DNA from: Candidatus Altimarinota bacterium
GTDB taxonomy: Bacteria > Patescibacteriota > Gracilibacteria > CAIRYL01 > GCA-016699755
Reading direction: 5' to 3'
Length of the DNA: 64,000 nt
Assembly: GCA_963664295.1 (NCBI GenBank)
Contig: OY760935.1
Coordinates: forward strand, 1,024,001-1,088,000
In this document: positions 1 through 64,000 of the stretch, piece after piece
How the letters are laid out: the number at the start of each line of letters is the position of its first letter
How positions within the stretch are numbered: the first letter of the stretch is position 1
Translations under genes and position numbers: made by a program
Notes under the pieces: generated by a model
What the model was told of the DNA's origin: nothing
Seen by the model: the letters and a program-made list of their open reading frames with translations, nothing else
The model's database searches: none

Positions 1-169
1 TTTAATTCGTACTAATAAAATTTTTCAAATTCCCTCAGCAGTTTCAGTTGGCATGCGAGAAGGCATGCACACGCTTGATCAGGCCTTGGAAAAATTAGTA
101 AAAGAAGGAAAAATTAGTGCCGAAGAGGCAAAAAAACATGCTCACAATCCGCGAGATTTAAATATATAA
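1..169 (+). CDS. pilT: PilT/PilU family type IV pilus retraction ATPase, C-terminal fragment (runs off window start)
   Basis: Frame from base 2 reads LIRTNKIFQIPSAVSVGMREGMHTLDQALEKLVKEGKISAEEAKKHAHNPRDLNI*, matching the PilT C-terminal pattern LIR..K..QI.S....G...GM.T.DQ.L..LV..G.I; not in the ORF track. Confidence 0.8.
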   Translation, partial: LIRTNKIFQIPSAVSVGMREGMHTLDQALEKLVKEGKISAEEAKKHAHNPRDLNI

Positions 170-229
170 TCTAACGCCTTGCACTTTTTATTTTTGCGTG
201 GCAAGATTTTCGAGACTCTTTGAAAAACT

Positions 230-1432
230 GTGAAAGAAAAATTTGCTTCCATAGAAGAAGCTTTAGCAGAGGTGAAGGCAGGAAAGCCAATTATAATTGT
301 TGATGATGAGGATCGTGAAAACGAAGGAGATTTAATGGTGGCTGGTGAAAAAATTACACCAGAAATAATCAATTTTTTTGCAAAACACGCTAGGGGGCTT
401 GTTTGCACTCCTGTTGAGAAACCTATTTCTGACAGGCTAGACTTTCATCCAATGACAGAAAAGGCTGATGAAGATACTTGTAATTTTGCTATTTCTGTTG
501 ATGCAAGGAAGGGTGTTGATACTGGTATTTCTGCTGGTGACCGTGCTTACACAATTCAAAAAATTGTTGACGAAAGTTCTGTGGCAAAGGATTTTGTTCG
601 TCCAGGACACGTTTTTCCTTTGAATGCAAAAGAAGGTGGAGTTTTAGTGCGTTGTGGTCATACCGAAGCTTCAATTGATCTTTGTAAATTGGCTGGATTT
701 AAAGGCGTGGCAGTAATTTGTGAAATCATGAATGATGATGGCACGATGGCAAGAGTGCCAGATATTTTTCAGTTTGCTGAAAAACACGATGTAAAAGTGA
801 TGACAATTTCCGACTTAGTGGCTTATAGAAGGCAAAAAGAAAAATTGGTTAAAAAAATATCTGAAGCAAGTTTGCCCACTGCCTTTGGCTATTTTCGTAT
901 TCATGTTTTTGAGGAGCAAATCACAGGAAAAAACCATGTTGCTTTAACAATGGGCGATCTTGCGAACGCAGAAAATCCTTTAGTGCGTGTTCATTCTGAG
1001 TGTTTGACCGGTGATGTTTTTTATTCTTTGCGTTGTGATTGCGGTATTCAGCTTAAGCAAGCAATGCAAAAAATTGCAGAAGAAAAAACTGGAGTTTTAT
1101 TATATATGAGCCAAGAGGGGCGCGGTGTGGGCTTGAGCAACAAAATATCGGCCTATCACTTGCAGGATCAGGGATTAGATACAGTTGAAGCCAATGAAGA
1201 ATTAGGTTTTAAAAGTGACCTTCGTGATTATGGGATTGGTGCCCAGATATTAAAGGATTTTGGTTTGCAAAAAATTCGTCTTTTAACGAATAATCCACAA
1301 AAAATAGTTGGACTTAAAGGGCATGGACTTGAAATAACAGAAAGAATTTCCATACAAGCCCCAATAACAAAAGAGAATGAGAATTATTTAAAAACTAAAA
1401 AAGATAAAATGGGTCATCTTTTAGATGATTGA
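230..1432 (+). CDS. ribBA: Bifunctional DHBP synthase / GTP cyclohydrolase II
   Basis: DDEDRENEGDL, RPGHVFPL, RxGHTEA (RibB) and RVHSECLTGD, RCDCG, QEGRGVGL, LLTNNP (RibA). Confidence 0.97.
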   Translation: MKEKFASIEEALAEVKAGKPIIIVDDEDRENEGDLMVAGEKITPEIINFFAKHARGLVCTPVEKPISDRLDFHPMTEKADEDTCNFAISVDARKGVDTGISAGDRAYTIQKIVDESSVAKDFVRPGHVFPLNAKEGGVLVRCGHTEASIDLCKLAGFKGVAVICEIMNDDGTMARVPDIFQFAEKHDVKVMTISDLVAYRRQKEKLVKKISEASLPTAFGYFRIHVFEEQITGKNHVALTMGDLANAENPLVRVHSECLTGDVFYSLRCDCGIQLKQAMQKIAEEKTGVLLYMSQEGRGVGLSNKISAYHLQDQGLDTVEANEELGFKSDLRDYGIGAQILKDFGLQKIRLLTNNPQKIVGLKGHGLEITERISIQAPITKENENYLKTKKDKMGHLLDD

Positions 1433-1487
1433 TTTGTTTTTTTGTAAAAAATCTTTAGAATAATAAAAGCCTTTTTAAATACACCTT

Positions 1488-1574
1488 ATGAAAATTAATT
1501 TCGACGGTGGTTGCGGTGGAGGTTGCTGTGACTATCAAGGTGGTGGCTGTGGAGGTGGTTGTTGCGGTGAGTAA
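1488..1574 (+). CDS. Unannotated 28-aa Cys/Gly-rich peptide MKINFDGGCGGGCCDYQGGGCGGGCCGE
   Basis: ATG at 1488, TAA at 1572-1574; GC-rich island in AT-rich spacer; GGCGGGCC motif repeated with different synonymous codons; followed by terminator. Confidence 0.65.
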   Translation: MKINFDGGCGGGCCDYQGGGCGGGCCGE

Positions 1575-1599
1575 TAACCCTTTCTTATGAGTTGCCCAC

Positions 1600-1628
1600 A
1601 AAAAAAATCCGCCTAAGGCGGATTTTTT
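1600..1628. terminator. Bidirectional intrinsic terminator
   Basis: A-tract-ATCCGCC-TAA-GGCGGAT-T-tract between convergent genes. Confidence 0.85.
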
Positions 1629-1653
1629 AATACAAATTTATTTATTTATGTTT

Positions 1654-2253
1654 TTATGAAGCAAATCTTTCCAAAAAATAACTAACAATACTTGGTGCAG
1701 AAAAGCCAATTATTCCACCAATAATTGCGCCAATAATTGCCTTTTTAGCCTTTGACATTTTTTCTTCATTGCCAGCTGCGGTAGCAAACATAATTCCGCC
1801 CCATGTCACAATAAGCACACAAATAGGACCCAAGATATAATAACCAAGTACATTAGTTGCATTTTGAATTATTTCACTTAAGTCTTTTGAATTTCCTCCA
1901 ATTGAAATATTACCATCTTTGCCATCACAATTTTCATCAATTCCATTGTCCATTTTTTCAATAGCACCAGGGTTTATATCTGCACCTTTTACAGTACCAC
2001 CAGTGATATCAGGGTTATAAACCTTGTTAGCATCAACCTGCGCAGGATCATCAGCATCAATAATAGGAAAATCGCAACGATATTCCTCAATTCCTTTTGA
2101 GCCAATAGCAGGCAAATCTTCGTTTGTACAACCTGTGCCATCATCGGCATAATAGCGATCTTTGTCTTGATCAACACATTCAGCTAAAGCCAAAGGAGCA
2201 ACAAGCATAAAAGCTAGACAAGAAAAAGATAATAAAGAAATAATTTTTTTCAT
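1654..2253 (-). CDS. TrbC/VirB2-like pilin with N-terminal MopE-like metal-binding motif
   Basis: Signal peptide; DQDKDRY...INPGAIEKMDNGIDENCDG motif; C-terminal two TM helices with GG..FATAAGNEEKMSKAKKAIIGAIIG typical of CPR pilin-like proteins. Confidence 0.7.
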   Translation of the reverse strand: MKKIISLLSFSCLAFMLVAPLALAECVDQDKDRYYADDGTGCTNEDLPAIGSKGIEEYRCDFPIIDADDPAQVDANKVYNPDITGGTVKGADINPGAIEKMDNGIDENCDGKDGNISIGGNSKDLSEIIQNATNVLGYYILGPICVLIVTWGGIMFATAAGNEEKMSKAKKAIIGAIIGGIIGFSAPSIVSYFLERFAS

Positions 2254-2293
2254 ATTTTTTAATTAAACTAAAAATATTTTGAAGTTAAAGGGC

Positions 2294-3259
2294 TTAAATT
2301 GCAAGCCCAACTCTTTTTTTAATTAAATTCAGTTTTTCAGAAGCTATTTTTTGAGCTTTTTGAGCTCCATTTTGTAGTAATATTTTTACTTGTTCAGGAT
2401 TTTTTGCTAATTCTTCTCTTTTTTCTCGATAAGGTTTTAGATAATCAAGCACTTTGTCAGCCAATTCTTTTTTCATGTCGCCATAACCTGTGCCACCTTT
2501 AAGAAATTTTTCTCTAAACAAGGACAATTCTTCGGAGTTCATAAATAATTTTGCAATGGCATAAATTATGTTTTCGTCAGGATTTTTTGGCTCATCTACT
2601 CCTTTTGAGTCGGTTTTAATTGACATTATTTTTTTGCGTAAATCTTTTTCAGGTGCAAATATTTCCAAAGTGTTTCCATAGCTTTTACTCATTTTTTGTC
2701 CATCTATACCAGGAATTATGCCAGTTTCTTCTGATATTTTTACATCAGGTATTTTAAAAGTATCTCCATAGTTATTATTAAACTTTTGCCCAAGATCACG
2801 AGTCACTTCTACATGTTGTTTTTGGTCTTTGCCAACAGGCACAATATCTGCATCGTAAAGCAAAATATCTGATGCCATTAAAACAGGATAATAAAAAAGA
2901 CCAACATTAGCCTCCATTCCTTTGGCTATTTTGTCTTTATAACTATGACAACGCTCTAGTAAGCCCATTGGCGCAAGACAGCCAAGCGACCAGGCAAGCT
3001 CAGTGTGTCCCGTAATATCACTTTGTCGATAAAAAACAGCTTTTTCCGGATTAAGGCCTAAAGCAAGATAGTCTATTGCTACATTTAGAACATTTTTACT
3101 TAATTCTTCGGCTCTATGAACAGTGGTCATAGCATGTAGGTCAGCAATAAAAATAAAAGCCTCATGTTCTTTTGATAGATTGATTACTGGCAACATGGCA
3201 CCAAATAAATTTCCTATATGTGGCGTACCACTTGGTTGAATTCCTGTTAAAACTCTCAT
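2294..3259 (-). CDS. trpS: Tryptophan--tRNA ligase
   Basis: TGIQPSG, HIGN, YPVLMASDIL, VPVGKDQKQH, KMSKS. Confidence 0.98.
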   Translation of the reverse strand: MRVLTGIQPSGTPHIGNLFGAMLPVINLSKEHEAFIFIADLHAMTTVHRAEELSKNVLNVAIDYLALGLNPEKAVFYRQSDITGHTELAWSLGCLAPMGLLERCHSYKDKIAKGMEANVGLFYYPVLMASDILLYDADIVPVGKDQKQHVEVTRDLGQKFNNNYGDTFKIPDVKISEETGIIPGIDGQKMSKSYGNTLEIFAPEKDLRKKIMSIKTDSKGVDEPKNPDENIIYAIAKLFMNSEELSLFREKFLKGGTGYGDMKKELADKVLDYLKPYREKREELAKNPEQVKILLQNGAQKAQKIASEKLNLIKKRVGLAI

Positions 3260-3390
3260 TTCAAAAAATAAAATACTTTAATAATTTTACTTACTATCTT
3301 CATAATAGGCAAAAAATTATTAAATTTAAGAAAAAAATTTGACTAAACCGAATTTTTAAGTGAAAATATTAGAAATTATTTTTTGAAATT

Positions 3391-4848
3391 ATGAGTGAAA
3401 TGTCCCTAAAATTGACGTTTGATGATGTGCTTTTAGTCCCTCAGTATTCTGAGATATTGCCTCGTGACGTTGATACAAGTAGTTATTTTTCTAAGAATAT
3501 TAAAATTAAAACTCCACTTGTTTCTGCGGCTATGGACACTGTCACAGAGAGTTTAATGGCTATTGAAATGGCTTTAGCTGGTGGCATTGGCGTAATTCAC
3601 AAAAACTTAACCCCAGAAGAGCAAGCAAAAGAGGTGGCAACAGTAAAGCGTTTTGAAAATGGTTTTATTCGCAATCCAGAAGTATTACCACCTGATGCAA
3701 AAATAGAAAAAGCTTTTGAGATAAGAAAAAAGCTTGGCTTTAAGGCAATTCCAATCACAAAAGATGGTAAACCAAACGGAAAAGTGGTTGGACTAATAAC
3801 AGCCAATGATTTTTTTATTGATCGTCATCGTGATGTGAAAGTAAAAGAACGCATGACGCCAAGAAAAAATCTTTTTACAGCACAAGAAGGAATATCCCTA
3901 GAGGAAGCCAGAGAATTATTAGAAGAATCAAAACATTCCAAGTTAATTATTTTAGACAAAAATGACAGACTATTTGCCATGGTCACTCGTCGTGATATTG
4001 AAAAAAACCGAAATTTCCCAAATTCAACTTTGGATAAAGAAAATAGGTTGGCAGTTTCTGCAGCAGTTGGTCCTTCTGACATTAAAGAAAGGGCAAAACT
4101 TCTTGCAAAAGCAGGTGTAGATGCCTTTGTTGTCGACACTGCACATGGTCATTCTAAAGGCGTGATTGATACGGTCAAATACCTAAAAAAGAATTACAAA
4201 AAAATTGATGTAATTGCTGGCAATGTTGCCACCAAAGAAGGAGTAAAGAAGTTAATAGAAGCTGGTGTAGATGGGGTAAAAATTGGTATTGGCCCTGGCT
4301 CAATTTGTACTACTCGTATTATTTCTGGGGTTGGTGTTCCGCAATTATCTGCAATTATTGAGTGTGGACAAGAGGCACAAAAACACAAAATTCCTCTTAT
4401 TGCCGATGGTGGAATTAGGTATTCTGGTGATGCCGCAAAGGCTTTGGCTGCTGGTGCAAGTTCTGTTATGCTCGGCTCTCTTTTGGCTGGCACAAAAGAA
4501 GCGCCCGGTGAATTGATTTTTTCAGAAGGTAAAACTTTTAAAGTTTATCGTGGTATGGGTTCATTATCTGCTATGAAAAAAGGTAGCGCAGAAAGGTATG
4601 GTCAAGATGTTGCAGAAAAATTAGTGCCAGAAGGTATTGAAGGAAAAACAGTTTATAAAGGTAGCGTGAGGGGAGAGGTTTTTCAAATAGTTGGTGGAAT
4701 ACGCTCTTCTATGGGCTATCAAGGTGCTAAAAAAATTAGCGATCTTCACAAAAAGGCAAAATTTGTACGAATTTCTGCCTCAGCAATGAAAGAAAGCCAT
4801 CCTCACAGCATTTTTATTTCCAAAGAAGCGCCAAATTATCGTAAATAA
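3391..4848 (+). CDS. guaB: IMP dehydrogenase
   Basis: LTFDDVLLVP, SAAMDTVT, CBS region, GIGPGSICTTR, YRGMGS. Confidence 0.98.
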   Translation: MSEMSLKLTFDDVLLVPQYSEILPRDVDTSSYFSKNIKIKTPLVSAAMDTVTESLMAIEMALAGGIGVIHKNLTPEEQAKEVATVKRFENGFIRNPEVLPPDAKIEKAFEIRKKLGFKAIPITKDGKPNGKVVGLITANDFFIDRHRDVKVKERMTPRKNLFTAQEGISLEEARELLEESKHSKLIILDKNDRLFAMVTRRDIEKNRNFPNSTLDKENRLAVSAAVGPSDIKERAKLLAKAGVDAFVVDTAHGHSKGVIDTVKYLKKNYKKIDVIAGNVATKEGVKKLIEAGVDGVKIGIGPGSICTTRIISGVGVPQLSAIIECGQEAQKHKIPLIADGGIRYSGDAAKALAAGASSVMLGSLLAGTKEAPGELIFSEGKTFKVYRGMGSLSAMKKGSAERYGQDVAEKLVPEGIEGKTVYKGSVRGEVFQIVGGIRSSMGYQGAKKISDLHKKAKFVRISASAMKESHPHSIFISKEAPNYRK

Positions 4849-4863
4849 ATTTTTATTTTAATT

Positions 4864-5292
4864 ATGAAAAAAGTTTACATAGCCTCCGACCATGGTGGAT
4901 ATGCACTAAAAAAAGACATTATTGAAATGTTTAATAGTGATTATGAATTTATTGATTTAGGTTGTAATTCTGAAGCTAGTGTGGATTATCCCCAATATGG
5001 AAGAATGGCATCAGAAAAAGCAGTTGAGGACAATACTTTGGCCATTGTAATTTGTGGTACGGGTTTAGGTATTTCTATTGCAGCAAATAAGGTTAAGGGG
5101 GCTCGTTGTGCATTATGTATTAATTCAACCATGGCTTATTTAGCAAAAGAACACAATAATGCTAATGTGCTTGCTTTGGGTGGTAGAATTATTGGTAAAG
5201 AATTGGCTCGTGATATTGTAGATACTTTCTTAAAAACACCCTTTTCTGAAAGCGAGCGTCATACTCGTCGAATTTCTGAGATTGAGCTATGA
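4864..5292 (+). CDS. rpiB: Ribose-5-phosphate isomerase B
   Basis: SDHGG, DYP, ICGTGLG, ANKVKGAR, HNNANVLALG, RH.RR. Confidence 0.95.
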   Translation: MKKVYIASDHGGYALKKDIIEMFNSDYEFIDLGCNSEASVDYPQYGRMASEKAVEDNTLAIVICGTGLGISIAANKVKGARCALCINSTMAYLAKEHNNANVLALGGRIIGKELARDIVDTFLKTPFSESERHTRRISEIEL

Positions 5293-5540
5293 AAAAAGCG
5301 AATTTAATTTCATTATCAAGCTGGCTTGGTGCATGCTTATTCGTACTTGCTTATGTATTGCTTTCTTTTGATGTTTTATCTAGTCATAGTGTGGTTTATC
5401 ATAGCATTAATTTAATTGGTGCTTTTTTTTATATTCCTGATATTTTTATCAAAAAAGCATTTTCTGCTGTTTTTATAGAAATTATTTGGGGCAGTGTTGC
5501 AACAATTTCTATTATTAGAATTATATATTATGCAAATTAA
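5289..5540 (+). CDS. Small multi-TM membrane protein (CBU_0592-like)
   Basis: 83 aa hydrophobic; W.G....AY.L...Y...NLIGA pattern; overlaps both neighbours. Confidence 0.55.
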   Translation: MKKANLISLSSWLGACLFVLAYVLLSFDVLSSHSVVYHSINLIGAFFYIPDIFIKKAFSAVFIEIIWGSVATISIIRIIYYAN

Positions 5541-6156
5541 ATTTTTCCCTTCACTTTTATCTGCAGATTTTGGTGCTTTGCAAGCGGAAATAAATTCTGT
5601 AGAAGATTTTGTAGATGGTTTCCATTTTGATGTAATGGATGGTCATTTTGTGCCCAATCTCACAGTTGGTGCGCCAGTTTTGAAGTGTTTAAAAACCAAT
5701 AAAATTTTTGATGCACACTTAATGATTGCAAATCCGGAAAAATATATTGAGGATTTTGTAAAAGCAGGTGCACATTGGATATCTATTCATGCAGAAACCG
5801 TAAAAAATCCAACAGAAATTTTAAAAAAAATAAAATTACTAGGAGCAAAAGCAGGCTTAGTGCTTAATCCAGAGACAAGTCTAGATGATTATTTAGAAGA
5901 TTTTAAAGAGGCAAACTTTGCTTTAATTATGAGCGTAAATCCTGGTTTTGGCGGACAAGGTTTCATGCCTGAAGTTTTAGAAAAAGTTCGTATTTTACGC
6001 AAAAGTTTTCCAGAAATGGATATTCAAATAGACGGTGGCATTAATGATAAAACAGTAAAACAAGCCATTGAGGCAGGTTGTAATGTTGTTGTTTCAGGTT
6101 CTTATTTTTGGGGAAGTGATGATCGCGAAGAAACAGCAAATTTATTGCGCACTTGA
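5530..6156 (+). CDS. rpe: Ribulose-phosphate 3-epimerase
   Basis: PSLLSADF, HFDVMDGHFVPN, DAHLM, MSVNPGFGGQ, IDGGI; start placed at ATG 5530. Confidence 0.97.
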   Translation: MQIKFFPSLLSADFGALQAEINSVEDFVDGFHFDVMDGHFVPNLTVGAPVLKCLKTNKIFDAHLMIANPEKYIEDFVKAGAHWISIHAETVKNPTEILKKIKLLGAKAGLVLNPETSLDDYLEDFKEANFALIMSVNPGFGGQGFMPEVLEKVRILRKSFPEMDIQIDGGINDKTVKQAIEAGCNVVVSGSYFWGSDDREETANLLRT

Positions 6157-6201
6157 CAAAAAATTGGATTTTTTTAAAATCAAAGTAAATTTAGCCTTAC
6201 A

Positions 6202-6519
6202 ATGCACACATTTCGTAAAGTTTTTGAAAAATTTCCCCATAAAATTACAGATCCGGAAGTTTTAGCGCTAATGAAACAAACTGGTGTTGAGCAGTTTGGT
6301 GTTTGTAAAAAAGTAAAAGCAATAGGAGCAAAAACTAGAGAGGGGGTAATGTGTTGTGTGCGAAAAGTCGGAGGGACATGTGCTGATTTTTGGGACGAAG
6401 CAGGCAAAAATTGCCCATTTTCACAAGTAGTTAGAGATCCCTACAAAATTGATCATGACAATAACAAGCCATTGGCAACCTTATTGCACAGAGTTGATAC
6501 TGACAGAGAAATAGTTTAA
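6202..6519 (+). CDS. Hypothetical Cys-containing protein
   Basis: 105-aa ORF filling the rpe-purH gap; upstream TTGACA-N16-TAAAAT at 6153-6180. Confidence 0.55.
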   Translation: MHTFRKVFEKFPHKITDPEVLALMKQTGVEQFGVCKKVKAIGAKTREGVMCCVRKVGGTCADFWDEAGKNCPFSQVVRDPYKIDHDNNKPLATLLHRVDTDREIV

Positions 6520-6578
6520 TAATTCCCTGTAAATTTTCTTCAAAATATGCGAAAATTTGAGCATATTTTTTTGCTGAA

Positions 6579-8075
6579 ATGATTAAAAAAATAAACAGAG
6601 CGCTTGTTTCTGCTTTTAATAAAGAAGGCATTGTTGATTTTGTAAAATTTTTAGCCGATCAAGGCACAGAAATAGTCTCTACTGGAGGCACAGCAAAATT
6701 ACTTCGAGAAAATAATATTGAAGTAAAAGATATTTCTGACTTAACAGGTTTTCCAGAGATGCTTGATGGCAGGGTGAAAACTCTTCATCCACGTGTTCAT
6801 GGGGGCTTGCTTTATGTGCGCGGTAATCAAGAACACGAAAATACTATTAAAGAACATGACATTAAACCAATTGATTTAGTTTTAATTGATTTATATCCTT
6901 TTGACAAAGTTGCGGAAGAGGAAAAAATAGAAATGATTGATATTGGCGGACCCTCCATGCTTCGCAGTTCAGCAAAAAACTTTGATAGCGTCACCGTAAT
7001 AGCAAATAAAAATTATATGCAGGAAGTGCAGGCGGAAATTGAAAAAGAAGGAGGAACAACACTAGAAACACGAAAAAAATTAGCAGGAATTGCTTTTAAA
7101 ACAACATCGCAATATGATTCAAAAATTGCTGAATATTTTGATCCAAATTTCAAAGGAATATTTAATGAAAAAATTCAAGAACTTAGATACGGAGAAAACC
7201 CTCATCAAACAGCAGGTTTTTACAAAAACCTAGGAGTTAATGTTAGCCCATCTATTGTTAATGCTAGGCAATTGCACGGAAAAGAGCTTTCTTTTAATAA
7301 TATTTTAGACGGCAATGCGGCATTGGAATTGGCTACTGAGTTTTCCGACCCCTTTTGTGCAGTCATAAAACATACTAATCCTTGTGGAGCTGCGGAAGCT
7401 GACACAATAGAAGAGGCTTTTGAAAAAGCTCACGCTGGCGATCCTTTGTCTGCTTTTGGTGGCATTATTGCAATCAATCGACCTTGCTCAAAAGAATTAG
7501 CAGAAAAAATATCCCAAGCAGGATTTTTTGAAATTATTATTGCTCCAAGTTTTGCCAGTGAAGCCTTGGAAATATTACAAAAAAAGAAAAATGTACGCCT
7601 CTTAGAGGTTGGTGAAATAAAACCAGTGCAAGACCAAAAAGACATCAGAAGTGTTTTGGGTGGATTTTTAATTCAAGATCGTGATGAAAAAATGTTAATA
7701 GAAAAAGATTTACAAGGAGCAGAAGTAGAAGATGTAAAAGATTTATTATTTAGCTGGAAAATTGTTAAATATGTAAAATCAAATGCAATTGCTGTGACAA
7801 AAAATAGAGCGATTTTAGGCATTGGTGCAGGTCAAATGTCTAGAGTAAAGTCAATGGATATAGCCCTTGAAAAAGCAGGAGAAAAAGCAAAAGGAGCAAT
7901 TTGTTCTTCTGATGCGTTTTTTCCATTTGCAGATTCTGTAGAATTAGCCTCAAAACACGGAATAAAAACAATAGTACAACCAGGAGGCAGTGTTCGTGAT
8001 CCAGAAGTGCTAGAAAGTGCCAAAAAACTAAACATTAAAATGGTGCTAACTGGCACAAGGGCATTTAAGCATTGA
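6579..8075 (+). CDS. purH: AICAR transformylase/IMP cyclohydrolase
   Basis: STGGT, GRVKTLHP, IDIGGP, LRYGENPHQ, KHTNPCG, SDAFFPF, QPGGS. Confidence 0.98.
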   Translation: MIKKINRALVSAFNKEGIVDFVKFLADQGTEIVSTGGTAKLLRENNIEVKDISDLTGFPEMLDGRVKTLHPRVHGGLLYVRGNQEHENTIKEHDIKPIDLVLIDLYPFDKVAEEEKIEMIDIGGPSMLRSSAKNFDSVTVIANKNYMQEVQAEIEKEGGTTLETRKKLAGIAFKTTSQYDSKIAEYFDPNFKGIFNEKIQELRYGENPHQTAGFYKNLGVNVSPSIVNARQLHGKELSFNNILDGNAALELATEFSDPFCAVIKHTNPCGAAEADTIEEAFEKAHAGDPLSAFGGIIAINRPCSKELAEKISQAGFFEIIIAPSFASEALEILQKKKNVRLLEVGEIKPVQDQKDIRSVLGGFLIQDRDEKMLIEKDLQGAEVEDVKDLLFSWKIVKYVKSNAIAVTKNRAILGIGAGQMSRVKSMDIALEKAGEKAKGAICSSDAFFPFADSVELASKHGIKTIVQPGGSVRDPEVLESAKKLNIKMVLTGTRAFKH

Positions 8076-8260
8076 TAAAAAAATGGCTTAAAAAAACCAT
8101 TTTATATTCCCATATTGTTTGTAGTTGTTTTACTAAAACAACAATTTGACAAAATGTCAATAATAAATCCTTGCAAATATTAGACATTGTGTTTAATAAT
8201 GGTAAACTCTTTTTCTAATACTTATAAAACTTGTAGATTTACTCTTTAATTAAATAACAA

Positions 8261-9343
8261 ATGAAAACATTTTTTTGCAAAATAGCCCTGTCAATTTCCA
8301 TTTTTGTTTTGTGTTTTAGTTTTGTCACTAATGCAGAAGCCTATGGTAGTAGTAACAACAGAGGTGGCACAGGTAGTGCTGATATTGGTGTTTGTGGTGG
8401 TGCAAATACACCATCTTTTTCTGACATTGAACCTATTAAAAACGCAAATTTAAACAGCTTAAACGAAGTAAGTTTTATTGTCACAGGTAATGATATCAAT
8501 AAAGAAAGCATTAGTATTTCTGTTGAAGGCGAAGCATTGCAATTAAACATTAGAGAGTTATCAGATAGTACATTTTTGGTAGAAGGTGATACAAGTGGTT
8601 TAAACCTTGAAGATGGCCTAGTTTATATTTCATTATCAGCCACAGGAGGAAGGGAGTGCTTAAAAACAAGTTCTTATTTTGTAGAGTTAGATAAAAAAGG
8701 AGAATTACCAAAAGACCCAGATGACACAGATGATGATGACGATGGAGACACAGGTGATGATGGTGATACAGGTAGTGACGACGACGATGATGATGAATTT
8801 AGCGCAAAAGACAAAGGCCATTGGGCATTTACTTATGCAAAAAAATTAGTTAATAGAGGTGTTTTAACAGGTGATGGAGAAACTGGAGAGCTAAGACTTG
8901 ATGACCCAATTCAACGCATAGAGTTGTTAGTAGCTGTTATGAGAGCTTTCCGAGTTTCAGTGCCAAGTTTCCTTGAGGAAAAGCCGTTTAATGATGTGCC
9001 AGCTGACGAATGGTTTGCGCCTTATGTTGCAAAAGCAAAAGCATTAGGCTGGGTAGATGGTTATGAAAATGGAAAATTATTTAAGCCAGGAGCTGGGATA
9101 ACCAGAGCAGAAGCATTAAAAATAATTTTTATGGTTGCAGGAATAGATGCAGAATATACCAACACACCTTTTATTGATGTCGACGAAAATGATTGGTTTG
9201 CACCTTATGTTGCCTGGGCTTTTGATAGACAACTAGTAGAAGGCTATGGAAATAATAAAAATCTTTTTAGGCCAGACAGAGAAATTACAAGAGGAGAAAT
9301 ATCAAAAATATTGGTTAAACTTCTAGAGTACCTTAACCTTTAA
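8261..9343 (+). CDS. Secreted S-layer homology (SLH) domain protein
   Basis: Signal peptide, Asp-rich linker, three C-terminal SLH repeats (e.g. F.DV...W.APYV...G...F.P...ITR.E). Confidence 0.85.
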   Translation: MKTFFCKIALSISIFVLCFSFVTNAEAYGSSNNRGGTGSADIGVCGGANTPSFSDIEPIKNANLNSLNEVSFIVTGNDINKESISISVEGEALQLNIRELSDSTFLVEGDTSGLNLEDGLVYISLSATGGRECLKTSSYFVELDKKGELPKDPDDTDDDDDGDTGDDGDTGSDDDDDDEFSAKDKGHWAFTYAKKLVNRGVLTGDGETGELRLDDPIQRIELLVAVMRAFRVSVPSFLEEKPFNDVPADEWFAPYVAKAKALGWVDGYENGKLFKPGAGITRAEALKIIFMVAGIDAEYTNTPFIDVDENDWFAPYVAWAFDRQLVEGYGNNKNLFRPDREITRGEISKILVKLLEYLNL

Positions 9344-9372
9344 AATAGTTCGGATTAAATTTTAAAAGCTTT

Positions 9373-9402
9373 AAAATCATCTATATAAAATAGATGATTT
9401 TT
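9373..9402. terminator. Hairpin between convergent genes
   Basis: AAAATCATCTAT-N5-ATAGATGATTTT. Confidence 0.55.
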
Positions 9403-10694
9403 TAGTTCACAATTGCTTCAAGGGGGCTAATTTTTGCTGATTTACGAGCAGGAAAAAGCGTAGCAACAAAAGAGGCCAAAATCACTACTGCAAAAATCCA
9501 CAAAAATATATTAAGTGATAATGGAAAAAATGTTTCAGGCTTAATAGAAATATCAGGAATTTTACTTAAAATAAAATTATCCAAGACTATACTAAAAAAA
9601 GTACCAATAAATAAACCTAAAAAAGCACCAATAGCACCCAAAATAACACCCTGGGTAATAAAAATAGCAAAAATAGTCCCTTTTGGCGCGCCAATAGAGT
9701 TTAAAATGCCAATAGTCTGCTTTTGTTCAATTACAGAAACAGAAATTAAAGAAAACATAGACAAAAGAGAAACAAAAATAATCAGAGTAGCGGTTAAAAG
9801 CAAAGTCACGCGTAAAGATAAAATTAATGTCAAAATTTCTTCTCCAACTTCACCAAAAGTTTTTGCTTTTAATCCCATAGTAGTAATTTTTTCTTGAAGA
9901 CTTTTAACCTCATCAACATTATTTGCTTCTATATAAGCCTGAGAAAAAGAAGGATTTTCGTTTATTTTTCTTCCTAGTTTTTCAGAAACATCAAAAGCAG
10001 TTTCTATAGGAATAGAAACACCTAAAGGAGGAGCGCGTGGCGAAATAACCTTAATTTGTGCACTTCTGTAAATAGGCTCAGTATCACCGAGAGTAAAAAC
10101 AGTAGATTTACCAAAGATTAATTGAAATCTTTTGTCTTGTAAATTTTCTGCTTTGAGATGTGGTATTTCCTTAACAGTTTCTGCCAAAGAACTATTAAAA
10201 ACATCAATGATGTAGGGAGAAACAGCAATGGGAACCATAATTTCATCTTCACCTCTAATAAATTCTTTAAATTCATCAGGTTGATCAAGTCCAAAAATTT
10301 CTTTATCCACAGCATAAACAGGAGTATCGGTCTCAAAAGTAAAGCCAAACATCCAAACTTTGAGCGAAGATGGATAATCAAGTGTCAAAACACGAGCAAC
10401 ATTTTTAACTTCAGGGAAAGTTTTGATTTCATCAATCGCCTCTTGGTCAAGAGTTTTGCCCTGGTTGATGTCTAAAAAACCCAAAGAAAAATAATCATTA
10501 CTTACGATTAAAGTTTCTGGACTGGTTGTTTCGCGGATTGGTCTTAAAAGAAAATCCTGTATTCCTTCAGAAAAAACAAAAAACAAAAAAAGCACCATTG
10601 TGCCAATTAAAACACTAAAAGAAACCAAAAAATTACGCGTTTTTTTGGCAGAAATTAGCCTTAGTGAAAAATTTAATATATTTAAAAAACTCAT
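9402..10694 (-). CDS. ABC transporter permease, MacB/FtsX family
   Basis: N-terminal TM, periplasmic domain, EQKQTIGILNSIGA and PARKSAKISPLEAI motifs; start placed at MSFLN. Confidence 0.85.
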   Translation of the reverse strand: MSFLNILNFSLRLISAKKTRNFLVSFSVLIGTMVLFLFFVFSEGIQDFLLRPIRETTSPETLIVSNDYFSLGFLDINQGKTLDQEAIDEIKTFPEVKNVARVLTLDYPSSLKVWMFGFTFETDTPVYAVDKEIFGLDQPDEFKEFIRGEDEIMVPIAVSPYIIDVFNSSLAETVKEIPHLKAENLQDKRFQLIFGKSTVFTLGDTEPIYRSAQIKVISPRAPPLGVSIPIETAFDVSEKLGRKINENPSFSQAYIEANNVDEVKSLQEKITTMGLKAKTFGEVGEEILTLILSLRVTLLLTATLIIFVSLLSMFSLISVSVIEQKQTIGILNSIGAPKGTIFAIFITQGVILGAIGAFLGLFIGTFFSIVLDNFILSKIPDISIKPETFFPLSLNIFLWIFAVVILASFVATLFPARKSAKISPLEAIVN

Positions 10695-10802
10695 CTTAGT
10701 TTGTATTTTCTCATTCAAAGCATGCTTTATCAAGAAGAGAACAAAAACTCTTTTCAAATTGGTCAAAAAATGGCAAACTGCCTTAGCAACAAATTATTTT
10801 GT

Positions 10803-10880
10803 GGCGACTGTAGCTCAGTTGGTTAGAGCGCCGGATTGTGGCTCCGGAGGTCGTGGGTTCGAACCCCATCAGTCGCCCCA
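10803..10880 (+). tRNA. tRNA-His(GTG)
   Basis: G-1, acceptor GCGACTG/CAGTCGC, anticodon arm CCGGA-TTGTGGC-TCCGG, GGTTCGAA T-loop, encoded CCA. Confidence 0.97.
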
Positions 10881-11273
10881 TGAATATCTTTAAACATGTG
10901 CCACAATCAAGATTGCGTCTTCGCGGAGCTAGTGGTTATCTACCCCCATCAGTCGCCCCATGAATATCTTTAAACATGTGCCACAATCAAGATTGCGTCT
11001 TCGCGGAGCTAGTGGTTATCTACCCCCATCAGTCGCCCCATGAATATCTTTAAACATGTGCCACAATCAAGATTGCGTCTTCGCGGAGCTAGTGGTTATC
11101 TACCCCCATCAGTCGCCCCATGAATATCTTTAAACATGTGCCACAATCAAGATTGCGTCTTCGCGGAGCTAGTGGTTATCTACCCCCATCAGTCGCCCCA
11201 TGAATATCTTTAAACATGTGCCACAATCAAGATTGCGTCTTCGCGGAGCTAGTGGTTATCTACCCCCATCAGT
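10864..11273 (+). repeat. Tandem array of identical 80-bp units (5 copies, last truncated), each ending in the 3' 17 nt of tRNA-His
   Basis: AGTCGCCCCA recurs at 10871, 10951, 11031, 11111, 11191; array ends at CAGT 11273. Confidence 0.97.
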
Positions 11274-11342
11274 TTTTTGGCTTGCACAGCTGATTAACAG
11301 CCATTAAACTAAAATGCGTTATATTGTTTTTTAAAAACAAAA

Positions 11343-11741
11343 ATGAACAGCAAATCCCCTAACTTAAGAGTGTTATTAGTTTGCAAACAAGAAGAAGAGG
11401 ATTGCTTAAAAACAGAACAAAAAGAACAAGAAACAATAAACCCAATTGAAAAAATAATTGAACAAACACAAGAAATAATGCGAAGTAATACAAAAAGTTT
11501 TCCGCTTGAAATTGGACTTCATTTACACAAAGCAGGGAATGGTTGTTCTGCACAAGATGAACAAAAAATGTTGGAAGAAATTGTCAAATCTCCAGAAAAT
11601 TTAATTTTAATGACAAGAGCAGTAAAATTATCAGAACCTTGGAAAAGTTTGATGAAAAAAAATGTTTTTATGCTTGATGAACTAAGCCCAGTTCATATTA
11701 TGATTATGATTAAGGGCTATCTTGCCTCCATAAGACTTTAA
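11343..11741 (+). CDS. Hypothetical protein
   Basis: 132-aa ORF; upstream TTGCAC-N17-TAAACT at 11282-11310. Confidence 0.55.
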   Translation: MNSKSPNLRVLLVCKQEEEDCLKTEQKEQETINPIEKIIEQTQEIMRSNTKSFPLEIGLHLHKAGNGCSAQDEQKMLEEIVKSPENLILMTRAVKLSEPWKSLMKKNVFMLDELSPVHIMIMIKGYLASIRL

Positions 11742-11798
11742 TTATTATAAAAAACCTTGCTTTTTTTAATAAAAATAATAAAATAATCAAGCTTGTTT

Positions 11799-11875
11799 GG
11801 TCGTATAGCTCAGCTGGTTAGAGCGCTACACTGATAATGTAGAGGTCCCTGGTTCAAGTCCAGGTACGACCACCA
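11799..11875 (+). tRNA. tRNA-Ile(GAT)
   Basis: Acceptor GGTCGTA/TACGACC, anticodon arm CTACA-CTGATAA-TGTAG, CCA. Confidence 0.97.
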
Positions 11876-11899
11876 GAGATTTTTTGATTTGTTTTTACT

Positions 11900-12006
11900 T
11901 GTCATTCTGAACTTGATTCAGAATCTTTTGGTGACATTATTGTCAGCAATTTATTTTATAGCTTAAATAATGTCCAAGGAGATTGCGGGTCAAGCCCGCA
12001 ATGACA
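11900..12006. repeat. Inverted REP-like palindrome doublet (GTCAT...ATGAC class)
   Basis: TGTCATTCTGAA-CTTGA-TTCAGAATC ... GATTGCGGG-TCAAG-CCCGCAATGACA; complementary loops CTTGA/TCAAG and terminal TGTCATT/AATGACA. Confidence 0.75.
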
Positions 12007-12070
12007 TTTAAATATTATTGTGATTTTATTTTTGGTTTGATATATATAAATTGATTTTTAAAATAAACAT

Positions 12071-12367
12071 ATGGTAAAGATTAAGAATTTAAACAAATTA
12101 GACATGCTGGCTTGTTTTTTAGTTGGACAAAAAAATAGCATAAATGATGCCCCTGAGGAAAAATTTTTAGTTTTAACATATTGGACATCGTGCGCAAATG
12201 TTTCTGTTATTTTTGCAACTATTTTTTCAAGTATGTCTATTGTTTTGTTTATAGAAATAGAAACTAATCTAGTTGTAATTCCTTTTTTTATAGCCTTTAT
12301 ATGGTTTTCTTTGAGGGCTTGGGCATTTGGTAGATGTGCTAAGATTGCATGTAAAATTTGGCTTTAA
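12071..12367 (+). CDS. Hypothetical small membrane protein
   Basis: 98 aa with two hydrophobic segments. Confidence 0.5.
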   Translation: MVKIKNLNKLDMLACFLVGQKNSINDAPEEKFLVLTYWTSCANVSVIFATIFSSMSIVLFIEIETNLVVIPFFIAFIWFSLRAWAFGRCAKIACKIWL

Positions 12368-12383
12368 AAAGCCTCCTAATTTC

Positions 12384-13088
12384 CTACAGCCTACTCTTCA
12401 GCTCCCCTCCCTCAATAGCCTTCCATTTTCCACAACTCATATCACCTTCCCAACAGATTTTTTCAGTTTCACAACTAGGTCCAGCATGAGAAAAAATCTC
12501 AGGACAAGTAGGCTTAACAGCCTCAAGCATTTTTCGTGCAAGCATTTGAATCTCCCATTGCGCACGCACACAAAGCCTTTTTTCAAAAAAGTGCAACAGC
12601 TCACGCGCATTCATAGTGACAACAATGTTTGTTTTTGTGCCCTGTGGGGTCAAAAAACGCGCATCCTCGCTTTTAATTCCTAATTCCTTTAATTCATCCA
12701 CAGTCTCCTGCAAAGAGCTCTTAAATTTATCCACCAGCGCCATTGCTTGTGGGTTATTTTTAATCGAAGGCGGTATGACAAAATTTGTATGAGTTTTGTT
12801 ATAGCGACCTGATTTTATTGAATAGCTTGCCAGCCTGTGGCGCACAAGTTGAGTTTCGGTCACACGAGAAACTCCAGAAATAGAAAAAGTAAAAGTAGCG
12901 TGTTCTATGGTTGATAAATGACCAGAAGAAAGCACAATATTAAGTAATCTTTTTGCTTTATCCTCAGGAATGCTTTCTTGCAATTCTTTTCCGGTTTTTG
13001 GCGAATAACATTGATTAATAGCCGCAGCAATTGTTTGCAAAGGCTTAGAAGTGTGGTCAATTAAATAAACTTCAATTTCTGAGCTCAT
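12384..13088 (-). CDS. thyX: Flavin-dependent thymidylate synthase
   Basis: GH.STIEH, QLVRHRLASYSIKSGRY, EDARF..P, MNAREL.HF...R.C..AQWEI. Confidence 0.96.
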   Translation of the reverse strand: MSSEIEVYLIDHTSKPLQTIAAAINQCYSPKTGKELQESIPEDKAKRLLNIVLSSGHLSTIEHATFTFSISGVSRVTETQLVRHRLASYSIKSGRYNKTHTNFVIPPSIKNNPQAMALVDKFKSSLQETVDELKELGIKSEDARFLTPQGTKTNIVVTMNARELLHFFEKRLCVRAQWEIQMLARKMLEAVKPTCPEIFSHAGPSCETEKICWEGDMSCGKWKAIEGGELKSRL

Positions 13089-13095
13089 ATTTTAT

Positions 13096-13461
13096 TTAAA
13101 CATCAAGGGAATCAATTGCTTCTTGAATTGTTGGGTGATATTCGACCAAATTTAAAAAACCAACAACCTCAAGAATATCTAAAATCGTATCATTACTTTC
13201 AGCTAAAACCATTTTTTTACCATCTTGATTTAGAGTGGAAAAAACCTCAGCCAAAAAACCAACAACCATTGAGTTGATAAACTCCAAATCACGCAAAAAG
13301 AAAATAAAAGTTTTTACATCTTTTGTTTGCAAGTATCTATTTATTTCTTTTTTAAACTCATTGATTGATGACTCATCGACTTCTCCTGCAATATGAATAA
13401 TGCGAACGCCTTCCTTTTCGTTCACTGGTATCATTCTGGATTTAAAATTCACTACAGACAT
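13096..13461 (-). CDS. STAS-domain anti-sigma factor antagonist
   Basis: GEVD, LEFINS..VG.L, ILEVVGF pattern. Confidence 0.8.
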   Translation of the reverse strand: MSVVNFKSRMIPVNEKEGVRIIHIAGEVDESSINEFKKEINRYLQTKDVKTFIFFLRDLEFINSMVVGFLAEVFSTLNQDGKKMVLAESNDTILDILEVVGFLNLVEYHPTIQEAIDSLDV

Positions 13462-13467
13462 TGTTTT

Positions 13468-15300
13468 TTATTTAAAAAATGCTTCAAATTCTTTTTGATC
13501 AAGAGTTTCTTTTTTGAGTAAGGTTTGTGCAATTTTTTCTAGTATTTTTTTATTATCTTTTAATAACTTATCTGCTCTTTTGAGTTGTTCAGAAATTATT
13601 TTATTTATTTCTTTGTCAATTGTTTCGGAATATTTTTCAGAAATTTGTCTTTGGCGTGTGATATCAATACCCAAAAAGCTACCTCCGTCGTCATCATCAA
13701 AAACAATAGGCCCAAGTTCACTCATGCCAAAACGAGTGACCATTCCTCGAGCAATATCAGTTGCTCTTTTAAGGTCATTAGAAACACCTGTACCAGTTTC
13801 GGAAAGCATTAGCTTTTCAGCAGAAAAACCTCCCAATAAAGTGCAAACCTCATCAAGAAATTTTGATTTTGAATAACCAAATTGATCCTCGTCTGGCAAA
13901 CTCCAAGTTGAGCCTAGTGACATACCCCTAGGGATAATTGTCACCTTATGAATTGGGTCAGCATTAGGTAATAAATGACCAATAATTGCATGACCAGCTT
14001 CATGGTAAGCTGTTTTTAATTTTCTATCTTTGCTAATTATTTGTGATTTTCTTTCTGGTCCAATAATTACTTTTTCAGTAGCAAATTCAAGATCTTTTTG
14101 ACCAATAGTTTTTTTATTGTTTTTTGCGGCTTGAATAGCAGCCTCATTTAGAATGTTTGCAAGATCAGCACCAGCAAAGCCAGAGGTCATGCGGGCAATT
14201 TTATCAAAATCAATTTTTGGAGACATTTTTTTGCCCTTGGTATGAACTTTTAAAATTGCTGTGCGGTCTTTTATATCTGGCATGTCGATAACCACCCTTC
14301 TGTCAAAACGACCAGGTCGAAGAAGTGCTTTATCAAGTACATCAGGCCTATTTGTAGCCGCAACTACAATCACATTTGTATTATCTTCAAATCCGTCCAT
14401 TTCAGACAGTATTTGGTTTAGAGTTTGCTCTCTTTCATCATGACCACCAGAATAGCCAGAACCACCTCTTTGGCGACCAACAGCATCAATTTCATCAATA
14501 AAGATAATAGCAGGTGCATTTTTTTTGGCTTTTTCAAATAAATCCCTAACCCTGCTAGCGCCAACGCCAACAAACATTTCTACAAACTCAGAACCGGAAA
14601 TTGAGAAAAAAGGCACTCTGGCTTCACCGGCAACTGCACGAGCCAAGAGAGTTTTTCCTGTTCCTGGGCGACCAATAAGCATAACGCCTCTTGGTATTCT
14701 TGCTCCTATTGTTAGGAATTTTTTAGGATTTTTTAAGAATTCAACAATTTCTTCCAACTCATTTTTTGCTTCTTCTGCTCCCGCAACATCCTTGAAAGTT
14801 GTTTTTTTACCTTTATTCGAAAAAAGCCTGGCTTTTGATTTACCAAAACTAAAAGCATTACCAGCATTTTTTTGCACTTGCCTCATCATAAAAATAATAA
14901 TCACCAGTACAATTGCAAATGGGATAATGTCTCTTAAAAGTGCAAAAATAAAATCACCAGCAGAGGTGTCTAAGATTTCAACAGGAGTTTTTATTTCTGG
15001 ATTTAAAAGCTCAAGATCAGAAGCAGTTTCCAAAGGCTCTTTAAAAGCTATTTTTTGAACATTTTCATCTTTTAAAGTAGCAGTGAGCTGATCACCTTTT
15101 ATTTCAATTTTTTCAAGCTTATTTTCATTATAAAGTTCGGTTATTTCAGAAATAGGAACTTTTTCTGTCTTAATAGCCTCACCAAGAAATTGGTCAGGAT
15201 CCATTGCAACCCACAAAGCAGTTAATACAAAAATTACTGCAATAAAGGTTAACCAAGGGCTTTTGCCAGTGTTTTTCTTTTTATTAGGCTCTTTCATCAT
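13468..15300 (-). CDS. ftsH: ATP-dependent zinc metalloprotease FtsH
   Basis: Two TMs, [18 protein letters not shown] region, HEAGH. Confidence 0.98.
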
Positions 15301-15341
15301 GAAGATTTTCCCAAATAATTATCAGCTTTGCAAGAGAGCTT

Positions 15342-17540
15342 TTAATTATTTGTAGGTTTTTCCCAGCTAGAGTAATCACAATCCGGATAACGCTCACAAC
15401 CCCAAAAAATACGATTTCTTTTTGTTCTTTTTTCAACTACATCGCCTTTTCCGCATTGAGGACACTTAACGCCAATGGTTTTTAAAATTGGTTTTGTATT
15501 TTTACATTTTGGATAAGCAGAACAGGCTAAGAAATTACCAAATCTGCCTTTTTTAACCACCATTTTAGCTCCACATTTTTCACATTTTTCATTAGCAAAT
15601 TCTTTTTCTAGCGCCTCTGTTTCAGCCTTTTCTTCAGGGTCTTCATGAAGAGGTTTTGCGTTTTTACACTCAGGAAAGCCAGTACAAGAAAGAAATTTTC
15701 CATAACGAGAAAGCTTTACCTCCATTGGTTTACCACATTTTTCACATATTTCATCAGTTTTTTCTTTTACAACATCACTTTTTTTAATTTCTTTATCTTT
15801 TTTCTCTATTCTTTCGTGAAAAGGCCAATAAAAATCATTCAAAAATTTTAAATAATCTTTTTTGCCGTGTGCAATTTGGTCTAAATCCTCCTCCATTTTA
15901 GCAGTAAAGTGTAAATCAACTATTTGGTCAAAATGATCCGCAAGTAAGTCAGTGACAACAAAAGCAGTATCTGTTGGAGCTAGGGCTCTGCCGTCTTTTT
16001 GTACATAGCCCCTGCTTTGCACAGTAGAAATTGTTGGAGCATATGTTGATGGTCTACCAATGCCCTCTTCTTCCATTTTTTTAACCAAAGAAGCCTCAGT
16101 ATAACGAGCAGGTGGTTTAGTAAAATGTTGTTTTTTTTCTAATTTTTTAGCCTTTAGTTTTTCATCTTGTTCAAGTTCTGGTAAAAGTTTTTCAAAATCA
16201 CCAGCGGAAACATTTTCCGCTTCTTCGTGATGATCTTCGCCTTCAATATAAAGAGTAAGAAAACCAGGAAAAACAACTCTTTGGCCTGTTGCACGGAACA
16301 TATATGTCTTTTTTTCTCTTACTTCTAGGTCAACACTAGTATTTTTTAATTTTGCTTCTGCCATTTGGCTTGCCACTGTTCTTTTCCAGATTAATTCGTA
16401 TAGCCTAAATTCATCATTTGAAAGCAATTTTTTAATTTTATCTGGAATGGCAGAAATATTTACAGGCCTAATTGCTTCATGAGCTTCTTGAGCACCTTTT
16501 TGTTTTTTTGTATATCTGCGTGTTTTTGAATAGTCAGCACCAAATTGTTTTTTAATTACCTCTTCTGCCTCTTTTAAAGCTCTTTCTGCTAAATTTACAG
16601 AATCAGTTCTCATATAAGTAATCAAACCAGAGTCTTGACCTGCTCCTTCATATAATTTTTGAGCAATTTGCATAGTCTTTTTAACAGAAAAGCCAAGTTT
16701 TCTTGATGCTTCCTGTTGTAGAGTAGATGTTGTAAATGGAGGTGCAGGATTTCTTTTGGTATCTTTTTCTTTAATATTTGCAACAGTAAATTCTTTGCCT
16801 TTTACTGCTTGATAAAGGGCTTCAGCCTCTTCTTTTGAGCTAGGAACAAATTTTTTACCATCTAATTTTTGAAAATTAGCCTGAAATTTGATTTTATTTT
16901 TTTCAAAATCGGCAATCAAAGACCAATATTCTTCTGGCGTAAAAGCTTGAATTTCTCGCTCGCGATCAACAATAAGCTTAACAGCCACACTTTGAACACG
17001 TCCGGCAGAAAGTCCAAAACGGATTTTTTTCCATAAAAGAGGAGAAAGCTCATAACCAACAAGTCTGTCTAATATTCTACGAGCCTGTTGAGATTCAATA
17101 AGGCTTTCGTCAATTTCACGCGGTTCTTTAATTGCTTTTAAAATAGCCTCTTTAGTGATTTCGTGAAACACAATTCTGCGTACAGGATTTGTTTTTTTAG
17201 GTTTTAAAACCTGCAAAAGATGCCACCCAATCGCCTCTCCTTCGCGGTCCTCATCAGTTGCCAACCATAAAGCAGTATCTTTATCAAAATCTTTTTTAAT
17301 TTCTGCTACATGTTTTTTTTGTTTTGGTAAGACTATGTATAGAGGGTCAAAATTGTTTTCTACATCAATGGCCATTGAAGCATAAGGAAGCTTTCTTTTT
17401 GTTGGCGGTAAATCTGCTTTTTTTGTAGGCAGATCGCGCACATGACCATAAGAACTTTTAACTATATAATCTTTTCCTAAAAACTTTTTAAGAATTTTTG
17501 CTTTTGTCGGAGACTCAACGATTACTAAATTTTTTGCCAT
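15342..17540 (-). CDS. topA: DNA topoisomerase I with C-terminal zinc ribbons
   Basis: IVESPTK, ATDEDREGE, SAGRVQS, ITYMRTDS, three C4 zinc-finger repeats. Confidence 0.98.
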   Translation of the reverse strand: MAKNLVIVESPTKAKILKKFLGKDYIVKSSYGHVRDLPTKKADLPPTKRKLPYASMAIDVENNFDPLYIVLPKQKKHVAEIKKDFDKDTALWLATDEDREGEAIGWHLLQVLKPKKTNPVRRIVFHEITKEAILKAIKEPREIDESLIESQQARRILDRLVGYELSPLLWKKIRFGLSAGRVQSVAVKLIVDREREIQAFTPEEYWSLIADFEKNKIKFQANFQKLDGKKFVPSSKEEAEALYQAVKGKEFTVANIKEKDTKRNPAPPFTTSTLQQEASRKLGFSVKKTMQIAQKLYEGAGQDSGLITYMRTDSVNLAERALKEAEEVIKKQFGADYSKTRRYTKKQKGAQEAHEAIRPVNISAIPDKIKKLLSNDEFRLYELIWKRTVASQMAEAKLKNTSVDLEVREKKTYMFRATGQRVVFPGFLTLYIEGEDHHEEAENVSAGDFEKLLPELEQDEKLKAKKLEKKQHFTKPPARYTEASLVKKMEEEGIGRPSTYAPTISTVQSRGYVQKDGRALAPTDTAFVVTDLLADHFDQIVDLHFTAKMEEDLDQIAHGKKDYLKFLNDFYWPFHERIEKKDKEIKKSDVVKEKTDEICEKCGKPMEVKLSRYGKFLSCTGFPECKNAKPLHEDPEEKAETEALEKEFANEKCEKCGAKMVVKKGRFGNFLACSAYPKCKNTKPILKTIGVKCPQCGKGDVVEKRTKRNRIFWGCERYPDCDYSSWEKPTNN

Positions 17541-17830
17541 TCTGAGTAATTTTTAAATTAAAATACTATAAGAGCTTGCAAGAAGTTTTTATATTTTGCA
17601 AATAAAATTTTTTCTGACAAGTGTAAATTTTTATTATTTTGGCTCAAGATAAAGCAAAAATAAGATGCCAAAGATGAAAAAATTTGTCAAAATCATATTA
17701 AAAATAAGAAAATAAGGCTTGTTTTAGCCAGTTTTTAAGCGGTTTTAACGAAGATAAGCCAAAAAACTTGACTTTAATAGTGAAAAACCCCTAACATACT
17801 AACGATTTTTTAATTTTTCCTTCAAAAACT

Positions 17831-18106
17831 ATGACAAAAGGAGATCTTGTTAACGCAATTGCCGCTGGCGCTGGTGTTACAAAAAAAGCTGCTGGAGATG
17901 CTCTTCAGGCTATGATTGACTCTGTAACAAAAGAGCTAAAAAAAGGTGATAGTGTTACAATTACTGGTTTTGGAACTTTTCGTGTTTCAAAACGTGCTGC
18001 TCGCACTGGTGTTAACCCAAGAAACCCAAGCGAAAAAATTAAGATCCCAGCAATGAAACTTCCAACTTTCAAAGCTGGTAAAGCTCTTAAAAACGCTGTT
18101 CGCTAA
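17831..18106 (+). CDS. hup: HU family DNA-binding protein
   Basis: GFGTF..SKRAARTGVNP, P.FKAGKALK. Confidence 0.97.
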   Translation: MTKGDLVNAIAAGAGVTKKAAGDALQAMIDSVTKELKKGDSVTITGFGTFRVSKRAARTGVNPRNPSEKIKIPAMKLPTFKAGKALKNAVR

Positions 18107-18151
18107 ACAGTGTTTTTAAAAAGTGTTTAATTTTTTAATAAAGCACTATGT

Positions 18152-18179
18152 GCCCCCCTGTTAAAAGGGGGGCTTTTTT
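18152..18179 (+). terminator. Intrinsic terminator after HU gene
   Basis: GCCCCCCT-GTTAAA-AGGGGGGC-TTTTTT. Confidence 0.85.
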
Positions 18180-18234
18180 GTTGCAATTTTTTATAAAAAA
18201 ACTATAATCCTATACTTTTTGTTGTTGGTCCCCC

Positions 18235-19131
18235 ATGCAATACAATAAATTTTCTCAACATAAATTTGAGAGTCAGCAGGGAACATTGATTCCTCCTAAT
18301 TTATTAAAAAACTTTGCCTATGTTTCTAATGACCTTAGAGTGTTGGACAGCAAGCGAGCAGTTGCGCTGAGTCAAGAGCTTTTAATGACCAAAAGCCAAG
18401 AAAGAAAAGAAGAAATAAAAACAACAATCTTAAAAGAAATGTTTTTATATATCTATTTTGTTGCCAAAGAGGCATCTGATGAATTGCAGGAGATGGGGTC
18501 ACATATTAACACAGAAGAATTAGTAGAAATTGGTATAGAAGCAGTGCTTATGAGGCTACATGATGTAGAAAGTGGTAGCCCCCTCCTTAATGTTTTTGGA
18601 CTTACTCACATAGTATGGAGAAAAATAAGAAAAGCAGTTTTTAGCAAATCTTTAGTTTTAAAAATTTTTTATTACAAAAGAGCGGTAAATTATTTATTAA
18701 GCAAAACGGGCGAAATGCCTTCCGATGAACAAGTTTGTGATTTTTTAGAAAACACAACAGCCTCTATAGAACCAGAAGAGATCGCAATAGTAAAACACAT
18801 ATTAGAAAATAATCTTATTGATTTATATCAAGGCAAAAGTTTTGAGCGCCTAAAAAACACAGAAGAGGCCGAAGAAAACTTAACTACTGATGAGCAAGCA
18901 ATTGCAAATGATGTTTTTAATAAGGTGTTTAATTTATTAGGTGCTCACCAAGAAGGAAGAAGATATAAAATAACATCTAAATTATTTTTAGATTGGCTTG
19001 TTCATCAAAATTATCAAATTATTGCTGACGAGCTAGGATGTTCTAGGGAAACAGTAAGAACAAGTTTTGATGCTTTTTTTATGCACGCCAAAAAACAAAT
19101 TGAAAACGCAAAATATTTATGTCGTGCTTAG
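18235..19131 (+). CDS. Highly divergent sigma-70-like protein
   Basis: Region 2-like EELVEIGIEAVL and WRKIRKAV, region 3-like GEMPSDEQV, region 4 HTH QIIADELGCSRETVR. Confidence 0.6.
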   Translation: MQYNKFSQHKFESQQGTLIPPNLLKNFAYVSNDLRVLDSKRAVALSQELLMTKSQERKEEIKTTILKEMFLYIYFVAKEASDELQEMGSHINTEELVEIGIEAVLMRLHDVESGSPLLNVFGLTHIVWRKIRKAVFSKSLVLKIFYYKRAVNYLLSKTGEMPSDEQVCDFLENTTASIEPEEIAIVKHILENNLIDLYQGKSFERLKNTEEAEENLTTDEQAIANDVFNKVFNLLGAHQEGRRYKITSKLFLDWLVHQNYQIIADELGCSRETVRTSFDAFFMHAKKQIENAKYLCRA

Positions 19132-19191
19132 TAAAGACCTTGCCACAAAAAGCCAAATCTGGCACAATAAGCCCGTTTTTTGGAAGTAAAA

Positions 19192-21567
19192 ATGAAGATT
19201 TCTTTAGAGTGGTTGACTGATTTTCTTGATTTTAAAGAAAAAAATCCCTTAAAAATTGCCGATAAATTAACAGAAAGCTCAGCAGAGATTGATGGTGTTA
19301 TTGATACAGCGGAAAATTTTAAAAATATTGTAATTGGTGAAATTTTAGAAATAAAACCTCATCCAGATGCAGATAAATTGCAAATTACAATTACAAAAGC
19401 AGACAAAGAGCGCAGTATTATCTGTGGTGCAAAGAACATAAAACCAGGACAAAAAATACCTGTTGCTCTTCCTGGTGCAAAAATTGGTGACTTTACAATT
19501 GAAAAAAGAAAAATGAGAGGCGTGATGAGCGAAGGCATGCTTTGCTCTGAAAGAGAGCTGGGCATTTCTGACGAACACGAAGGTATTATGATTTTATCTG
19601 AAGATGCTGAAATAAATCAGGATTTTGCTGAACACTTAGGATTAAAAGACTATGTATTAGATGTTGATAACACAGCTATTACCAATAGGGCTGATCTTTT
19701 TGCTCACTATGGTTTTGCGCGTGAATTGGTTGCAAATGGTCTTGCTAGTTGGAAAAAAGGAATGGAAAATCACATGCAAGACTTAGAAAGTGAAACAAAA
19801 AATACGCCAAAAAAAGACCTTTCTTTTGATATTAACATTGTTAATGGCGAACTCTGTCCTCGTTGGTGTGGCATTGAAGTTGAAAATGTAAATATTGCTC
19901 CATCGCCAGACTGGATGCAAAAAAGACTAAATGCCTGTGGAATTCGTCCTATTAACAATATTGTTGATGCAACAAACTATGTCATGCTTGCCTTAGGTAT
20001 GCCAATGCATGCCTTTGATCGCGACAAAATAAATGGCAAAAAGCTTGTTATGAGAGAGGCAAAAAAAGGCGAAAAAATGGCAACATTAGACGGAAAAATG
20101 CACGAAATGCCCGAAGGAGCAATTGTATTTGAAGATGAAAAAGAACTTTTTGATCTTTGTGGTTTGATGGGTGGAAAAAGCTCAGAAGTAAGTGATGACA
20201 CAAAAAATTTGCTTGTTCATGCGCCTGTTTATGACCCTGTTAAAATCAGAAGAACAGCATTAAAGCTAGATCATCGCACTGATGCAGCTATTATTTATGA
20301 AAAAGGTGTGCCAGTTTCTTCGGCAATGGCTGGCTTAATGCGTACAGTTGAGCTTATTTTAAGAATGTGTCCAGAGGCAAAGATCGCCTCTTCTGCAAAA
20401 GATATAAAAAATTATTCCAAAGAAAGTCGAAAAATTAAGCTTAAAAAAAGCTTAATTGAGAGAATGCTGGGAGTAAAAGTTGAAGACAAAGAAATTGAAA
20501 ATATTTTAAGCTCATTAGGTTTTATTGCTCACAAGGAAGCTGATAGCTGGGAGGTCGAAGTGCCAAGATTTAGGTTTTCTGATGTCAAAATCCCAGAAGA
20601 TTTAGCAGAAGAAGTTGTGCGTATTTATGGGCTTAATCGAGTTGAAGCAGTTCCGCCATTGGCAACTATGCAAAAAACAGAAAGAAACAGCAAAAAACTT
20701 ATATCAGATAAAATTGCTGATGTATTAGTTGATCATAATTTTTATGAAATTTTAAATTTTTCTTTCTTAGGATCTGAGTTGTTAAAAAGGTGCGGATTAA
20801 GTCAAAATGATCAAACAATTGAAATAAAAAACCCACTTTCTGCTGATCAAAGTTTAATGCGTCAGAGCTTGTTTCCAAGAATTCTAGAAAATGCTGAAAA
20901 AAACAGTCGTTATCAGGATAGTTTTAGGATTTTTGAATGCGCAAAAACATTCACTCTAGAAGGAAAAGATAAAAAAGAATATATGCACTTATGCGGACTT
21001 ATGCTTGATGAAGATTTTTATTCTGCAAAAGGGATTGCAGAGGTTGTTTTAAGGTCTTTAAACCACAAAGCTCAATTTAAAGAAGCAAAAGTAGTAAAGC
21101 CATTTTTAAATAAATCAAAAACAGCTGACTTAATTGTTCAAGGTAAAAGAATTGGCTTTGTTTCTGAATTAAGTCCAAAAATTGCCAAAGAATTTTCACT
21201 AAAAGATCCAGTAGCAATTTTGAAATTTGATATAGATATCTTGAGTGAACTAAAAGTGGTTAATAAAACTTATAAAAAACTCCCTCGTTATCCAGGTATT
21301 TTCTATGATATTTCTGTTTTAGCTTCCTCAAAAACACAATCAGCAGAAGTTTTAAGTAAGGTTAAAAACTTGGATAATTTAATAAAATCAGCTGAGATTA
21401 TAGAAATTTTTGAAGGAAAAGGAGTGCCAGAGGGCAAAAAAAGCGTCACAATTTCTTTTGAATTTCGTTCTGATGAGCGCACTTTAGAGGAAAAAGAAGT
21501 AAAAGTAGTAGAAGATAAAATAATATCTGCACTGCAAAAAGCAGGTATTGAAAAAAGATTTGCTTAA
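19192..21567 (+). CDS. pheT: Phenylalanine--tRNA ligase beta subunit
   Basis: MKISLEWL, HPDADKL, CGAKN, SEGMLCS, B3/4, B5 and FDX-ACB domains. Confidence 0.97.
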   Translation: MKISLEWLTDFLDFKEKNPLKIADKLTESSAEIDGVIDTAENFKNIVIGEILEIKPHPDADKLQITITKADKERSIICGAKNIKPGQKIPVALPGAKIGDFTIEKRKMRGVMSEGMLCSERELGISDEHEGIMILSEDAEINQDFAEHLGLKDYVLDVDNTAITNRADLFAHYGFARELVANGLASWKKGMENHMQDLESETKNTPKKDLSFDINIVNGELCPRWCGIEVENVNIAPSPDWMQKRLNACGIRPINNIVDATNYVMLALGMPMHAFDRDKINGKKLVMREAKKGEKMATLDGKMHEMPEGAIVFEDEKELFDLCGLMGGKSSEVSDDTKNLLVHAPVYDPVKIRRTALKLDHRTDAAIIYEKGVPVSSAMAGLMRTVELILRMCPEAKIASSAKDIKNYSKESRKIKLKKSLIERMLGVKVEDKEIENILSSLGFIAHKEADSWEVEVPRFRFSDVKIPEDLAEEVVRIYGLNRVEAVPPLATMQKTERNSKKLISDKIADVLVDHNFYEILNFSFLGSELLKRCGLSQNDQTIEIKNPLSADQSLMRQSLFPRILENAEKNSRYQDSFRIFECAKTFTLEGKDKKEYMHLCGLMLDEDFYSAKGIAEVVLRSLNHKAQFKEAKVVKPFLNKSKTADLIVQGKRIGFVSELSPKIAKEFSLKDPVAILKFDIDILSELKVVNKTYKKLPRYPGIFYDISVLASSKTQSAEVLSKVKNLDNLIKSAEIIEIFEGKGVPEGKKSVTISFEFRSDERTLEEKEVKVVEDKIISALQKAGIEKRFA

Positions 21568-21653
21568 AAAATCATAAAAAAGAGGTTTGACTTTTTTTGT
21601 TTATAGTAGAAAAATATCTAACAAAATAATAAAAACCTCTTTTTTAAAGGTAT

Positions 21654-23018
21654 ATGATAGTAATGAAGTTTGGTGGCACCTCAATGGGCTCTGCTCAGCG
21701 CATAAGCGAGGTTGCCCAGATTGTTTGTGCTGAAAAGAAAAAACCAATTGTTGTTGTTTCTGCAATGACTGGCGTGACCAACATGCTTTTAGAGGCCGCC
21801 GATGTGGCAATTTCTAAGAAAAATCTTAAAAGACTCAAGAAAATTATTAAAGATTTATTAAAAAAACACTACGAAACCGCAGAAAAATTAATTTCTAATA
21901 AAAAAAGACTAAAAGAAACCAAAGAATATGTTTGGAAAGAACTACATGATTTAGAGCATTTTTTAGAAGCACTTGCTTATATTAACGAACTTAGTGCTCG
22001 CTCATATGACCGTATTGTCGCCATTGGTGAAAAATTATCTGCTCATTTGTTATCTGCCCATATGAACGACATTGGCAGAAAAACTTGTTATGTAAATTTA
22101 GAAAAAATTCTCAAAAAAGAACACAAAAAAATAAATAATGCATTTTTTAGCTCATTAGAAAGAAAAATGTATTCACATATTACACCATTGATTATTGATG
22201 AGGGCTGTGTGCCTGTATGTACTGGTTTTTTTGGTCAAATACCTGGAGGCATAATAGAAGCAGTTGGTAGAGGTTATTCTGATTTTTGTGCTGCTATACT
22301 TGGTTCTGCATTTAAGGTAAAAGAAATTCAAGTCTGGACTGATGTTGATGGTATTATGTCAGCTGATCCACGCTTGGTTAAAAAAGCTTTTGTTTTACCA
22401 GAGGTTTCTTTTAATGAAGCAGCAGAAATGTCGAGTTTTGGCGCAAAAATATTACATCCACAAACTATTTGGCCTGCTGTGCGACGCAATATCCCTGTGC
22501 GCATTAAAAACACAATGAACCCAAAATTTGCTGGCACTTTAATTACCCAAGAAGGCAAATTATCTGATAAAATTTGTAAATCAATTACAGCCAAAAAAGG
22601 AGTAAATCTTGTTTGTCTTTTGGCTTCTGATATGCCTGTTAAATATGGCTTTTTAGCAAAAGTGTTTGATATTTTTGCTCGTCATGAAGTTTCAATCGAT
22701 ATAGTGACAACCTCAGAAATTTCAATTTCTTTTAATATTGATAAGCCATTAAGTAAAATTAAACCTGCATTACAGGAATTAAGAAAGCTTGGACGAGTTC
22801 ATACAGAAAGCAACAAAGCAATTGTTGCCGCGATCGGTAGCGAAATGAGTGTTAAAATAGGAAGTGGTTCAAAGATATTAGCTTCTATAGCCTCTTGTGG
22901 AACCAATGCCGTTATGATTTCTCGCAGTAGTTTAAAAATAAATATTTCTTGTATTGTGGAGGAAAGCAAAGCAGATGAGCTTGTAAAAACTCTTCATAAA
23001 GATATTTTAGAATTTTAA
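21654..23018 (+). CDS. lysC: Aspartate kinase
   Basis: MKFGGTS, VVSAM, GRGYSD, WTDVDG..SADPR, GAKILHP, two ACT domains. Confidence 0.92.
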   Translation: MIVMKFGGTSMGSAQRISEVAQIVCAEKKKPIVVVSAMTGVTNMLLEAADVAISKKNLKRLKKIIKDLLKKHYETAEKLISNKKRLKETKEYVWKELHDLEHFLEALAYINELSARSYDRIVAIGEKLSAHLLSAHMNDIGRKTCYVNLEKILKKEHKKINNAFFSSLERKMYSHITPLIIDEGCVPVCTGFFGQIPGGIIEAVGRGYSDFCAAILGSAFKVKEIQVWTDVDGIMSADPRLVKKAFVLPEVSFNEAAEMSSFGAKILHPQTIWPAVRRNIPVRIKNTMNPKFAGTLITQEGKLSDKICKSITAKKGVNLVCLLASDMPVKYGFLAKVFDIFARHEVSIDIVTTSEISISFNIDKPLSKIKPALQELRKLGRVHTESNKAIVAAIGSEMSVKIGSGSKILASIASCGTNAVMISRSSLKINISCIVEESKADELVKTLHKDILEF

Positions 23019-23031
23019 TTTTTCATTTAAC

Positions 23032-24030
23032 ATGTCTTACAAAATTGGAATTATTGGTGCCACAGGCGCAGTTGGCAAAGAAATGATCGAATGTTTACAT
23101 GATCGCAATTTTCCTCTTGCCGAACTTCATCTTTTTGCCTCCGAAAGGAGTGCAGGCAAAAAAGTGCAAACCCCTTTTGGCGAAAAAGAAATCGAGCTTT
23201 TTGAAGTAGAAAAGGCCAAAGAAATGGATTTTGTTCTCATGGCTGTTTCTGGTGATTTTTCAAAAAGATACGCGCCAGAAATTGCAAAAGGAAAAGCAGT
23301 TGTTATAGATAATTCTTCTGCTTGGAGAATGGAAGAAAGTATTCCTTTGATTGTGCCAGAGGTAAATGCAGAAGTAGCAAAAGGGGCAAAATTAATTGCC
23401 AATCCAAATTGCACTACTGCAATTTTGGCTGTTGCTCTTTATCCTTTATATAAAGAATTTGGTCTTAAAAAAACAATAGTTTCAACCTATCAAGCAACAA
23501 GTGGTGCAGGTCAGGAAGCAATGGACGAATTAGCAGAAGAAACAAAAAATTACCTTGAAAATAAAGAAGTTGGAGCAAATAAATTTGCAAAACCAATTCC
23601 TTTTAATCTTATTCCTCGCATTGATGTAATGACTGAAAATGATTATTCAAAAGAGGAGATGAAAGTGACAAAAGAAACAAAGAAAATTTTTGGAGATAAT
23701 AGCTTGTTAATTTCTTGTACTGCTGTGCGCATTCCAACTTTCCGAGCGCATGCCGAGGCAATAACAATTGAAACAGAAAAGCCAGTATCGCCAGAAAAAG
23801 CTAGAGAAATTCTCTCTCAATCCTCAGGTGTAGAAATAAAAGATGATCCAGAGAATTTTGACTTGCCAATGCCATTAACAGCAACAAAAAAATATAATGT
23901 AGAAGCTGGTAGAATTAGGCAAAACATTGTATTTGGCGAAAATGGTTTAGACTTTTTTGTTTGCGGTGATCAATTGTTAAAAGGCGCCGCCTTAAATGCT
24001 GTTCAAATTGCCGAAAGTTTAATTTCTTGA
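23032..24030 (+). CDS. asd: Aspartate-semialdehyde dehydrogenase
   Basis: GATGAVG, DNSSAWR, ANPNCTT, STYQATSGAG, KGAALNAVQIAE. Confidence 0.97.
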   Translation: MSYKIGIIGATGAVGKEMIECLHDRNFPLAELHLFASERSAGKKVQTPFGEKEIELFEVEKAKEMDFVLMAVSGDFSKRYAPEIAKGKAVVIDNSSAWRMEESIPLIVPEVNAEVAKGAKLIANPNCTTAILAVALYPLYKEFGLKKTIVSTYQATSGAGQEAMDELAEETKNYLENKEVGANKFAKPIPFNLIPRIDVMTENDYSKEEMKVTKETKKIFGDNSLLISCTAVRIPTFRAHAEAITIETEKPVSPEKAREILSQSSGVEIKDDPENFDLPMPLTATKKYNVEAGRIRQNIVFGENGLDFFVCGDQLLKGAALNAVQIAESLIS

Positions 24031-24061
24031 TTTTTAATTTCAATAAATTAAGATTTTAATT

Positions 24062-24292
24062 ATGAAAAAAGTTTTAATTTTTACTTCATTGGTTTTTTTG
24101 AGCGCTTGTACGCCCAGTGAAAATCCAGATCAAGAATTTGATCAATTTTATCAAGGATCTCCGCAAGATTTTTCCGTTGAAAATCAAGAAAAACAAGCAG
24201 AATTACAAGAAAAAACAACAAATAGTGATAGTTTTACAATAAAAGGAGAGTCAGACGAGTATGTTTGTGAGACAATTTGCACAAAAAAATAA
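24062..24292 (+). CDS. Small lipoprotein
   Basis: MKK-hydrophobic-LSAC lipobox. Confidence 0.65.
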   Translation: MKKVLIFTSLVFLSACTPSENPDQEFDQFYQGSPQDFSVENQEKQAELQEKTTNSDSFTIKGESDEYVCETICTKK

Positions 24293-24307
24293 TTTTATTT
24301 TTAAAAT

Positions 24308-24952
24308 ATGACTAAACAAGAAATAAAAATTCTTATTATCGGTGTTGTTTTTGCTATTTTGGCAGGAGTTTTTACATTCTATTTACAAATGGAACCAAAA
24401 GAAGACAAAAAAAATACCGAAAAAGCACCAAATTTATCTGAAATTACTATGCAAACTGCAAAACCAAGAAAAAAAGACCTAGTTGCTGAAATGGAAACAA
24501 CAGAAGGAATAATTAAATTTAAATTATTTCCTGAGCAAGCTCCAAAGGCTGTTGAAAATATGCAACTTTTAGCTGAAAAAAATTACTATGATGGAATTAT
24601 TTTTCATCGTGTAATGGAAGATTTTATGATACAAACAGGAGACCCAACAGGCACAGGCCGAGGCGGAAAAAGTGCTTGGGGCGAGGCCTTTGAGGATGAA
24701 TTTTCTTCTGATTTAAAAAATATTCGCGGAGCAGTTTCTATGGCAAATAGCGGTCCTAATACAAATAATTCACAATTTTTTATTGTACAAACAAAAGAAA
24801 CTCCTTGGCTTGATGGTGTGCATACTGTTTTTGGACAAGTTTATGAAGGCATGGATGTTGTTGATAAAATTGCAACCACAAAAACAGATAGTGGCGATAA
24901 ACCATTAAGTGAAATCTCTATAAAATCATTAAAAGTTTACACTTTAGATTAA
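24308..24952 (+). CDS. Membrane-anchored cyclophilin-type PPIase
   Basis: N-terminal TM; [39 protein letters not shown]. Confidence 0.95.
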
Positions 24953-24956
24953 TTTT

Positions 24957-25499
24957 ATGAATTTTATAGACCTTGCAAAAAAAAGACGTAGCGTGCGCTC
25001 TTATCTTTCCGAGCAAGTAAAAAAAGAAGATATAGAAAAAATTATTCAAGCAGGAACCTGGGCGCCCTCTGCTTTTAATCAACAAGTATTAAAATATTTT
25101 ATTTTACAAGATAAAGAAAAAATAAAATTAGCTTCTGAGGCGATAATGGAAGAAAAATTAAAAAATAAAAATATAAAAAGCAAAATTCGTCCAGTTAATG
25201 ATCCAGTTTATTATGAAGCACCAACAGTAATTTTTGTTTGTACAGAAAAACCACTCAAAGATTATGCAGAAATTGATACTTTTTTCTTTGCTCAAAATTG
25301 TTTTTTACAAGCAGAGGAATTGGGATTAGGAACTTGTGCAATTGGCGCAACAAAATTATTGGAAAACAATTCAATAATAAAAAAACAACTAGGCATGTCA
25401 GAAGATTGGCAAATTCTTTTTAGTTTTTGCCTTGGTTATCCAGCTCAAAAACCACCAGCACCAGAAAGAAAAGAGCCAGAAATAATTTATGAAGATTGA
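24957..25499 (+). CDS. Nitroreductase family protein
   Basis: RRSVRSY, APSAFNQQ, LGLGTC.IG, LGYP. Confidence 0.9.
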   Translation: MNFIDLAKKRRSVRSYLSEQVKKEDIEKIIQAGTWAPSAFNQQVLKYFILQDKEKIKLASEAIMEEKLKNKNIKSKIRPVNDPVYYEAPTVIFVCTEKPLKDYAEIDTFFFAQNCFLQAEELGLGTCAIGATKLLENNSIIKKQLGMSEDWQILFSFCLGYPAQKPPAPERKEPEIIYED

Positions 25500-26644
25500 T
25501 TATGTAGTTTTTTAATTGCCTGATTTTTTTCTTTTGCATTAAGCCTGCTTTTAAGTACTGCTTTTTTAAGTATGTCTATTGTTTTGTCGTAGGTTTTTGT
25601 GTCCACAGGATAGGGAATATGGTCTTTGCCACCATGTGCAAAAGAATAACGCGCTGGATCTTCATAAGATGGTTTTGCGCCATAAATAACCTCCGAAACC
25701 AGACTAAGTGCCCTGATTGTTTTTGGTCCTACCCCCTTTTGAGCTATTAGATTTTCATAGTTTTTTGGCTTATGGTCACAAAGTTTGTATAAAATTCTGT
25801 CCAAATATTTACTTTTGGAAAAATTTTCATTCACAACAGGGTGAGCATAAAAATCTTCGTCACTAAGATTTAAAAGAGTTAGCTGATCAGGTCCAACTTT
25901 AGCAGAAACTGCTTTACTTAAGCTTGAAGAATGTTTTCTAAGTAACTGAATATCTTTCATTAAAGCAAAATAGTTTCCGCCAACAAGCTCCGTGCTAAGC
26001 CCTCTGTTTTTATCGCTATTTTTTGAAGTGAGATCGAGAATGTTTTTTGTAGTTAATTGCGAACTTATTCCTGAATGGGGTTCGCGCACAAGGTCTTTTG
26101 CGTTTTCTGAGTGCCAATGATATCTGCGAGCAGTAGATTTTTTTGTATTCATTCCTTGTTGTACTACTGTCCAAGCGCCATTTCTAGAAAAGAAAAAACT
26201 ATGATGATATAGAGTGTAATAATCTTGAACTAAAGAGCTATCCACCTTTGCGCTCATGCGTGAATTATAAATTAAATTATCCACTTTTTGATCTTCCAGG
26301 CTTAGTCTGCTACCCCAGTTTTTAATTTGGTCAGGAGTTTTTAATGAAGTTTTTCCTTTGCCTCCACAAATAAAAACACCTAAATTTTTTTCCTGACCCC
26401 TTATTGCCTCTTTAAGGGCTGCTGTGAGAATTGTAGTGAGTCCAGATGCATTCCAGTCAAAAGCAAGCACAGTGCCCAAGGATTGAAACCAGACAGGATC
26501 ACCAATTCTTTTAATAAACTCATCAGGTCCAAATTCAGCAATAAGGATTTCTGTCATCTCTCTGCCAAGTTTAACCATACGCCTAAAAAGCCAAGCAGGA
26601 CAAGTTCCAGAATCGAGTGTGAATGTGGCTATTCCTTTGTGCAT
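25487..26644 (-). CDS. DUF763 family protein
   Basis: P.WLF.RM.KL, DP.WFQSLG, CGGKG, SAKVDS, VVQQGMN, RRYHW, SFAHGGKD..PYPVD. Confidence 0.85.
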   Translation of the reverse strand: MHKGIATFTLDSGTCPAWLFRRMVKLGREMTEILIAEFGPDEFIKRIGDPVWFQSLGTVLAFDWNASGLTTILTAALKEAIRGQEKNLGVFICGGKGKTSLKTPDQIKNWGSRLSLEDQKVDNLIYNSRMSAKVDSSLVQDYYTLYHHSFFFSRNGAWTVVQQGMNTKKSTARRYHWHSENAKDLVREPHSGISSQLTTKNILDLTSKNSDKNRGLSTELVGGNYFALMKDIQLLRKHSSSLSKAVSAKVGPDQLTLLNLSDEDFYAHPVVNENFSKSKYLDRILYKLCDHKPKNYENLIAQKGVGPKTIRALSLVSEVIYGAKPSYEDPARYSFAHGGKDHIPYPVDTKTYDKTIDILKKAVLKSRLNAKEKNQAIKKLHNQSS

Positions 26645-26663
26645 TTACATTATTTAGAGCAAA

Positions 26664-28196
26664 CTACATTGTACCTTCAATTTGTTCAAAAATATAGCTT
26701 TTCATTTCATCTGTACTAGGGCGTATCCCAGTTTTTTTTGCTTTTTTATTTCCTTGCTTAAGCATATTAAGCCATTTTGTGCTTCTTGGTGTGCCTTTTT
26801 TTTCTTTAATCATTTGGTTTATTTTTTTAATGCCCTCAAGTTCCCATTCACCTGGTTTTTTGCTTGGCGTTTTAACGCCTAAAGCAGTGGAAATTGTTTG
26901 CACAAACTTACCCCAGTGTGCGGTTTCGCAAAAAGCCATTGGCACTCCTTTTTCTTTTTTTTGTTCAGCAATCACCTGTGCAACTGCAGTGTGTGGATCC
27001 AATATTCTTTTGTGGTTTTTCCAAGTTTTTTTAATTTGTGCCAAGGTTTCTGTTTCACTTACTGTGCCAGAGTCAAAATATTTTCTAAATTCTGTAAAAG
27101 TTTTTTTATCAAGCTTGAATTTTCCTTTATTTTTTAAGTCATTCATCCATTTATTAACTTTTTTATGATCATTTCCACTTAAATAAAATAAAACTCTTTC
27201 AATGTTGCTAGAAATTGCAATATCCATTGAAGGAGAGTAGGTTGTTTGGAATTTTTTTGGATTATATTCACCAGTTTGGCAAAATCTATGCAAAACATCG
27301 TTAATATTTGTGGCAATAATTAATTTTCTAATTGGCACACCCATTTTTTTTGCAAAAAAGGCTGATAAAATATGCCCAAAGTTTCCAGTTGGTACGCAAA
27401 CATCAAATTTTTTATTGATTTTTCGATAAAGCTGAAAAAAAGAAATAATTTGCGGAGCAATTCTGCCAATATTTATTGAATTTAACGAAGAAAGTGTAAT
27501 TGAATATTTTTTTAGTAATTTATTTCTAAAGTTTTTATCATCAAGTAATGGTTTAGCAATTTTTGTTTGGCAAAAATCAAAATTATCTAAAATAGAATAA
27601 GCAGATATACGCCCTTCATCAGTTTGAAAATTATTCATTTGCTCTTTTTGCACATAAGTGACCTTGCCTTTTTCTGGATATAGAATAGAAACATAAGCAT
27701 TTTTTATATCCTGAAAACCTGCCTGTCCCGCACTACCTGTGTCTCCTGAGGTTGCCCCCAACATGAGAATTTTTTTATTTTTTTCTGTTTTTTTATTTTC
27801 AATTTTTAAAGCTTTTTCAATAAAAAAAGGCAAAATAGAAAGAGCAATGTCTTTAAACGCTGCTGTTTTTCCATGCCACTGTTCTATTGAAAAAATTTCA
27901 TTTTTATAATCATAAATAGGTAAAATTTTTTCCTGATTGTCAAAATTATGTTTTGAATAAGCTTTTTTTGCATAAATTGCAATTTCTTTTTTGGGAATAT
28001 CAGAAAAAAACCTACTCAATACTTCTGTTGCTAAATCAGCAAAATTTAATTTTTGTAATTTTTTAAATTCTTCTTTGGTAAGTGGTTTTATTTTTTCAAT
28101 TGGTGTTATTAAGCCATCTTTAATTTTGCCTGACAAAATAGCGCCATAGGAATTAATAGATAAGATTTTTCCATTGCGCGTGTCAACATACTTCAT
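26664..28196 (-). CDS. thrC: Threonine synthase (long type)
   Basis: HGKTAAFKD (PLP lysine), ATSGDTG, NSINIGR, PTGNFG, SPSMDI, DPHTAVA. Confidence 0.93.
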   Translation of the reverse strand: MKYVDTRNGKILSINSYGAILSGKIKDGLITPIEKIKPLTKEEFKKLQKLNFADLATEVLSRFFSDIPKKEIAIYAKKAYSKHNFDNQEKILPIYDYKNEIFSIEQWHGKTAAFKDIALSILPFFIEKALKIENKKTEKNKKILMLGATSGDTGSAGQAGFQDIKNAYVSILYPEKGKVTYVQKEQMNNFQTDEGRISAYSILDNFDFCQTKIAKPLLDDKNFRNKLLKKYSITLSSLNSINIGRIAPQIISFFQLYRKINKKFDVCVPTGNFGHILSAFFAKKMGVPIRKLIIATNINDVLHRFCQTGEYNPKKFQTTYSPSMDIAISSNIERVLFYLSGNDHKKVNKWMNDLKNKGKFKLDKKTFTEFRKYFDSGTVSETETLAQIKKTWKNHKRILDPHTAVAQVIAEQKKEKGVPMAFCETAHWGKFVQTISTALGVKTPSKKPGEWELEGIKKINQMIKEKKGTPRSTKWLNMLKQGNKKAKKTGIRPSTDEMKSYIFEQIEGTM

Positions 28197-28701
28197 TTTC
28201 TTTCAAAAATTGTACTAGTTGTTCAGTGGTTTTTTCAGCTGGTAATTCTTCTGTAATTGTAAAATATAAATCATGATTTTCTTTATATTTTTGCAATCTC
28301 CAAGTACGAATTTCGTTTAAGCTCATAGTCTGAGCGCCTACAATTCTACTAGTACCGTCTGAGCGAAATTTAACTCTGTGTTCAATGATTTCCATTGGTA
28401 TATCCATCCAAACAATAACAGAATTTTTGCGCAAATGTTCCATACCTTTTTTGCGCAAAGGAACTGAGCCAGAGCTGGCAATAATTGCATTTTTTATGTC
28501 AATGGTTTGTACAATGTCAGCTTCAAAATCTAAAAAACCATCATCGCCAAGCTCCATTAAGTGTTCGGATGCGTCTCGCCCTGTTTGTTCGATTATTAGT
28601 TGATCAACATCAACAAAATTCATACTTAATTTTTTAGCAAGCATTTTGCCAATCTTTGTTTTACCTGAGCCAGGCATACCAATGAGAACGATATTTTTCA
28701 T
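28183..28701 (-). CDS. Shikimate-kinase-fold kinase overlapping thrC (possibly homoserine kinase)
   Basis: GMPGSGKT P-loop and D.D motif, but shikimate-binding FR..E and GGG motifs replaced by FLDFE and SSGS; overlaps the thrC start. Confidence 0.75.
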   Translation of the reverse strand: MKNIVLIGMPGSGKTKIGKMLAKKLSMNFVDVDQLIIEQTGRDASEHLMELGDDGFLDFEADIVQTIDIKNAIIASSGSVPLRKKGMEHLRKNSVIVWMDIPMEIIEHRVKFRSDGTSRIVGAQTMSLNEIRTWRLQKYKENHDLYFTITEELPAEKTTEQLVQFLKENEVC

Positions 28702-28785
28702 AGTCTAGTAGCTATGTTGTGATTGCATTTTGCCTTTTTAAATTTTAAAAATCAAACTAGAATTAACAAAGATTTAATTTATTTC

Positions 28786-30072
28786 ATGAGCTTTATTGCA
28801 GATTTACATATTCACTCAAAATATTCTCGTGCTACTTCAAAAGAAATGAATGTGGTTAGTTTGACAAAATGGGGACAAATAAAAGGAATTAATTTAATTG
28901 GCACTGGTGATTTTACTCATCCGCGCTGGTTTGAAGAAATGGAAGAAAAACTAGAGCCGGCAGAGCCAGGATTGTTTAAATTAAAAGATAAATATGAAAA
29001 GGAGATACAAAAAGAAGTTCCTTCTTCTTGTGTTTCGCCTATGCGTTTTATTTTAAGCTCAGAAATTAGCTCAATTTATAAAAAAAACGACAAGGTGCGT
29101 AAAATACATAATTTAATTTACGCACCAAGTTTTAAAGAAGCAGGAAAATTAAACGCAGAGCTGGGGAAAATAGGCAACATTGTTTCTGATGGTCGTCCAA
29201 TTCTTGGCTTAGATGCAAAAAAATTATTAGAAATAATGCTAAGTATTTCCGAAGAAATGATGTTTATTCCTGCTCATGCCTGGACTCCGCATTTTTCTGT
29301 TTTTGGCTCCAAGTCCGGTTTTGATACTCTTGAAGAAGCATTTGAAGAATTAACTCCATATATTTATGCGCTTGAAACAGGTCTTTCTTCTGACCCACTC
29401 ATGAACTGGCGCTTGTCACAAATTGAAAATTTAACCTTTATTTCTAATTCGGACGCACATTCACCAAGGAAATTAGGTAGAGAAGCAAATATTTTTGACA
29501 CAGAGTTAAGTTATTTTGCAATTATGGATGCAATTAAGAAAAATGATTTAGAAAAATTTCCAGCTACAATTGAATTTTTTCCAGAAGAAGGAAAATATCA
29601 TTTAGATGGGCATAGAAATTGTAATGTTTGTATGACCCCAGCAGAAACTAAAAAAAATAATTATTTATGTCCAAAGTGTGGCAAGCCGTTAACGGTTGGC
29701 GTGCTTCATCGCGTTGATGATCTTGCAGATCATCCAGAGGGCTATAAACCAAAAAAAGCCAGACCTTTTCATAGTATTGTACCTTTGGTGGACATAATTT
29801 CTGAGCTTGAGAAAGTTGGACCGCAAAGTAAAAAAGTAGAAAAAATTTATTTTGATTTAATAAATAATTTAGGAAATGAATTCAAAATTCTTCTTGATGT
29901 ACCAATTCAAGAAATACAAAAATATTCTTCGCCAATAATGGCGGAGGCAATTCAAAGAATGCGCGATGGTCATATTGTTTTACATGGAGGCTATGATGGT
30001 GAATTTGGTGTGGTGAAAATTTTTAGTGATGATGAGAAGCTTAAAATTACAGGACAGCAGAAACTTTGTTAA
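28786..30072 (+). CDS. Endonuclease Q family (PHP + Zn finger) protein
   Basis: ADLHIHSKYS, GTGDFTHP, PAHAWTP, ETGLSSDP, SNSDAHS, GKYHLDGHR.C, CPKCG, GYDGEFG. Confidence 0.88.
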   Translation: MSFIADLHIHSKYSRATSKEMNVVSLTKWGQIKGINLIGTGDFTHPRWFEEMEEKLEPAEPGLFKLKDKYEKEIQKEVPSSCVSPMRFILSSEISSIYKKNDKVRKIHNLIYAPSFKEAGKLNAELGKIGNIVSDGRPILGLDAKKLLEIMLSISEEMMFIPAHAWTPHFSVFGSKSGFDTLEEAFEELTPYIYALETGLSSDPLMNWRLSQIENLTFISNSDAHSPRKLGREANIFDTELSYFAIMDAIKKNDLEKFPATIEFFPEEGKYHLDGHRNCNVCMTPAETKKNNYLCPKCGKPLTVGVLHRVDDLADHPEGYKPKKARPFHSIVPLVDIISELEKVGPQSKKVEKIYFDLINNLGNEFKILLDVPIQEIQKYSSPIMAEAIQRMRDGHIVLHGGYDGEFGVVKIFSDDEKLKITGQQKLC

Positions 30073-30125
30073 TCTTGATAAATAGCCTTAATTAGGGCAG
30101 GATTTTAAAGAATTTTTAATTTAAA

Positions 30126-31550
30126 ATGAAAAAATTTTTAATATTGATCATAATTATTTTATTGTTTGGACTTGGAATTTGGATTTTTTATCCAAATGTT
30201 TTTGATTTTTTAAAAATTAACGAACCAGAAACTGGGAGGTCAGTACCTGTTCAGCAAGAGCCAGAAAACACAGAATCAGAACCAGAGCTAATAGTAGAAG
30301 AAAATTTAACACTAGAAGAGTATATGACAGCGGGTCAAAGATATTTTGCGCAAGGTTATTTAACATTGGCTTCAAATAATTTTTCACAAGCCGTAAACAC
30401 AGATAGTTCCCACAAAGAAGCACACTTACAGCTAATAAAAACTTTTATTGCGCTTAGAGATTTTGACTCAGCAGAAGCATCTTGCGTGCAGGCTTTAGAG
30501 GTTTTTCAAAAAGATCAGGACTTAACTCTGTTATTAGGTGAGGTTTATATTCAACAAAGTAGATTTGAAGATGCCAAAACAACTTTTAATTCTTTAGCAG
30601 ATACTGTTGCAGAAAAAAAATATTATTTAGGTGCTCTATTTGCTTTTGAGGGTAATCACGAAGAAGCAAAAGTTTTATTAAAAGAAGCTCAGTCATCAAA
30701 AATGCAACTTCAAGCCGATGTTTTACTTGGTGCTTATAGTGAATTTGATTTATTTCCTGATGGTAGCCAACTTCATCTAAAATTATTAATTGCCAAAGCT
30801 TTTGACCAACTTGGTCTTTACGAAATGGCAGTAAAAAACACCAAAGAAATATTAAAAGAAAAAGCTAATTATCGTGATGCCTGGTTGTTATTAGGTCACT
30901 CTTACTTAGCCTTAGAAAAATACGACTTTGCAAAAAGTGCTTTTTTGCAAGGGCTTGAGCTTGATCCAACTAAGCCAGAGACTGCTTATTTTTTGGCACT
31001 CACAGAAGCAGAATTAAAAAATAATTCTTCAGCACTTGAATATATGAATAAGGCATTATTAAATGGTTATGAACCAAAAAAAGATGTCCTCGTTAAACTT
31101 GGTGAATATAATCTTAATGATCAGAAATATTCTGATGCAGTTAAATATTACGAAGAAGCATTAGGTGAAAATCCACAAAGCGTAAATGATTTTATAAGAC
31201 CTATTTGGATATCTATTGATTATTTAAATGACCCTGATGAGGCTTTGCGCTTGGCTGATATGGCTCTTGAAAAATATTCAGAATTAGCGATGGCACATAA
31301 TCTTCAAGGTTGGGCATATCTTGCTGGTGATGATTTTGATAATGCTGAAATTGCTCTAAATAAAGCTTTGGAAATAGATAAAAAAATGGCGGGCGCTTAT
31401 CTTAATCTTGGTAAACTTTATGAAAAAAAAGGCGAAAAAAGTGAAGCTCTTAAAAACTATAAAATCGCCTATGAAATTGATCCAAGTTCTTCTATAGGCG
31501 AAACTGCTGTCTTTTTGTATAATGATTTAGTTGCTAGGGAGCTTAATTGA
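30126..31550 (+). CDS. Membrane-anchored TPR repeat protein
   Basis: N-terminal TM followed by multiple TPR motifs (e.g. AWLLLGHSYLALEKYDFA, AYLNLGKLYEKKG). Confidence 0.85.
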   Translation: MKKFLILIIIILLFGLGIWIFYPNVFDFLKINEPETGRSVPVQQEPENTESEPELIVEENLTLEEYMTAGQRYFAQGYLTLASNNFSQAVNTDSSHKEAHLQLIKTFIALRDFDSAEASCVQALEVFQKDQDLTLLLGEVYIQQSRFEDAKTTFNSLADTVAEKKYYLGALFAFEGNHEEAKVLLKEAQSSKMQLQADVLLGAYSEFDLFPDGSQLHLKLLIAKAFDQLGLYEMAVKNTKEILKEKANYRDAWLLLGHSYLALEKYDFAKSAFLQGLELDPTKPETAYFLALTEAELKNNSSALEYMNKALLNGYEPKKDVLVKLGEYNLNDQKYSDAVKYYEEALGENPQSVNDFIRPIWISIDYLNDPDEALRLADMALEKYSELAMAHNLQGWAYLAGDDFDNAEIALNKALEIDKKMAGAYLNLGKLYEKKGEKSEALKNYKIAYEIDPSSSIGETAVFLYNDLVARELN

Positions 31551-34500
31551 TTTTTGATTCAAAAAGTAAATCTTCTGATAAATTAAACAAAGGAGGTGTG
31601 TTGTTTTTAATTTTTTCGTCGTAAGTAATTACTACTGAAGTGAACTTAAATTTATCTTCTATATCCAAAGCTCTATCTGCATCATTGCCACTAAATTTTC
31701 TTAGATTGATTAAGTCAAACCTTGTTGCGGTTTTTGTTTTTTCTTCAAGAGAACAGATGTCTTGTGCAAATTCTGCATAAGTACATTCACTTGGCATCCA
31801 TAAGAATTCATAATTTGGGATTTTTGGATCATCTTCATCTGCAACATTTGTATTTTCTGATCCACCAATAGTATTTCTACTCATAACAGTTCCTTTAATA
31901 AATAATTGCTTATTAAGTTTTGTGTCGAGATCATTTCTAAATTCATCGAATGGGGCATTGTCAAATGACATAATTGAACCCTCTGCTATTATTGAAGCTT
32001 TAATGTTTGTCACACCTGGGTTAATTAAGAAATTGCCTGATTTATCTTGATTAAATGAAGGATTAGAAAGATAAGTTGGTGTCTTAAGAACAATAATTCC
32101 CAAATTGCCACCATCAGTCATTTTTTGACCAATTCCATTAACAATATTTCCTTTTAGGTTTACATTACCACCGCTCACAATAATTGTGTAAGCTTTGCTG
32201 TTTGGTATCTCAAGGTCACCATTGATATTTAAGGTGAAATCTTCTCCGTGGAACCAGGCAATTTTGCCATTTTCAAGAATTTCTGCTTTTTCTTGTCCAG
32301 GCAAAGGATTAAATATGTCGTCCCAATTATTTACTGTCACGCTTGAGCCAGCAATATGATCATCAAGAGATTTTTGCCCCTTGGTTGCAGAAGCAACATT
32401 TCTTTTGATTAACTCTGACATGTCTGTAAACGCAGATATGCTTCCTGTTTCAATAAATCTTGTTTTTGCTGGATTAGAAATAGAATCTTCAACTACATTT
32501 TCTCCTGCTGCTAAGCCTTCAATAGAAATTTTTCTATCAATTAACGAGCCAGCACCTTCTTCTATAATCAGCTGATGTTTTACTTCTTCACTTCCGTCAT
32601 TATCATAGCTAACAAAAATATTCATTCTTGTGCCAATATCCATGCCAGCGATTGCATCTTCATCAAGAAGAGACTGCTCTGTTGCTAAAGTGAAGTAATT
32701 TGTTGTGCCATAAGGCCATGTAATAGAATGTGGTGCGTTCATAAGTTCTGTACTCATAATTCCGCTTTCAATTCCGTTAAATGTAAATGGATTATTAAAA
32801 CTATAATTCTCACTAGCTTCTTCTAAGTAGCTTTGTAGAACACAATCATTATGGCAATAGCCAGGCAAAGGATTACTAGCACCTTCTGTGCCATCATAAG
32901 AAACTGTTGTCACATTGCCGTCATTGTCTATGTCAACAAGACGAGTTTTATTATAAACAATACTAGCTATATCCTGTCCATTGTTTTGATCATAGGCAAA
33001 CATTTCTGCCAAAATATCAGCTTCTTCTATTGTTTTACTTTCATCACCGTCATCGTTATTAACAACTGTGAAGTTTATAATTGCATCTTCATCATTATTG
33101 AAGATAATATTTTCGAATTCCATTGGAGCACCATTTTCATCCACTAGCTCTCCTGCAAGCATGGCTTTGAAATCAACGCTCCTGTTAAGCATTAATTTAC
33201 AATCATTTTCATTATCACAAGAGCCGACCTCACCAAATCCTGGTTCGTTTATGATAACAACTTCAATGTTTGCCAAGGCTAAAGTATTATCAGAATTATC
33301 ATTAGTTTCTTGATAATAAGTTGGTGCAAATGAAGTGACATCAAAAATAATTGGATTACCATCAGGATCAAAAGTGACCTCATCATAATTGCCATTACGC
33401 ATTTCGAGATTTGCTCCAATATAATCATATTCAACAGGTTCACCATTATCAAATTCAGGTTTTGAATATTGATCATAATCAACAGTGTTCAAGAAATTTG
33501 CTTTTACAAAAACTGTTTTTAGTGGATCACCTTCTCCTGGTCCAGCTTGAATAGTTTCTGAAACAATTGGATGACCAAACTCATCACGAACATCAAGAAG
33601 TAGTCTATAATAATCTTCGCCATTCGCATAAGGATCATCTGTAGGCTCTGTGAACACATAAGTATTTGTTTGTGTAAAATCAGGAGCTCCAGCAACTACT
33701 TGTATGGTGTGGCGTGGAAGTTCAAGTAAATTACCAGCGCCATCAGTAACATTGCCAATAATTTCATAAATACCTAATTGTGTTGAAATATCTGTACCCA
33801 ATAAGCCATCAGTTGGTGATAAATCAAGTCTAAGTTCTTTAAAATAACAATCTTCGTCTGGATCGCTAGCACAACTTGCAATGGCGTCTTCACAAACAAT
33901 TTGATATTCTTTATTGTCACTAGCTTGAATTTTATTTTCTTCGTCAGAATTATCTGGATCGTAATAAATTAATTCCATGTCTATATTTTCATTGTTTGTA
34001 TCAAGTATTCCTCCTGGGCAATAAAAACCACTATCACCATCAATTTCTTCTATTGCTAGCAAGATTGTGTCTTGATTGCGTTTTGCTGAAAAAACATAGT
34101 TTTGCGTGTTTTCAGGGCTAGCCACAGGTGGATTAGGATCAGGTATCCATTCACCAACAGCAAAGAAATTGATCATAGCATTATCGCCTGATATTGTTTC
34201 ATATCTATTAAAATCAACCCAGCCAATTGAATCATTCCAAGCATAACCCGCAAATCCACCGTCGTTCATAATGTTTACTTGTAGTTTTTCAACATTAATT
34301 GAAGGAGGTATAAATCCGCATTGTGCAGGGAATTTGTCACAAATATAACTTTGGTCATTAAAATAAAGATAGCCACCAAAATCTTGTAACCATGCTTTTC
34401 CGCTTAGTTCACCTCTTTTGCTGTTTTTAACTGCAAAGTCATTAACATCACAAATATATTCATCATTGATTTCAATTAAGCCATCATTGTTCATATCTCC

Positions 34501-36933
34501 GCTTATTTTACAGTTCATGCGGATTTTTCCTAAGTATTGATTCCAGGCATAACCCAGAAGCTCAGTTTCATTAATATAAACACCAAGACCTTTTGGATTA
34601 AAATCAACCCAGCCTATGCTCATATCGTTGAGCATTTCACTTATATTATAAGCAAATCTGTGTAGTCTTTTTTCTTCATCAGTGCCTGGAAATCTAATAT
34701 TTTTTGTTCCAATATTACCAAATCCATCATCACTAATTTCAAGTAAATTAAAACTCCAAGGGGCATCTTGTTTGTTCACACTTTCACCATCTTGATCAGT
34801 AATAACAACTTGCCAAAAGTAAGCTTTTCCTCTTTCTAAAGGTGTATCTACAATAAATTCATATTCTCCTTGACCAATATTTTCTTTAAGCCCTTCCCAG
34901 TCGGTAAAATTTAAACCACTATCTTCACCGATTTTTGCATGAGCTGTAAAATTATTGCCTTGCTCATCATCTGTAAATTCAAATTTTATTACTGGAGTTG
35001 TGTCATATGTATCTGATCCATTATTAATTATTGCTCCTGCACCTTCAATCCAAATCATTTCATCATCAAGAGTAGGAGCTCTGTTTGCGACTGTAAAATT
35101 ACAGGTTTTTGTTTTTAAGTTATCATTACTATCAAGAACTTCAATTTTCCATTTATAATTATTAGTCGCAAAAGAATCAGCACTTGAAACCTGATGAGTC
35201 ACATTGTTTTCACTTGCTGTTGTGTAAGCAGTTTCAACTTCTGGTGAACTAAAATCATTAGACTCATCAATTTTTATGCGCCATTTATAATCTTGATTGT
35301 TTGGTTCAGTTATTTCTAGTGCTAATTCAGGAGTTCTGTCATAAACTGTCTCACCATCTGCAGGGTAAGCACAATTAATCTCAGCAGTAGGAGTTGTAAT
35401 AGTAAATTCTCTCAGGTAGCTATCAACTTTATTTGGTGTGTCATCATCGTCAGAAGTTTCAATTTGCCATCTATAACTTCCGTTAGTAAGTTCTGTAATC
35501 TGAACAGAGCTACTAACTGCATTTTGATCAATAATTGTTGAGTTTATAGTTTTTTCTTTAAATGTTTCCCAAATATCATCATCAGAATTATATTTTTCTA
35601 TTTTCAAAATAGAGCTTAAAGTTGTTCCAGGCTTATCTTTTATTGTAAAATTAAATTCATTAGTATAATTTGCAATTACCGCTCCACTGGAAGGTGTAAT
35701 TAAAATAACCTCAGGATCAGCTTTAATAGTAAATTCTTGTATATCAGAATAATCAGAACAAGTTTCATCTCCTTTGGTGCAAACTCGCCAGAAATATGTT
35801 TTTCCATCTTCTAATTCTGGAGTTGTATAAGAATAACCAGTAACTTCCTCTGTCACAACAGGATTGCTCCAGTTTATATCAGAAAGAGAAATTTCCACCC
35901 TAAATGTAGGCTGATTTATTTCAATAGTCTCAAAGTCAATCCAGCCAAAATTTTCACTCCACGCATGACCATGACTTTTTCCATTTTCATCTATGCAAAC
36001 ATTGAAATTATTTTCAATCAAAGAAGCTCGATTTACACATTCAAGTTCATTAACATTACAAGCACCTGCTCCTTGAGGAACATCTACCATGTCTTCACAT
36101 GAAAAATATATCCAACCAGCACCCTCTGCCCATGCTTTTCCAGAGAGATTATTGATCACAATATTTTCACCATTTTTTTCAACGGTTTTTTTGTTTGTGA
36201 CAATTCCAAAATCATCATCAATATTTGTTGACCCTGGTTCGCCATCAGAATCGAGAATAATCCAACCACTAGTTTCAGACCAAAGATGACCAACTAATCC
36301 ACTATTATATAATTTAGTTGCTATTTTTTCATTGTCGTGATCAGCAATAATTTGTCCAAGATAGTCACTAGCAATTTCGCCAGCAGTACCAAAGCCAGCT
36401 GTTTCACCAGAGAAAAATAATTCTAATTCTGTGTCGTATGTTTCTTGTCCATTATTTAATTTTTCCTCAAAAGCTTCTTGCCAAATATCTTCATTTTGTG
36501 GAGCTTGTGGTTCAAAAACAATATAATCACCTCTCACAGTAGCCAATAAATTACCGCTTTCACGAACATCAATATCAAAATGATAAATTCCATTTTCTAT
36601 TCCGTTTGCTGAAGTTAAATAAAAAGGCATTGAAGCAGTAGAATTTTCAGCAATAGTTAAAAAATCACTGTCAAATTCATAGGCCCAACCAGTAGGAACA
36701 GAAGATGTTAAATCAACAGTAATTTCTTCGCTACTATTATTAGTGACATCAACTTGGTATTCTATTCTTTGTCCCTTTTTTCCAATATTTTTAATTGGAT
36801 CAATGCTAACTTGATATAAGCTTAAAGCTCTAGTGGTAATAAAAGCACATAAGCTCAAAGCAATAATAGCAATAGCAATAAAAACAATATTTTCTATTAG
36901 AAAAGCCTTATTTATTTTTATTTTTTTATTCAT
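31543..36933 (-). CDS. Giant acidic cell-surface protein with G.AW....GWI.F repeats and Ig/Fn3-like domains
   Basis: 1796 aa, N-terminal TM, about 7 AW/GW repeats in two clusters, Y.W.V Fn3-like motifs, C-terminal YD...PP.F. Confidence 0.85.
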   Translation of the reverse strand: MNKKIKINKAFLIENIVFIAIAIIALSLCAFITTRALSLYQVSIDPIKNIGKKGQRIEYQVDVTNNSSEEITVDLTSSVPTGWAYEFDSDFLTIAENSTASMPFYLTSANGIENGIYHFDIDVRESGNLLATVRGDYIVFEPQAPQNEDIWQEAFEEKLNNGQETYDTELELFFSGETAGFGTAGEIASDYLGQIIADHDNEKIATKLYNSGLVGHLWSETSGWIILDSDGEPGSTNIDDDFGIVTNKKTVEKNGENIVINNLSGKAWAEGAGWIYFSCEDMVDVPQGAGACNVNELECVNRASLIENNFNVCIDENGKSHGHAWSENFGWIDFETIEINQPTFRVEISLSDINWSNPVVTEEVTGYSYTTPELEDGKTYFWRVCTKGDETCSDYSDIQEFTIKADPEVILITPSSGAVIANYTNEFNFTIKDKPGTTLSSILKIEKYNSDDDIWETFKEKTINSTIIDQNAVSSSVQITELTNGSYRWQIETSDDDDTPNKVDSYLREFTITTPTAEINCAYPADGETVYDRTPELALEITEPNNQDYKWRIKIDESNDFSSPEVETAYTTASENNVTHQVSSADSFATNNYKWKIEVLDSNDNLKTKTCNFTVANRAPTLDDEMIWIEGAGAIINNGSDTYDTTPVIKFEFTDDEQGNNFTAHAKIGEDSGLNFTDWEGLKENIGQGEYEFIVDTPLERGKAYFWQVVITDQDGESVNKQDAPWSFNLLEISDDGFGNIGTKNIRFPGTDEEKRLHRFAYNISEMLNDMSIGWVDFNPKGLGVYINETELLGYAWNQYLGKIRMNCKISGDMNNDGLIEINDEYICDVNDFAVKNSKRGELSGKAWLQDFGGYLYFNDQSYICDKFPAQCGFIPPSINVEKLQVNIMNDGGFAGYAWNDSIGWVDFNRYETISGDNAMINFFAVGEWIPDPNPPVASPENTQNYVFSAKRNQDTILLAIEEIDGDSGFYCPGGILDTNNENIDMELIYYDPDNSDEENKIQASDNKEYQIVCEDAIASCASDPDEDCYFKELRLDLSPTDGLLGTDISTQLGIYEIIGNVTDGAGNLLELPRHTIQVVAGAPDFTQTNTYVFTEPTDDPYANGEDYYRLLLDVRDEFGHPIVSETIQAGPGEGDPLKTVFVKANFLNTVDYDQYSKPEFDNGEPVEYDYIGANLEMRNGNYDEVTFDPDGNPIIFDVTSFAPTYYQETNDNSDNTLALANIEVVIINEPGFGEVGSCDNENDCKLMLNRSVDFKAMLAGELVDENGAPMEFENIIFNNDEDAIINFTVVNNDDGDESKTIEEADILAEMFAYDQNNGQDIASIVYNKTRLVDIDNDGNVTTVSYDGTEGASNPLPGYCHNDCVLQSYLEEASENYSFNNPFTFNGIESGIMSTELMNAPHSITWPYGTTNYFTLATEQSLLDEDAIAGMDIGTRMNIFVSYDNDGSEEVKHQLIIEEGAGSLIDRKISIEGLAAGENVVEDSISNPAKTRFIETGSISAFTDMSELIKRNVASATKGQKSLDDHIAGSSVTVNNWDDIFNPLPGQEKAEILENGKIAWFHGEDFTLNINGDLEIPNSKAYTIIVSGGNVNLKGNIVNGIGQKMTDGGNLGIIVLKTPTYLSNPSFNQDKSGNFLINPGVTNIKASIIAEGSIMSFDNAPFDEFRNDLDTKLNKQLFIKGTVMSRNTIGGSENTNVADEDDPKIPNYEFLWMPSECTYAEFAQDICSLEEKTKTATRFDLINLRKFSGNDADRALDIEDKFKFTSVVITYDEKIKNNTPPLFNLSEDLLFESKIN

Positions 36934-36934
36934 T

Positions 36935-37978
36935 TTAAAGTAATGTGATACATTCGTTTTTTATTTTTTCATCAGTAATTTTGAGGCAATATTCTTCTTT
37001 TCTCTCTTTTTTTGCCCTCAATGACCAATATAAGTTGATTTTTTCTTCATCCTTAAAACAAGCTGTTTTTATTTCTGGATTAACAATTTTTTCGCAATAA
37101 TTAACATCCCTATAAATGCGCATTGCTTGAAAATTTGCTTTATCTTTACATTTTTGTTTTAGTTCAGCGTCTATAATAGAAGCACAATTAGCAGCATCAC
37201 CTTTTTCTACTGCCTCTTTTGCCCAATCATTTTGAGTTATTTTTTTGACATTATTTTTACACGCGTCTTGTTTTGTTTGATTGCTAATTTTGTCACATAT
37301 TTCTAAGTCTAAATTTTCTTCAGCTTCTTTTGTGTATAATTCATCAACACATTCTTGGCGTAATTTATTGTCTATAATCGTTGAGCAGTCATCACTGCTA
37401 TCAGCATTTTTTGTTTGAAAATGAGCCATACATTTTGCTCTTAGGTCTTTATTTGTGATATTGCGACAATCTTCAGGAGCGCTTGCTTTTAATAAGTTTT
37501 GTTTATCAGCAATATCAAGACATTGTTCCTTTAGGGCTGAGCTTTTTATTTCTGCACATTTTTCGTAATTTTTTTGAGAAATTACAGTTTTAAGGATAAT
37601 TTGATCTGCACAATATTCAGCAGTGCTTTTGTCTTCAATTTTTTCACAAAGGGATTGATCATTGATTTCCAGGGCTTTTGCTAGCCTTACGCTGTCAAAA
37701 CATTTTTTGCGTACATCATCATTTTTAATGTCATGACAAATGTTTTCATCTGTTTGCACAAGTGCTTTTTTGAGTATTATAGAGTCAGAGTCTTCTTTTT
37801 TTACCTCTGCCTCTAGATCAACTTCTTTTTCGCTTTCGCTATCTTCAATAACAGTTTCTTCAGGGGGCAATTCATAATCAGATTGCATTTTTTGTTGCAG
37901 ATAAATGCCCAAAAAGGCTATAAGTAGCCCCAAGGCGAGCATTATTCCAACACCTGCTAGAAATTTTTTTTGGTTCAT
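36935..37978 (-). CDS. Membrane-anchored protein with nine C-x2-I-x8-C repeats
   Basis: N-terminal TM; repeats such as CHDIKNDDVRKKC, CEKIEDKSTAEYC. Confidence 0.8.
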   Translation of the reverse strand: MNQKKFLAGVGIMLALGLLIAFLGIYLQQKMQSDYELPPEETVIEDSESEKEVDLEAEVKKEDSDSIILKKALVQTDENICHDIKNDDVRKKCFDSVRLAKALEINDQSLCEKIEDKSTAEYCADQIILKTVISQKNYEKCAEIKSSALKEQCLDIADKQNLLKASAPEDCRNITNKDLRAKCMAHFQTKNADSSDDCSTIIDNKLRQECVDELYTKEAEENLDLEICDKISNQTKQDACKNNVKKITQNDWAKEAVEKGDAANCASIIDAELKQKCKDKANFQAMRIYRDVNYCEKIVNPEIKTACFKDEEKINLYWSLRAKKERKEEYCLKITDEKIKNECITLL

Positions 37979-38093
37979 TTTTGTTTTTTAGCGCGCTTAA
38001 AATTTTTATTTTTCATATAATATTAACACAAAAAAACCATTTTTACAAGATTTATTGTCTTAATTTTCTTGCATAATGCATTATAAAAAATTC

Positions 38094-38134
38094 TTGACTT
38101 CTAATTTTTAGCACTCTAAAATAGAGAGTGCTAG
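38094..38134 (+). promoter_or_regulatory. Sigma-70 promoter overlapped by a CIRCE (HrcA operator)
   Basis: TTGACT-N17-TAAAAT; TTAGCACTC-N9-GAGTGCTAG at 38108-38134 (one mismatch to the CIRCE consensus). Confidence 0.9.
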
Positions 38135-38150
38135 ATTTAATAAAAAATCT

Positions 38151-40688
38151 ATGAAAAATAATTTAACAATCAACACACAAAAGGTCATTGAAGCATCTCT
38201 TGCAATCGCAAAAGAAAACTTTAACCAAGAAGCTATAGTAGATCATTTATTATTGGCATTGATTTCACAAAAAGAAAGCGTGGTGCCAATTATTTTAAGA
38301 AAATTAAATATAAATTTAAATGGATTAGCAGGTGAATTAAGCCAAAATATTCAATTATTACCAAAAGTAGAAGATGTTGGTCAGCAATTTGTATCAACAG
38401 AATACAAAAAAATACTCGATCAAGCCGAAAAAGAAGCAAAAAAAATGGGCGATGAGTATATTTCCACAGAACATTTATTATTAGCTTTTGCTGATTTAGA
38501 TAATCCAATAATTAAAAAATACAACTTAGATAAAAATAAAATTTTAGAAATATTGAAAAACATAAGAGGAAATCAAAAAATCACAGATGATAGCCCAGAA
38601 TCAAAAATGCAAGCACTGGAAAAATACGCCCAAAATTTAACCAAAAGAGCAAAAGAAGGAAAAATAGACCCAGTTATTGGTCGAGATGAAGAAATTAGAA
38701 GAGTTATGCAAATTCTTTCTCGCAGAACAAAAAACAACCCAGTGCTAATAGGCGAGCCAGGCACAGGAAAGACAGCAATAGTTGAAGGCTTAGCCCTGCG
38801 TATTTTTCATGGTGATGTGCCAGAAACTTTAAAAAATAAAGAAGTAATTTCACTCGACCTTGGATTATTAGTAGCAGGCACAAAATATCGTGGTGAATTT
38901 GAAGACAGATTAAAAGCAATATTAAAAGAAGTTGAAAAAGCAGAGGGAAATATAATTATGTTTATTGATGAGCTCCATACAATAGTAGGAGCAGGTGCTG
39001 CTGAGGGGCAAATGGATGCTGCAAACATGATAAAACCACAGTTAGCTAGAGGAATTTTGAAAGTAATTGGAGCAACAACACTCAAGGAGTACCAGAAATA
39101 TATTGAAAAAGATGCCGCCTTAGAAAGGCGTTTTCAGCCTGTTTTTGTTGCTGAACCAACCCCAGAAGAAGCAATAGCTATATTAAGAGGAATTAAAGAA
39201 AAATTCGAAGTTCATCATGGTGTGCGCATAACAGATTCTGCAATAATTGCCTCAGTTGATTTATCCGTGCGTCATATTCCAGATAGATTTTTGCCAGATA
39301 AGGCAATTGACCTAATTGATGAAGCAACAAGCTCAATAAGGCTAGAAATAGAATCCTTACCAACAGCATTAGACCAAATAAAGCGTAAAATAATGCAAGC
39401 AGAGATAGAGCTCGAAGCATTAAAAAAAGACGAAGATGTAAAAAAAGAAATAGAAAAAATTAAAAAACAAATTGCAGACCTAAAAGAGGAAGAAAAAGCC
39501 CTTTCTCTTAAATGGCAAGAAGAAAAAAAGGTTTTAGAAAAAATTAAATCTAAAAAAGAAGAAGTAGATCAGTTAAAAATAGAAGCAGAAATGCTCGAAA
39601 AAAATGGAGACTTAAGAGGCGTAGCGGAAATAAGATATGGCAAATTGCCAAGCATAGAAAAAGAAATAGAAAAATTAAGCAAAAATTTAGATAAAGAAAA
39701 TAGCTTATTGCGCCAGGAAGTGACAGAAGAAGACATTGCGCGCGTGGTTTCTCGTTGGACAGGAATTCCAGTAGAAAAAATGCTCGAATCAGAAAGTGAA
39801 AAATTAACAAAAATGGAAGAATTTTTATCAAAAAGAGTGATAGGACAAAAGCAAGCAATTAAGGCAGTGTCAAATGCAGTGCGCAGAAATAGGGCAGGCA
39901 TAGGCGAAGAAGGCAGGCCAATAGGATCATTTTTATTTCTTGGTTCAACAGGAGTAGGAAAAACAGAGCTGGCAAAAACTTTAGCAGAATTTTTGTTTGA
40001 CGATGAAAAATCCATGGTTAGATTGGATATGAGTGAGTTTATGGAAAAACATTCAGTTTCTAAGCTGATTGGTTCACCCCCAGGTTATATTGGTTTTGAC
40101 GAAGGAGGTCAATTAACAGAAAAAATTCGCAGAAGACCATATTCAGTAGTTTTGTTTGATGAAATAGAAAAAGCACATCCAGATGTGCTTAATATTCTTT
40201 TGCAGATTATGGATGACGGGCGCCTCACAGACACAAAAGGTCGCACAGTAAGTTTTAAAAACACAGTAATTATAATGACTTCAAATGTTGGCTCTCATTT
40301 AATTACAGCTGAAAAATTGGAGCCAGTTGCTTTGGAAATGAAATATAAAGAAGAATTAAATAAATTTTTTAGACCGGAATTTTTAAACAGAATAGACGAA
40401 ATAATCACATTCCACACACTTCAGCCCGAAGAAATTCGACAAATTCTTAATTTACAAATAAATAATTTGGAAAAAAGACTATTCAAAAAAGGAATAAAAA
40501 TTGAAGTAAGTGATAAAGCAAAAGAATTATTGGCAAAAAAAGGCTATTCCCAAGTTTATGGCGCCAGACCACTAAAAAGATTAATTCAGACAGAATTAGA
40601 AAACCCAATAGCACTCAAAATTGTTGAAGGCAAAGCAGAGAAAAAGCTAAAAATAGATGAAAAAAAAGAAGAAATTGTAATCCAATAA
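38151..40688 (+). CDS. clpB: Chaperone ClpB
   Basis: Clp N domain, two AAA modules ([16 protein letters not shown]), long coiled-coil M domain with AEIRYG. Confidence 0.95.
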
Positions 40689-40750
40689 TTTTTTTAGACA
40701 ATAAAAAAAAGAACTGCACACATTCTTTTTCTTTTATCAATTTAGTTGAA

Positions 40751-41002
40751 TTAGTCTCTTGGTCTTGCTTCGTTAACAACAAGAGCACGGCCATTTAATT
40801 CATAGCCATTTAATTCTTCGATAGCTTTGTCAGCATCTTCGTTATTAGTAAAGGTAACGAAGCCAAACCCTTTAGAACGTCCGGAAAATTTATCTTTCAA
40901 GATAATGTGATCTTCAATTTCACCATGTTGTTCAAATAAAGCTTTTAAGTCATCATCAGTTGTACTCCATTCAATATTTCCGATAAATAATTTTTTTGAC
41001 AT
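40751..41002 (-). CDS. RRM RNA-binding protein
   Basis: RNP2 LFIGNI, RNP1 KGFGFVTF, VNEARPR. Confidence 0.95.
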   Translation of the reverse strand: MSKKLFIGNIEWSTTDDDLKALFEQHGEIEDHIILKDKFSGRSKGFGFVTFTNNEDADKAIEELNGYELNGRALVVNEARPRD

Positions 41003-41229
41003 ATTTTTTAATTTAAAAAGTAATTATTCACAAACTTATTTCTTTTGAAATACTAACTAAACTGTGCACTTTTAACCTGAAGTATTTTTTAAAGATTTAA
41101 AGTTTGTTGTTTAACTATAAACAAGTTTTCATAAAAAGCAAGAAATAAAAAAAATAAATTTTTTAAAACAAAAAACTGTTAATTCATAAGTTTATTTAAT
41201 ACAATAAAAATTGATTTTTTATAAAAATA

Positions 41230-42975
41230 ATGTGCGGAATTTTTGCAGTTTCAGGAAAAGAAGAAAACGCAGGCGAGGTAGTTCTAAAGGGATTAAAACT
41301 ACTCGAATACAGAGGTTATGACTCTTGGGGAGTAAGCGTAAAAAAAGCAGATCAGGCAACAGAAGTAAAAAAGAATATTGGAAAAATATCCAAAGTTTCC
41401 TGTGATTTTGTCGCAGGAACAGAAGCAATGGGGCATTCCCGCTGGGCAACACATGGCGGAGTGACCAAAAAAAACGCCCATCCACACAAAGTTGGCAAAG
41501 TGACCATAGTCCACAACGGTATTTTTGAAAATTACTTAGAAGTCAAAAAAGAATATCCAAAACATACCTGTGTCTCAGAAACAGATACAGAAATAATCGC
41601 AGTATGCATCAATGACCTCATAGAAAAAGGCAAGAAGCCATTAGACGCAATTCGACAAACAGCAAAAAAAATCACAGGTCGATTTGCAATATTAGTCATG
41701 ATAGATGGAACAGAAGGGATTTATGGCGCGCGCCGAGGCTCACCACTAATTATAGGCAGAGGCAAAAAAGAAACCTTTATCGCCTCCGATATTCCAGCAT
41801 TTTTAGAGAAAACCAATACAGTAAATTATCTCGATGACAATGAAATGGTTTATATTAAAAATGGCGAAGCAATTTTTTATGATTTACTTAATGGAAAAGA
41901 GATAAAAAAACGCAATATAGCAGTGCAATGGAGCAACACAGAAGCAGAAAAAGGAGATTATCCCCACTTCATGATTAAGGAGATATTTGACCAAAAAGAT
42001 ACAATCACTAGAGCAATAAATCACCCAGATACAGAAATAAAGAAATTCATTAAAATATTACAGAAAGCCAATGGAGCATATTTTATAGCCTGTGGCACAG
42101 CACATAAAGTAGCCATGTCAGCAGAGTATTTTTTTACAGAAATATCCGGCAGAAAAATAAATGTAGTGCCTGCCTCCGAAATGAAGTATTTTGAAAGATT
42201 TATCAACAAAAAAACAGCCATGATCGCAATTTCTCAATCAGGAGAAACAGCCGATGTGCTTGAGTCGCTCGAAAATGGAAAGAAAAAAGGCGCAAAAATA
42301 CTTTCCATGACCAATGTCGAAAGTTCTTCAATTGCTCGCATTTCCAACGCACATTTACCAATAAACGCAGGACCAGAAAAAGCAGTAGCATCAACAAAAG
42401 CTGCCACAGCACAAATGGCACTTTGTTTATTGCTCGCTTATGCAGATGCAGGCAAATTAAATCAGGGAAAACAAATCCTCAATATAACAGCTGGCAGTAT
42501 CAACGACATGCTCAACCCAAGATATGAAAACTTAATCCGTAAAATTGCCAAAAAAATCGTAAATAATAAAAATTTATTCATCATTGGCAGAGGTAGCTTA
42601 TATGCAATGGCGTTGGAGTCAGCAATAAAAATACAAGAAGTTTCATACATAAATGCACAAGGATTTGCAGCAGGAGAACTAAAACACGGACCAATAGCAT
42701 TGATAGAAAAAAACACCCCCTGTGTTGTTTTGGGAGACGACATGGAAACAATCTCCAATGCAATAGAATTAAAAGCCAGAGGAGCAAAAATAATCGGCAT
42801 AGCACCAAAAAAGGCCGAGGTTTTTGACGAATGGATAAAAGTGCCAGATTGTCAATCAGGTCAGGCAATAGCTACAATAATCCCAGTGCAGATTTTGGCT
42901 TATCATTTAGCTGTTTTGCGCTCACTAGATCCAGACATGCCAAGAAACTTAGCTAAGTCTGTGACGGTGAAGTAG
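41230..42975 (+). CDS. glmS: Glutamine--fructose-6-phosphate transaminase
   Basis: MCGI, LEYRGYDS, HSRWATHG, SQSGET, ELKHGP, PRNLAKSVTV. Confidence 0.98.
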   Translation: MCGIFAVSGKEENAGEVVLKGLKLLEYRGYDSWGVSVKKADQATEVKKNIGKISKVSCDFVAGTEAMGHSRWATHGGVTKKNAHPHKVGKVTIVHNGIFENYLEVKKEYPKHTCVSETDTEIIAVCINDLIEKGKKPLDAIRQTAKKITGRFAILVMIDGTEGIYGARRGSPLIIGRGKKETFIASDIPAFLEKTNTVNYLDDNEMVYIKNGEAIFYDLLNGKEIKKRNIAVQWSNTEAEKGDYPHFMIKEIFDQKDTITRAINHPDTEIKKFIKILQKANGAYFIACGTAHKVAMSAEYFFTEISGRKINVVPASEMKYFERFINKKTAMIAISQSGETADVLESLENGKKKGAKILSMTNVESSSIARISNAHLPINAGPEKAVASTKAATAQMALCLLLAYADAGKLNQGKQILNITAGSINDMLNPRYENLIRKIAKKIVNNKNLFIIGRGSLYAMALESAIKIQEVSYINAQGFAAGELKHGPIALIEKNTPCVVLGDDMETISNAIELKARGAKIIGIAPKKAEVFDEWIKVPDCQSGQAIATIIPVQILAYHLAVLRSLDPDMPRNLAKSVTVK

Positions 42976-43702
42976 GGGTGACTTCTGCAGAAAGTTCTTT
43001 TCGCATCAAAATAATTATTTCATCTATTTTACTGTTAATATTTTTCATAATTTTTTCAGAATCCATTTTGTTTACAAAAATTAATTCTTGAGCACTATTG
43101 AATTCTTCTATTAAGTAGTCAATTTTTTCACATAGTGTTTTTGAGAAGTAAATTTTGTTCATATAAAAGTATCTATGCATTTCTGGGATAACCTGAGTTA
43201 ATGTTAAAAATTGTATTAATTTTGTAGCATCCATTATTTTTTTGTACTCTTTGTCTTTTTTGTCTTCTGGTGCTATTGACCAATTTTCTATAGTTTTTTC
43301 AAAGTTTACAATTGTTTGCTTATCGTTATATTCTTTTATTTTGTTGAGACCAATACTTTGAAATGGTTTTTGAGTTGAATCTTGGTTATGAAGTAGTGCT
43401 TGAATTAACACTATTTTTTCTAGAAGCTCTAAATAAGATTTGTGTTTTTTGTGAACATAAACATTATAGTCTGTAATTTGACGATTATAATAATGTCCAA
43501 TAGACAAATAGTGTTTGTTAATTTTTTTCTCAATTTGCTCCCTAATGTTTCCCTCTAAGGATAAATAATGTTCATCAATTTTTTTTTGAACTCTTGTGTT
43601 AATTTGTCCTCTTAAGTTTTCTTTAAAGTAAAATTCATATAGTCCCCATATGGCAGACGCAGTTGTAAATAGAGATATTCCCAAGTATTTTAAGAGTTCC
43701 AT
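42953..43702 (-). CDS. Hypothetical protein with N-terminal TM
   Basis: 249-aa ORF, very AT-rich, internal near-repeat KKIDEHYLSL/KKINKHYLSI. Confidence 0.6.
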   Translation of the reverse strand: MELLKYLGISLFTTASAIWGLYEFYFKENLRGQINTRVQKKIDEHYLSLEGNIREQIEKKINKHYLSIGHYYNRQITDYNVYVHKKHKSYLELLEKIVLIQALLHNQDSTQKPFQSIGLNKIKEYNDKQTIVNFEKTIENWSIAPEDKKDKEYKKIMDATKLIQFLTLTQVIPEMHRYFYMNKIYFSKTLCEKIDYLIEEFNSAQELIFVNKMDSEKIMKNINSKIDEIIILMRKELSAEVTPTSPSQT

Positions 43703-43757
43703 TTTATAGTAAAATTTATATTTTAATTATACTTTTTAATATATAAAGTACAAATAA

Positions 43758-44146
43758 AGAGCGGGATGCTTATTTTTTCGGAGCTTTGCTCCTCAAAAAC
43801 AAGGCCTTCTGCGCTCGCTCGGAATTTTGCACAAGCGCAAATTCTCTCGCTCGCTTGAGTGTCGAACCCGAGGCTTCTTATCAAGCCACTTCTTTGCCAT
43901 TATTAAAAATTTTGCCCCCATCAGGGCAAACTTTTTAATGGCGGAGAGAGCGGGATGCTTATTTTTTCGGAGCTTTGCTCCTCAAAAACAAGGCCTTCTG
44001 CGCTCGCTCGGAATTTTGCACAAGCGCAAATTCTCTCGCTCGCTTGAGTGTCGAACCCGAGGCTTCGTATCAAGCCACTTCTTTGCCATTATTAAAAATT
44101 TTGCCCCCATCAGGGCAAACTTTTTAATGGCGGAGAGAGCGGGATT
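43758..44146 (-). repeat. Two 189-bp RtT-like units downstream of tRNA-Ser, each carrying a split copy of the tRNA T-arm/3' end
   Basis: TGGCGGAGAGAGCGGGAT at 43939 and 44128; partial end at 43758; units nearly identical. Confidence 0.92.
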
Positions 44147-44220
44147 CGAACCCGCGGATCCGGTATAACCGAATCAACACATTAGCAGTGTGCCGCTTTC
44201 GACCACTCAGCCATCTCTCC
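44128..44220 (-). tRNA. tRNA-Ser(GCT)
   Basis: Reverse complement GGAGAGATGGCTGAGTGG...GCACA-CTGCTAA-TGTGT, long variable arm, GGTTCGAATCC, CCA. Confidence 0.97.
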
Positions 44221-44248
44221 GTAATATTATGTTGTTAATGTTTCATCT

Positions 44249-44383
44249 GCACACTGCTTGTTGCGTGTGCCCCTATCTAGATACACTCAGCCATCTCTCC
44301 GTACTTTGTAAAAATATTAATGTTCTGTTCGGCACACTGCTTGTTGCGTGTGCCCCTATCTAGATACACTCAGCCATCTCTCC
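44249..44383 (-). repeat. Two identical 52-bp repeats upstream of tRNA-Ser containing the tRNA 5' 17 nt, separated by divergent 28-31 bp spacers
   Basis: GCACACTGCTTGTTGCGTGTGCCCCTATCTAGATACACTCAGCCATCTCTCC at 44249-44300 and 44332-44383. Confidence 0.92.
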
Positions 44384-44493
44384 ACATTTTTAACGAGCAG
44401 AGATATTTTGCCGAAATTTTTATTCACAATCAAGCCTGATTTGCTATATTCGCTGATCCATGAGAAAATCAAGGCAGAAATTTTGCAAAAAAC

Positions 44494-45768
44494 ATGGAAC
44501 AAATACAAAAGGTTCACGCTAGAGAGGTGTTGGACTCCCGTGGTAATCCCACGGTTGAGGTTGAGGTGAGCCTGCTTTCTGGTATAAAAGCTTCAGCAAT
44601 AGTGCCGAGCGGTGCTTCAACTGGTTCGCATGAGGCTGTGGAGCTTCGTGATGGTGATGAAAAACGCTATCTTGGCAAAGGTGTCTTACATGCTATTAAC
44701 AATGTAAATACTACTATTTCTGACGCTATTGAAGGCTTGGATCCAACTAGACAAGAAGATATAGATAATAAACTCATTGAGCTTGATGGCACTAAAAACA
44801 AAAGAAAGCTTGGTGCTAACGCTATTCTTGGGGCTTCTCTTGCTGTTGCTAAATCTGCGGCTATAAGTAGAAGAACTAATTTATTTCAACATTTCGCCAA
44901 TCTTGGCAGAAAAGGTTTTGCCACTCTTTTGCCTACTCCGCTGATGAATATTATCAATGGTGGTGTGCATGCGGATAGTGGTTTGGATATTCAAGAGTTT
45001 ATGCTTGTGCCTACTGGTGCAGAGAGTTTTTCTGAAGCTTTGCAAATTGGTGCAGAAACTTTTCATACTTTGAAGCAGATTTTAAAAGAAAAAAAGCAAG
45101 TGACGGCTGTTGGTGACGAGGGAGGTTTTGCTCCTCATCTTAAGAAAAATGAAGAGGCAATTGAGATTATTCTTGAGGCTGCCAAAAAAGCAGGTCATCT
45201 TAAAAAAGTTCAGATTGCGCTTGATGTTGCGGCTAGTGAATTTTATGATGCTGAGTCTGGTAAGTATAATTTTGCTGGCAAAAAGAAAAAACCAGAAGAT
45301 ATGGTTAAGTTTTATAAAGATTTAGCGAAAAAATACCCTATTATTTCAATTGAAGATCCTTTTGCAGAAGATGATTTTGAATCTACTGCTTTATTGACTA
45401 AAGAAATTGGCAAAAAAGTACAGATTGTTGGTGATGATCTTTTTGTCACCAATATTCAAAGATTAGAAGAGGGCATTAACAAGGAGGCGGGTAATTCTAT
45501 TTTAATTAAGTTAAATCAAATTGGTACAGTGACGGAAACTATGAAAGCTGTGGAAATGGCTCATAAGGCTGGTTGGACTGCAGTTGTTTCCCATAGGAGT
45601 GGCGAAACTGAAGATACAACAATAGCGGATTTGGCAGTTGGTCTTAGCACTGGTCAAATTAAAACTGGTTCTCTTTGTCGCTCTGAGCGTATTGCAAAAT
45701 ACAATCAATTACTACGAATTGAAGAATTTTTAGCTGGTAAGGCAACTTATCAGGGAAAAATTAAATAA
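44494..45768 (+). CDS. eno: Enolase
   Basis: [46 protein letters not shown]. Confidence 0.98.
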
Positions 45769-45987
45769 AAAAAGACCCACTTATTTAAGTGGGCCGAGAG
45801 TCAACGCTCACATATCGCTGGGAGGGGGGTAGTTTTTCCACGATATGCATTTGCGCCATCAGAAGCCCTACATGGGCTTCATCTGAGGTGTTTTGTTGCA
45901 AAAGGGGGCAACAAAAACCCAGACTCTCGGCCCAACAGGCTTAGTTATTTTCGCTTTAAAAGATCACACTCTATTAAAAGAGTGTGA
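45767..45987. ncRNA. Candidate structured non-coding RNA (13-bp closing stem plus three internal hairpins), family unknown
   Basis: TGGGCCGAGAGTC (45790-45802) pairs with GACTCTCGGCCCA (45922-45934) and encloses three hairpins; GC-rich in AT-rich context. Confidence 0.55.
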
Positions 45988-46023
45988 CATTTAATCATAG
46001 AAACATTTTTTTGTCAAGGGTTT

Positions 46024-47262
46024 TTATCTGCTAACGAATTTTTTTACCATTTTTTTAATTTTATTTTCAAAAATATCCTTTTTTGTTTGTCGAAAACATA
46101 GGCCTAAAACAAGCGCCAAAATTACCATTCCTGCATGAATAGTAATTAAAAAATGATCAAATAAGCCAAAAATAAAAATAGTTATTAATAAGCTTTTTGT
46201 TTCATTATTTTTATAGGCTAAATAAAAAATAACTAAGAAAATTAGTCCAGCAAGGGAACCGTTTTCATTGCCAATAAGTAAGAAAATATTATGTACTGGT
46301 TGATAAAGCCAAGTTTCCATTGCTGGCATATTTAAAATAAAGTTTTTTATTCCTACGCCCCAAGGAAATAAGTACATCATGCCAACAGATATTTTTGCTA
46401 GCTTTAAGCGTTCTGTGAGCGAATTATTTAAATGTAGCCTGCTGATCACTAGCTCTCTTGCTTCTGGAATAATTAAAATAATTCCAATTAACAAAATAAT
46501 TCCAATTAACACTTTTCTGGTGTTTTTTCTTTCAATTAGAATACCGCTTAAAAAAGCCACAAAGCCTATTCTGGAAAAAGTGAGCGCAAGTGGCACTAAC
46601 AGTAGCCATTTAAGATGTCTAAGGCTATTTTTAATATTTTTTGCTAAAAAAAAGGTAATTACCAAAAAGCAGGCAAAAATATTAGGGTGCAAAAAAGTGC
46701 CAGTTGCTCTTAGATATAATTCATTATTTACTATTAACTTTGGGCTACCTGCATTTTTTAAGTCCATTGGCTGTTCCCCGATTAAGCCAAGACCAATATC
46801 ATGCCCGCCAATAAACTGAAAAACACCAATAATTCCTTGAAAAAGAGCAATAAGTAAAAATATTTTTGCTATTTTTTCTTTTGAATAATTAGAAATTGCA
46901 ATAAAAATTCCAATAAAAATAATTTCAATCAATTTTAATGTACCAAAATAAGCAATTATTTGGCTTTTTGCAAAAAATACTCCAATTAAACTACTTAATA
47001 AAAATAATATTAATAAAAAACTTACAGAATTTTTTATTTTTAAACTTTTTTTGCTAAAAGCAAAGAAAATAAAAGCAGGAATTATAAAAAATTCACTAAT
47101 TTCAAAAAAAATAGTGAGATATTCCGAGAAAAGACCAGTAATAAAAGAATTATTTTCATATAAAACCTTTCTTATTGGAAAAGTAAAGCTTATTAAGAAT
47201 AAGCTAAAAAAGAAATAAGATATTTTTTCTGCTAAAAATTTATTTTCTTTTTTCACGATCAA
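46024..47262 (-). CDS. O-antigen ligase family membrane protein
   Basis: Multi-TM; RATGTFLHPN, TFSR, GVG..NF, PVHNIFL...E.G motifs. Confidence 0.85.
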   Translation of the reverse strand: MIVKKENKFLAEKISYFFFSLFLISFTFPIRKVLYENNSFITGLFSEYLTIFFEISEFFIIPAFIFFAFSKKSLKIKNSVSFLLILFLLSSLIGVFFAKSQIIAYFGTLKLIEIIFIGIFIAISNYSKEKIAKIFLLIALFQGIIGVFQFIGGHDIGLGLIGEQPMDLKNAGSPKLIVNNELYLRATGTFLHPNIFACFLVITFFLAKNIKNSLRHLKWLLLVPLALTFSRIGFVAFLSGILIERKNTRKVLIGIILLIGIILIIPEARELVISRLHLNNSLTERLKLAKISVGMMYLFPWGVGIKNFILNMPAMETWLYQPVHNIFLLIGNENGSLAGLIFLVIFYLAYKNNETKSLLITIFIFGLFDHFLITIHAGMVILALVLGLCFRQTKKDIFENKIKKMVKKFVSR

Positions 47263-47298
47263 TATTTTCTGTTTTTTTTAAGAATAATTCAATCTTAT

Positions 47299-48765
47299 TT
47301 ATTCAATTTCTTCGCAAACTGTGTCTATGAGTGGGTCTGATTTTTTCTTAATTACACAATCCATTCTTTTTTGTGCTAGTTGCAATGCAGATTCTGATGT
47401 TGATTTTGATTTTGCAACTGAATCGATTGCCTCTGAAAAAATTGTATTAAATGTTTTTTCATCAATTGGTTGTAGGCTTTTTGCATATGAAGCTTGTCTG
47501 GCAAACACTCCAAAAAGACTTTCTACAGACTGATCATCAACCATGTCCATTCTGGAGGTTGGTTTATGTGTTTGTTCATGGTAGTCCTGTAGGCTTTCTG
47601 GTGATGCCAAAAAGCTGATAAATTCCCAGGCTATGTCAGCATGTTCTGAGTTTCTGGAGACAGTAAGGGGGTAATAGCTAGCAAAGGCATCACGCTTGCC
47701 AGAGCGTTCAGGGTCAACGAGCTGAGGAACAACCGCAATACCCACATCTTCTAGTGCAATATGGCTTTCTCCGCTTTTTTGCGCAGCTTGAATTTGTAAA
47801 TCAATTTCATCATAAAGCCAAGAATAGCCAAAAATCATAGCTGTTTTTCCTTTTACAAAAACACCAACTTCTTTTTCGTCTTTAAAAAAACTGGTTATGA
47901 GATTGTTCCAGGAATAATTTTTATAACTTGATAAAGCAAAACTTGTATAGAGTTTTAATGCTTCAACTCCTCTGTAATATGGCTTACCAGTGCCCTCTAT
48001 TGTTCCTTGTTGTTCTGCAAATTTTGCTCTTTTGCCATCTTCACTATATAGCTCTGTGTCATGTTGTATTAAAAGCAGAGAAAGAATATCTATTGATCTG
48101 CTAATATTATCTGCTCTGCCCATAGCAATACCAGAAACAGCAAATCGCTCAATAGAATTATCGCTTTTAGTAAGTGCGTAAACTTGTTCTTTTAAGTCTT
48201 CCCAATTATCAGCCGGTTTATCTGTTGAAGGAATGTTGTCTCTGAACAATTGTTTATTGTAATAAATTGCAAGAGTGTCTATATAAAGCGGTATTCCATA
48301 TATTTGTTCGAGACCGTCTTCATCTTCTAAAATTAAATCATCAGAAGCTACAGAGAAAAATAAATCCCTAAATTCTTCTGGCACAATTAAGTTTGCTGGC
48401 ACAGGACTAATTTTTTTTTGATGTTCTTTTACTTTTGTATTTTTAATTGAAAAAATATCCGGACCTTCGCCTTCTGCAAGCTCATTGATCAATAATTTTT
48501 CAAATTCATCTGCATTTGTAAACTTTTTACAAGTAATTTTATAGCCAGGATTTTGACTTTGAAATTCTTGTATTTGTCCCTTAAAAGTATCGCAGGGGTC
48601 AAATAAGTTCCACCAAACAATTTCTATTGTTTCTCCGCTTATCGGTTGTGCCCCACCTTCTTCCTCTTCTCCTTTTTTGCGACAAGCAGAAAGAGGTGTG
48701 ACTAAGGCAACTGTTAAAATAATACTTATAAATAATTTGATTTTTTTCATTTTATTTTGCGCCAT
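47299..48765 (-). CDS. Extracellular solute-binding lipoprotein (family 1)
   Basis: LSAC lipobox, GEGPDIF, YGIPLYIDTLAIYYNK, F.KGK.AM. Confidence 0.85.
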   Translation of the reverse strand: MAQNKMKKIKLFISIILTVALVTPLSACRKKGEEEEGGAQPISGETIEIVWWNLFDPCDTFKGQIQEFQSQNPGYKITCKKFTNADEFEKLLINELAEGEGPDIFSIKNTKVKEHQKKISPVPANLIVPEEFRDLFFSVASDDLILEDEDGLEQIYGIPLYIDTLAIYYNKQLFRDNIPSTDKPADNWEDLKEQVYALTKSDNSIERFAVSGIAMGRADNISRSIDILSLLLIQHDTELYSEDGKRAKFAEQQGTIEGTGKPYYRGVEALKLYTSFALSSYKNYSWNNLITSFFKDEKEVGVFVKGKTAMIFGYSWLYDEIDLQIQAAQKSGESHIALEDVGIAVVPQLVDPERSGKRDAFASYYPLTVSRNSEHADIAWEFISFLASPESLQDYHEQTHKPTSRMDMVDDQSVESLFGVFARQASYAKSLQPIDEKTFNTIFSEAIDSVAKSKSTSESALQLAQKRMDCVIKKKSDPLIDTVCEEIE

Positions 48766-50054
48766 AATTTTTTAAAAAAGGCTTTTGCTCCTCTTTTTTT
48801 AAAATAAATTTTTGCCAATTTAAAATAATTTGGCTTCATTTTTATTAGTTTTCTTTTGTCAGGAGCAAGTTGTGGATTTTTTATCCATTCTAGAACAGGT
48901 TTCATGCATATTTTGTCAGAATATTTTTCTTTAAGCAACTTTTGTCCGTTTTTAACTAGTTTTTCTTGCAGTTTTTTGTCCTTACTTAATTTGTAAATTA
49001 TTTCTGCTAAGTTTTTATGGTCTCCGTTGTTAACTCCCAAACCTGCCTCATGCTCAACAATTTCTTTTGCTATTTCACTGCCCAATGTTGTAATTATTGT
49101 TTTGGAAAATTTTAAGCTTTCTGTGAGTCTGTTGCGTGCTCCCATTGTTGTTTCTGTGCAGTCAAAGTCTGTGTTGATAATGGAATTTGACTGAGCGTAA
49201 ACTAAGGGAATTTTTTCAGTTTTTATCCAGCCTAAAAGATGAAAATGGTTTTTGAATTTTGATTTTTTTATTCTTTTGTGAAAGCGAGGATAAGAATCCT
49301 CATCAACTCCTTTTATTGCCCCTCCTGTTGTTATGAAATGAATTTTGGGATTTTTTTTCATAGCTTTTTCAAGCCCTTTAAACAATGTTTCTTCATCAAA
49401 CCAAGCATTAAAACCACCTATCTGCCCAACAACAAAAGCATTTTTTGGTAAATCAATAATTTCTTTTTTTGTTTTATTAATATCAGTTTTGAATTTTTTA
49501 GTGCTATTTCTAATTACTGATATTGTCTGATCGCAAAAATTTTGCCTGGAAAGCCTGCCAAGCATGGCGAGTTCTCCAATAATTGCGTGTTTTTGTGGGG
49601 TGGAAACAACAGAAATTTTATCTGCTTTTTCAAGAATTGCCTTTTCTAGTTTATAAGCATAGGGAATAAACGCATTTGAACCGAGTGATTTGCTTTGTGC
49701 TTGTATTTCTGCCATTAACCAGCCATTAAGATCAGCCCAAAATGGTGTTTTTTTGTCAACAATTTGAGACGCAATGTAAGAAGGGTAGTTATTAACACCG
49801 ATTAAAATATCTGGTTGAAAATTTTTAAATATTTTTTTAATTTTTTTTGCATCTTCTTTGGTTTTTTTAAAATGAGTAAAAACAGAAAACCGACGACAGG
49901 TTTTGCTTTTTGACTCATCTTCTATTGTGACAAGACAAATTTTATTACCTTTTTTTAATATTGAAATAAATTGTTCTGTTCTTAGTCCAGCGGCAGATCT
50001 GATACCTTTTTTTTCGTTTGGTAATGGGCCTGCTCCAATAATCATTATTTTCAT
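48747..50054 (-). CDS. Glycosyltransferase, GT-B/family 4-like
   Basis: EKAILEKADKI.VVS, LLGWI, R..ESL...KTIITT, G.GV..GD...LAE. Confidence 0.8.
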   Translation of the reverse strand: MKIMIIGAGPLPNEKKGIRSAAGLRTEQFISILKKGNKICLVTIEDESKSKTCRRFSVFTHFKKTKEDAKKIKKIFKNFQPDILIGVNNYPSYIASQIVDKKTPFWADLNGWLMAEIQAQSKSLGSNAFIPYAYKLEKAILEKADKISVVSTPQKHAIIGELAMLGRLSRQNFCDQTISVIRNSTKKFKTDINKTKKEIIDLPKNAFVVGQIGGFNAWFDEETLFKGLEKAMKKNPKIHFITTGGAIKGVDEDSYPRFHKRIKKSKFKNHFHLLGWIKTEKIPLVYAQSNSIINTDFDCTETTMGARNRLTESLKFSKTIITTLGSEIAKEIVEHEAGLGVNNGDHKNLAEIIYKLSKDKKLQEKLVKNGQKLLKEKYSDKICMKPVLEWIKNPQLAPDKRKLIKMKPNYFKLAKIYFKKRGAKAFFKKLWRKIK

Positions 50055-50149
50055 AATTTTATTTTAACAATTTTTTATCTCGTCTGTTAATCTTAACTTT
50101 GATTATTTTATTTTTTTTTGCCAAAATAGGCAGGCATTTTTAAAACCTA

Positions 50150-51535
50150 ATGTCATTGTATATTTACAACACATCTTCAAAAGACAAAGAAGAGTTTAAG
50201 CCTATTGATAATAATGAAGTAAAAATTTATTCTTGTGGGCCTACTGTCTATAATGTGCCACATATTGGCAATTTGCGTGCCTTTGTCTTTGCAGATAGCC
50301 TTTATCGCTGGTTGAAATATGGCGAAAAATATGAAACTAAATGGGTAATGAATATTACTGATGTTGACGATAAAACCATTCGTGATTCTCAAAAAGAATA
50401 TCCAGAATTATCCGCAGAAGAAGCTTTAAAAAAATTTACTCGCAAATACGAAGACGCTTTTTTTGCAGATTTAGAAAAAATTAACATAAAAAAAGACTCT
50501 TTTATAGAAAATCCTAGGGCAACAGAATATATAAAAGCCATGCAAGACCTTACAAAAGATATTTATGAACAAGGTTTTGCAAAAATTGTTGATGGGTCTG
50601 TGTTTTTTGATGTTAAAAAATACACAGAAAGTAATAAATATGGTGTTTTGCTTAATCTTAATTTAGATAATTTAAAATCTGGCACACGCACACTTGCAGA
50701 CGAAATTGAAAAAGAAAATGTACAGGATTTCGCACTTTGGAAAGGAAAAAAAGAGGGTGAGCCATGTTGGGATTTTGAATTAGACGGACAAAGTTTGCCA
50801 GGAAGACCTGGTTGGCATATTGAATGTTCTGCTATGAGCTCTGTCTTGCTTGGTTTGCCTTTTGATATTCATACTGGTGGAATTGATCTTGTTTTTCCTC
50901 ACCATGAGAATGAAATTGCACAAGCACAAGCAGGTTGGAATAAAAAAACTGCTAATTTTTGGGTACATAATGAGCACCTGATGGTTGAAGGTAAAAAAAT
51001 GTCTAAATCATTGGGTAATTTTTATGTTTTACAAGATTTAATAGATAAAGGAGTTGACCCCGAAGTAATTCGTTTCTTTTTTATTAGCAATCACTACCGA
51101 GCAAAAATAAATTTATCTGAAGATTCTTTGCAAAATGCTGAAAACACTCTTCAAAAAATTAGAAATCAACTAGCCATTAAAGAAGGCGGTTCAATGTCTA
51201 CTGAAGAAAAAAAGCAGGAATTTTATCAAGCTATGCAAGATGACTTAAATACTCCTGTTGCTTTTTCTGTTCTTTTTGAGCTTTTGAAAGGTGATTATAA
51301 AAAAGATGAAGTTGAAGACTTTTTTAAATTTGCTGAAAAAGTTTTTGGTGTGAGATTTTTGCCAAAAAACGAACAAATTCCAGAAAAAATTCAAAAAATA
51401 GCCCAAGATCGCTGGCAAGCGAAAAAAGATAAAAATTTTGAACTTGCTGATGATTTAAGAAAAAAAGCCCTTGAAGAAGGTTATGAAATCAGGGATACTG
51501 CTGACTCTTATGAAATACTGCCCTTAAAGCAATGA
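50150..51535 (+). CDS. cysS: Cysteine--tRNA ligase
   Basis: CGPTVY, HIGN, GRPGWHIECSAM, FPHHENE, KMSKS. Confidence 0.98.
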   Translation: MSLYIYNTSSKDKEEFKPIDNNEVKIYSCGPTVYNVPHIGNLRAFVFADSLYRWLKYGEKYETKWVMNITDVDDKTIRDSQKEYPELSAEEALKKFTRKYEDAFFADLEKINIKKDSFIENPRATEYIKAMQDLTKDIYEQGFAKIVDGSVFFDVKKYTESNKYGVLLNLNLDNLKSGTRTLADEIEKENVQDFALWKGKKEGEPCWDFELDGQSLPGRPGWHIECSAMSSVLLGLPFDIHTGGIDLVFPHHENEIAQAQAGWNKKTANFWVHNEHLMVEGKKMSKSLGNFYVLQDLIDKGVDPEVIRFFFISNHYRAKINLSEDSLQNAENTLQKIRNQLAIKEGGSMSTEEKKQEFYQAMQDDLNTPVAFSVLFELLKGDYKKDEVEDFFKFAEKVFGVRFLPKNEQIPEKIQKIAQDRWQAKKDKNFELADDLRKKALEEGYEIRDTADSYEILPLKQ

Positions 51536-52455
51536 GATATAAATTATTGAAACTTTTGCCGAAAATTATTATTACCATTATTTTTTTTGGTGCGATTATT
51601 TTTTCGTTACTTTTTTCCAAGGGTATTAGATTTGACTCCGACAGTGGTCAATTTATTCAAACAGGAATATTAGAAGTTTCCTCTGCGCCAAAAGGTGCGA
51701 TTATTTTTTTAGACAATAAATACATAGATACAACGCCTACTTTTATAAGGAGTGTGCCTTTGCAAAATATCACCGTAAGATTGGAAAAAAGCGGTTATTA
51801 TCATTGGCAAAAAGTAGTTAAAATTAGTGAGGATACAGTAATTCGCCTTAAAGACATACCACTTGCACCAAAAGATAATAAAAAAATAAAAAAATTAGCA
51901 TCAAAAGAAAAAGTCTTAGTTGATCCACTAAAAAAAGGCCTTGTTATTGTTTATGATGATCTTAATGTTATCAATATTATTAATTTTTCTGACCCAGAAG
52001 ATGAAATAGTATTTTTTAATGAAGATATTGGTAATATTTCTTTCACAGACTATGGAGAATTGATTATTAATGGCAAAAGAACAGGAAATACGAATATTTT
52101 TAGTAAAATAAAAAACGAACCAAGGCCAGTAGAGCAGGAAAAAAGCAGAATTTCCTATAAAGGTGAATATCTTCTTTTTATTAGAGATAAATCTTTATGG
52201 AAATACAACACAACAACAGAAGAAAGTGTTTTAATTAAAGAGTTTTCTGAGCTTATAGATGGTGCGTTTTGGTTTCAAGATAGTTTCTCTATTGTTGTTG
52301 CCCTAAAAAACAAAATATTGCTCATAGATCATGATGGAGAAAATGAAAGGATTTTGTTTCAAAAAGAACCAGGAGAAAATATTTACTTTAGCTTAGACAT
52401 GAAAGAGCTTTTTTGGTTAAATAATGATTATTGGTATAAATATAGTTTTGAGTAA
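51532..52455 (+). CDS. PEGA-domain membrane protein
   Basis: N-terminal TM, TG.L.VSS.P.GA.IFLD...TTP...EKSGY..W. Confidence 0.8.
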   Translation: MRYKLLKLLPKIIITIIFFGAIIFSLLFSKGIRFDSDSGQFIQTGILEVSSAPKGAIIFLDNKYIDTTPTFIRSVPLQNITVRLEKSGYYHWQKVVKISEDTVIRLKDIPLAPKDNKKIKKLASKEKVLVDPLKKGLVIVYDDLNVINIINFSDPEDEIVFFNEDIGNISFTDYGELIINGKRTGNTNIFSKIKNEPRPVEQEKSRISYKGEYLLFIRDKSLWKYNTTTEESVLIKEFSELIDGAFWFQDSFSIVVALKNKILLIDHDGENERILFQKEPGENIYFSLDMKELFWLNNDYWYKYSFE

Positions 52456-52668
52456 TAGAAATATTCTTATAAAATAAAAAATTTATTTGACAAGAAAAAA
52501 AGTTTATCTTTAAAACAAAAAATAAATTAACGCAAGACGAAATAGTGAAACAAATTTGTGTCATATGCGTTTAAAATTGCGACTACTTAGCCAAAAAAAT
52601 CGCTTAATAAGCCAAAATATAAAAAAGTAAAAAAAGACAAATCAATCAGAAACAGCCAATTAAGGCGT

Positions 52669-52696
52669 TTGACAGTGTATATATATCAATTAGAAT
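52669..52696 (+). promoter_or_regulatory. Putative sigma-70 promoter of the S-layer gene (about 300-nt leader)
   Basis: TTGACA-N16-TAGAAT. Confidence 0.5.
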
Positions 52697-52998
52697 AGCG
52701 ATAAATAGGCAAAAACTATAAATTATTGAGAATTAACGCTTTCAAGAAATAATCTTGAAATGCGGTCAGATAAAAATATGCCCTTTAAAAATCAGGCAAA
52801 AAAGAAACAAAGAATATAATAATTGAGAGGTTAGATAATTATATCCTTATATATATAATTATTTTTTGCGAGGACATAGAAGTAAATAACTCCTTTTCGG
52901 TCTACCGACATTATATTAGTAATGATCGGTTGTTCCTATATACACAGAGCTTTTCGCTCTAAAACAAAATTTTTATTAAAATTTTATCTTTTTAACTT

Positions 52999-55900
52999 AT
53001 GGAAACTCTTAAAAGATTCCTTGCGAGTTTCTCAGCTATTGCACTTCTACTTTCAGTAGCAGTACTTCCAGCTTCGGCTGCGACGTTTTCTGATATTGAA
53101 GGTCACTGGAGTGAAGAATTCGTTGAGACACTTGTGGACGAAGGTTTGGTTTCAACAGACCATGAAAACTATCGTCCAGATGATTATCTTAACCGTGCAG
53201 AGTTAGCCAAGCTAGTAGTTGAAGCAAATGACGGCATCATTCCTGGTGTTACAGAAGCTCCAACTTTCTCAGACGTGGCAAAAGATGCATGGTACTACGA
53301 TTATGTTGAAACAGCATATGCTCTTGGCATTGTTGGTGGTTACGGTGACGGGACTTTTGGTCCACAAGACAACGTAACACGTGAACAAGCTGTTAAAATG
53401 ATCGTGGAAGGTCTTTCAGTTCCTACTGATTTAGACCCAGCAGAACAATTCCCTGATGTTTCATCAAGCGATTGGTCTGTTGACTACATTACAACAGCTG
53501 TTAATCAATGTATAGTTGGTGGTTATGCTAATGGTAATTTTGGTCCACAAGATTTAGTTACTCGTGGTCAAGTTGCAAAAATGTTAGCAAAAGCTATGGA
53601 CTACGGTTGTGATGCAGACGACGCTGGTGATGACGCTGGTGACGACGACGACGCTGGTGATGACGCTGGTGACGACGACGATGCTGATGTAACTCCTGTT
53701 AGCGAAGGTACAGTTGAGGTTAGCCTTTCTGCTGATAATCCAGCAGGTCAAACTGTTCCAAACAATGGTACAAATGTTCCTTACCTTGTACTAGACTTTA
53801 CAGCTGGTAATGGTGAAGACGTTGAAGTTACAAACTTGACTATTTCTATTGCTGGTCTTGGTAACGAGAACAACTATAATGAGGTTAAAGTTTTTGATGG
53901 TTTTGACCAACTTGGTTCTGGTAGAAGCTTCTCAAGTGCTACTAATCAAGCTGCTTTAAACCTAACAACTGATCCAATTAAAGTTGAATCTGGTACTACA
54001 AAAACAATTGTAGTTGCTGCCGACATGGCTGCTGCTACAGTGGCTGGTACTGAAAACTATTTCTCAGTTGACTCAGTTGAAAGTGTTATGGCTTTTGGTG
54101 CTGAAACAGGTGGCGAAGTTGAAGTAGCCGGTGATTTCCCACTAAGAGGTAACATTATGACAATTGGTAGCGTTCCGGTTGGTGCTCTTGACTTCACAGA
54201 AAAGACAACAAGCGATACTAATGCTGATATTGGTGAAGAACAAGTGCAGGTTTCACGCTTCGAAATTGCAGCTGACGGTGCTGAAGATATATTAGTTAAA
54301 GCTATTACTTTTAAACAAGTTGGAACTGCTGATACTGATGAGATTGCTAATGTTTCTCTTTGGTATGGTGATACTCAACTTGGTGAAACAGCTGAAACAG
54401 TTGGCGCTGGCGATAAAGTGACAATCGACCTTACAGGTATGGCTGATGGCGGTTGGATTCTTGAAGACGGCACAGCAAGAACTCTTTGGGTAAAATGTGA
54501 CATCATTAAAGGTGTTGGTAAAAATATCACTTTTGAAATTGATGAGCCATCAGAAGATGTTATTGCTGAAGGCTTAACTTACGGCTTTAACGTTGGTATG
54601 GGTGATTGGTGTAAAGGTGCAGGTGGCACTACATCTGCTGGTGCTGGTTGTGCTGGTGTTAATGCTACTGCTGTTGATATTAATGGTGGTACACTTAACT
54701 TCGCATTTACATCAACTGCTCGTGATGTTGCTCCTGATACAGGTGATATAGAATTTGGTGTTCTTACAATTGAAAACGCAGGTGAACCTGTGACAATTAA
54801 AACACTTGATCTTATTCTTGATCCAACTGCTGGTGTTGGTACAGCTAATAACAACAAAATTACAGATGTAAAACTTGTTGACGCTGATACAGGACAAACA
54901 GTTTCTGGTCCAGAAGATCCAGCAGCTTCTGCTATTGCTGCAGCTACTACATTCGGTGATGATTTCTTCATTGATAGTGGTGAATCTTTAACTCTTCAAT
55001 TGTTAGCTGATGTTGAAAACACAGCTGCAACTGGTGAAAAATACAGCTTTGCTCTTGATATGAGCACTATTGAATACAAAGGTGAAACATCTGGTGATGA
55101 CTTTACTTGTCTTGCTGGTGGTGATGACGACTGTAAACCAACAGCTGATCCAGACACAAAAGATTACACAATTGCTCAGCCTACTGTAACTTTCAGTCAA
55201 AAAACAATTGCTGGTCAGATTTATGTATCTAAAGCTGAACAAATTGTTCTTTGGGAAGGTACAGCAAAAGCTAATGATGCTGAAGATGTAAAAATTACAG
55301 AACTTGTGTTCACAGAAACAACAGGTTGTTCTGGTGCTGCTTGTAATGGTAATGGTCATACAGACAACATTGAAAACCTTGCTATCTACACAAAGAAAGG
55401 TAGTTCAACTACTCTTCAAGAAAGTGGTGTAAGCATGGGAGCTTTGACTGGTCCTAATACTACTCCTACTAACACTACATCAACCGTTACATTTACAGAG
55501 CTTGATGAAGATGGATCAAGTGGTATTGCTCTTTCAGCTGGTGAAGAAGTTACAATTATCTTGAAAGGTAATGTTGCTTCAACAATAGTTCACCAAGATA
55601 GTGGTACTGGTACTCCAACTGCAACATTTAGTATCAACCCAGCTGGTGGTGATGCTTCAGCAGAAAACCTAGAAGGTACTGCTGCTACAGTTGTTGGTGG
55701 TTTACTAACTGCAACAGCTCAAACTCTTGCAAACTCAGGTTCTCTAACAGTTGAACTAAACACAGATACTCCAGATGCTCAACTTCTTGTTGCTGGCACA
55801 GAAAATGTAGAAATTGCTACATTTGACTTTGATGCTGACGATGAAGATGCTGACATCGAAGATCTTACTGTTGAATTCACACCAGCCGGTGCTGCAAACC

Positions 55901-57207
55901 AAGTTAATACATTAGTTCCTGGTGGAACTATTGAAGCTGCTGATACATTCACAGTTAAAATCACTAATGATGACGCTGCTCTTACTAACAACACAATAAC
56001 AGTTACTGGTAATGCTACAGCTGCTCTTACAGCTGCTGCTCTTACAGCTGCTATCAATGCTGATCCAACACTTTCTGGTTTTGTGACAGCTGCTACAGTT
56101 GGTGGTACTACAACTACTGTAACCGCTAACACTGCTGGTACAGCCTTCACTCTTGAAGCTAGTGCTACAGACGGTGGTGCAGACACTACTCAAAGAATTA
56201 ACAATGTTAAAACAACAGCTAATGTACCTGCTACATCAACAAATGCTATTGATTCAGTAGCTCTATTCTATGATGATGGTACTCCAGTGTTGAAAAACAA
56301 TGGTAGCGCTGCTACAACAGCAGACATCACAGCTAATCTAGCTGAATTAACTGGTCTTGACCTTGTTATCGATAAAGATAATGCATCAGACACAGTTATT
56401 GGTGTTTATGTAACATTGAACGACATTTCAGATACTGATATTGCACGCAGTAACATGCAATTCTCAGCTAACCTATCATTTGGTGCTGGTGAATATGATA
56501 TCACTGGTTTCTCATCAGGTACTGACTACGTTGCAGTAACTGTAGATGGAACAGGAACCAACACTGATGTTGGTAATACAATGTATGTATTTGCTAACAA
56601 AGTTGTTGCTAGTGAAACTCTTAACTCAAGTGGTAATCCAGAAGCTGATACTCTATTATCTGATGGTTGGAAAAATGCTGCTAAAATCACTCTTACAAGA
56701 GGCTCTAAAAATGCATATTTGAAAGAACTTTCAGTAGACATTAACCAATCTATTGGTGCTGCTTCTTCATATGGTGTTTGTGAGCTAAGACTTAAAAACG
56801 GTAGTGGTGACCTCATCGCTTCTATTGATGCTGGTGCTGCTGCTCCATTATCTGGTACACAAACTTTCACAGTTGGTACTTGTGCTACTGGTACTTGTGC
56901 GCAATCTGATCTTGTTAATCTTCGCGATGTAATTTCTGAAGATGAAGTTTACACTGTTGAAGCTGACGTTGAAGGTTTGGACTTAGTTAACACTAACCCT
57001 GCTGCTGTTTGTGACGGTAGTGCTACTATATTTGATGACAATGACAAATTAGAATTTGAAATTGCTATCAACGGTAATACTCCAAACACAGCTGATGATT
57101 ATATTAAATGGGAAGATTATGGTACAAACGGTAAAGATGGTGCTGAGATCAAATGGATTGATCTTGGTAACAGTACTGTACAGAAAATCTCTAATACTCT
57201 TCAATAA
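52999..57207 (+). CDS. Major S-layer protein (three N-terminal SLH repeats)
   Basis: Signal peptide, SLH x3, Asp-rich linker, acidic Thr/Ala/Gly-rich beta body, strong GGT/GCT codon bias, long leader and strong terminator. Confidence 0.88.
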   Translation: METLKRFLASFSAIALLLSVAVLPASAATFSDIEGHWSEEFVETLVDEGLVSTDHENYRPDDYLNRAELAKLVVEANDGIIPGVTEAPTFSDVAKDAWYYDYVETAYALGIVGGYGDGTFGPQDNVTREQAVKMIVEGLSVPTDLDPAEQFPDVSSSDWSVDYITTAVNQCIVGGYANGNFGPQDLVTRGQVAKMLAKAMDYGCDADDAGDDAGDDDDAGDDAGDDDDADVTPVSEGTVEVSLSADNPAGQTVPNNGTNVPYLVLDFTAGNGEDVEVTNLTISIAGLGNENNYNEVKVFDGFDQLGSGRSFSSATNQAALNLTTDPIKVESGTTKTIVVAADMAAATVAGTENYFSVDSVESVMAFGAETGGEVEVAGDFPLRGNIMTIGSVPVGALDFTEKTTSDTNADIGEEQVQVSRFEIAADGAEDILVKAITFKQVGTADTDEIANVSLWYGDTQLGETAETVGAGDKVTIDLTGMADGGWILEDGTARTLWVKCDIIKGVGKNITFEIDEPSEDVIAEGLTYGFNVGMGDWCKGAGGTTSAGAGCAGVNATAVDINGGTLNFAFTSTARDVAPDTGDIEFGVLTIENAGEPVTIKTLDLILDPTAGVGTANNNKITDVKLVDADTGQTVSGPEDPAASAIAAATTFGDDFFIDSGESLTLQLLADVENTAATGEKYSFALDMSTIEYKGETSGDDFTCLAGGDDDCKPTADPDTKDYTIAQPTVTFSQKTIAGQIYVSKAEQIVLWEGTAKANDAEDVKITELVFTETTGCSGAACNGNGHTDNIENLAIYTKKGSSTTLQESGVSMGALTGPNTTPTNTTSTVTFTELDEDGSSGIALSAGEEVTIILKGNVASTIVHQDSGTGTPTATFSINPAGGDASAENLEGTAATVVGGLLTATAQTLANSGSLTVELNTDTPDAQLLVAGTENVEIATFDFDADDEDADIEDLTVEFTPAGAANQVNTLVPGGTIEAADTFTVKITNDDAALTNNTITVTGNATAALTAAALTAAINADPTLSGFVTAATVGGTTTTVTANTAGTAFTLEASATDGGADTTQRINNVKTTANVPATSTNAIDSVALFYDDGTPVLKNNGSAATTADITANLAELTGLDLVIDKDNASDTVIGVYVTLNDISDTDIARSNMQFSANLSFGAGEYDITGFSSGTDYVAVTVDGTGTNTDVGNTMYVFANKVVASETLNSSGNPEADTLLSDGWKNAAKITLTRGSKNAYLKELSVDINQSIGAASSYGVCELRLKNGSGDLIASIDAGAAAPLSGTQTFTVGTCATGTCAQSDLVNLRDVISEDEVYTVEADVEGLDLVNTNPAAVCDGSATIFDDNDKLEFEIAINGNTPNTADDYIKWEDYGTNGKDGAEIKWIDLGNSTVQKISNTLQ
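53617..53682 (+). repeat. Approximately 30-bp in-frame tandem repeat encoding the DDAGDDAGDD linker
   Basis: GACGACGCTGGTGATGACGCTGGTGACGAC occurs twice in tandem. Confidence 0.8.
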
Positions 57208-57227
57208 TAAGTTTTATACTTAGAAAT

Positions 57228-57261
57228 AAAAAAAAGCCCTCCTAAACTGGAGGGCTTTTTT
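57228..57261 (+). terminator. Intrinsic terminator after the S-layer gene
   Basis: AAAAAGCCCTCC-TAAACT-GGAGGGCTTTTTT. Confidence 0.9.
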
Positions 57262-57349
57262 GTTGTGTAAATTTTTAAGTAATTTTTTCTTTAAAATTGA
57301 CTTGATATAAATTATATGCGATTATGTCCGGGCAATTTTTGAACAATAT

Positions 57350-57424
57350 TGCCCGGTAGCCAAGCGGTAAGGCAGGGGACTTTGAATCCTCCATGCGTAG
57401 GTTCGAATCCTACCCGGGCAGCCA
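57350..57424 (+). tRNA. tRNA-Gln(TTG)
   Basis: Acceptor TGCCCGG/CCGGGCA, anticodon loop CTTTGAA, GGTTCGAATCC, CCA. Confidence 0.96.
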
Positions 57425-57434
57425 TTTAAAAACA

Positions 57435-57459
57435 GTTGTCACAAAGTGACAATTTTTTT
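57435..57459 (+). terminator. Terminator-like hairpin after tRNA-Gln
   Basis: TTGTCAC-AAA-GTGACAA-TTTTTTT. Confidence 0.7.
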
Positions 57460-57466
57460 AAATTAT

Positions 57467-57610
57467 TGTTTAGGTAGGACCGAGAACCTGGTTCGACAGC
57501 TAGGAGCCCGAGTGCAAGTGTATGCTTGCATTAAGCTTGCCGAGGGCGACGACGATGCCTTATTTTGCGAGGTGAAACCGAGCAAAATGAGCATCCTACC
57601 CGGGCAGCCA
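57467..57610 (+). repeat. RtT-like element ending in a duplicate of the tRNA-Gln 3' 18 nt
   Basis: ATCCTACCCGGGCAGCCA at 57407 and 57593 (period 186); GGTTCGA at 57490 followed by a 96-nt structured insert. Confidence 0.88.
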
Positions 57611-57719
57611 GTTGCTTAGCGAGAATTATGTTTAAGTGGGTTTTTTGCATAGTTTCAAATTGTCTTCAGAAAACAATTATATTAAACTAAAAAAGATAAA
57701 AAATTTAACCACAAAAGAC

Positions 57720-58160
57720 ATGAAAGTAAGAATTCATAAACTTAGAGATGATGTAGAAATACCAAAATTTGAAACAGAAGGGTCAGTAGGTTTTGACCTA
57801 GCGTCTGCTGATGATGTAGAAATTCAGCCTCGTGAAATAAAACTAATTTCAACAGGATTTGTCATTGAAGTCCCAAAAGGATATGCACTAATTCTTGCTT
57901 CAAGAAGTTCAACTCCAAAAAAGAAAGGACTAAAAATGCCCCATGGAATTGGAGTAATAGACCAAGACTATTGTGGTAAAGATGATGAAATTAAAATTCA
58001 GGTTTATAATTTCACAAATGAGCCTGTTTTGATAAAAAAAGGTGACAAAATAGCCCAAGGGCTGTTCATGCGTGCAGAAATCGCAAATTTTGAGCTTATA
58101 GATGAAGCTCCTTCTGAAAAAATCAGAGGAGGTTTTGGCTCAACAGGTGGTCACAATTAA
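57720..58160 (+). CDS. dut: dUTPase
   Basis: GSVGFDL, SRSS, GVIDQDY.G, GDKIAQG, RGGFGSTG; start placed at MKVRIH. Confidence 0.95.
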   Translation: MKVRIHKLRDDVEIPKFETEGSVGFDLASADDVEIQPREIKLISTGFVIEVPKGYALILASRSSTPKKKGLKMPHGIGVIDQDYCGKDDEIKIQVYNFTNEPVLIKKGDKIAQGLFMRAEIANFELIDEAPSEKIRGGFGSTGGHN

Positions 58161-59545
58161 ATTTCAATAATATCTCCCTCTTCTGGCACAATAACATTCG
58201 CAGAAGGAATATTTTTTTGTAGAGTTTTTTGATATCCCAAAGCCTGACTTTCTTCGCCATGGACAATAAAAATATTTTTTAAGCCCTTAATGTGCATAGC
58301 AAATTCTAAGAGCTCGTTTTTGTCTGCATGACCAGAATAGCCGTTAATAACTTCAACGTCAGCACGTACTTTATGCATTTCGTCAAAAATTTTAACCATC
58401 TTACGACCTTCTACAAGCTTTCTACCTAAAGTATGTTCAGCCATAAAACCAACAATTAAAATTGTGTTTTTTGGGTCACCAATAGAATTGCGTAAATGGT
58501 GACGAATACGACCTGCTTCACACATTCCGCTAGCAGAAACAACAATGCAAGATCCCATGTAGCTATTTATTGCCTTTGATTCTTCAACTGAAGCTGTGAA
58601 TTGAATATCACCAAATGGCCTTTTTCCTTTATTAAAAAAATCTTTACTCGTTTCTTCATCAAAAAAATCTTTATTTTTTGAAAATATTTTTGTCACTTTT
58701 GTTGCCAAAGGGCTATCAATAAAAATAGGTATTTTCGGAATTTCCCCATTTACCATTAAATAATTAAGGTCATAGACAATCTCTTGTGTTCTTTCTAAGG
58801 CAAAAGAAGGAATAATAATTTTCCCGCCTTTTGATATGGTTTTATTGATTACTTTTTGTAATTTTCCGCGATTGTCTTCAGTTGGTGGATGCTCTCTAAG
58901 TCCATATGTACTTTCTGTAATTAAAATATCCGCTTGATCAATAAATTCAGGATCTTCGAGAATATTTCTGTTTTTTCTTCCTAAATCACCAGTAAAAACC
59001 AATTTTTTTTCTTTACCGTTTTCTTTGATTTTTAAAACCACAATTTCAGAACCTAAAACATGACCAGCATCATAAAAAATACAAGTAATTTCATCTGTAA
59101 TTTTAAATTCTTTGTGTAAAGGTTTGGGACTAAAAAATTTAGCTGTTTCTTGGGCATCTTTTTGATTATAAATTGGCTCAATGGGTTTAAGGGCTGTTGC
59201 GCTAAGTTTTCGCGCAAAATATTCATTATCTTTTTCTTGGATATAAGCAGAATCAAGTAGCATAACCTTAGTAATATCTGCTGTTGCTGATGAGCAATAA
59301 ATTTTTCCTTTAAATCCATTTTTTGTTAATGTTGGTAAGGCGCCAGAGTGGTCAATATGAGCATGTGATAAAACCACAGCAGTTAATTTTTTTGGATCCA
59401 AAGGAAGATTACTGTTTTTTTCAAAACTTTTTTTACGTGGACCTTGAAACAATCCACATTCCAAAAGCACCTGCTTGCCGGCAACTTCAATTAAATGTTT
59501 TGATCCAGTAACGTTTCTAGCTGCTCCTAAAAAATGTATTTTCAT
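58157..59545 (-). CDS. MBL-fold beta-CASP RNA-metabolising hydrolase
   Basis: VTGS, SHAHIDHSG, AGHVLGS, FTGDLG, ESTYG, SGMCEAGRI.HH, SGHAD, VHGE. Confidence 0.92.
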   Translation of the reverse strand: MKIHFLGAARNVTGSKHLIEVAGKQVLLECGLFQGPRKKSFEKNSNLPLDPKKLTAVVLSHAHIDHSGALPTLTKNGFKGKIYCSSATADITKVMLLDSAYIQEKDNEYFARKLSATALKPIEPIYNQKDAQETAKFFSPKPLHKEFKITDEITCIFYDAGHVLGSEIVVLKIKENGKEKKLVFTGDLGRKNRNILEDPEFIDQADILITESTYGLREHPPTEDNRGKLQKVINKTISKGGKIIIPSFALERTQEIVYDLNYLMVNGEIPKIPIFIDSPLATKVTKIFSKNKDFFDEETSKDFFNKGKRPFGDIQFTASVEESKAINSYMGSCIVVSASGMCEAGRIRHHLRNSIGDPKNTILIVGFMAEHTLGRKLVEGRKMVKIFDEMHKVRADVEVINGYSGHADKNELLEFAMHIKGLKNIFIVHGEESQALGYQKTLQKNIPSANVIVPEEGDIIEI

Positions 59546-59663
59546 TTGTTATTTTGTTTTAAAGCCTTAAAAAACCTATTCATATCTCTATATTTTATCA
59601 TAAAGAAACCTTAATTTCAATCTTAGTCTTTTATTTAAGGCATTTTTGTGGCATTTTTAAGAG

Positions 59664-60551
59664 GTGAAAAGTTTTAGAGAAAATTCCCTTCATCAAGGCA
59701 AAAATTGGCAAAAATTCCAAGATTCTTTGGGTATAAAAACAGTAAACCTTAAAAACATTCTTATATTAGTTAAAAAAATACCTTTTGGTAAAAGTTTTTT
59801 AGAAATTCAAAGAGCGGACTTAGATAGACAAATTTGGGAACAAATAATTCAATTAGCAAAAAAAGAAAAAACAATTTTTTGTAGGATTGCATTAAATACA
59901 GACATAATGCCTAATTTTTTAGAAAAAAAAGCATGTTTTTTAAAAAATCACCGCTTTCCTGAGCTAAGTTTAATGTTAGACCTAGAAAAAAATGAGGAAG
60001 AATTATTAAAAGACATGAACCAGACAGGAAGAAGACATTTAAAAAAAGCTAAAAAAGAAGGCGTAGTTATTGAAAAATCCACAAATATAGATAAATTTAT
60101 GGAAATTTTTTCCGAAACCACAAAAAGAGATGGTTTTAGTGGTCATCAAAAAAATTATTACAAAAAATTACTAAATATTTTTGAAAATAATGCTTTTATG
60201 CTTTTAGCAAAACATGAAAAAGAAATTTTAGCAGGAGGTATTTTTGCTTACACAGAAGATACTTGTATTTATCTCTATGGAGCTTCATCAAATCAAAAAA
60301 GAAAATTGCAAGCACCGACTTTATTGCAATGGGAAGCCATTTTAGAAGCTAAAAAAGCAGGCAAAACAATATATGATTTTTTTGGAATAGCACCAGAAAA
60401 TCAAAAAAATCATCCTTGGCAAGGAGTGAGTCAGTTTAAAAGAAAATTTGGCGGTATAGAAATTGCCTATGTGCCACAATTTGAAATTATTTTCTCAAAA
60501 TTTTGGTATTTTTTGTTTAATTTAGCAAAAAAAATCAGAAAATTAATTTAA
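59664..60551 (+). CDS. FemAB/FemX family peptidoglycan bridge aminoacyltransferase
   Basis: Q...WQKF, LDL...EEELL, YLYGAS, LLQWEAI..AK, YDFFG, GV..FK..FGG. Confidence 0.88.
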   Translation: MKSFRENSLHQGKNWQKFQDSLGIKTVNLKNILILVKKIPFGKSFLEIQRADLDRQIWEQIIQLAKKEKTIFCRIALNTDIMPNFLEKKACFLKNHRFPELSLMLDLEKNEEELLKDMNQTGRRHLKKAKKEGVVIEKSTNIDKFMEIFSETTKRDGFSGHQKNYYKKLLNIFENNAFMLLAKHEKEILAGGIFAYTEDTCIYLYGASSNQKRKLQAPTLLQWEAILEAKKAGKTIYDFFGIAPENQKNHPWQGVSQFKRKFGGIEIAYVPQFEIIFSKFWYFLFNLAKKIRKLI

Positions 60552-60587
60552 TTATCAAGATTTACGCTTTTGTGAGATAATTTTTTT

Positions 60588-61028
60588 GTGAAAATAATCG
60601 CAAATAACAAAAAGGCTTTTTTTGATTATGAAGTTCTGGAAAAAATTGAAGCAGGAATAGTGCTTTTAGGTTGTGAAATAAAATCAATTCGTGAAGGCAA
60701 GGTAAACTTAAAAGGAAGTTATATTACAATAAGACAAGAAGAAGTTTGGCTAAAAAATGTTCATATTTCTCCCTATAAATTTTGCACAGAACAAGTAGAT
60801 CCCTTAAGAGAAAGAAAATTGTTGCTTAATAAAAGAGAAATTAAAAAAATAGAGCAAAAATTAAATGAACAAGGAACAACCTGTGTTCCATTGGCCATAG
60901 GGCTTAAAAAAAATTACTGCAAATTGGAAATTGCGCTTGTGCGAGGAAAAAAGAAATACGACAAGAGAGCAAGTCTAAAAAAACGTGATCAGGAAAGAGA
61001 AATTTCTCGTAAAATAAAACAATTTTAA
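60588..61028 (+). CDS. smpB: SsrA-binding protein
   Basis: NKKA.FDY, EAGIVL.G.EIKSIR, R.RKLLL, GKKKYDKR. Confidence 0.97.
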   Translation: MKIIANNKKAFFDYEVLEKIEAGIVLLGCEIKSIREGKVNLKGSYITIRQEEVWLKNVHISPYKFCTEQVDPLRERKLLLNKREIKKIEQKLNEQGTTCVPLAIGLKKNYCKLEIALVRGKKKYDKRASLKKRDQEREISRKIKQF

Positions 61029-61060
61029 AAAATCTATTTTTATGTTAAAAATAGTTAGCA

Positions 61061-62158
61061 ATGAATAACAATAAACATTCAAACCAAGGGCTAATAATAT
61101 TTTTTATTGCTATTTTTCTAATCGTCATTACAAGAGGCGCAATAATACCTTTTTTTATAATTGGCTACATTATTTATAAAGTATTTTTTGCAGAAATTAA
61201 GAAAAATTTGCAAAATTATGCTGAAAAAATTAAAAAAAATACTCAAGAAATTAAATTAAAACCCAATCAGAAGGGTGTTTTTTCTTCAAATTTTACTAAA
61301 CCAAAAATGCCTGAAATTAAAATCAAAGCAAGACATATAATTATTTCTTTGCTTATTGTTTTGGCTACTTTTATTGTGATTGACGGACTTGTTTCCGTGC
61401 CAGCAGGTCATGTTGCTGTGATTTATGATCGTGGTCGTGGTGTATTGGATGAAGAGTTGCCACCTGGTTTGCACCTCAAAATTCCTTTTTGGCAAACCTC
61501 TATTGTAATGGAAACAAGATTACAAGAATATACAATGAGCATTGCTCCTGGAGAAGGTGCTTATTATTATGCTGATCCAATATCTTCTCTTACAGAAGAT
61601 GGCCAACAAGTTGATGTTGATGCTACTATTTGGTATTACATTGATAACCAAAAAGCATCTGATATTTATCAAGATATTGGCTTAAATTATGAAGAAAAAG
61701 TTATTCGCCCTGATGTTCGTAGGGTTATTCGAGAGGCCGTCACCGACTATAGTTCTAAATCTCTTTATAACCTAGAAACAAGAGAACAATTATCAGCTGA
61801 CATTAGAGAAAGATTGACTGCAAGTTATGCCACAAAAAATATTATTCTTGACGATGTTTTAATTAGAAATATTCGTTTTTCAGAGGTGTATCTTGATGCT
61901 ATTGAGCAAAAACAGGTTGAACAACAAAAAATTGAGAAGGCTGAATACGAACGTCAGCAAGCAGAAATAATTAAACAAAAGAAAATTATTGAAGCAGAAG
62001 CAGAAGCCGAAGCTATAAAAATAAGAGGAGAGGCGCTTAGGGAAAATCCTGAAATTATTGAGCTTAATTTTGTTGAAAAAATGGCACCAAATATTAATTG
62101 GGGCATTTTACCTGACAATACAATTCCTTTGCTTGATTTAAAATCTATTCAAAATTAA
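61061..62158 (+). CDS. SPFH/prohibitin family membrane protein
   Basis: VPAGHVAV, PGLHLKIPFWQ, AIEQKQV..Q, EAEAEAEAI. Confidence 0.9.
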   Translation: MNNNKHSNQGLIIFFIAIFLIVITRGAIIPFFIIGYIIYKVFFAEIKKNLQNYAEKIKKNTQEIKLKPNQKGVFSSNFTKPKMPEIKIKARHIIISLLIVLATFIVIDGLVSVPAGHVAVIYDRGRGVLDEELPPGLHLKIPFWQTSIVMETRLQEYTMSIAPGEGAYYYADPISSLTEDGQQVDVDATIWYYIDNQKASDIYQDIGLNYEEKVIRPDVRRVIREAVTDYSSKSLYNLETREQLSADIRERLTASYATKNIILDDVLIRNIRFSEVYLDAIEQKQVEQQKIEKAEYERQQAEIIKQKKIIEAEAEAEAIKIRGEALRENPEIIELNFVEKMAPNINWGILPDNTIPLLDLKSIQN

Positions 62159-62215
62159 TTACACTTGTAATTTTTGTAATTTTCGATAAAATAATTTCTA
62201 CTTTTTATTTATAAA

Positions 62216-62869
62216 ATGGCGGTTCTAAAAGTAAATCCAACAAGAATGAACCTTTTAAGCTTAAAAAAGCAGATTAAAACTGCTAAAAGAGGTCATAAAT
62301 TGCTCAAAGACAAGCGTGATGGTTTGATGAAAAAATTTATGGAAATTATTCGTGAAGCAAGAGAATTAAGAAAAGAAGCAGAAGAAAAAATAGGTAATGT
62401 TTTTTCACATTTTTTATCAGCAAGCGCAATTATGTCTGCAGAAGAAATTGAAAGCTCTTTATTGCTTTCTACTGCGGAATTAAGCCTTGATGTTGAAACA
62501 AAAAATATTATGAGTGTACATGTTCCAGAATTTAAATCAGAATTTTCTGGTTCTACCAAGGCATATTCTCCAAATTTTACATCAGGCGAGCTTGATATTG
62601 CTCTAGACAAACTTCAGGAGCTTTTTCCACTTTTATTAAGACTGGCTGAAATTGAAAAAAAAGCAGAAGCAATGGCAGATGAAATTGAAAAAACGCGTCG
62701 CAGAGTAAATGCTCTTGAGCACAGACGCATTCCTGACTTACAAGACACGCTTCGTTTTATTACAATCAAACTTGAAGAAATGGCTAGAGATTCATTGATT
62801 TCTGTGATGCAAGTAAAAAGTATGATTGAAGCAAAGGAGGAGGCGGAAAAAAAGGCAAAAAAACAATAA
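62216..62869 (+). CDS. V/A-type ATP synthase subunit D
   Basis: NPTRMNL, RGHKLLKDKRDGL, EIEKTRRRVNALE. Confidence 0.93.
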   Translation: MAVLKVNPTRMNLLSLKKQIKTAKRGHKLLKDKRDGLMKKFMEIIREARELRKEAEEKIGNVFSHFLSASAIMSAEEIESSLLLSTAELSLDVETKNIMSVHVPEFKSEFSGSTKAYSPNFTSGELDIALDKLQELFPLLLRLAEIEKKAEAMADEIEKTRRRVNALEHRRIPDLQDTLRFITIKLEEMARDSLISVMQVKSMIEAKEEAEKKAKKQ

Positions 62870-62885
62870 ACTAAATTTAGACATC

Positions 62886-62912
62886 AAAAGGAGCCCAAAA
62901 GGCTCTTTTTTT
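62886..62912 (+). terminator. Intrinsic terminator
   Basis: AAAAGGAGCC-CAAAA-GGCTCTTTTTTT. Confidence 0.8.
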
Positions 62913-63007
62913 GTGCTTAAAAACTAACTATTTGTTTGTTTTTTAAGTGTTTTTGTGTTATAATTTTATGATAAAGTCTATCCTTATATCTCAAAAACAA
63001 AAATTTA

Positions 63008-64000
63008 ATGAGCAATAAAAAAACAAATTATACGGTTGCACGCTTTGAAGATCTGGAAAAGAACGAGACCACCATTGAACAACATTCCAGCTTACATAGA
63101 TTTTTAAATCTTAGTTTTGCACTAGTAATAACAGTTTTAACCGTAGGTATAGCTTGGTTTTTTGGGGATAATGCAGTGAGAGATATTGGCTCAAGAATGA
63201 CAATCGAGGTTGATGGAAAAGTTGTTATTACTGATGAGTTTGGCAAAAGCCGAGAAGCTGTGGACAAAATTTTTGTTTATGAAGGCGAAACAATTGAGAC
63301 AGATGAATTTTCTAGTGCATCAATTAAGTTGCCAGATTTGTCAGAATTAAGGCTCGACAATAACTCAAAAATAAAAATCAACAAACAAGATGATTTTTAT
63401 ATCAATAATGGCCATATTTGGCTGTTTAGTGCTGGCAATGTCACAATTGGCGCAGAAAAAGTTAATTTTATCGCCGAAAATACATCTGCTGATTTTTTAA
63501 TCAATGATGTTTATGAGGTCTCTTCTTGGCGACATAATCTTGAAGTTGACTTAACTCTTGATGAAGCAGGCTTGTCAAAATCAATTTTATTGCCAGTTGG
63601 CACCAGGATTATGTTTTCTCCAAAACAATTAAATAGTGATTTTGATTTATTGCGTTTTTCTAAGTTAAAAAAAGAATTAAAACTACACTTTGCGAGCATG
63701 ACTGATTGGGAAAGTATAAACTTGGAAAAAGATCAGGAAAGATTATTAGTTTTTGAAGATGAAGCTTTTTCTATTGATATAAGTGCCAGAGAGCCTTCAG
63801 AAAGCTTCTTTTTTATGAAAATGTTTTTCGCATTTTTTCCAGAAAAAAAACTAAGCCTTGAAAATAATTTTATTAGCAGAGAAATTAATAAAGTTTTTAA
63901 AGAATTGTCAGAAAATAATTTTCAATCGGCAAAAAGATCTATAATAGGGCAAAATTTTTCAGAAAATCAATTAGAAGATATGTGGCTTAAAACAAGGGCT
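63008..64000 (+). CDS. FecR-like domain membrane protein, partial (runs off window end)
   Basis: ATG 63008 MSNKKTNY..., one TM, then GETIETDEFSSASIKLPDLSELRLDNNSKI resembling the FecR domain; no stop seen in the portion translated. Confidence 0.65.
   Translation, partial: MSNKKTNYTVARFEDLEKNETTIEQHSSLHRFLNLSFALVITVLTVGIAWFFGDNAVRDIGSRMTIEVDGKVVITDEFGKSREAVDKIFVYEGETIETDEFSSASIKLPDLSELRLDNNSKIKINKQDDFYINNGHIWLFSAGNVTIGAEKVNFIAENTSADFLINDVYEVSSWRHNLEVDLTLDEAGLSKSILLPVGTRIMFSPKQLNSDFDLLRFSKLKKELKLHFASMTDWESINLEKDQERLLVFEDEAFSIDISAREPSESFFFMKMFFAFFPEKKLSLENNFISREINKVFKELSENNFQSAKRSIIGQNFSENQLEDMWLKTRA

Follow-up and report, generated by a model that had tools for sequence, protein, structure and literature searches.

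Previous work has shown that tRNA genes of Escherichia coli can be followed by tRNA-linked repeats (TLRs), such as the 178-bp repeats of tyrT-tyrV (RtT RNA, RF00391), which lie behind the tRNA in tandem, end in an 18–19-nt copy of its terminus, and are transcribed and processed (PMC8144298). TLRs may stand immediately after an rRNA gene as well as a tRNA gene. Other described systems are partly similar to the repeats analyzed here. REP/BIME elements are non-autonomous, palindromic, single-stranded-DNA elements thought to be spread in trans by RAYT (HUH) proteins; and the Ssn nucleases (GIY-YIG, cd10448), with their NTS/SRM repeats, combine a small stand-alone gene with dispersed hairpin repeats and have single-stranded DNA as their substrate (PMC11893778). 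SRMs differ in not being derived from tRNA, and "tRNA" occurs 0 times in the main text of that paper. Genomic islands that target tRNA genes are bounded by a terminal direct tRNA repeat starting in a loop, and can stack at one gene. Here, we compare these systems with the repeats in a 64,000-nt stretch (the window) of the 1.2-Mb genome of a Candidatus Altimarinota bacterium (G000), and with the tRNA flanks of the whole genome (Table 1).

Table 1. Positions of tRNA genes and associated repeats in the window
Feature	Positions	Strand
tRNA-His(GTG), intact	10804..10880	+
Type A 3′ array of 80-bp units, four complete and a fifth truncated to 73 bp	10881..11273	+
Inverted copy of tRNA-His nt 31–39 (9 nt), unit 1; recurs every 80 bp	10900..10908	+
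12-nt scaffold word common to the His unit and the second 3′ unit of tRNA-Met	10921..10932	+
Unit 1: 17 nt repeated in direct orientation from the tRNA-His 3′ end	10944..10960	+
tRNA-Ile(GAT), intact, without tRNA-derived unit	11799..11875	+
Inverted pair of dispersed Ssn/SRM-type palindromic repeats, outside the tRNA-linked family	11900..12006	.
Type B unit 2 behind tRNA-Ser(GCT), terminal copy truncated	43758..43938	-
Type B unit 1 behind tRNA-Ser(GCT), 189 bp, RNA fold z = −4.3	43939..44127	-
tRNA-Ser(GCT), intact	44128..44220	-
Proximal type A 5′ mirror unit (80 bp; p = 0.006)	44221..44300	-
Distal type A 5′ mirror unit (83 bp) with inverted nt 26–37	44301..44383	-
tRNA-Gln(TTG), intact	57350..57424	+
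Single type B unit behind tRNA-Gln(TTG), 186 bp	57425..57610	+

The units that lie behind tRNA-Ser and tRNA-Gln, termed type B in a first-pass annotation of this DNA, are of the RtT kind. In the first Ser unit, a hairpin spacer is followed by a degenerate inverted copy of the T-arm, GGTTCGA, a 94-nt core, and an 18-nt copy of the tRNA 3′ end. The Gln unit runs from a C(AAA)G hairpin spacer through an inverted T-arm copy and a 95-nt core to an 18-nt 3′-end copy; in the fold, its inverted arm is base-paired to the 3′ copy and NCCA remains free, and the unit scores z = −6.4 as RNA and −4.2 as DNA. The annotated size of 186–189 bp and the insert of about 95 nt that splits the T-loop between GGTTCGA and ATCC are borne out at both loci; the inverted T-arm copy had been missed. 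Type B was said to be common to Ser and Gln, which is true of the layout, but Gln has one unit rather than a tandem array, and its core is unlike that of Ser. A core of 68–105 nt is instead 93–100% identical at three Ser loci and at Gly, Arg and Gln(CTG) loci, and every complete unit terminates with 17–22 nt that match its own tRNA perfectly, in agreement with the earlier view of locus-specific tRNA parts on a common scaffold. Judging from these alignments, the type B scaffold appears to have moved recently between these six tRNA loci, which serve four amino acids. A trailer is common to Gln(CTG) and Gln(TTG), whose cores differ, 3′ repeats often run on into the tRNA trailer, and the Arg unit contains a variant of the GIY-YIG cassette palindrome described below.

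Type B units align colinearly with RtT of E. coli, Citrobacter and Marinobacter, as the RtT-like layout assigned to them had implied. In the E. coli DNA we find the inverted T-arm with an altered T-loop, the GGTTCGA/core/ATCC split, and colinear core modules. A 23-position pattern built from E. coli and G000 recovers 110 GTDB loci, in 89 of which a tRNA lies upstream in the same orientation, and the altered T-loop word of the inverted arm is the same across phyla. In a set of 23 (non-independent) RtT-type units drawn from relatives and gammaproteobacteria, 6.4 of the 11 variable positions of the inverted arm fit the unit's own tRNA and 4.4 fit other tRNAs; the own fit is the better one in 18 of the 23. 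The 3′-end copy found directly behind the gene in TLRs is 18 nt long in type B and 17 nt at His; in the 5′ units of Ser, the 5′ end is copied instead. Type B has both the TLR architecture and the core, whereas type A shares the grammar and not the core. Relative to E. coli TLRs, the units here are AT-richer in the core, fall into several unrelated core families, include breaks in the anticodon and D-loops as well as 5′ mirror units, and affect about half of the tRNA genes. The RF00391 model gives no match in the window, at 20 G000 loci (E ≤ 5) or in the whole genome; control loci of E. coli, Citrobacter and Marinobacter match at 47–137 bits. In RNA runs, only 0.05 of words were present. Membership in the C4 antisense RNA family (RF01695) was rejected, with 0 matches in G000 and one match, lacking a nearby tRNA, in a control genome.

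Type A comprises the array behind tRNA-His and the units on the 5′ side of tRNA-Ser. Each His unit repeats the 3′ half of the tRNA in degenerate form, in the order inverted nt 31–39, sense anticodon-arm piece, scaffold, altered T-loop and, in complete units, perfect nt 61–77 (17 nt). The units are 100% identical to one another, and the inverted match to tRNA-His ranks 1 of 37. The 12-nt scaffold word has five matches at His, one at Met (G000:419197) and none elsewhere in the genome, and a 3′ array is absent from all 29 tRNA-His loci of relatives (0/29). In this genome, 5′ units take in some genomic leader sequence from before the mature 5′ terminus, and they lack CCA. Both 5′ Ser units begin with tRNA nt 1–17 and contain inverted anticodon-arm copies of 10–12 nt; in the proximal unit, nt 1–17 is followed by a D-loop replacement, a sense anticodon-stem piece, and inverted nt 28–37. 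The 80-bp periodicity and 17-nt terminal duplication attributed to type A are thus present at both genes (80 and 83 bp at Ser). The proposed hairpin holds up in part: inverted copies of the anticodon region are present, but relative to shuffles the His unit alone shows no gain in folding (z = +1.36, compared with −1.2 and −2.9 for the units 5′ of Ser), and at Ser the inverted arm stands second in sense orientation, nearest the gene, not first. TATCTA is not a signature (28 near tRNAs versus 21.6 expected, 700 in the genome), and apart from it we saw no sequence common to the His and Ser 5′ units. Nor is type A supported as a system of its own, since it follows the same sense/insert/sense/inverted grammar, applied to the anticodon arm or mirrored on the 5′ side, and 5′ mirror units also occur in other phyla.

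It had been claimed that every tRNA gene in the window is decorated. This is correct for His, Ser and Gln and incorrect for Ile, where the repeat taken for a tRNA-linked unit is devoid of tRNA-derived sequence and is one of a dispersed family of palindromes, one related form of which is present in 40 copies. At G000:622.6 kb, a 95-aa GIY-YIG gene has a related repeat at its flank, and judged by repeat shape, this gene and the Ile-side repeat look like an Ssn-like system. In that family a GTCATT-palindrome repeat accompanies the small GIY-YIG gene at 622.6 kb; none flanking such a gene was seen at the His, Ser and Gln units, which were accordingly rejected as Ssn/SRM. Read support is available for the Ser locus, which is tiled by Logan contigs of the probable source sample and whose junctions are covered by contigs of two studies. 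One contig from an independent study spans 44003–44233 with 0 substitutions and 3 gaps, and another carries a variant Ser 5′ hairpin that still pairs.

Across the genome, 23 of 74 tRNA flanks, at 19 of 37 genes, are decorated, meaning that they carry a copy of their own tRNA's end. Within the 200-nt reach of the search, the other 18 genes have no such copy; among them, tRNA-Pro has an inverted piece only, with a GIY-YIG cassette further upstream. On the 3′ side the order is gene, spacer, inverted arm, loop, sense piece, insert, and a perfect 17–22-nt end; the 5′ side is its mirror image. The tRNA copies are broken at the D-, anticodon- or T-loop, many units are stacked or truncated, terminal copies range overall from 17 to 37 nt, and inverted arms range from perfect over 16–17 nt to degenerate. 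Occurrence is patchy: two relatives, one of them a complete genome of the same family, have 0/80 and 5/70 decorated flanks, respectively. When a tRNA was ranked among 34–37 tRNAs, excluding those for the same amino acid, it was the best inverted match in 11/23 decorated flanks versus 1/51 others (Fisher p = 3e-6), so the inverted matches are not random. In the remaining 12 decorated flanks the own tRNA is not top-ranked, so that insertion does not create a new inverted arm each time. The suggestion that the local tRNA serves as template fits the terminal copy, but does not always apply to the inverted arm.

The hairpins of these units have unusual loops. Of the 29 distinct hairpins (stem of at least 5) in 18 decorated 3′ flanks, six have the loop C(GNA)G and seven C(AAA)G, a total of 13, compared to a mean of 0.13 and a maximum of 2 in shuffles; GNRA or UUCG loops are found in 0/29. 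The same triloops account for 1/57 hairpins in the other 19 tRNA trailers and 2/866 behind 840 ORFs. They lie on the tRNA-sense strand. Among 115 RtT-type cores there are 186 instances of C(GNA)G, with N varying, and 0 of its reverse complement. The bias is weaker in CPR hallmark units (10 versus 2 reverse-complement, stem of at least 4), and four E. coli tyrT units have only 3 C(GNA)G versus 1 GNRA. GNA mini-hairpins are far more stable as DNA than as RNA (PMC13037366). GNA is the only mini-hairpin former named in that review, a point against the seven AAA loops, although C(AAA)G is probably stable as a DNA mini-hairpin too. Together with the lack of GNRA and UUCG loops, these triloops point to single-stranded DNA, and the units likely act as selfish single-stranded-DNA elements. 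The 5′ mirror units, being without CCA, also fit a DNA-level process. Wobble asymmetry in the inverted arms is 17 versus 11 (p = 0.34).

What might move such elements? A trans-acting machine of nuclease, HUH or reverse transcriptase type had been proposed. The latter two are not supported, with 0 matches to Y1_Tnp (PF01797) in the complete genome and 0 to the one RT profile used, RVT_1 (PF00078), in a genome rated 100% complete; this leads us to reject REP/RAYT membership and a retroelement, respectively. Units here also differ from REP/BIME in being tied to tRNA loops and in having locus-specific arms. IS110 and resolvase likewise have 0 matches in the genome. The sole tyrosine recombinase (a single PF00589 match) is Xer-like and lies ~25 kb from the nearest tRNA, and no integrase was found inside or beside a duplicated tRNA fragment, so we reject an integrase-borne genomic island; unlike islands, moreover, the units have no cargo, contain inverted arms, and place one core at many tRNAs. 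This leaves a nuclease as the best candidate of those named. At tRNA-Pro of the same genome, an 82-aa GIY-YIG gene sits inside a loop-broken 321-bp tandem repeat that holds tRNA nt 1–29, a palindrome, and nt 43–56. Its product is only ~35% identical to the Ssn-like GIY-YIG protein, and the solved relatives found were UPF0213 proteins only; a related GIY-YIG family cuts single-stranded DNA hairpins site-specifically (PMC11893778).

Such cassettes, found at tRNA-Pro elsewhere in the genome and in relatives, keep close company with tRNAs: 31/33 loci of close homologs lie ≤150 nt from a tRNA on the same strand, and gene-less units and cassettes occur at the same tRNA at four loci (L061, L062, L400, L420). 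Close homologs are present in 10/17 genomes with the RtT hallmark versus 69/283 without, an association that spans kin and fragmented MAGs and leaves 7/17 hallmark genomes without a close homolog; within one family the figures are 9/13 versus 7/27. A homolog lies within 1.5 kb at only 1/25 hallmark loci, however, and within 600 nt at only 4/44 loci with the 5′ Ser duplication. The cassette palindrome occurs in only 3/25 hallmark units versus 2/29 control trailers, and the window units are loop-broken tRNA copies without a GIY-YIG gene. Because most cassettes lack an inverted arm (one match of at least 10 nt among 31 tRNA-adjacent cassette loci), they may be a sister system rather than the driver. 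On the sequence data at hand, the GIY-YIG nuclease is possibly the driver that spreads the units.

The reading we prefer, to which we give somewhat less than an even chance, is that these are gene-less repeats of the TLR/RtT kind, made of loop-broken tRNA copies often closed by an inverted copy, that act as single-stranded DNA and are spread in trans by a GIY-YIG nuclease. A tRNA gene or unit would fold when single-stranded and be nicked at a loop. Repair would then copy the scaffold from another locus via the near-universal loop sequence before returning to the local tRNA, which would account for the perfect local terminal copy. The inverted arm would come with the scaffold, and ordinary quasi-palindrome template switching or compensatory change would later retune it to the tRNA at hand. 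Near-identical tandem arrays could then arise when the terminal direct repeats slip or recombine unequally.

It is also conceivable, if unlikely, that the units are functional RNAs (co-transcribed, CCA-ended tRNA-like small RNAs, or precursor-pairing controls of processing) whose scaffold is spread by gene conversion. The folds of type B, the free NCCA of Gln, the processing of TLR transcripts in E. coli (PMC8144298), the Ser 5′ hairpin of a related strain that pairs despite different letters, and wobble-type changes that favour the sense strand at RtT loci (34 to 12, non-independent) are all consistent with this idea. Yet the loops are of the DNA type, many units are truncated or stacked, and occurrence is patchy even among relatives; furthermore, CCA-ended mimics or anticodon shields, roles suggested at first, cannot explain 5′ units that have no CCA. 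We give about the same low weight to an origin without any dedicated protein, in which replicative template switching at hairpin-rich tRNA genes produces direct-inverted-direct duplications that slippage and gene conversion amplify and homogenise. The layout is that of a small-scale inverted triplication, no transposase or RT was found, and template switching is known to perfect inverted repeats (PMC7202029, PMC8794818), in keeping with arms that range from perfect to degenerate. Left unexplained are a non-tRNA scaffold that is conserved between this lineage and E. coli, an altered T-loop word that recurs unchanged across phyla, strand-biased triloops, and the disparity of 23/74 versus 0/80 between relatives.

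Units that start after CCA, end in a T-loop-to-CCA copy and stack like islands could also be attachment-site scars or minimal islands, in which tRNA-targeting tyrosine integrases, whose crossovers typically fall in tRNA loops, leave displaced 3′ fragments with element ends. We regard this as improbable: near-identical cores sit at tRNAs for four amino acids, and in each case the 3′ end is that of the local tRNA, so that an excised circle would bring the wrong end; the only recombinase in the genome is Xer-like; and a viral scan gave 7 matches, 2 of them ordinary E. coli-type TLRs. A reverse transcriptase that copies the tRNA itself is very improbable. A tRNA-primed enzyme would stop at about position 58/59, where several terminal copies of 17–18 nt do stop, but RVT_1 is absent, copies extend to 37 nt, and leader bases in 5′ units and trailer in 3′ repeats indicate that the template is DNA or precursor. 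Least credible of all is an assembly artefact. The identity of the His units, whose copy number comes from the assembly alone, could be so explained, and the copy number may be wrong; the anatomy would be unaffected, as the scaffold recurs at other loci and in other phyla and the Ser junctions are present in contigs of two studies.

To the systems described before, the present analysis adds the triloop signature and the mirror variants, and it connects RtT-like units with GIY-YIG cassettes. A wider and considerably more doubtful generalization of our preferred reading is that TLRs, from E. coli RtT to those of Patescibacteria type, are non-autonomous single-stranded-DNA elements that target the cloverleaf, with a mini GIY-YIG nuclease nicking the loops and the inverted arm acting as a retargetable guide or shield in cis. 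If true, this would define a nuclease-driven family of elements programmed by base pairing with the tRNA gene that hosts them, and would answer the question of where TLRs come from.

The genome that contains the window is a single contig of 1.215 Mb, with 33.5% GC, 37 tRNA genes and a tmRNA. Its size, its gene content and the small genomes of its relatives point to a Patescibacteria lineage. We compared each of its 74 tRNA flanks (200 nt) with the adjacent tRNA, ranking inverted matches among 34–37 tRNAs. A sense copy of the own tRNA lies in 23 of these flanks, termed decorated, at 19 genes. The first-pass annotation, which placed the repeats at His, Ser and Gln correctly, held that every tRNA gene is decorated; this extends to units at 19 genes genome-wide but fails for the rest, where 200-nt flanks hold no such copy. 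It also suggested that the units are templated by the local tRNA. In line with this, the best inverted match is to the own gene in 11/23 decorated flanks versus 1/51 others (p=3e-6), the single positive among the latter being a truncated unit at Pro; in the other 12 decorated flanks, though, the own tRNA is not top-ranked. Two complete relatives have 0/80 and 5/70 decorated flanks (40 and 35 tRNAs taken in), and a 3′ array is present at 0/29 tRNA-His loci of relatives, which makes this genome an extreme case.

The units follow one common grammar. On the 3′ side, the gene is followed by a hairpin spacer, an inverted tRNA piece (the inverted arm), a short loop, a sense piece, an insert and a perfect copy of the tRNA end, 17–22 nt in length, or 35–37 nt at Glu and Phe. 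In 5′ units this order is mirrored, and the inverted arm is closest to the gene. Break points fall mostly inside or beside the D-loop, anticodon loop or T-loop. Types A and B, proposed as two repeat kinds, do differ in which arm is mirrored, but they share this grammar. As had been suggested, the scaffold is shared and the tRNA part locus-specific: the type B core (68–105 nt) is 93–100% identical across three Ser loci, Gly, Arg and Gln(CTG), and the terminal copy is always local. Because the core is common to these six loci, a tRNA-Met unit repeats the His scaffold, and Gln(TTG) in the window has the trailer of Gln(CTG) with a different core, we conclude that scaffolds move between loci, leaving the terminal copy local. 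The inverted arm probably travels with the scaffold and is then adjusted to the local tRNA. One known way for this is set out in parts of PMC7202029 and PMC8794818: imperfect inverted repeats can serve each other as templates by template switching. Hairpin modules of 65–155 nt are likewise common to Leu(GAG), Met and Thr(GGT), to the Ser(GGA) unit, tmRNA and the Lys unit, and to the Gly, Phe and Lys units, and are also seen at 845465; they begin directly after the CCA end, without a tRNA-specific piece, and one follows a non-tRNA CCA.

Several details of the annotation needed correction. The tandem array at Gln is a single unit, the hairpin ascribed to the His unit does not fold by the unit alone (z=+1.36), and what follows tRNA-Ile is a palindromic repeat of a dispersed kind that has no relation to tRNA. 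TATCTA was rejected as a signature motif, occurring near tRNAs 28 times against 21.6 expected. An alternative fold of tRNA-His and its first unit with its own CCA end was no better than shuffles (z=-1.7 as RNA, -2.05 as DNA). Elsewhere in the genome, 16S and 23S rRNA motifs lie at about 569.7 kb (-) and 1135–1137 kb (+), far apart and on opposite strands, and by these motif matches the two genes appear unlinked.

Type B units are very probably of the same kind as the tRNA-linked repeats (TLR/RtT) of E. coli. The tyrT-tyrV repeats also contain an inverted copy of the T-arm, are split at the same point and have the same start of the core, and the modules align one by one, upholding the RtT layout already proposed. 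A search pattern written from E. coli units and those of this genome, run on GTDB, returned 110 loci, mostly enterobacterial, with a tRNA upstream at 89 (Pro, Tyr, Ser, Val). The Rfam RtT model matched E. coli-type control loci and nothing in this genome. A shorter RtT-type pattern, the hallmark, occurs in 17/301 genomes of the class behind many tRNA types (reversed control, 0); it has no exact match to this genome's own units and therefore samples a sister set. Among 23 hallmark/RtT-type units, which are not independent, the inverted arm is closer to the own tRNA than to others in 18. The exact type B 23-mer has no match in GTDB, and a looser core pattern has six in this genome and none in 400 others of the phylum. 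In metagenomes, a 17-mer matched 47 times; we read these as chance, since none is near a tRNA. Viral contigs gave seven matches, two being E. coli-type TLRs and five lacking a tRNA or the layout. C4 antisense RNA, a candidate for the units' family, was rejected after a search that gave no match in this genome.

In passages of PMC8144298, TLRs are defined by 18–19 nt of terminal identity, with no mention of an inverted arm; although first described in 1978, they had no known function as of 2021. The work consulted handles them as RNAs. No rtT passage occurs in PMC10542128 (version 3), and PMC2864571 is silent on TLRs. In the literature searched, nothing describes the inverted arm, 5′ mirror units or a tRNA-GIY-YIG link; older TLR work may describe the inverted arm. 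In several enterobacterial genomes (L110, L112, L152, L166, L189), a degenerate tRNA-Tyr copy from the 5′ end carries an RtT core in its T-loop, and in most the start of another tRNA-Tyr gene comes next. At tRNA-Ser(GGA) (L207/L135), a head-to-head unit consists of a perfect inverted and a direct copy of the tRNA 3′ end, which differ in the hairpin inserted at their T-loops.

GTDB has 5′ duplications of tRNA-Ser at 44 loci, spread over many phyla, of which 40 were testable and four were dropped for lack of a Ser tRNA. Among 28 from other taxa, none has an inverted anticodon-arm copy of at least 8 nt; the anticodon mirror is therefore observed in no genome besides this one and its related strain. 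When the search was widened to nt 8–50, an inverted copy was found in 9/40 (p<=0.01), always over the D-arm. In Christensenella and other Clostridia (L356-L396) and at L399, mirror units lie 5′ of tRNA-Ser, and their inverted copy of the D-arm is some 20 nt away from the gene. In the probable source sample, contigs tile the window's Ser locus. An independent seawater study provides a 228-nt contig over 44003–44233, with 0 substitutions and 3 gaps, as well as a variant Ser 5′ hairpin in which pairing is kept.

Do the units act as DNA or as RNA? Type B folds well as either, and loop types discriminate between the two where folding does not. In decorated 3′ flanks, 13/29 hairpins carry, on the tRNA-sense strand, a triloop of the form C(GNA)G (6) or C(AAA)G (7); the reverse-complement triloop appears in one of the 29, and GNRA or UUCG in none. 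Comparison sets gave 0.13 (shuffles), 1/57 (undecorated trailers) and 2/866 (ORF ends). We take C(AAA)G to be a DNA-type triloop. Across 115 RtT-type cores, which are related, C(GNA)G occurs 186 times versus 0 for its reverse complement. The triloop signal is less pronounced in CPR hallmark units and in the four E. coli tyrT units. According to parts of PMC13037366 and PMC3201870, the GNA mini-hairpin is a motif of DNA and is weaker when made of RNA. A wobble test of the folded strand showed no significant bias (17 versus 11, p=0.34). A DNA-level mode of action is the likely reading.

What might drive such units is harder to say. No mobile-element protein was found among 45 window ORFs scanned, which include housekeeping genes; genome searches for Y1_Tnp, RVT_1, IS110 and resolvase found none, and the sole tyrosine recombinase is Xer-like. 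Our best guess, a tentative one, is a small GIY-YIG protein encoded beside a loop-broken tRNA copy, an arrangement we call a cassette. At tRNA-Pro(TGG), each repeat holds tRNA-Pro nt 1–29, a palindrome, nt 43–56 and the gene. The GIY-YIG motif residues look intact by eye, and a search for relatives of solved structure found UPF0213 proteins only. A same-strand tRNA is present within 150 nt at 31 of the 33 close-homolog loci, the remaining two being cut off by a contig edge, and 29/31 have an own-tRNA copy by script count. Cassettes and gene-less units, with and without the inverted arm, occur at the same tRNAs at four loci (L061, L062, L400, L420). Close homologs are present in 10/17 hallmark-positive versus 69/283 other genomes, and within one family in 9/13 versus 7/27, kin in both comparisons not being independent. 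Against a driver role, cassettes mostly lack the inverted arm, and a GIY-YIG gene is nearby at only 1/25 hallmark loci and 4/44 of the 5′ loci.

Coordinates of features in the source genome (G000, contig C1) and in the window
Feature	Coordinates	Description
tRNA-Pro(TGG) cassette (L013)	G000:C1:482683-483373	Upstream of tRNA-Pro; 321-bp tandem repeat with two identical 82-aa GIY-YIG genes
95-aa GIY-YIG gene (L025)	G000:C1:622400-622900	SRM-like palindromes on its flanks
Lys(CTT) stack	G000:C1:135310-136190	At least 5 stacked modules, including a D-loop-broken unit with inverted nt 17-28 copy, long multi-hairpin insert and near-complete 3′ tRNA copy
Orphan piece of Gly(TCC) 3′ unit	G000:C1:540367-540466	93% over 101 nt; nearest tRNA 5 kb off
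Terminator-like hairpin	window 1600-1630	Centred on 15-bp palindrome also in the tRNA-Pro GIY-YIG cassette
132-aa ORF	window 11343-11741	Between His array and tRNA-Ile; no match in Pfam or NCBIfam

A palindrome form related to the tRNA-Ile repeat has 40 copies in the genome, many in tandem arrays, and flanks the 95-aa GIY-YIG gene. This family and gene resemble the Ssn nuclease and its repeats (SRM), as presented in parts of PMC11893778, and together look like an Ssn system.

This one small genome has about 20 decorated tRNA genes, units broken at each of the three loops and on either side of the gene, a strand-specific signature of DNA-type triloops and a single candidate enzyme of 82 aa; with these, the TLR puzzle becomes biochemically testable, and cheaply so. 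If the reading is true, RtT-type repeats, so far ‘sRNA of unknown function’, would count as mobile ssDNA, and small site-specific ssDNA nucleases would gain one more class.

Follow-up and report, generated by a model that had tools for sequence, protein, structure and literature searches.

Introduction

Repeats next to tRNA genes of Escherichia coli, the TLRs, were reportedly the subject of earlier papers by Rudd (1999) and by Egan and Landy (1978). According to the available part of a published account, E. coli K-12 carries 22 TLRs, including the tyrT/RttR repeats; they have been known since 1978, and those in tRNA operons have no assigned function (PMC8144298). One RNA of the TLR family, RrB, is transcribed and has its 3' end just past its repeated end, and the accessible portion of the same account mentions neither an antisense arm nor mobility (PMC8144298).

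Two kinds of GIY-YIG enzyme and one kind of tRNA duplication offer further comparisons. The Ssn proteins are single-domain GIY-YIG enzymes of ∼90 aa flanked by SRM/NTS hairpin repeats, which bind a single-stranded DNA hairpin and cut beside it, and for which an origin from mobile elements was proposed (PMC11893778, sections available). They set a biochemical precedent for single-stranded hairpins as the site of action of a small GIY-YIG enzyme, but have no target-complementary arm in the sections available, and the main text contains neither the word 'tRNA' nor 'tandem', although supplementary motif tables could list tRNA-adjacent families (PMC11893778). SegB, a GIY-YIG homing endonuclease of phages T4/T6, cuts within tRNA genes and drives tandem amplification via recombination; it differs from the case described here in being a phage enzyme that cuts double-stranded DNA and amplifies whole genes, with no gene-less cassettes or antisense arm in the part of the source at hand (PMC13096335). 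In att-site duplications of integrative elements at tRNA genes, a whole and a partial tRNA copy flank an insert and the tRNA is restored (PMC9897764, in part). Such a direct repeat is present at tRNA-His of the genome analysed here; the insert there, however, is 63 bp long, tandem, has an antisense arm and lacks an integrase or cargo.

Here we analyse an array behind the tRNA-His gene of a Candidatus Altimarinota bacterium, whose genome is a single contig of 1.215 Mb with 33.5% GC. Coordinates refer to the window, the whole stretch of 64,000 nucleotides that was analysed. By description the array is a TLR, as far as the consulted part of the TLR account allows the comparison: it lies directly downstream of a tRNA gene, in 5.1 copies where TLR loci have 1–5, and it carries an exact copy of the tRNA 3' end, 17 nt long and one short of the 18–19 bp range of TLRs (PMC8144298). 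The order of parts in TLRs also resembles that of the long cassettes found elsewhere in the present genome. Unlike TLRs, the His unit is shorter, lacks the GAACC..GGTTCG hairpin and has an arm that targets the anticodon loop instead of the T arm, and the present genome contains mirror-image cassettes on the 5' side of tRNA genes. In the literature accessible to our searches, which takes in a minority of the subscription papers, we found no description of a covarying antisense arm.

Results

Structure and copy number of the tRNA-His array

A preliminary description of the window had reported five units of 80 bp after tRNA-His, each containing an exact antisense copy of the anticodon loop and closed by the last 17 nt of the tRNA, including CCA. 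All three points are borne out: the period is 80 bp at 100% identity, the segment GCCACAATC is the reverse complement of positions 10834–10842, and every full unit ends in the tRNA copy (Table 1). A unit consists, in this order, of 19 AT-rich nt, GCCACAATC, AA, a degenerate sense copy of tRNA positions 31–56, six nt, and the 17-nt 3' end with CCA, and carries in this way an interrupted partial copy of the neighbouring tRNA. The four full units are identical, and unit five ends after 73 nt. The motif CGGAGC, formerly taken as a complement of the anticodon stem, more probably copies tRNA positions 42–46 in the sense direction, because the tRNA itself contains the palindrome CTCCGGAG and the homologous fMet unit has CGAAGC at the same place. 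GTGGT is located at 10932–10936 as described, but the GCCAC/GTGGT hairpin that it was thought to close folds no better than shuffles (z +0.42). The same is true of the whole unit (z +1.36 as RNA and +0.88 as DNA).

The arm is complementary to the tRNA-His gene at 9 of 9 positions, and to its own sense arm at only 6 of 8. An exact antisense match of at least 9 nt in the 63-nt interior of the unit has p = 0.004 in 3000 base shuffles; with a wobble-tolerant score the arm reaches p = 0.04 and tRNA-His ranks second among 37 tRNAs. Taken alone, the antisense match at the His locus would be modest evidence. The region 10600–11900 contains no terminator-like site, in agreement with the preliminary description, which had seen none between tRNA and array. 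There is no ORF inside the array in the ORF list, and the only Rfam family at the locus is tRNA. A CRISPR-like pattern of constant repeats and differing spacers is not matched, whole units being identical. Between the array and tRNA-Ile lies a 132-aa ORF (11343–11741) with no significant Pfam match.

Table 1. Features of the tRNA-His array and of sister cassettes, in positions of the window
Feature	Position	Strand	Evidence
Intact tRNA-His(GUG) gene with G-1 and encoded CCA; putative target of the cassette	10803..10880	+	RF00005, 71.4 bits
Tandem array, 5.1 x 80 bp, 100% identical	10864..11273	+	repeat detection, read depth
Starts of the array units	10881, 10961, 11041, 11121, 11201	+	
AT-rich spacer of unit 1, 19 nt	10881..10899	+	
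Antisense arm GCCACAATC, exact complement of tRNA-His 31-39 (anticodon loop); candidate target-reading arm	10900..10908	+	
CAAG loop between antisense and sense arms, also present in the fMet cassette	10908..10911	+	
Degenerate sense copy of tRNA-His 31-56, including GCGGAGC at 10923-10929	10911..10937	+	
Exact 17-nt copy of the tRNA-His 3' end including CCA, repeated in units 2-4	10944..10960	+	
Last copy of the tRNA end, truncated to 10 nt	11264..11273	+	
Sister array upstream of tRNA-Ser(GCU), 80/83-bp units, duplicated tRNA 5' end	44204..44383	-	
Antisense of 10-12 nt to own anticodon arm in the Ser(GCU) 5' array	44249-44258, 44330-44341	-	
Sister 189-bp x 2.1 cassette downstream of tRNA-Ser(GCU), long type	43758..44145	-	
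Sister 186-bp cassette downstream of tRNA-Gln(UUG), long type	57425..57610	+	

In three sequencing runs of one sample the array is collapsed into a contig of 110 nt, with depths of 104, 66.2 and 111.9 against flanking depths of 23.4, 14.6 and 23.5. The resulting ratios of 4.4–4.8 compare with ∼4.75 expected for the His array, and are not those of a single copy. A run from a second study contains an identical 110-nt contig (depth 13.1 vs 2.8). The array and its copy number are real, because the depth ratios fit about five copies and the second study has the same collapsed unit; on the same grounds assembly homogenisation, which had been considered as a cause of the identity, is ruled out.

Cassettes at other tRNA genes

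The His array belongs to a genome-wide set of gene-less cassettes, broader than was seen earlier. Short cassettes bounded by a duplicated 5' or 3' tRNA end occur at 20 of the 37 intact tRNA genes. The count used for antisense scoring is 25. A rule identified 24 of these cassettes; the remaining one, the second at fMet, was entered manually and overlaps the fMet cassette that the rule had picked up. When the duplicated part is left out of the comparison, the own tRNA takes first place as antisense partner for 7 of the 25 (chance ∼0.7) and one of the first two places for 11 (chance ∼1.4); for 14 it comes fourth or lower. When antisense and sense scores are combined for 12 hand-picked short units, the own tRNA comes first in 10.

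The arms sit at the broken end of the partial sense tRNA copy and usually form an imperfect hairpin with it. They target the anticodon arm in the Ser(GCU), Ser(GGA) and fMet cassettes, the D arm in Phe and Glu, and the variable loop and T arm in Met, Ala, Val, Lys and Pro: the antisense is not specific to anticodons. The presence of near-identical cassette cores at five tRNA genes implies that they have moved from one locus to another.

In cassettes of the long type a terminator-like hairpin, common to them, comes first, and the arm follows at 50–70 nt into the unit. In these cassettes (e.g. L179, L182 and L193) a conserved TATAAT/TCTAAT/GACAAT-like word forms the loop between the antisense and sense arms, and a TATAAT-like loop word is also found in the 80-bp Glu unit. 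In the long cassettes this word may be a protein-binding site or an internal −10 box. Its reading as an internal promoter was dropped, as inspection by eye revealed no consistent −35 element.

At tRNA-fMet (L032) four units are stacked on the 5' side, the most distant with a different scaffold, and two different cassettes lie on the 3' side; the stacking is consistent with successive insertion at the tRNA-proximal end. At tRNA-Lys CTT (L183) we observed a further cassette type of ∼220 nt, which has 12 nt of antisense to tRNA positions 17–28, duplicates the tRNA from position 20 on and is nested together with two long cassettes. Downstream of tRNA-Leu GAG (L181:660-1010) there is a perfect 153-bp repeat in 2.3 copies, with stacked hairpins and without a duplicated tRNA end.

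Shared scaffold, exchanged arms and covariation

The 83-bp cassette behind tRNA-fMet has the layout of the His unit, with arms that match fMet instead. In both units antisense arm and sense copy meet at one tRNA position, the former ending and the latter starting there, and the CAAG loop joins the two. Both also share derived changes (TCG for C and CTA for GTC, in the pattern TCGCG-R-AG-CTA-GT-R-G). As a result the His unit contains GC-GGA-GC and the fMet unit GC-GAA-GC, loops of a type known as very stable DNA mini-hairpins. Among 401 genomes the scaffold pattern matches these two loci only. The 5' units of Ser(GCU) and fMet likewise have scaffold words in common and different arms, and a loop motif is common to the Glu and the long cassettes.

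Eleven arms directed at the T arm, from this genome (G000) and from the same-family genome G004, pair with their own tRNA at 12–16 of 17 nt. The own tRNA is strictly the best partner for nine of them, tied for one and beaten for one, in a comparison whose pairing register was set on the own tRNA and favours it. In four orthologous cassette pairs of the two genomes, 4 of the 5 tRNA differences that lie under the arms are compensated, and the exception is at an arm end. The mispairs between arms and tRNAs comprise 10 G.T, 2 A.C and 16 others. The excess of G.T over A.C suggests that the top strand pairs with the top strand, as RNA or single-stranded DNA; this wobble bias may fit RNA at least as well as DNA, and several of the wobbles may have been inherited together.

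At tRNA-Ala(GGC) of G004 (L301) the antisense arm agrees with the tRNA as it is now, not with the older end that was displaced; the sense arm and this displaced 3' end match a different allele. This mismatch of parts suggests that the tRNA was replaced together with part of its cassette.

Distribution in other genomes

The His unit is lineage-restricted. The conservation in relatives looked for by the preliminary description was not found: the unit is absent from the His loci of all 29 relatives, including the orthologous locus of G004. In that genome tRNA-Ile faces tRNA-His (L002), and the gap between them holds a different palindromic repeat, which follows the CCA of several G004 tRNAs.

The strict scaffold pattern has 0 matches in metagenomes, and the relaxed pattern matches the own genome only, among 401. 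A GTDB search for His loci with the antisense octamer returned 110 loci, 34 of which are tRNA-His and none of which has a duplicated 3' end; these look like chance matches, and a lone match of 8–9 nt is weak. The pattern of a repeated His end recovered 58 loci, 47 of them distinct, from metagenomes and viruses, mostly His-Gly tRNA operons or simple repeats. Real His trailer duplications number four (L464, L468, L469 and L492), one of them with an antisense arm. On an unrelated contig from a GC-rich lineage (L469:420-960), a mixed A-B-A-B array of cassettes lies behind tRNA-His, and its 89-bp unit contains the palindrome CCGCC-TGC-GGCGG as well as an antisense arm of 11 nt directed at the T arm.

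Six same-family genomes contain 13 cassettes at 110 tRNA loci, none of them His-like, and the own tRNA ranks first in one of the 13. In five other genomes there are 39 cassettes among 162 tRNAs, and the own tRNA is first in four with the duplicated end excluded. Long cassettes are common in two genomes (G197 and G293), where most rank their own tRNA poorly with the duplicated end excluded; the arm there lies largely over the conserved T loop and the part that is duplicated.

A candidate nuclease

Upstream of tRNA-Pro we found a 321-bp tandem cassette with an 82-aa GIY-YIG gene (PF01541), located behind a partial tRNA copy that is plugged with the palindrome TCCGCC-TTA-GGCGGA. The locus (L031:100-1100, genome 482635-483373) contains two 321-bp units, each with a palindrome-plugged copy of the tRNA 5' end and the 82-aa gene, and besides them an older decayed leader. 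The protein has no NCBIfam match, its nearest solved structures are UPF0213 proteins, and it is 35% identical over 65 aa to the other small GIY-YIG protein of the genome. The gene of the latter (L033:150-700, genome about 622350-622900) has hairpin repeats on either side, which are related to the numerous palindromic repeats, dispersed and in tandem, that the genome contains, and by eye its layout resembles Ssn/SRM.

Relatives of the tRNA-Pro protein occur in 151 of the 301 genomes of the class. At 28 of the best 30 GIY-YIG loci, the own locus included, a whole tRNA lies within 500 bp, and eight amino-acid types are represented. The palindrome type is present in 27 of 29 GIY-YIG/tRNA loci, compared with 3 of 29 controls; among long cassettes without a gene, 8 of 23 have it at their junction, vs 4 of 139 other trailers. 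The patterns behind these counts were written after the data were seen. Palindromes of the CCGCC-n-GGCGG type are present at the tRNA-Pro and tRNA-Arg(GCG) cassettes; the His unit contains none, and the nearest copy is 9.2 kb from tRNA-His. No small GIY-YIG gene lies near the His array. Genome G004 has cassettes and gave no match to the tRNA-Pro nuclease at E <= 1e-8, in a draft genome searched with one query.

The genome has no match to the IS200 (Y1), IS110 or reverse transcriptase families, and its one tyrosine recombinase is 123 kb from the His array. In the search for Y2 transposases the control matched nowhere. Judging from its association with tRNA genes and palindromes, the tRNA-Pro GIY-YIG enzyme likely moves the cassettes in trans. 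Its link to the His unit is by association only, because this unit is without the palindrome and has no nuclease gene nearby.

Arms in E. coli TLRs

We analysed ten TLRs from three K-12 loci (tyrT/tyrV, L497; lys, L498; arg, L499). Four of the ten, at tyrV, tyrT, lysQ and argV, have an arm complementary to their own tRNA (rank 1/42, p <= 0.01), and the other six are below significance. The four arms complement the T arm and the 3' strand of their own tRNA, and at tyr and lysQ they are followed, within the repeat, by GGTT(C/T)G in sense orientation. A profile of 22 long-cassette scaffolds from the present clade has no match in the three E. coli loci. The likeness to TLRs is one of shared anatomy, not of demonstrated homology.

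Discussion

The most probable reading, to which we give about even odds, is that the His array consists of non-autonomous selfish cassettes, whose arm recognises their own tRNA gene and which a GIY-YIG nuclease is predicted to mobilise in trans. This reading builds on the anatomy of the His unit, on the scaffold that it has in common with a cassette of another tRNA carrying matching arms, and on the compensatory changes in orthologous sisters, all of which are directly seen. The cassette would act as a single strand, more probably of DNA than of RNA, whose arm pairs with the tRNA-His gene; a nick by the nuclease followed by repair would insert the cassette, and its own copy of the 3' end would restore the tRNA. 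Because the target is restored each time, insertion could be repeated, and either repeated insertion or unequal exchange between units could build the array. We observed no insertion event and no empty allele of the same species, and found no His-type ortholog in the His loci of relatives, in GTDB, in metagenome and virus scans or among the 401 genomes. Nucleic-acid-guided targeting, with a constant scaffold and exchangeable target-matching segments, is a property of the DNA guides of IS200/IS605 and of the bridge RNA of IS110. In contrast to these systems, the present genome has no such transposase, and the arms here, which correspond to the two strands of a single stretch, form a hairpin. 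The broader proposal, that a constant scaffold with an exchangeable antisense arm defines an undescribed, widespread class in which the arm directs a GIY-YIG protein of ∼80 aa, and that the E. coli TLRs are members or relics of it, is possible, although we consider it somewhat doubtful.

An RNA device kept by the host is unlikely. The trailer would then pair with the pre-tRNA to tune its folding or processing, or cuts at the CCA ends would give RNAs of 80 nt. The regulatory reading in the preliminary description, in which the trailer pairs with its own anticodon, stands in part: the folding model pairs tRNA positions 31–39 with the trailer at a probability of ∼1.0, but 46 of 200 shuffled trailers also pair this stretch above 0.5. 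The tRNA with its trailer folds at −53.3 kcal/mol when free vs −36.4 kcal/mol with the cloverleaf forced, a gap that is overstated by holding the loops open. A host function would fit the lack of a terminator, and the G.T bias and the covariation also fit RNA pairing; the E. coli RNA RrB binds both Hfq and CsrA, and processing occurs at its repeated end, according to the available part of the account (PMC8144298). What such a function does not account for is that the targeted part of the tRNA follows the break point and not function, sister arms being directed at the D or T arm, which speaks against an anticodon-specific regulator. It also leaves unexplained that scaffolds move between tRNA genes and that the unit is absent from the His loci of 29 relatives, and covering the anticodon of the sole tRNA-His would bring no clear benefit. 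A side effect of the array on tRNA-His processing, or the release of 80-nt RNAs, is plausible on the folding model.

We see a low probability for a neutral scar, in which a break in the tRNA gene was followed by fold-back and template switching that made the hairpin and the duplicated end, slippage amplified the unit, and the arm was functionless afterwards. The antisense arms of the His and fMet units do break off at the start of the sense copy, as expected of a snap-back; the array is perfect and confined to its lineage, and the GIY-YIG nuclease SegB drives tandem amplification at tRNA genes, as stated in the part of the source available (PMC13096335). Independent scars, however, would not be expected to have identical derived changes and an identical loop in the His and fMet units, nor a loop motif common to the Glu and the long cassettes, nor 4 of 5 changes compensated; and in the long cassettes the arm lies well inside the unit, behind the shared hairpin.

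The cassettes could also be guided as proposed and be moved by another enzyme, such as an integrase, a Xer recombinase or a lost HUH/IS110 transposase, for which the hairpin, once folded, would serve as a double-stranded copy of its target. Integrons and CTX phage offer examples of recombination on folded single strands, and both the missing GIY-YIG palindrome of the His unit and the presence of cassettes in G004, where no nuclease match was detected, would agree with such an enzyme. We nevertheless consider it improbable, given the lack of any match to Y1, IS110 or reverse transcriptase families in the genome and the distance of its sole tyrosine recombinase from the locus. An assembly artefact or an inflated copy number is extremely improbable: the units are 100% identical and among the listed contigs none crosses the whole array, but the depth ratios fit five copies and the same circular unit was found in the second study.

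If the cassettes are selfish and find their own target, the long-standing puzzle of the tRNA-linked repeats in E. coli would gain an explanation that can be tested, and an arm that matches its own tRNA and covaries with it makes the question of TLR function directly testable in E. coli K-12. If the arm guides the 82-aa nuclease, the two would constitute a very small nucleic-acid-guided targeting system. The selfish-cassette reading, if true, would also explain the duplicated ends at more than half of the tRNA genes of a small genome, which are usually dismissed as prophage scars.

Follow-up and report, generated by a model that had tools for sequence, protein, structure and literature searches.

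The tRNA-Ser(GCT) gene in this 64,000-nt stretch of a Candidatus Altimarinota genome (hereafter the window) is preceded by two tandem units. In each, a partial copy of the 5′ half of the tRNA folds back onto an inverted stretch of that half. This inverted piece matches specifically the tRNA beside it, and modules that do not derive from a tRNA are shared by different tRNA genes. Judged from their sequences, such fold-back 5′ units are the mirror image of the repeat units found 3′ of tRNA genes, here and in E. coli. We tentatively favour the reading that they are gene-less, selfish DNA modules, tailored to their tRNA, that were quite possibly made by fold-back (template-switch) copying and then likely multiplied through a 17-bp direct repeat.

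The tRNA gene itself is intact, encodes its CCA and occupies 44128–44220 on the minus strand (ARAGORN; Rfam RF00005, 62.4 bits), with the anticodon at 44184–44186. Abutting its 5′ end are an inner unit of 80 bp (44221–44300) and an outer unit of 83 bp (44301–44383), both on the minus strand. Read in the direction of the tRNA, each runs from tRNA bases 1–17 through TATCTAGATA, tRNA bases 27–33, a short loop and an inverted copy of bases 37–28 (inner) or 37–26 (outer) to a spacer. In the inner unit, the direct copy of bases 1–17 (44284–44300, minus strand) breaks off in the D-loop, and the remainder of the D-arm is replaced by TATCTAGATA, a 10-bp perfect palindrome (44274–44283, no strand assigned). 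The same-sense copy of bases 27–33 (44265–44271, minus strand) forms the 5′ arm of the hairpin of the inner unit, the inverted copy of bases 28–37 (44249–44258, plus strand) supplies its 3′ arm and part of its loop, and a 28-bp A/T-rich spacer follows (44221–44248, minus strand). The outer unit, with its core at 44332–44383, carries a 12-nt inverted copy of bases 26–37, CGGCACACTGCT (44330–44341, plus strand), and a 31-bp A/T-rich spacer (44301–44331, minus strand). The initial annotation had seen in these 12 nt an inversion that stops at the anticodon, and they are indeed the exact reverse complement of 44184–44195 (tRNA bases 26–37), ending at the last anticodon base. It had also placed correctly the 17-nt copies of the tRNA 5′ end, the 80- and 83-bp periods and the 52-bp cores (44249–44300 and 44332–44383), which are identical.

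Two copies of the 25-nt hairpin lie in the window, where 0.00 would be expected, and the score of 24 for the inverted match to the tRNA interior was reached in 0.27% of 1500 random 260-nt windows of the genome. The palindrome TATCTAGATA has one further genomic copy, distant from tRNAs. The loop sequence CAACA is only suggestive as an inverted copy of tRNA bases 42–46, and it is absent from the strain variant described below. The two spacers differ, as had been noted, but they are not wholly unrelated, since the 8-mer TTAATGTT is common to both; both also terminate in TAC beside a tRNA start, and their global likeness is borderline (281 of 5000 shuffles were equally good). The inner spacer has an 18-nt exact match inside a 1,400-aa ORF (G000:C1:357782–357799, where G000 is this genome), which 182 of 20,000 shuffles equalled and which is probably due to chance. 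The initial annotation had raised the possibility of a generic REP hairpin scattered over many non-tRNA sites; the GGCACAC...GTGTGCC hairpin is confined to one site in the 1.2-Mb genome, and so is not such a repeat. We rejected REP/RAYT elements because the full hairpin has one site rather than many dispersed copies; GGGGCACAC occurs four times in the genome, twice at the Ser locus. The motif TATCTA, suggested as a marker of tRNA-linked units, proved not to be one, with 28 occurrences near tRNA genes against 23 expected.

The same gene has units on its other side. The first, of 189 bp (43939–44127, minus strand), is rtT/TLR-like and comprises a hairpin, a decayed inverted 3′ half, a T-loop insert and the last 18 tRNA bases; the second (43758–43938, minus strand) is 99% identical to it, with the terminal tRNA copy reduced to 10 nt. 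The T-loop insert of these two units is also present at Gly-GCC, Ser-TGA, Ser-GGA, Arg-GCG and Gln-CTG, giving seven copies, 94–100% identical over 68–114 nt, at six tRNA loci, and it was found in none of 40 relatives. Several 3′ units of the genome have a common layout, in which a hairpin is followed by an inverted T-arm region (about bases 44–60), a loop, a sense T-arm bearing the T-loop insert, and the tRNA end; a tRNA-Gln(TTG) 3′ unit (window 57425–57610) has an equal layout with a different T-loop insert. An 80-bp × 5.1 array 3′ of tRNA-His (10864–11273, plus strand), with an inverted copy of bases 31–39, falls in the same broad family. The mirror relation that had been drawn between the Ser 5′ units and the 3′ arrays is real. 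The module order said to be common to the Ser units and the His array stands as a description, with a possible likeness in sequence (a local match of 14 of 17). The Rfam RtT model (RF00391) gave no match at the gathering score or at E values up to 10. When aligned directly, an E. coli rtT unit (NC_000913.3) and the 3′ unit of this locus scored 41, against 32 for the best of 500 shuffles, and the E. coli unit itself contains an inverted tRNA arm that matches at 16 of 19 bases, as well as a T-loop insert. Elsewhere in the window, a 30-bp × 2.3 tandem repeat lies at 53617–53686.

Units that copy tRNA ends are frequent across this genome, a single 1.215-Mb contig of 33.5% G+C rated 100% complete. 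ARAGORN called 41 genes, from which we removed the tmRNA and three intron-type false calls. Twenty of the remaining 37 tRNA genes carry such units, 8 with an upstream copy of the 5′ end and 15 with a downstream copy of the 3′ end. Of 74 flanks, 9 contain an inverted copy of their cognate tRNA that scores at least 22 (0.25 expected). Among the 13 flanks with a score of at least 18, the best fit is to their own tRNA, rather than to one for a different amino acid, in 11. Sequence outside the tRNA-derived parts also recurs. The 5′ units of Ser-GCT and Met carry CCGAACAGAA at equal offset, although its CCG part is itself tRNA-complementary and 82 of 3000 shuffles reached the global likeness of the two units. 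The 5′ units of tRNA-Met(CAT) (G000:C1:419414) also have in common with the outer Ser spacer the AACAGAA beside the hairpin, and spacers of other 5′ arrays in the genome are identical or near-identical. We also observed a trailer with GTCGCCCC that begins about 19–24 nt past Leu-GAG, Met, Thr-GGT and the tmRNA and also follows the Ser-GGA and Lys-CTT units (G000:C1:97573, 844379, 1133494, 748024, 606336 and 135582), with 153-bp tandem copies at Leu-GAG.

Which tRNA region is inverted differs from unit to unit. Among the 5′ units of this genome the inverted span is 26–37 at Ser-GCT and 26/28–35 at Met, the only two to cover the whole anticodon; at Ser-GGA it is 24–35, with the first anticodon base only, and at Ser-TGA it is 20–30, with none. 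The same holds in other bacteria. We searched for a tRNA-Ser 5′ end repeated at 66–89 bp, a pattern that fixes both period and tRNA type, and recovered 83 loci in 185,579 species genomes, spread over Bacteroidota, Ignavibacteria, Chlorobi, Alpha- and Gammaproteobacteria, Clostridia, Omnitrophota and Patescibacteria, together with 78 in metagenomes; viral contigs gave no matches to this pattern, and a narrower Ser(GCT)-type unit pattern gave none in metagenomes. In 141 of the 161 loci the unit lies beside a called tRNA-Ser, and these group into 72 clusters. An inverted copy scoring at least 18 is present in 20 clusters, compared with 2.1 for shuffles and 8.7 for another isoacceptor, and falls mostly within bases 9–34, usually on the D-arm. 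Three of the 20 overlap the anticodon, two of which are better read as sense copies through stem symmetry, leaving at most one genuine case. Therefore, folding back is general and the 'anti-anticodon' is not. Counted as exact matches of at least 8 bases, an inverted copy is present in 19 of 74 units and covers the anticodon in one, and we rejected anticodon targeting as a rule on these two counts. One metagenome contig (L157) has a 5′ unit with tRNA bases 1–23 and a perfect 21-nt inverted copy of bases 9–29, extending past its own sense prefix.

Among close relatives the units are patchy. None of seven same-family genomes has a unit at tRNA-Ser(GCT), and across 29 relative loci a 5′ unit was present at 1 of 41 tRNA genes. 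One same-family genome (G002) has units at none of the 33 tRNA genes examined (30 loci of 41 matches), and another relative (G035) at 9 of 33 (30 loci of 46 matches plus one earlier locus). Like units nonetheless recur among related genomes of Clostridia and Alphaproteobacteria, in clusters of 8 and 12 loci; this recurrence suggests upkeep and counts against a selfish module.

A strain variant illuminates how the hairpin may have arisen. The stretch, whole or in part, is present in five sequencing runs from two studies; X1–X3 may be the source sample, and X4 comes from the other study and has 13 differences in 614 bp of the neighbouring region. An 80-nt X4 contig is exact over 44204–44259, then has a different partner arm, and then returns to the palindrome. 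The inverted arm is kept, and the new partner arm pairs with it perfectly over 9 bp. As the same-sense arm in X4 spans tRNA bases 28–35, the 'anti-anticodon' is for the most part no more than the opposite arm of a copy that folds back on itself. A rewrite of several bases in one arm suggests template switching, a reading that comes from one low-depth contig. According to PMC8794818, this process can create reverse-complement repeats and perfect hairpin arms in one event with no dedicated enzyme. The contig has a depth of 9.7 against 4.7 for the flank and includes the inner spacer, and the outer spacer is not covered, which hints that the X4 strain holds two identical 78-bp units. Because the X4 arm fits the T of the inner spacer and the arm in our genome fits the G of the outer spacer, the array in G000 looks recombinant; on the evidence of this one low-depth contig, its inner unit seems to combine a spacer of the inner type with a core of the outer type.

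How might such units form? Under the reading we favour, a nick or stalled fork at single-stranded tRNA-gene DNA would first trigger re-synthesis. Second, the new strand would copy the front of the tRNA and then fold back or switch strand in the D- or anticodon arm, which would produce the inverted piece, before rejoining upstream and leaving the tRNA intact. Third, the 17-bp repeat would permit loop-out, held by pairing of the inverted piece with the real arm, and thereby expansion and homogenisation of the cores. Finally, modules could move between tRNA genes through conserved loop sequences, and the copying process would re-tailor them at each new site. Where the inverted piece overlaps the anticodon, this would then be a mere mark of how far the copied arm had extended. 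The patchy load (20/37 genes here, 9/33 in G035, 0/33 in G002 and absence at Ser(GCT) in seven relatives) counts in favour of a selfish module, as does the variability of the inverted region across tRNAs and clusters. The excess of inverted copies that match their own tRNA, the modules shared among tRNA genes and the rewritten arm in X4 speak for it too. The retention in X4 of an arm that pairs with the tRNA also fits selection on pairing in RNA.

That last point belongs to an alternative we consider unlikely, in which the units act as a functional RNA leader: the false 5′ end would take the acceptor stem and the inverted arm would trap the anticodon arm, gating RNase P, with copy number tuning the effect. 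A predicted promoter-like site, TTGATT-17-CAAAAT (44405–44433, minus strand), lies 21 nt upstream of the outer unit, so that the units, which lie between it and the tRNA, would sit in the precursor transcript. More generally, of the 29 tRNA genes that lack 5′ units, 13 have a TTG-type motif with 17-bp spacing no more than 60 nt away. None of the 8 genes with such units has the motif that close to the tRNA itself, but in 3 of them it precedes the outermost unit by 10–21 nt. The earlier interpretation is thus supported in part, in that the units are downstream of a predicted promoter, but not in its view of the inverted piece as anticodon-directed, given how the inverted region varies; a codon-like leader reading the anticodon is unlikely. 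The inconsistency of the inverted region and the absence of the unit from all seven same-family genomes also tell against a leader function more broadly.

Folding predictions give a divided answer. For one unit plus tRNA, the predicted fold is the swap that had been proposed, with the false 5′ end in the acceptor stem and the inverted arm paired to the real anticodon arm; the 12-bp duplex is computed at −22.8 kcal/mol, against −13.1 kcal/mol for the outer unit's own hairpin. The energy gap for Ser-GCT (6.7 kcal/mol), however, is inside the range of 100 shuffled leaders (mean 4.7, maximum 7.7), and when both units and the flank are folded the native acceptor stem is predicted to be regained with a probability of 0.97. 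Because tRNA-Ser(GCT) already misfolds in silico when no leader is attached, folding carries no information in its case. At Ser-GGA, the predicted probability of the native anticodon stem drops from 1.0 to 0.0 with the unit, in line with an RNA role, and PMC8144298 reports that three E. coli TLRs are transcribed and processed, which would also suit one.

Mismatches and hairpin loops bear on whether the units act as DNA or as RNA. Mismatches in the inverted copies show no sense-strand G.U bias (5 versus 4 of 26), against expectation for an RNA leader. Loops of the c(GNA)g type are exceptionally stable in DNA and are a DNA feature. Among triloop hairpins in 72 representatives, 11 of 31 are c(GNA)g, on both strands (7 and 4), with 0.2 expected; RNA-type tetraloops number 4 of 31, all on the transcribed strand. 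The 3′ units of this genome contain 17 triloops, all but one of the types c(GNA)g or c(AAA)g/c(TTT)g. No hairpin of its 5′ units passes the loop test, so this test is silent on the Ser unit. On balance the evidence leans toward DNA, and the DNA-level origin advanced in the initial annotation is the likelier process for the 5′ units.

A DNA-level origin need not imply a selfish module. The units could be passive replication accidents, in which the host polymerase switches templates at tRNA hairpins, each unit arises independently without family or helper, and slippage makes the copies. Template switching yields reverse-complement repeats and repairs stems without a dedicated enzyme (PMC8794818), there is no mobile-element enzyme nearby, and the series of tRNA 1–33, inverted 37–26 and flank is possible from one switch event. 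We nonetheless doubt this account, which does not explain why modules are common to different tRNA genes, why 20 of 37 genes are affected here and none of 33 in a same-family genome, or why the 3′ unit resembles E. coli rtT to a degree matched by none of 500 shuffles. Simple slippage, as had been argued before, does not account for the 5′ units, and neither does a plain att scar.

A more ambitious proposal, which is probably not correct, unites the 5′ fold-back units with the 3′ rtT/TLR units as mirror-image orientations of a single mobile element, widespread, without a protein of its own and confined to tRNA genes. Base-pairing of its inverted arm to a single-stranded target would let it find a tRNA gene and be re-tailored to it, and a small, tRNA-nested GIY-YIG nuclease would move it in trans. 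If true, it would explain E. coli repeats described in 1978 and add a new base-pairing-guided DNA insertion system. Four GIY-YIG matches are present in this genome, none near the Ser locus. Two are tandem copies of an 82-aa gene in 321-bp units built on a pseudo-tRNA-Pro. These units, two of them upstream of tRNA-Pro(TGG) with one more decayed fragment further up (G000:C1:482635–483400; L114), consist of tRNA bases 1–29, a TCCGCC..GGCGGA hairpin that replaces the anticodon arm, tRNA bases 43–56 and the 82-aa GIY-YIG gene; a related hairpin is present in the tRNA-Arg(GCG) 3′ unit. The protein matches the UPF0213 structures 1zg2 and 1ywl in sequence, NCBIfam has no family for either small GIY-YIG protein, and 15 of the 28 fetched loci with relatives of the 82-aa protein have a tRNA no more than 400 bp away. 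This GIY-YIG gene lies within 500–600 bp of none of 41 fold-back loci, compared with 16 of 120 other loci; the fold-back class is thus tied to no enzyme, which counts against a selfish module. G002 has a tRNA-proximal match yet no units. We rejected presence of the nuclease as a predictor of units, as GIY-YIG matches occur in 27 of 41 genomes and do not discriminate. The tRNA-nested nuclease is thus a weak candidate for a helper. Another gene, of 95 aa (G000:C1:622554–622841; L116:1444–1731), is flanked by GTCATTGCCCG-type hairpins and resembles, by eye, an Ssn/SRM pair; a hairpin resembling the GTCATTGCCCG type follows tRNA-Ile at about window 11903–11927.

Other enzymes and families were sought in this genome. 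Y1 (HUH) transposase PF01797 had no matches, nor were Y1/RAYT or reverse transcriptase genes found. The tyrosine recombinase PF00589 had one, at C1:1158017, about 24 kb from the nearest tRNA gene. These results, too, weigh against a selfish module. No integrase gene lies beside the displaced tRNA fragment, as a tRNA-targeting integrative element would have. Rfam matched no family other than tRNA; there was no T-box match, and the gene downstream is the tRNA itself. In att sites, a short insert is usually bracketed by repeats of a terminal tRNA fragment, and that geometry, together with breakpoints in loops, is what the units have in common with attachment-site scars left by an integrative element that entered at the D-loop and then decayed and was amplified. 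We find this very unlikely: the sole tyrosine recombinase match lies away from tRNA genes, most of the insert derives from the tRNA and it carries a tRNA-specific inverted copy, a number of fold-back loci, judged by eye, follow a promoter-like site immediately and show no island in the 230–260 bp displayed, and the 5′ pattern had no matches in viral contigs. A CRISPR-like memory of tRNA-derived repeats and acquired spacers, which the identical cores, differing 28/31-bp spacers and 18-nt host-gene match of the inner spacer might evoke, can be dismissed almost entirely, given A/T-rich spacers that have an 8-mer in common and both end in TAC, an X4 strain that appears to carry the inner spacer twice (depth 9.7 versus 4.7), and the identical or near-identical spacers of other 5′ arrays in the genome.

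Taken together, the 5′ and 3′ forms at 20 of 37 tRNA genes, their mirror design, their common modules and the strain variant make the origin of the TLR family testable. Should an enzyme move the units by target pairing, this would be a guided-insertion system of a new sort; should the units instead act in RNA, tRNA maturation would have a new layer of control.

How do the units compare with known systems? REP/BIME sequences with RAYT are extragenic hairpins, and att duplications of tRNA-targeting islands are repeated tRNA ends. The Ser unit differs from both, since its hairpin has no second site in the genome, which also lacks a Y1 transposase match and an integrase next to a tRNA gene. Template-switch mutation (PMC8794818) is a general process that does not itself predict modules common to several tRNA genes. 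SegB of T-even phages (PMC13096335) is likewise a tRNA-gene-associated GIY-YIG nuclease, one that drives tandem amplification of tRNA loci, but it is a phage enzyme, the amplified genes are whole and functional, and the portion of the article seen describes no fold-back half-tRNA units. Ssn nucleases and their NTS/SRM hairpin repeats (PMC11893778) also pair a small GIY-YIG nuclease with single-stranded DNA hairpin repeats; SRMs, however, are dispersed and form one sequence family, whereas the Ser unit is at one site and tailored to its tRNA, and the word 'tRNA' does not occur in the main text of that article. An ssnA-like gene with a flanking SRM hairpin would mark such a system; no GIY-YIG match lies near the Ser locus, and a simplified SRM pattern had no matches in the genome, not even at the likely ssnA locus, so that it says little about the Ser locus.

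The closest likeness is to the TLRs, such as the 178-bp rtT/rttR units of tyrT-tyrV, which are also tandem non-coding units that abut a tRNA gene and repeat 17–19 terminal bases. According to PMC8144298, TLRs are defined by an 18–19-bp copy of the tRNA 3′ end and have had no known function since 1978, a starvation phenotype once linked to rtT having been retracted. TLRs occur as one to five tandem non-coding units abutting a tRNA inside an operon, as the two Ser units do with their predicted promoter, and the neighbouring 189-bp unit has the 3′-end repeat (18 bp). The Ser 5′ units instead repeat the 5′ 17 bases, lie upstream in the leader, break in the D-loop and invert the anticodon arm. We found no description of 5′ fold-back units in the open-access literature. 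As they fall outside both the 3′ definition and the Rfam model, we do not class them as TLRs, although they are built like one in mirror image: the Ser feature is a 5′ variant of tRNA-linked repeats.
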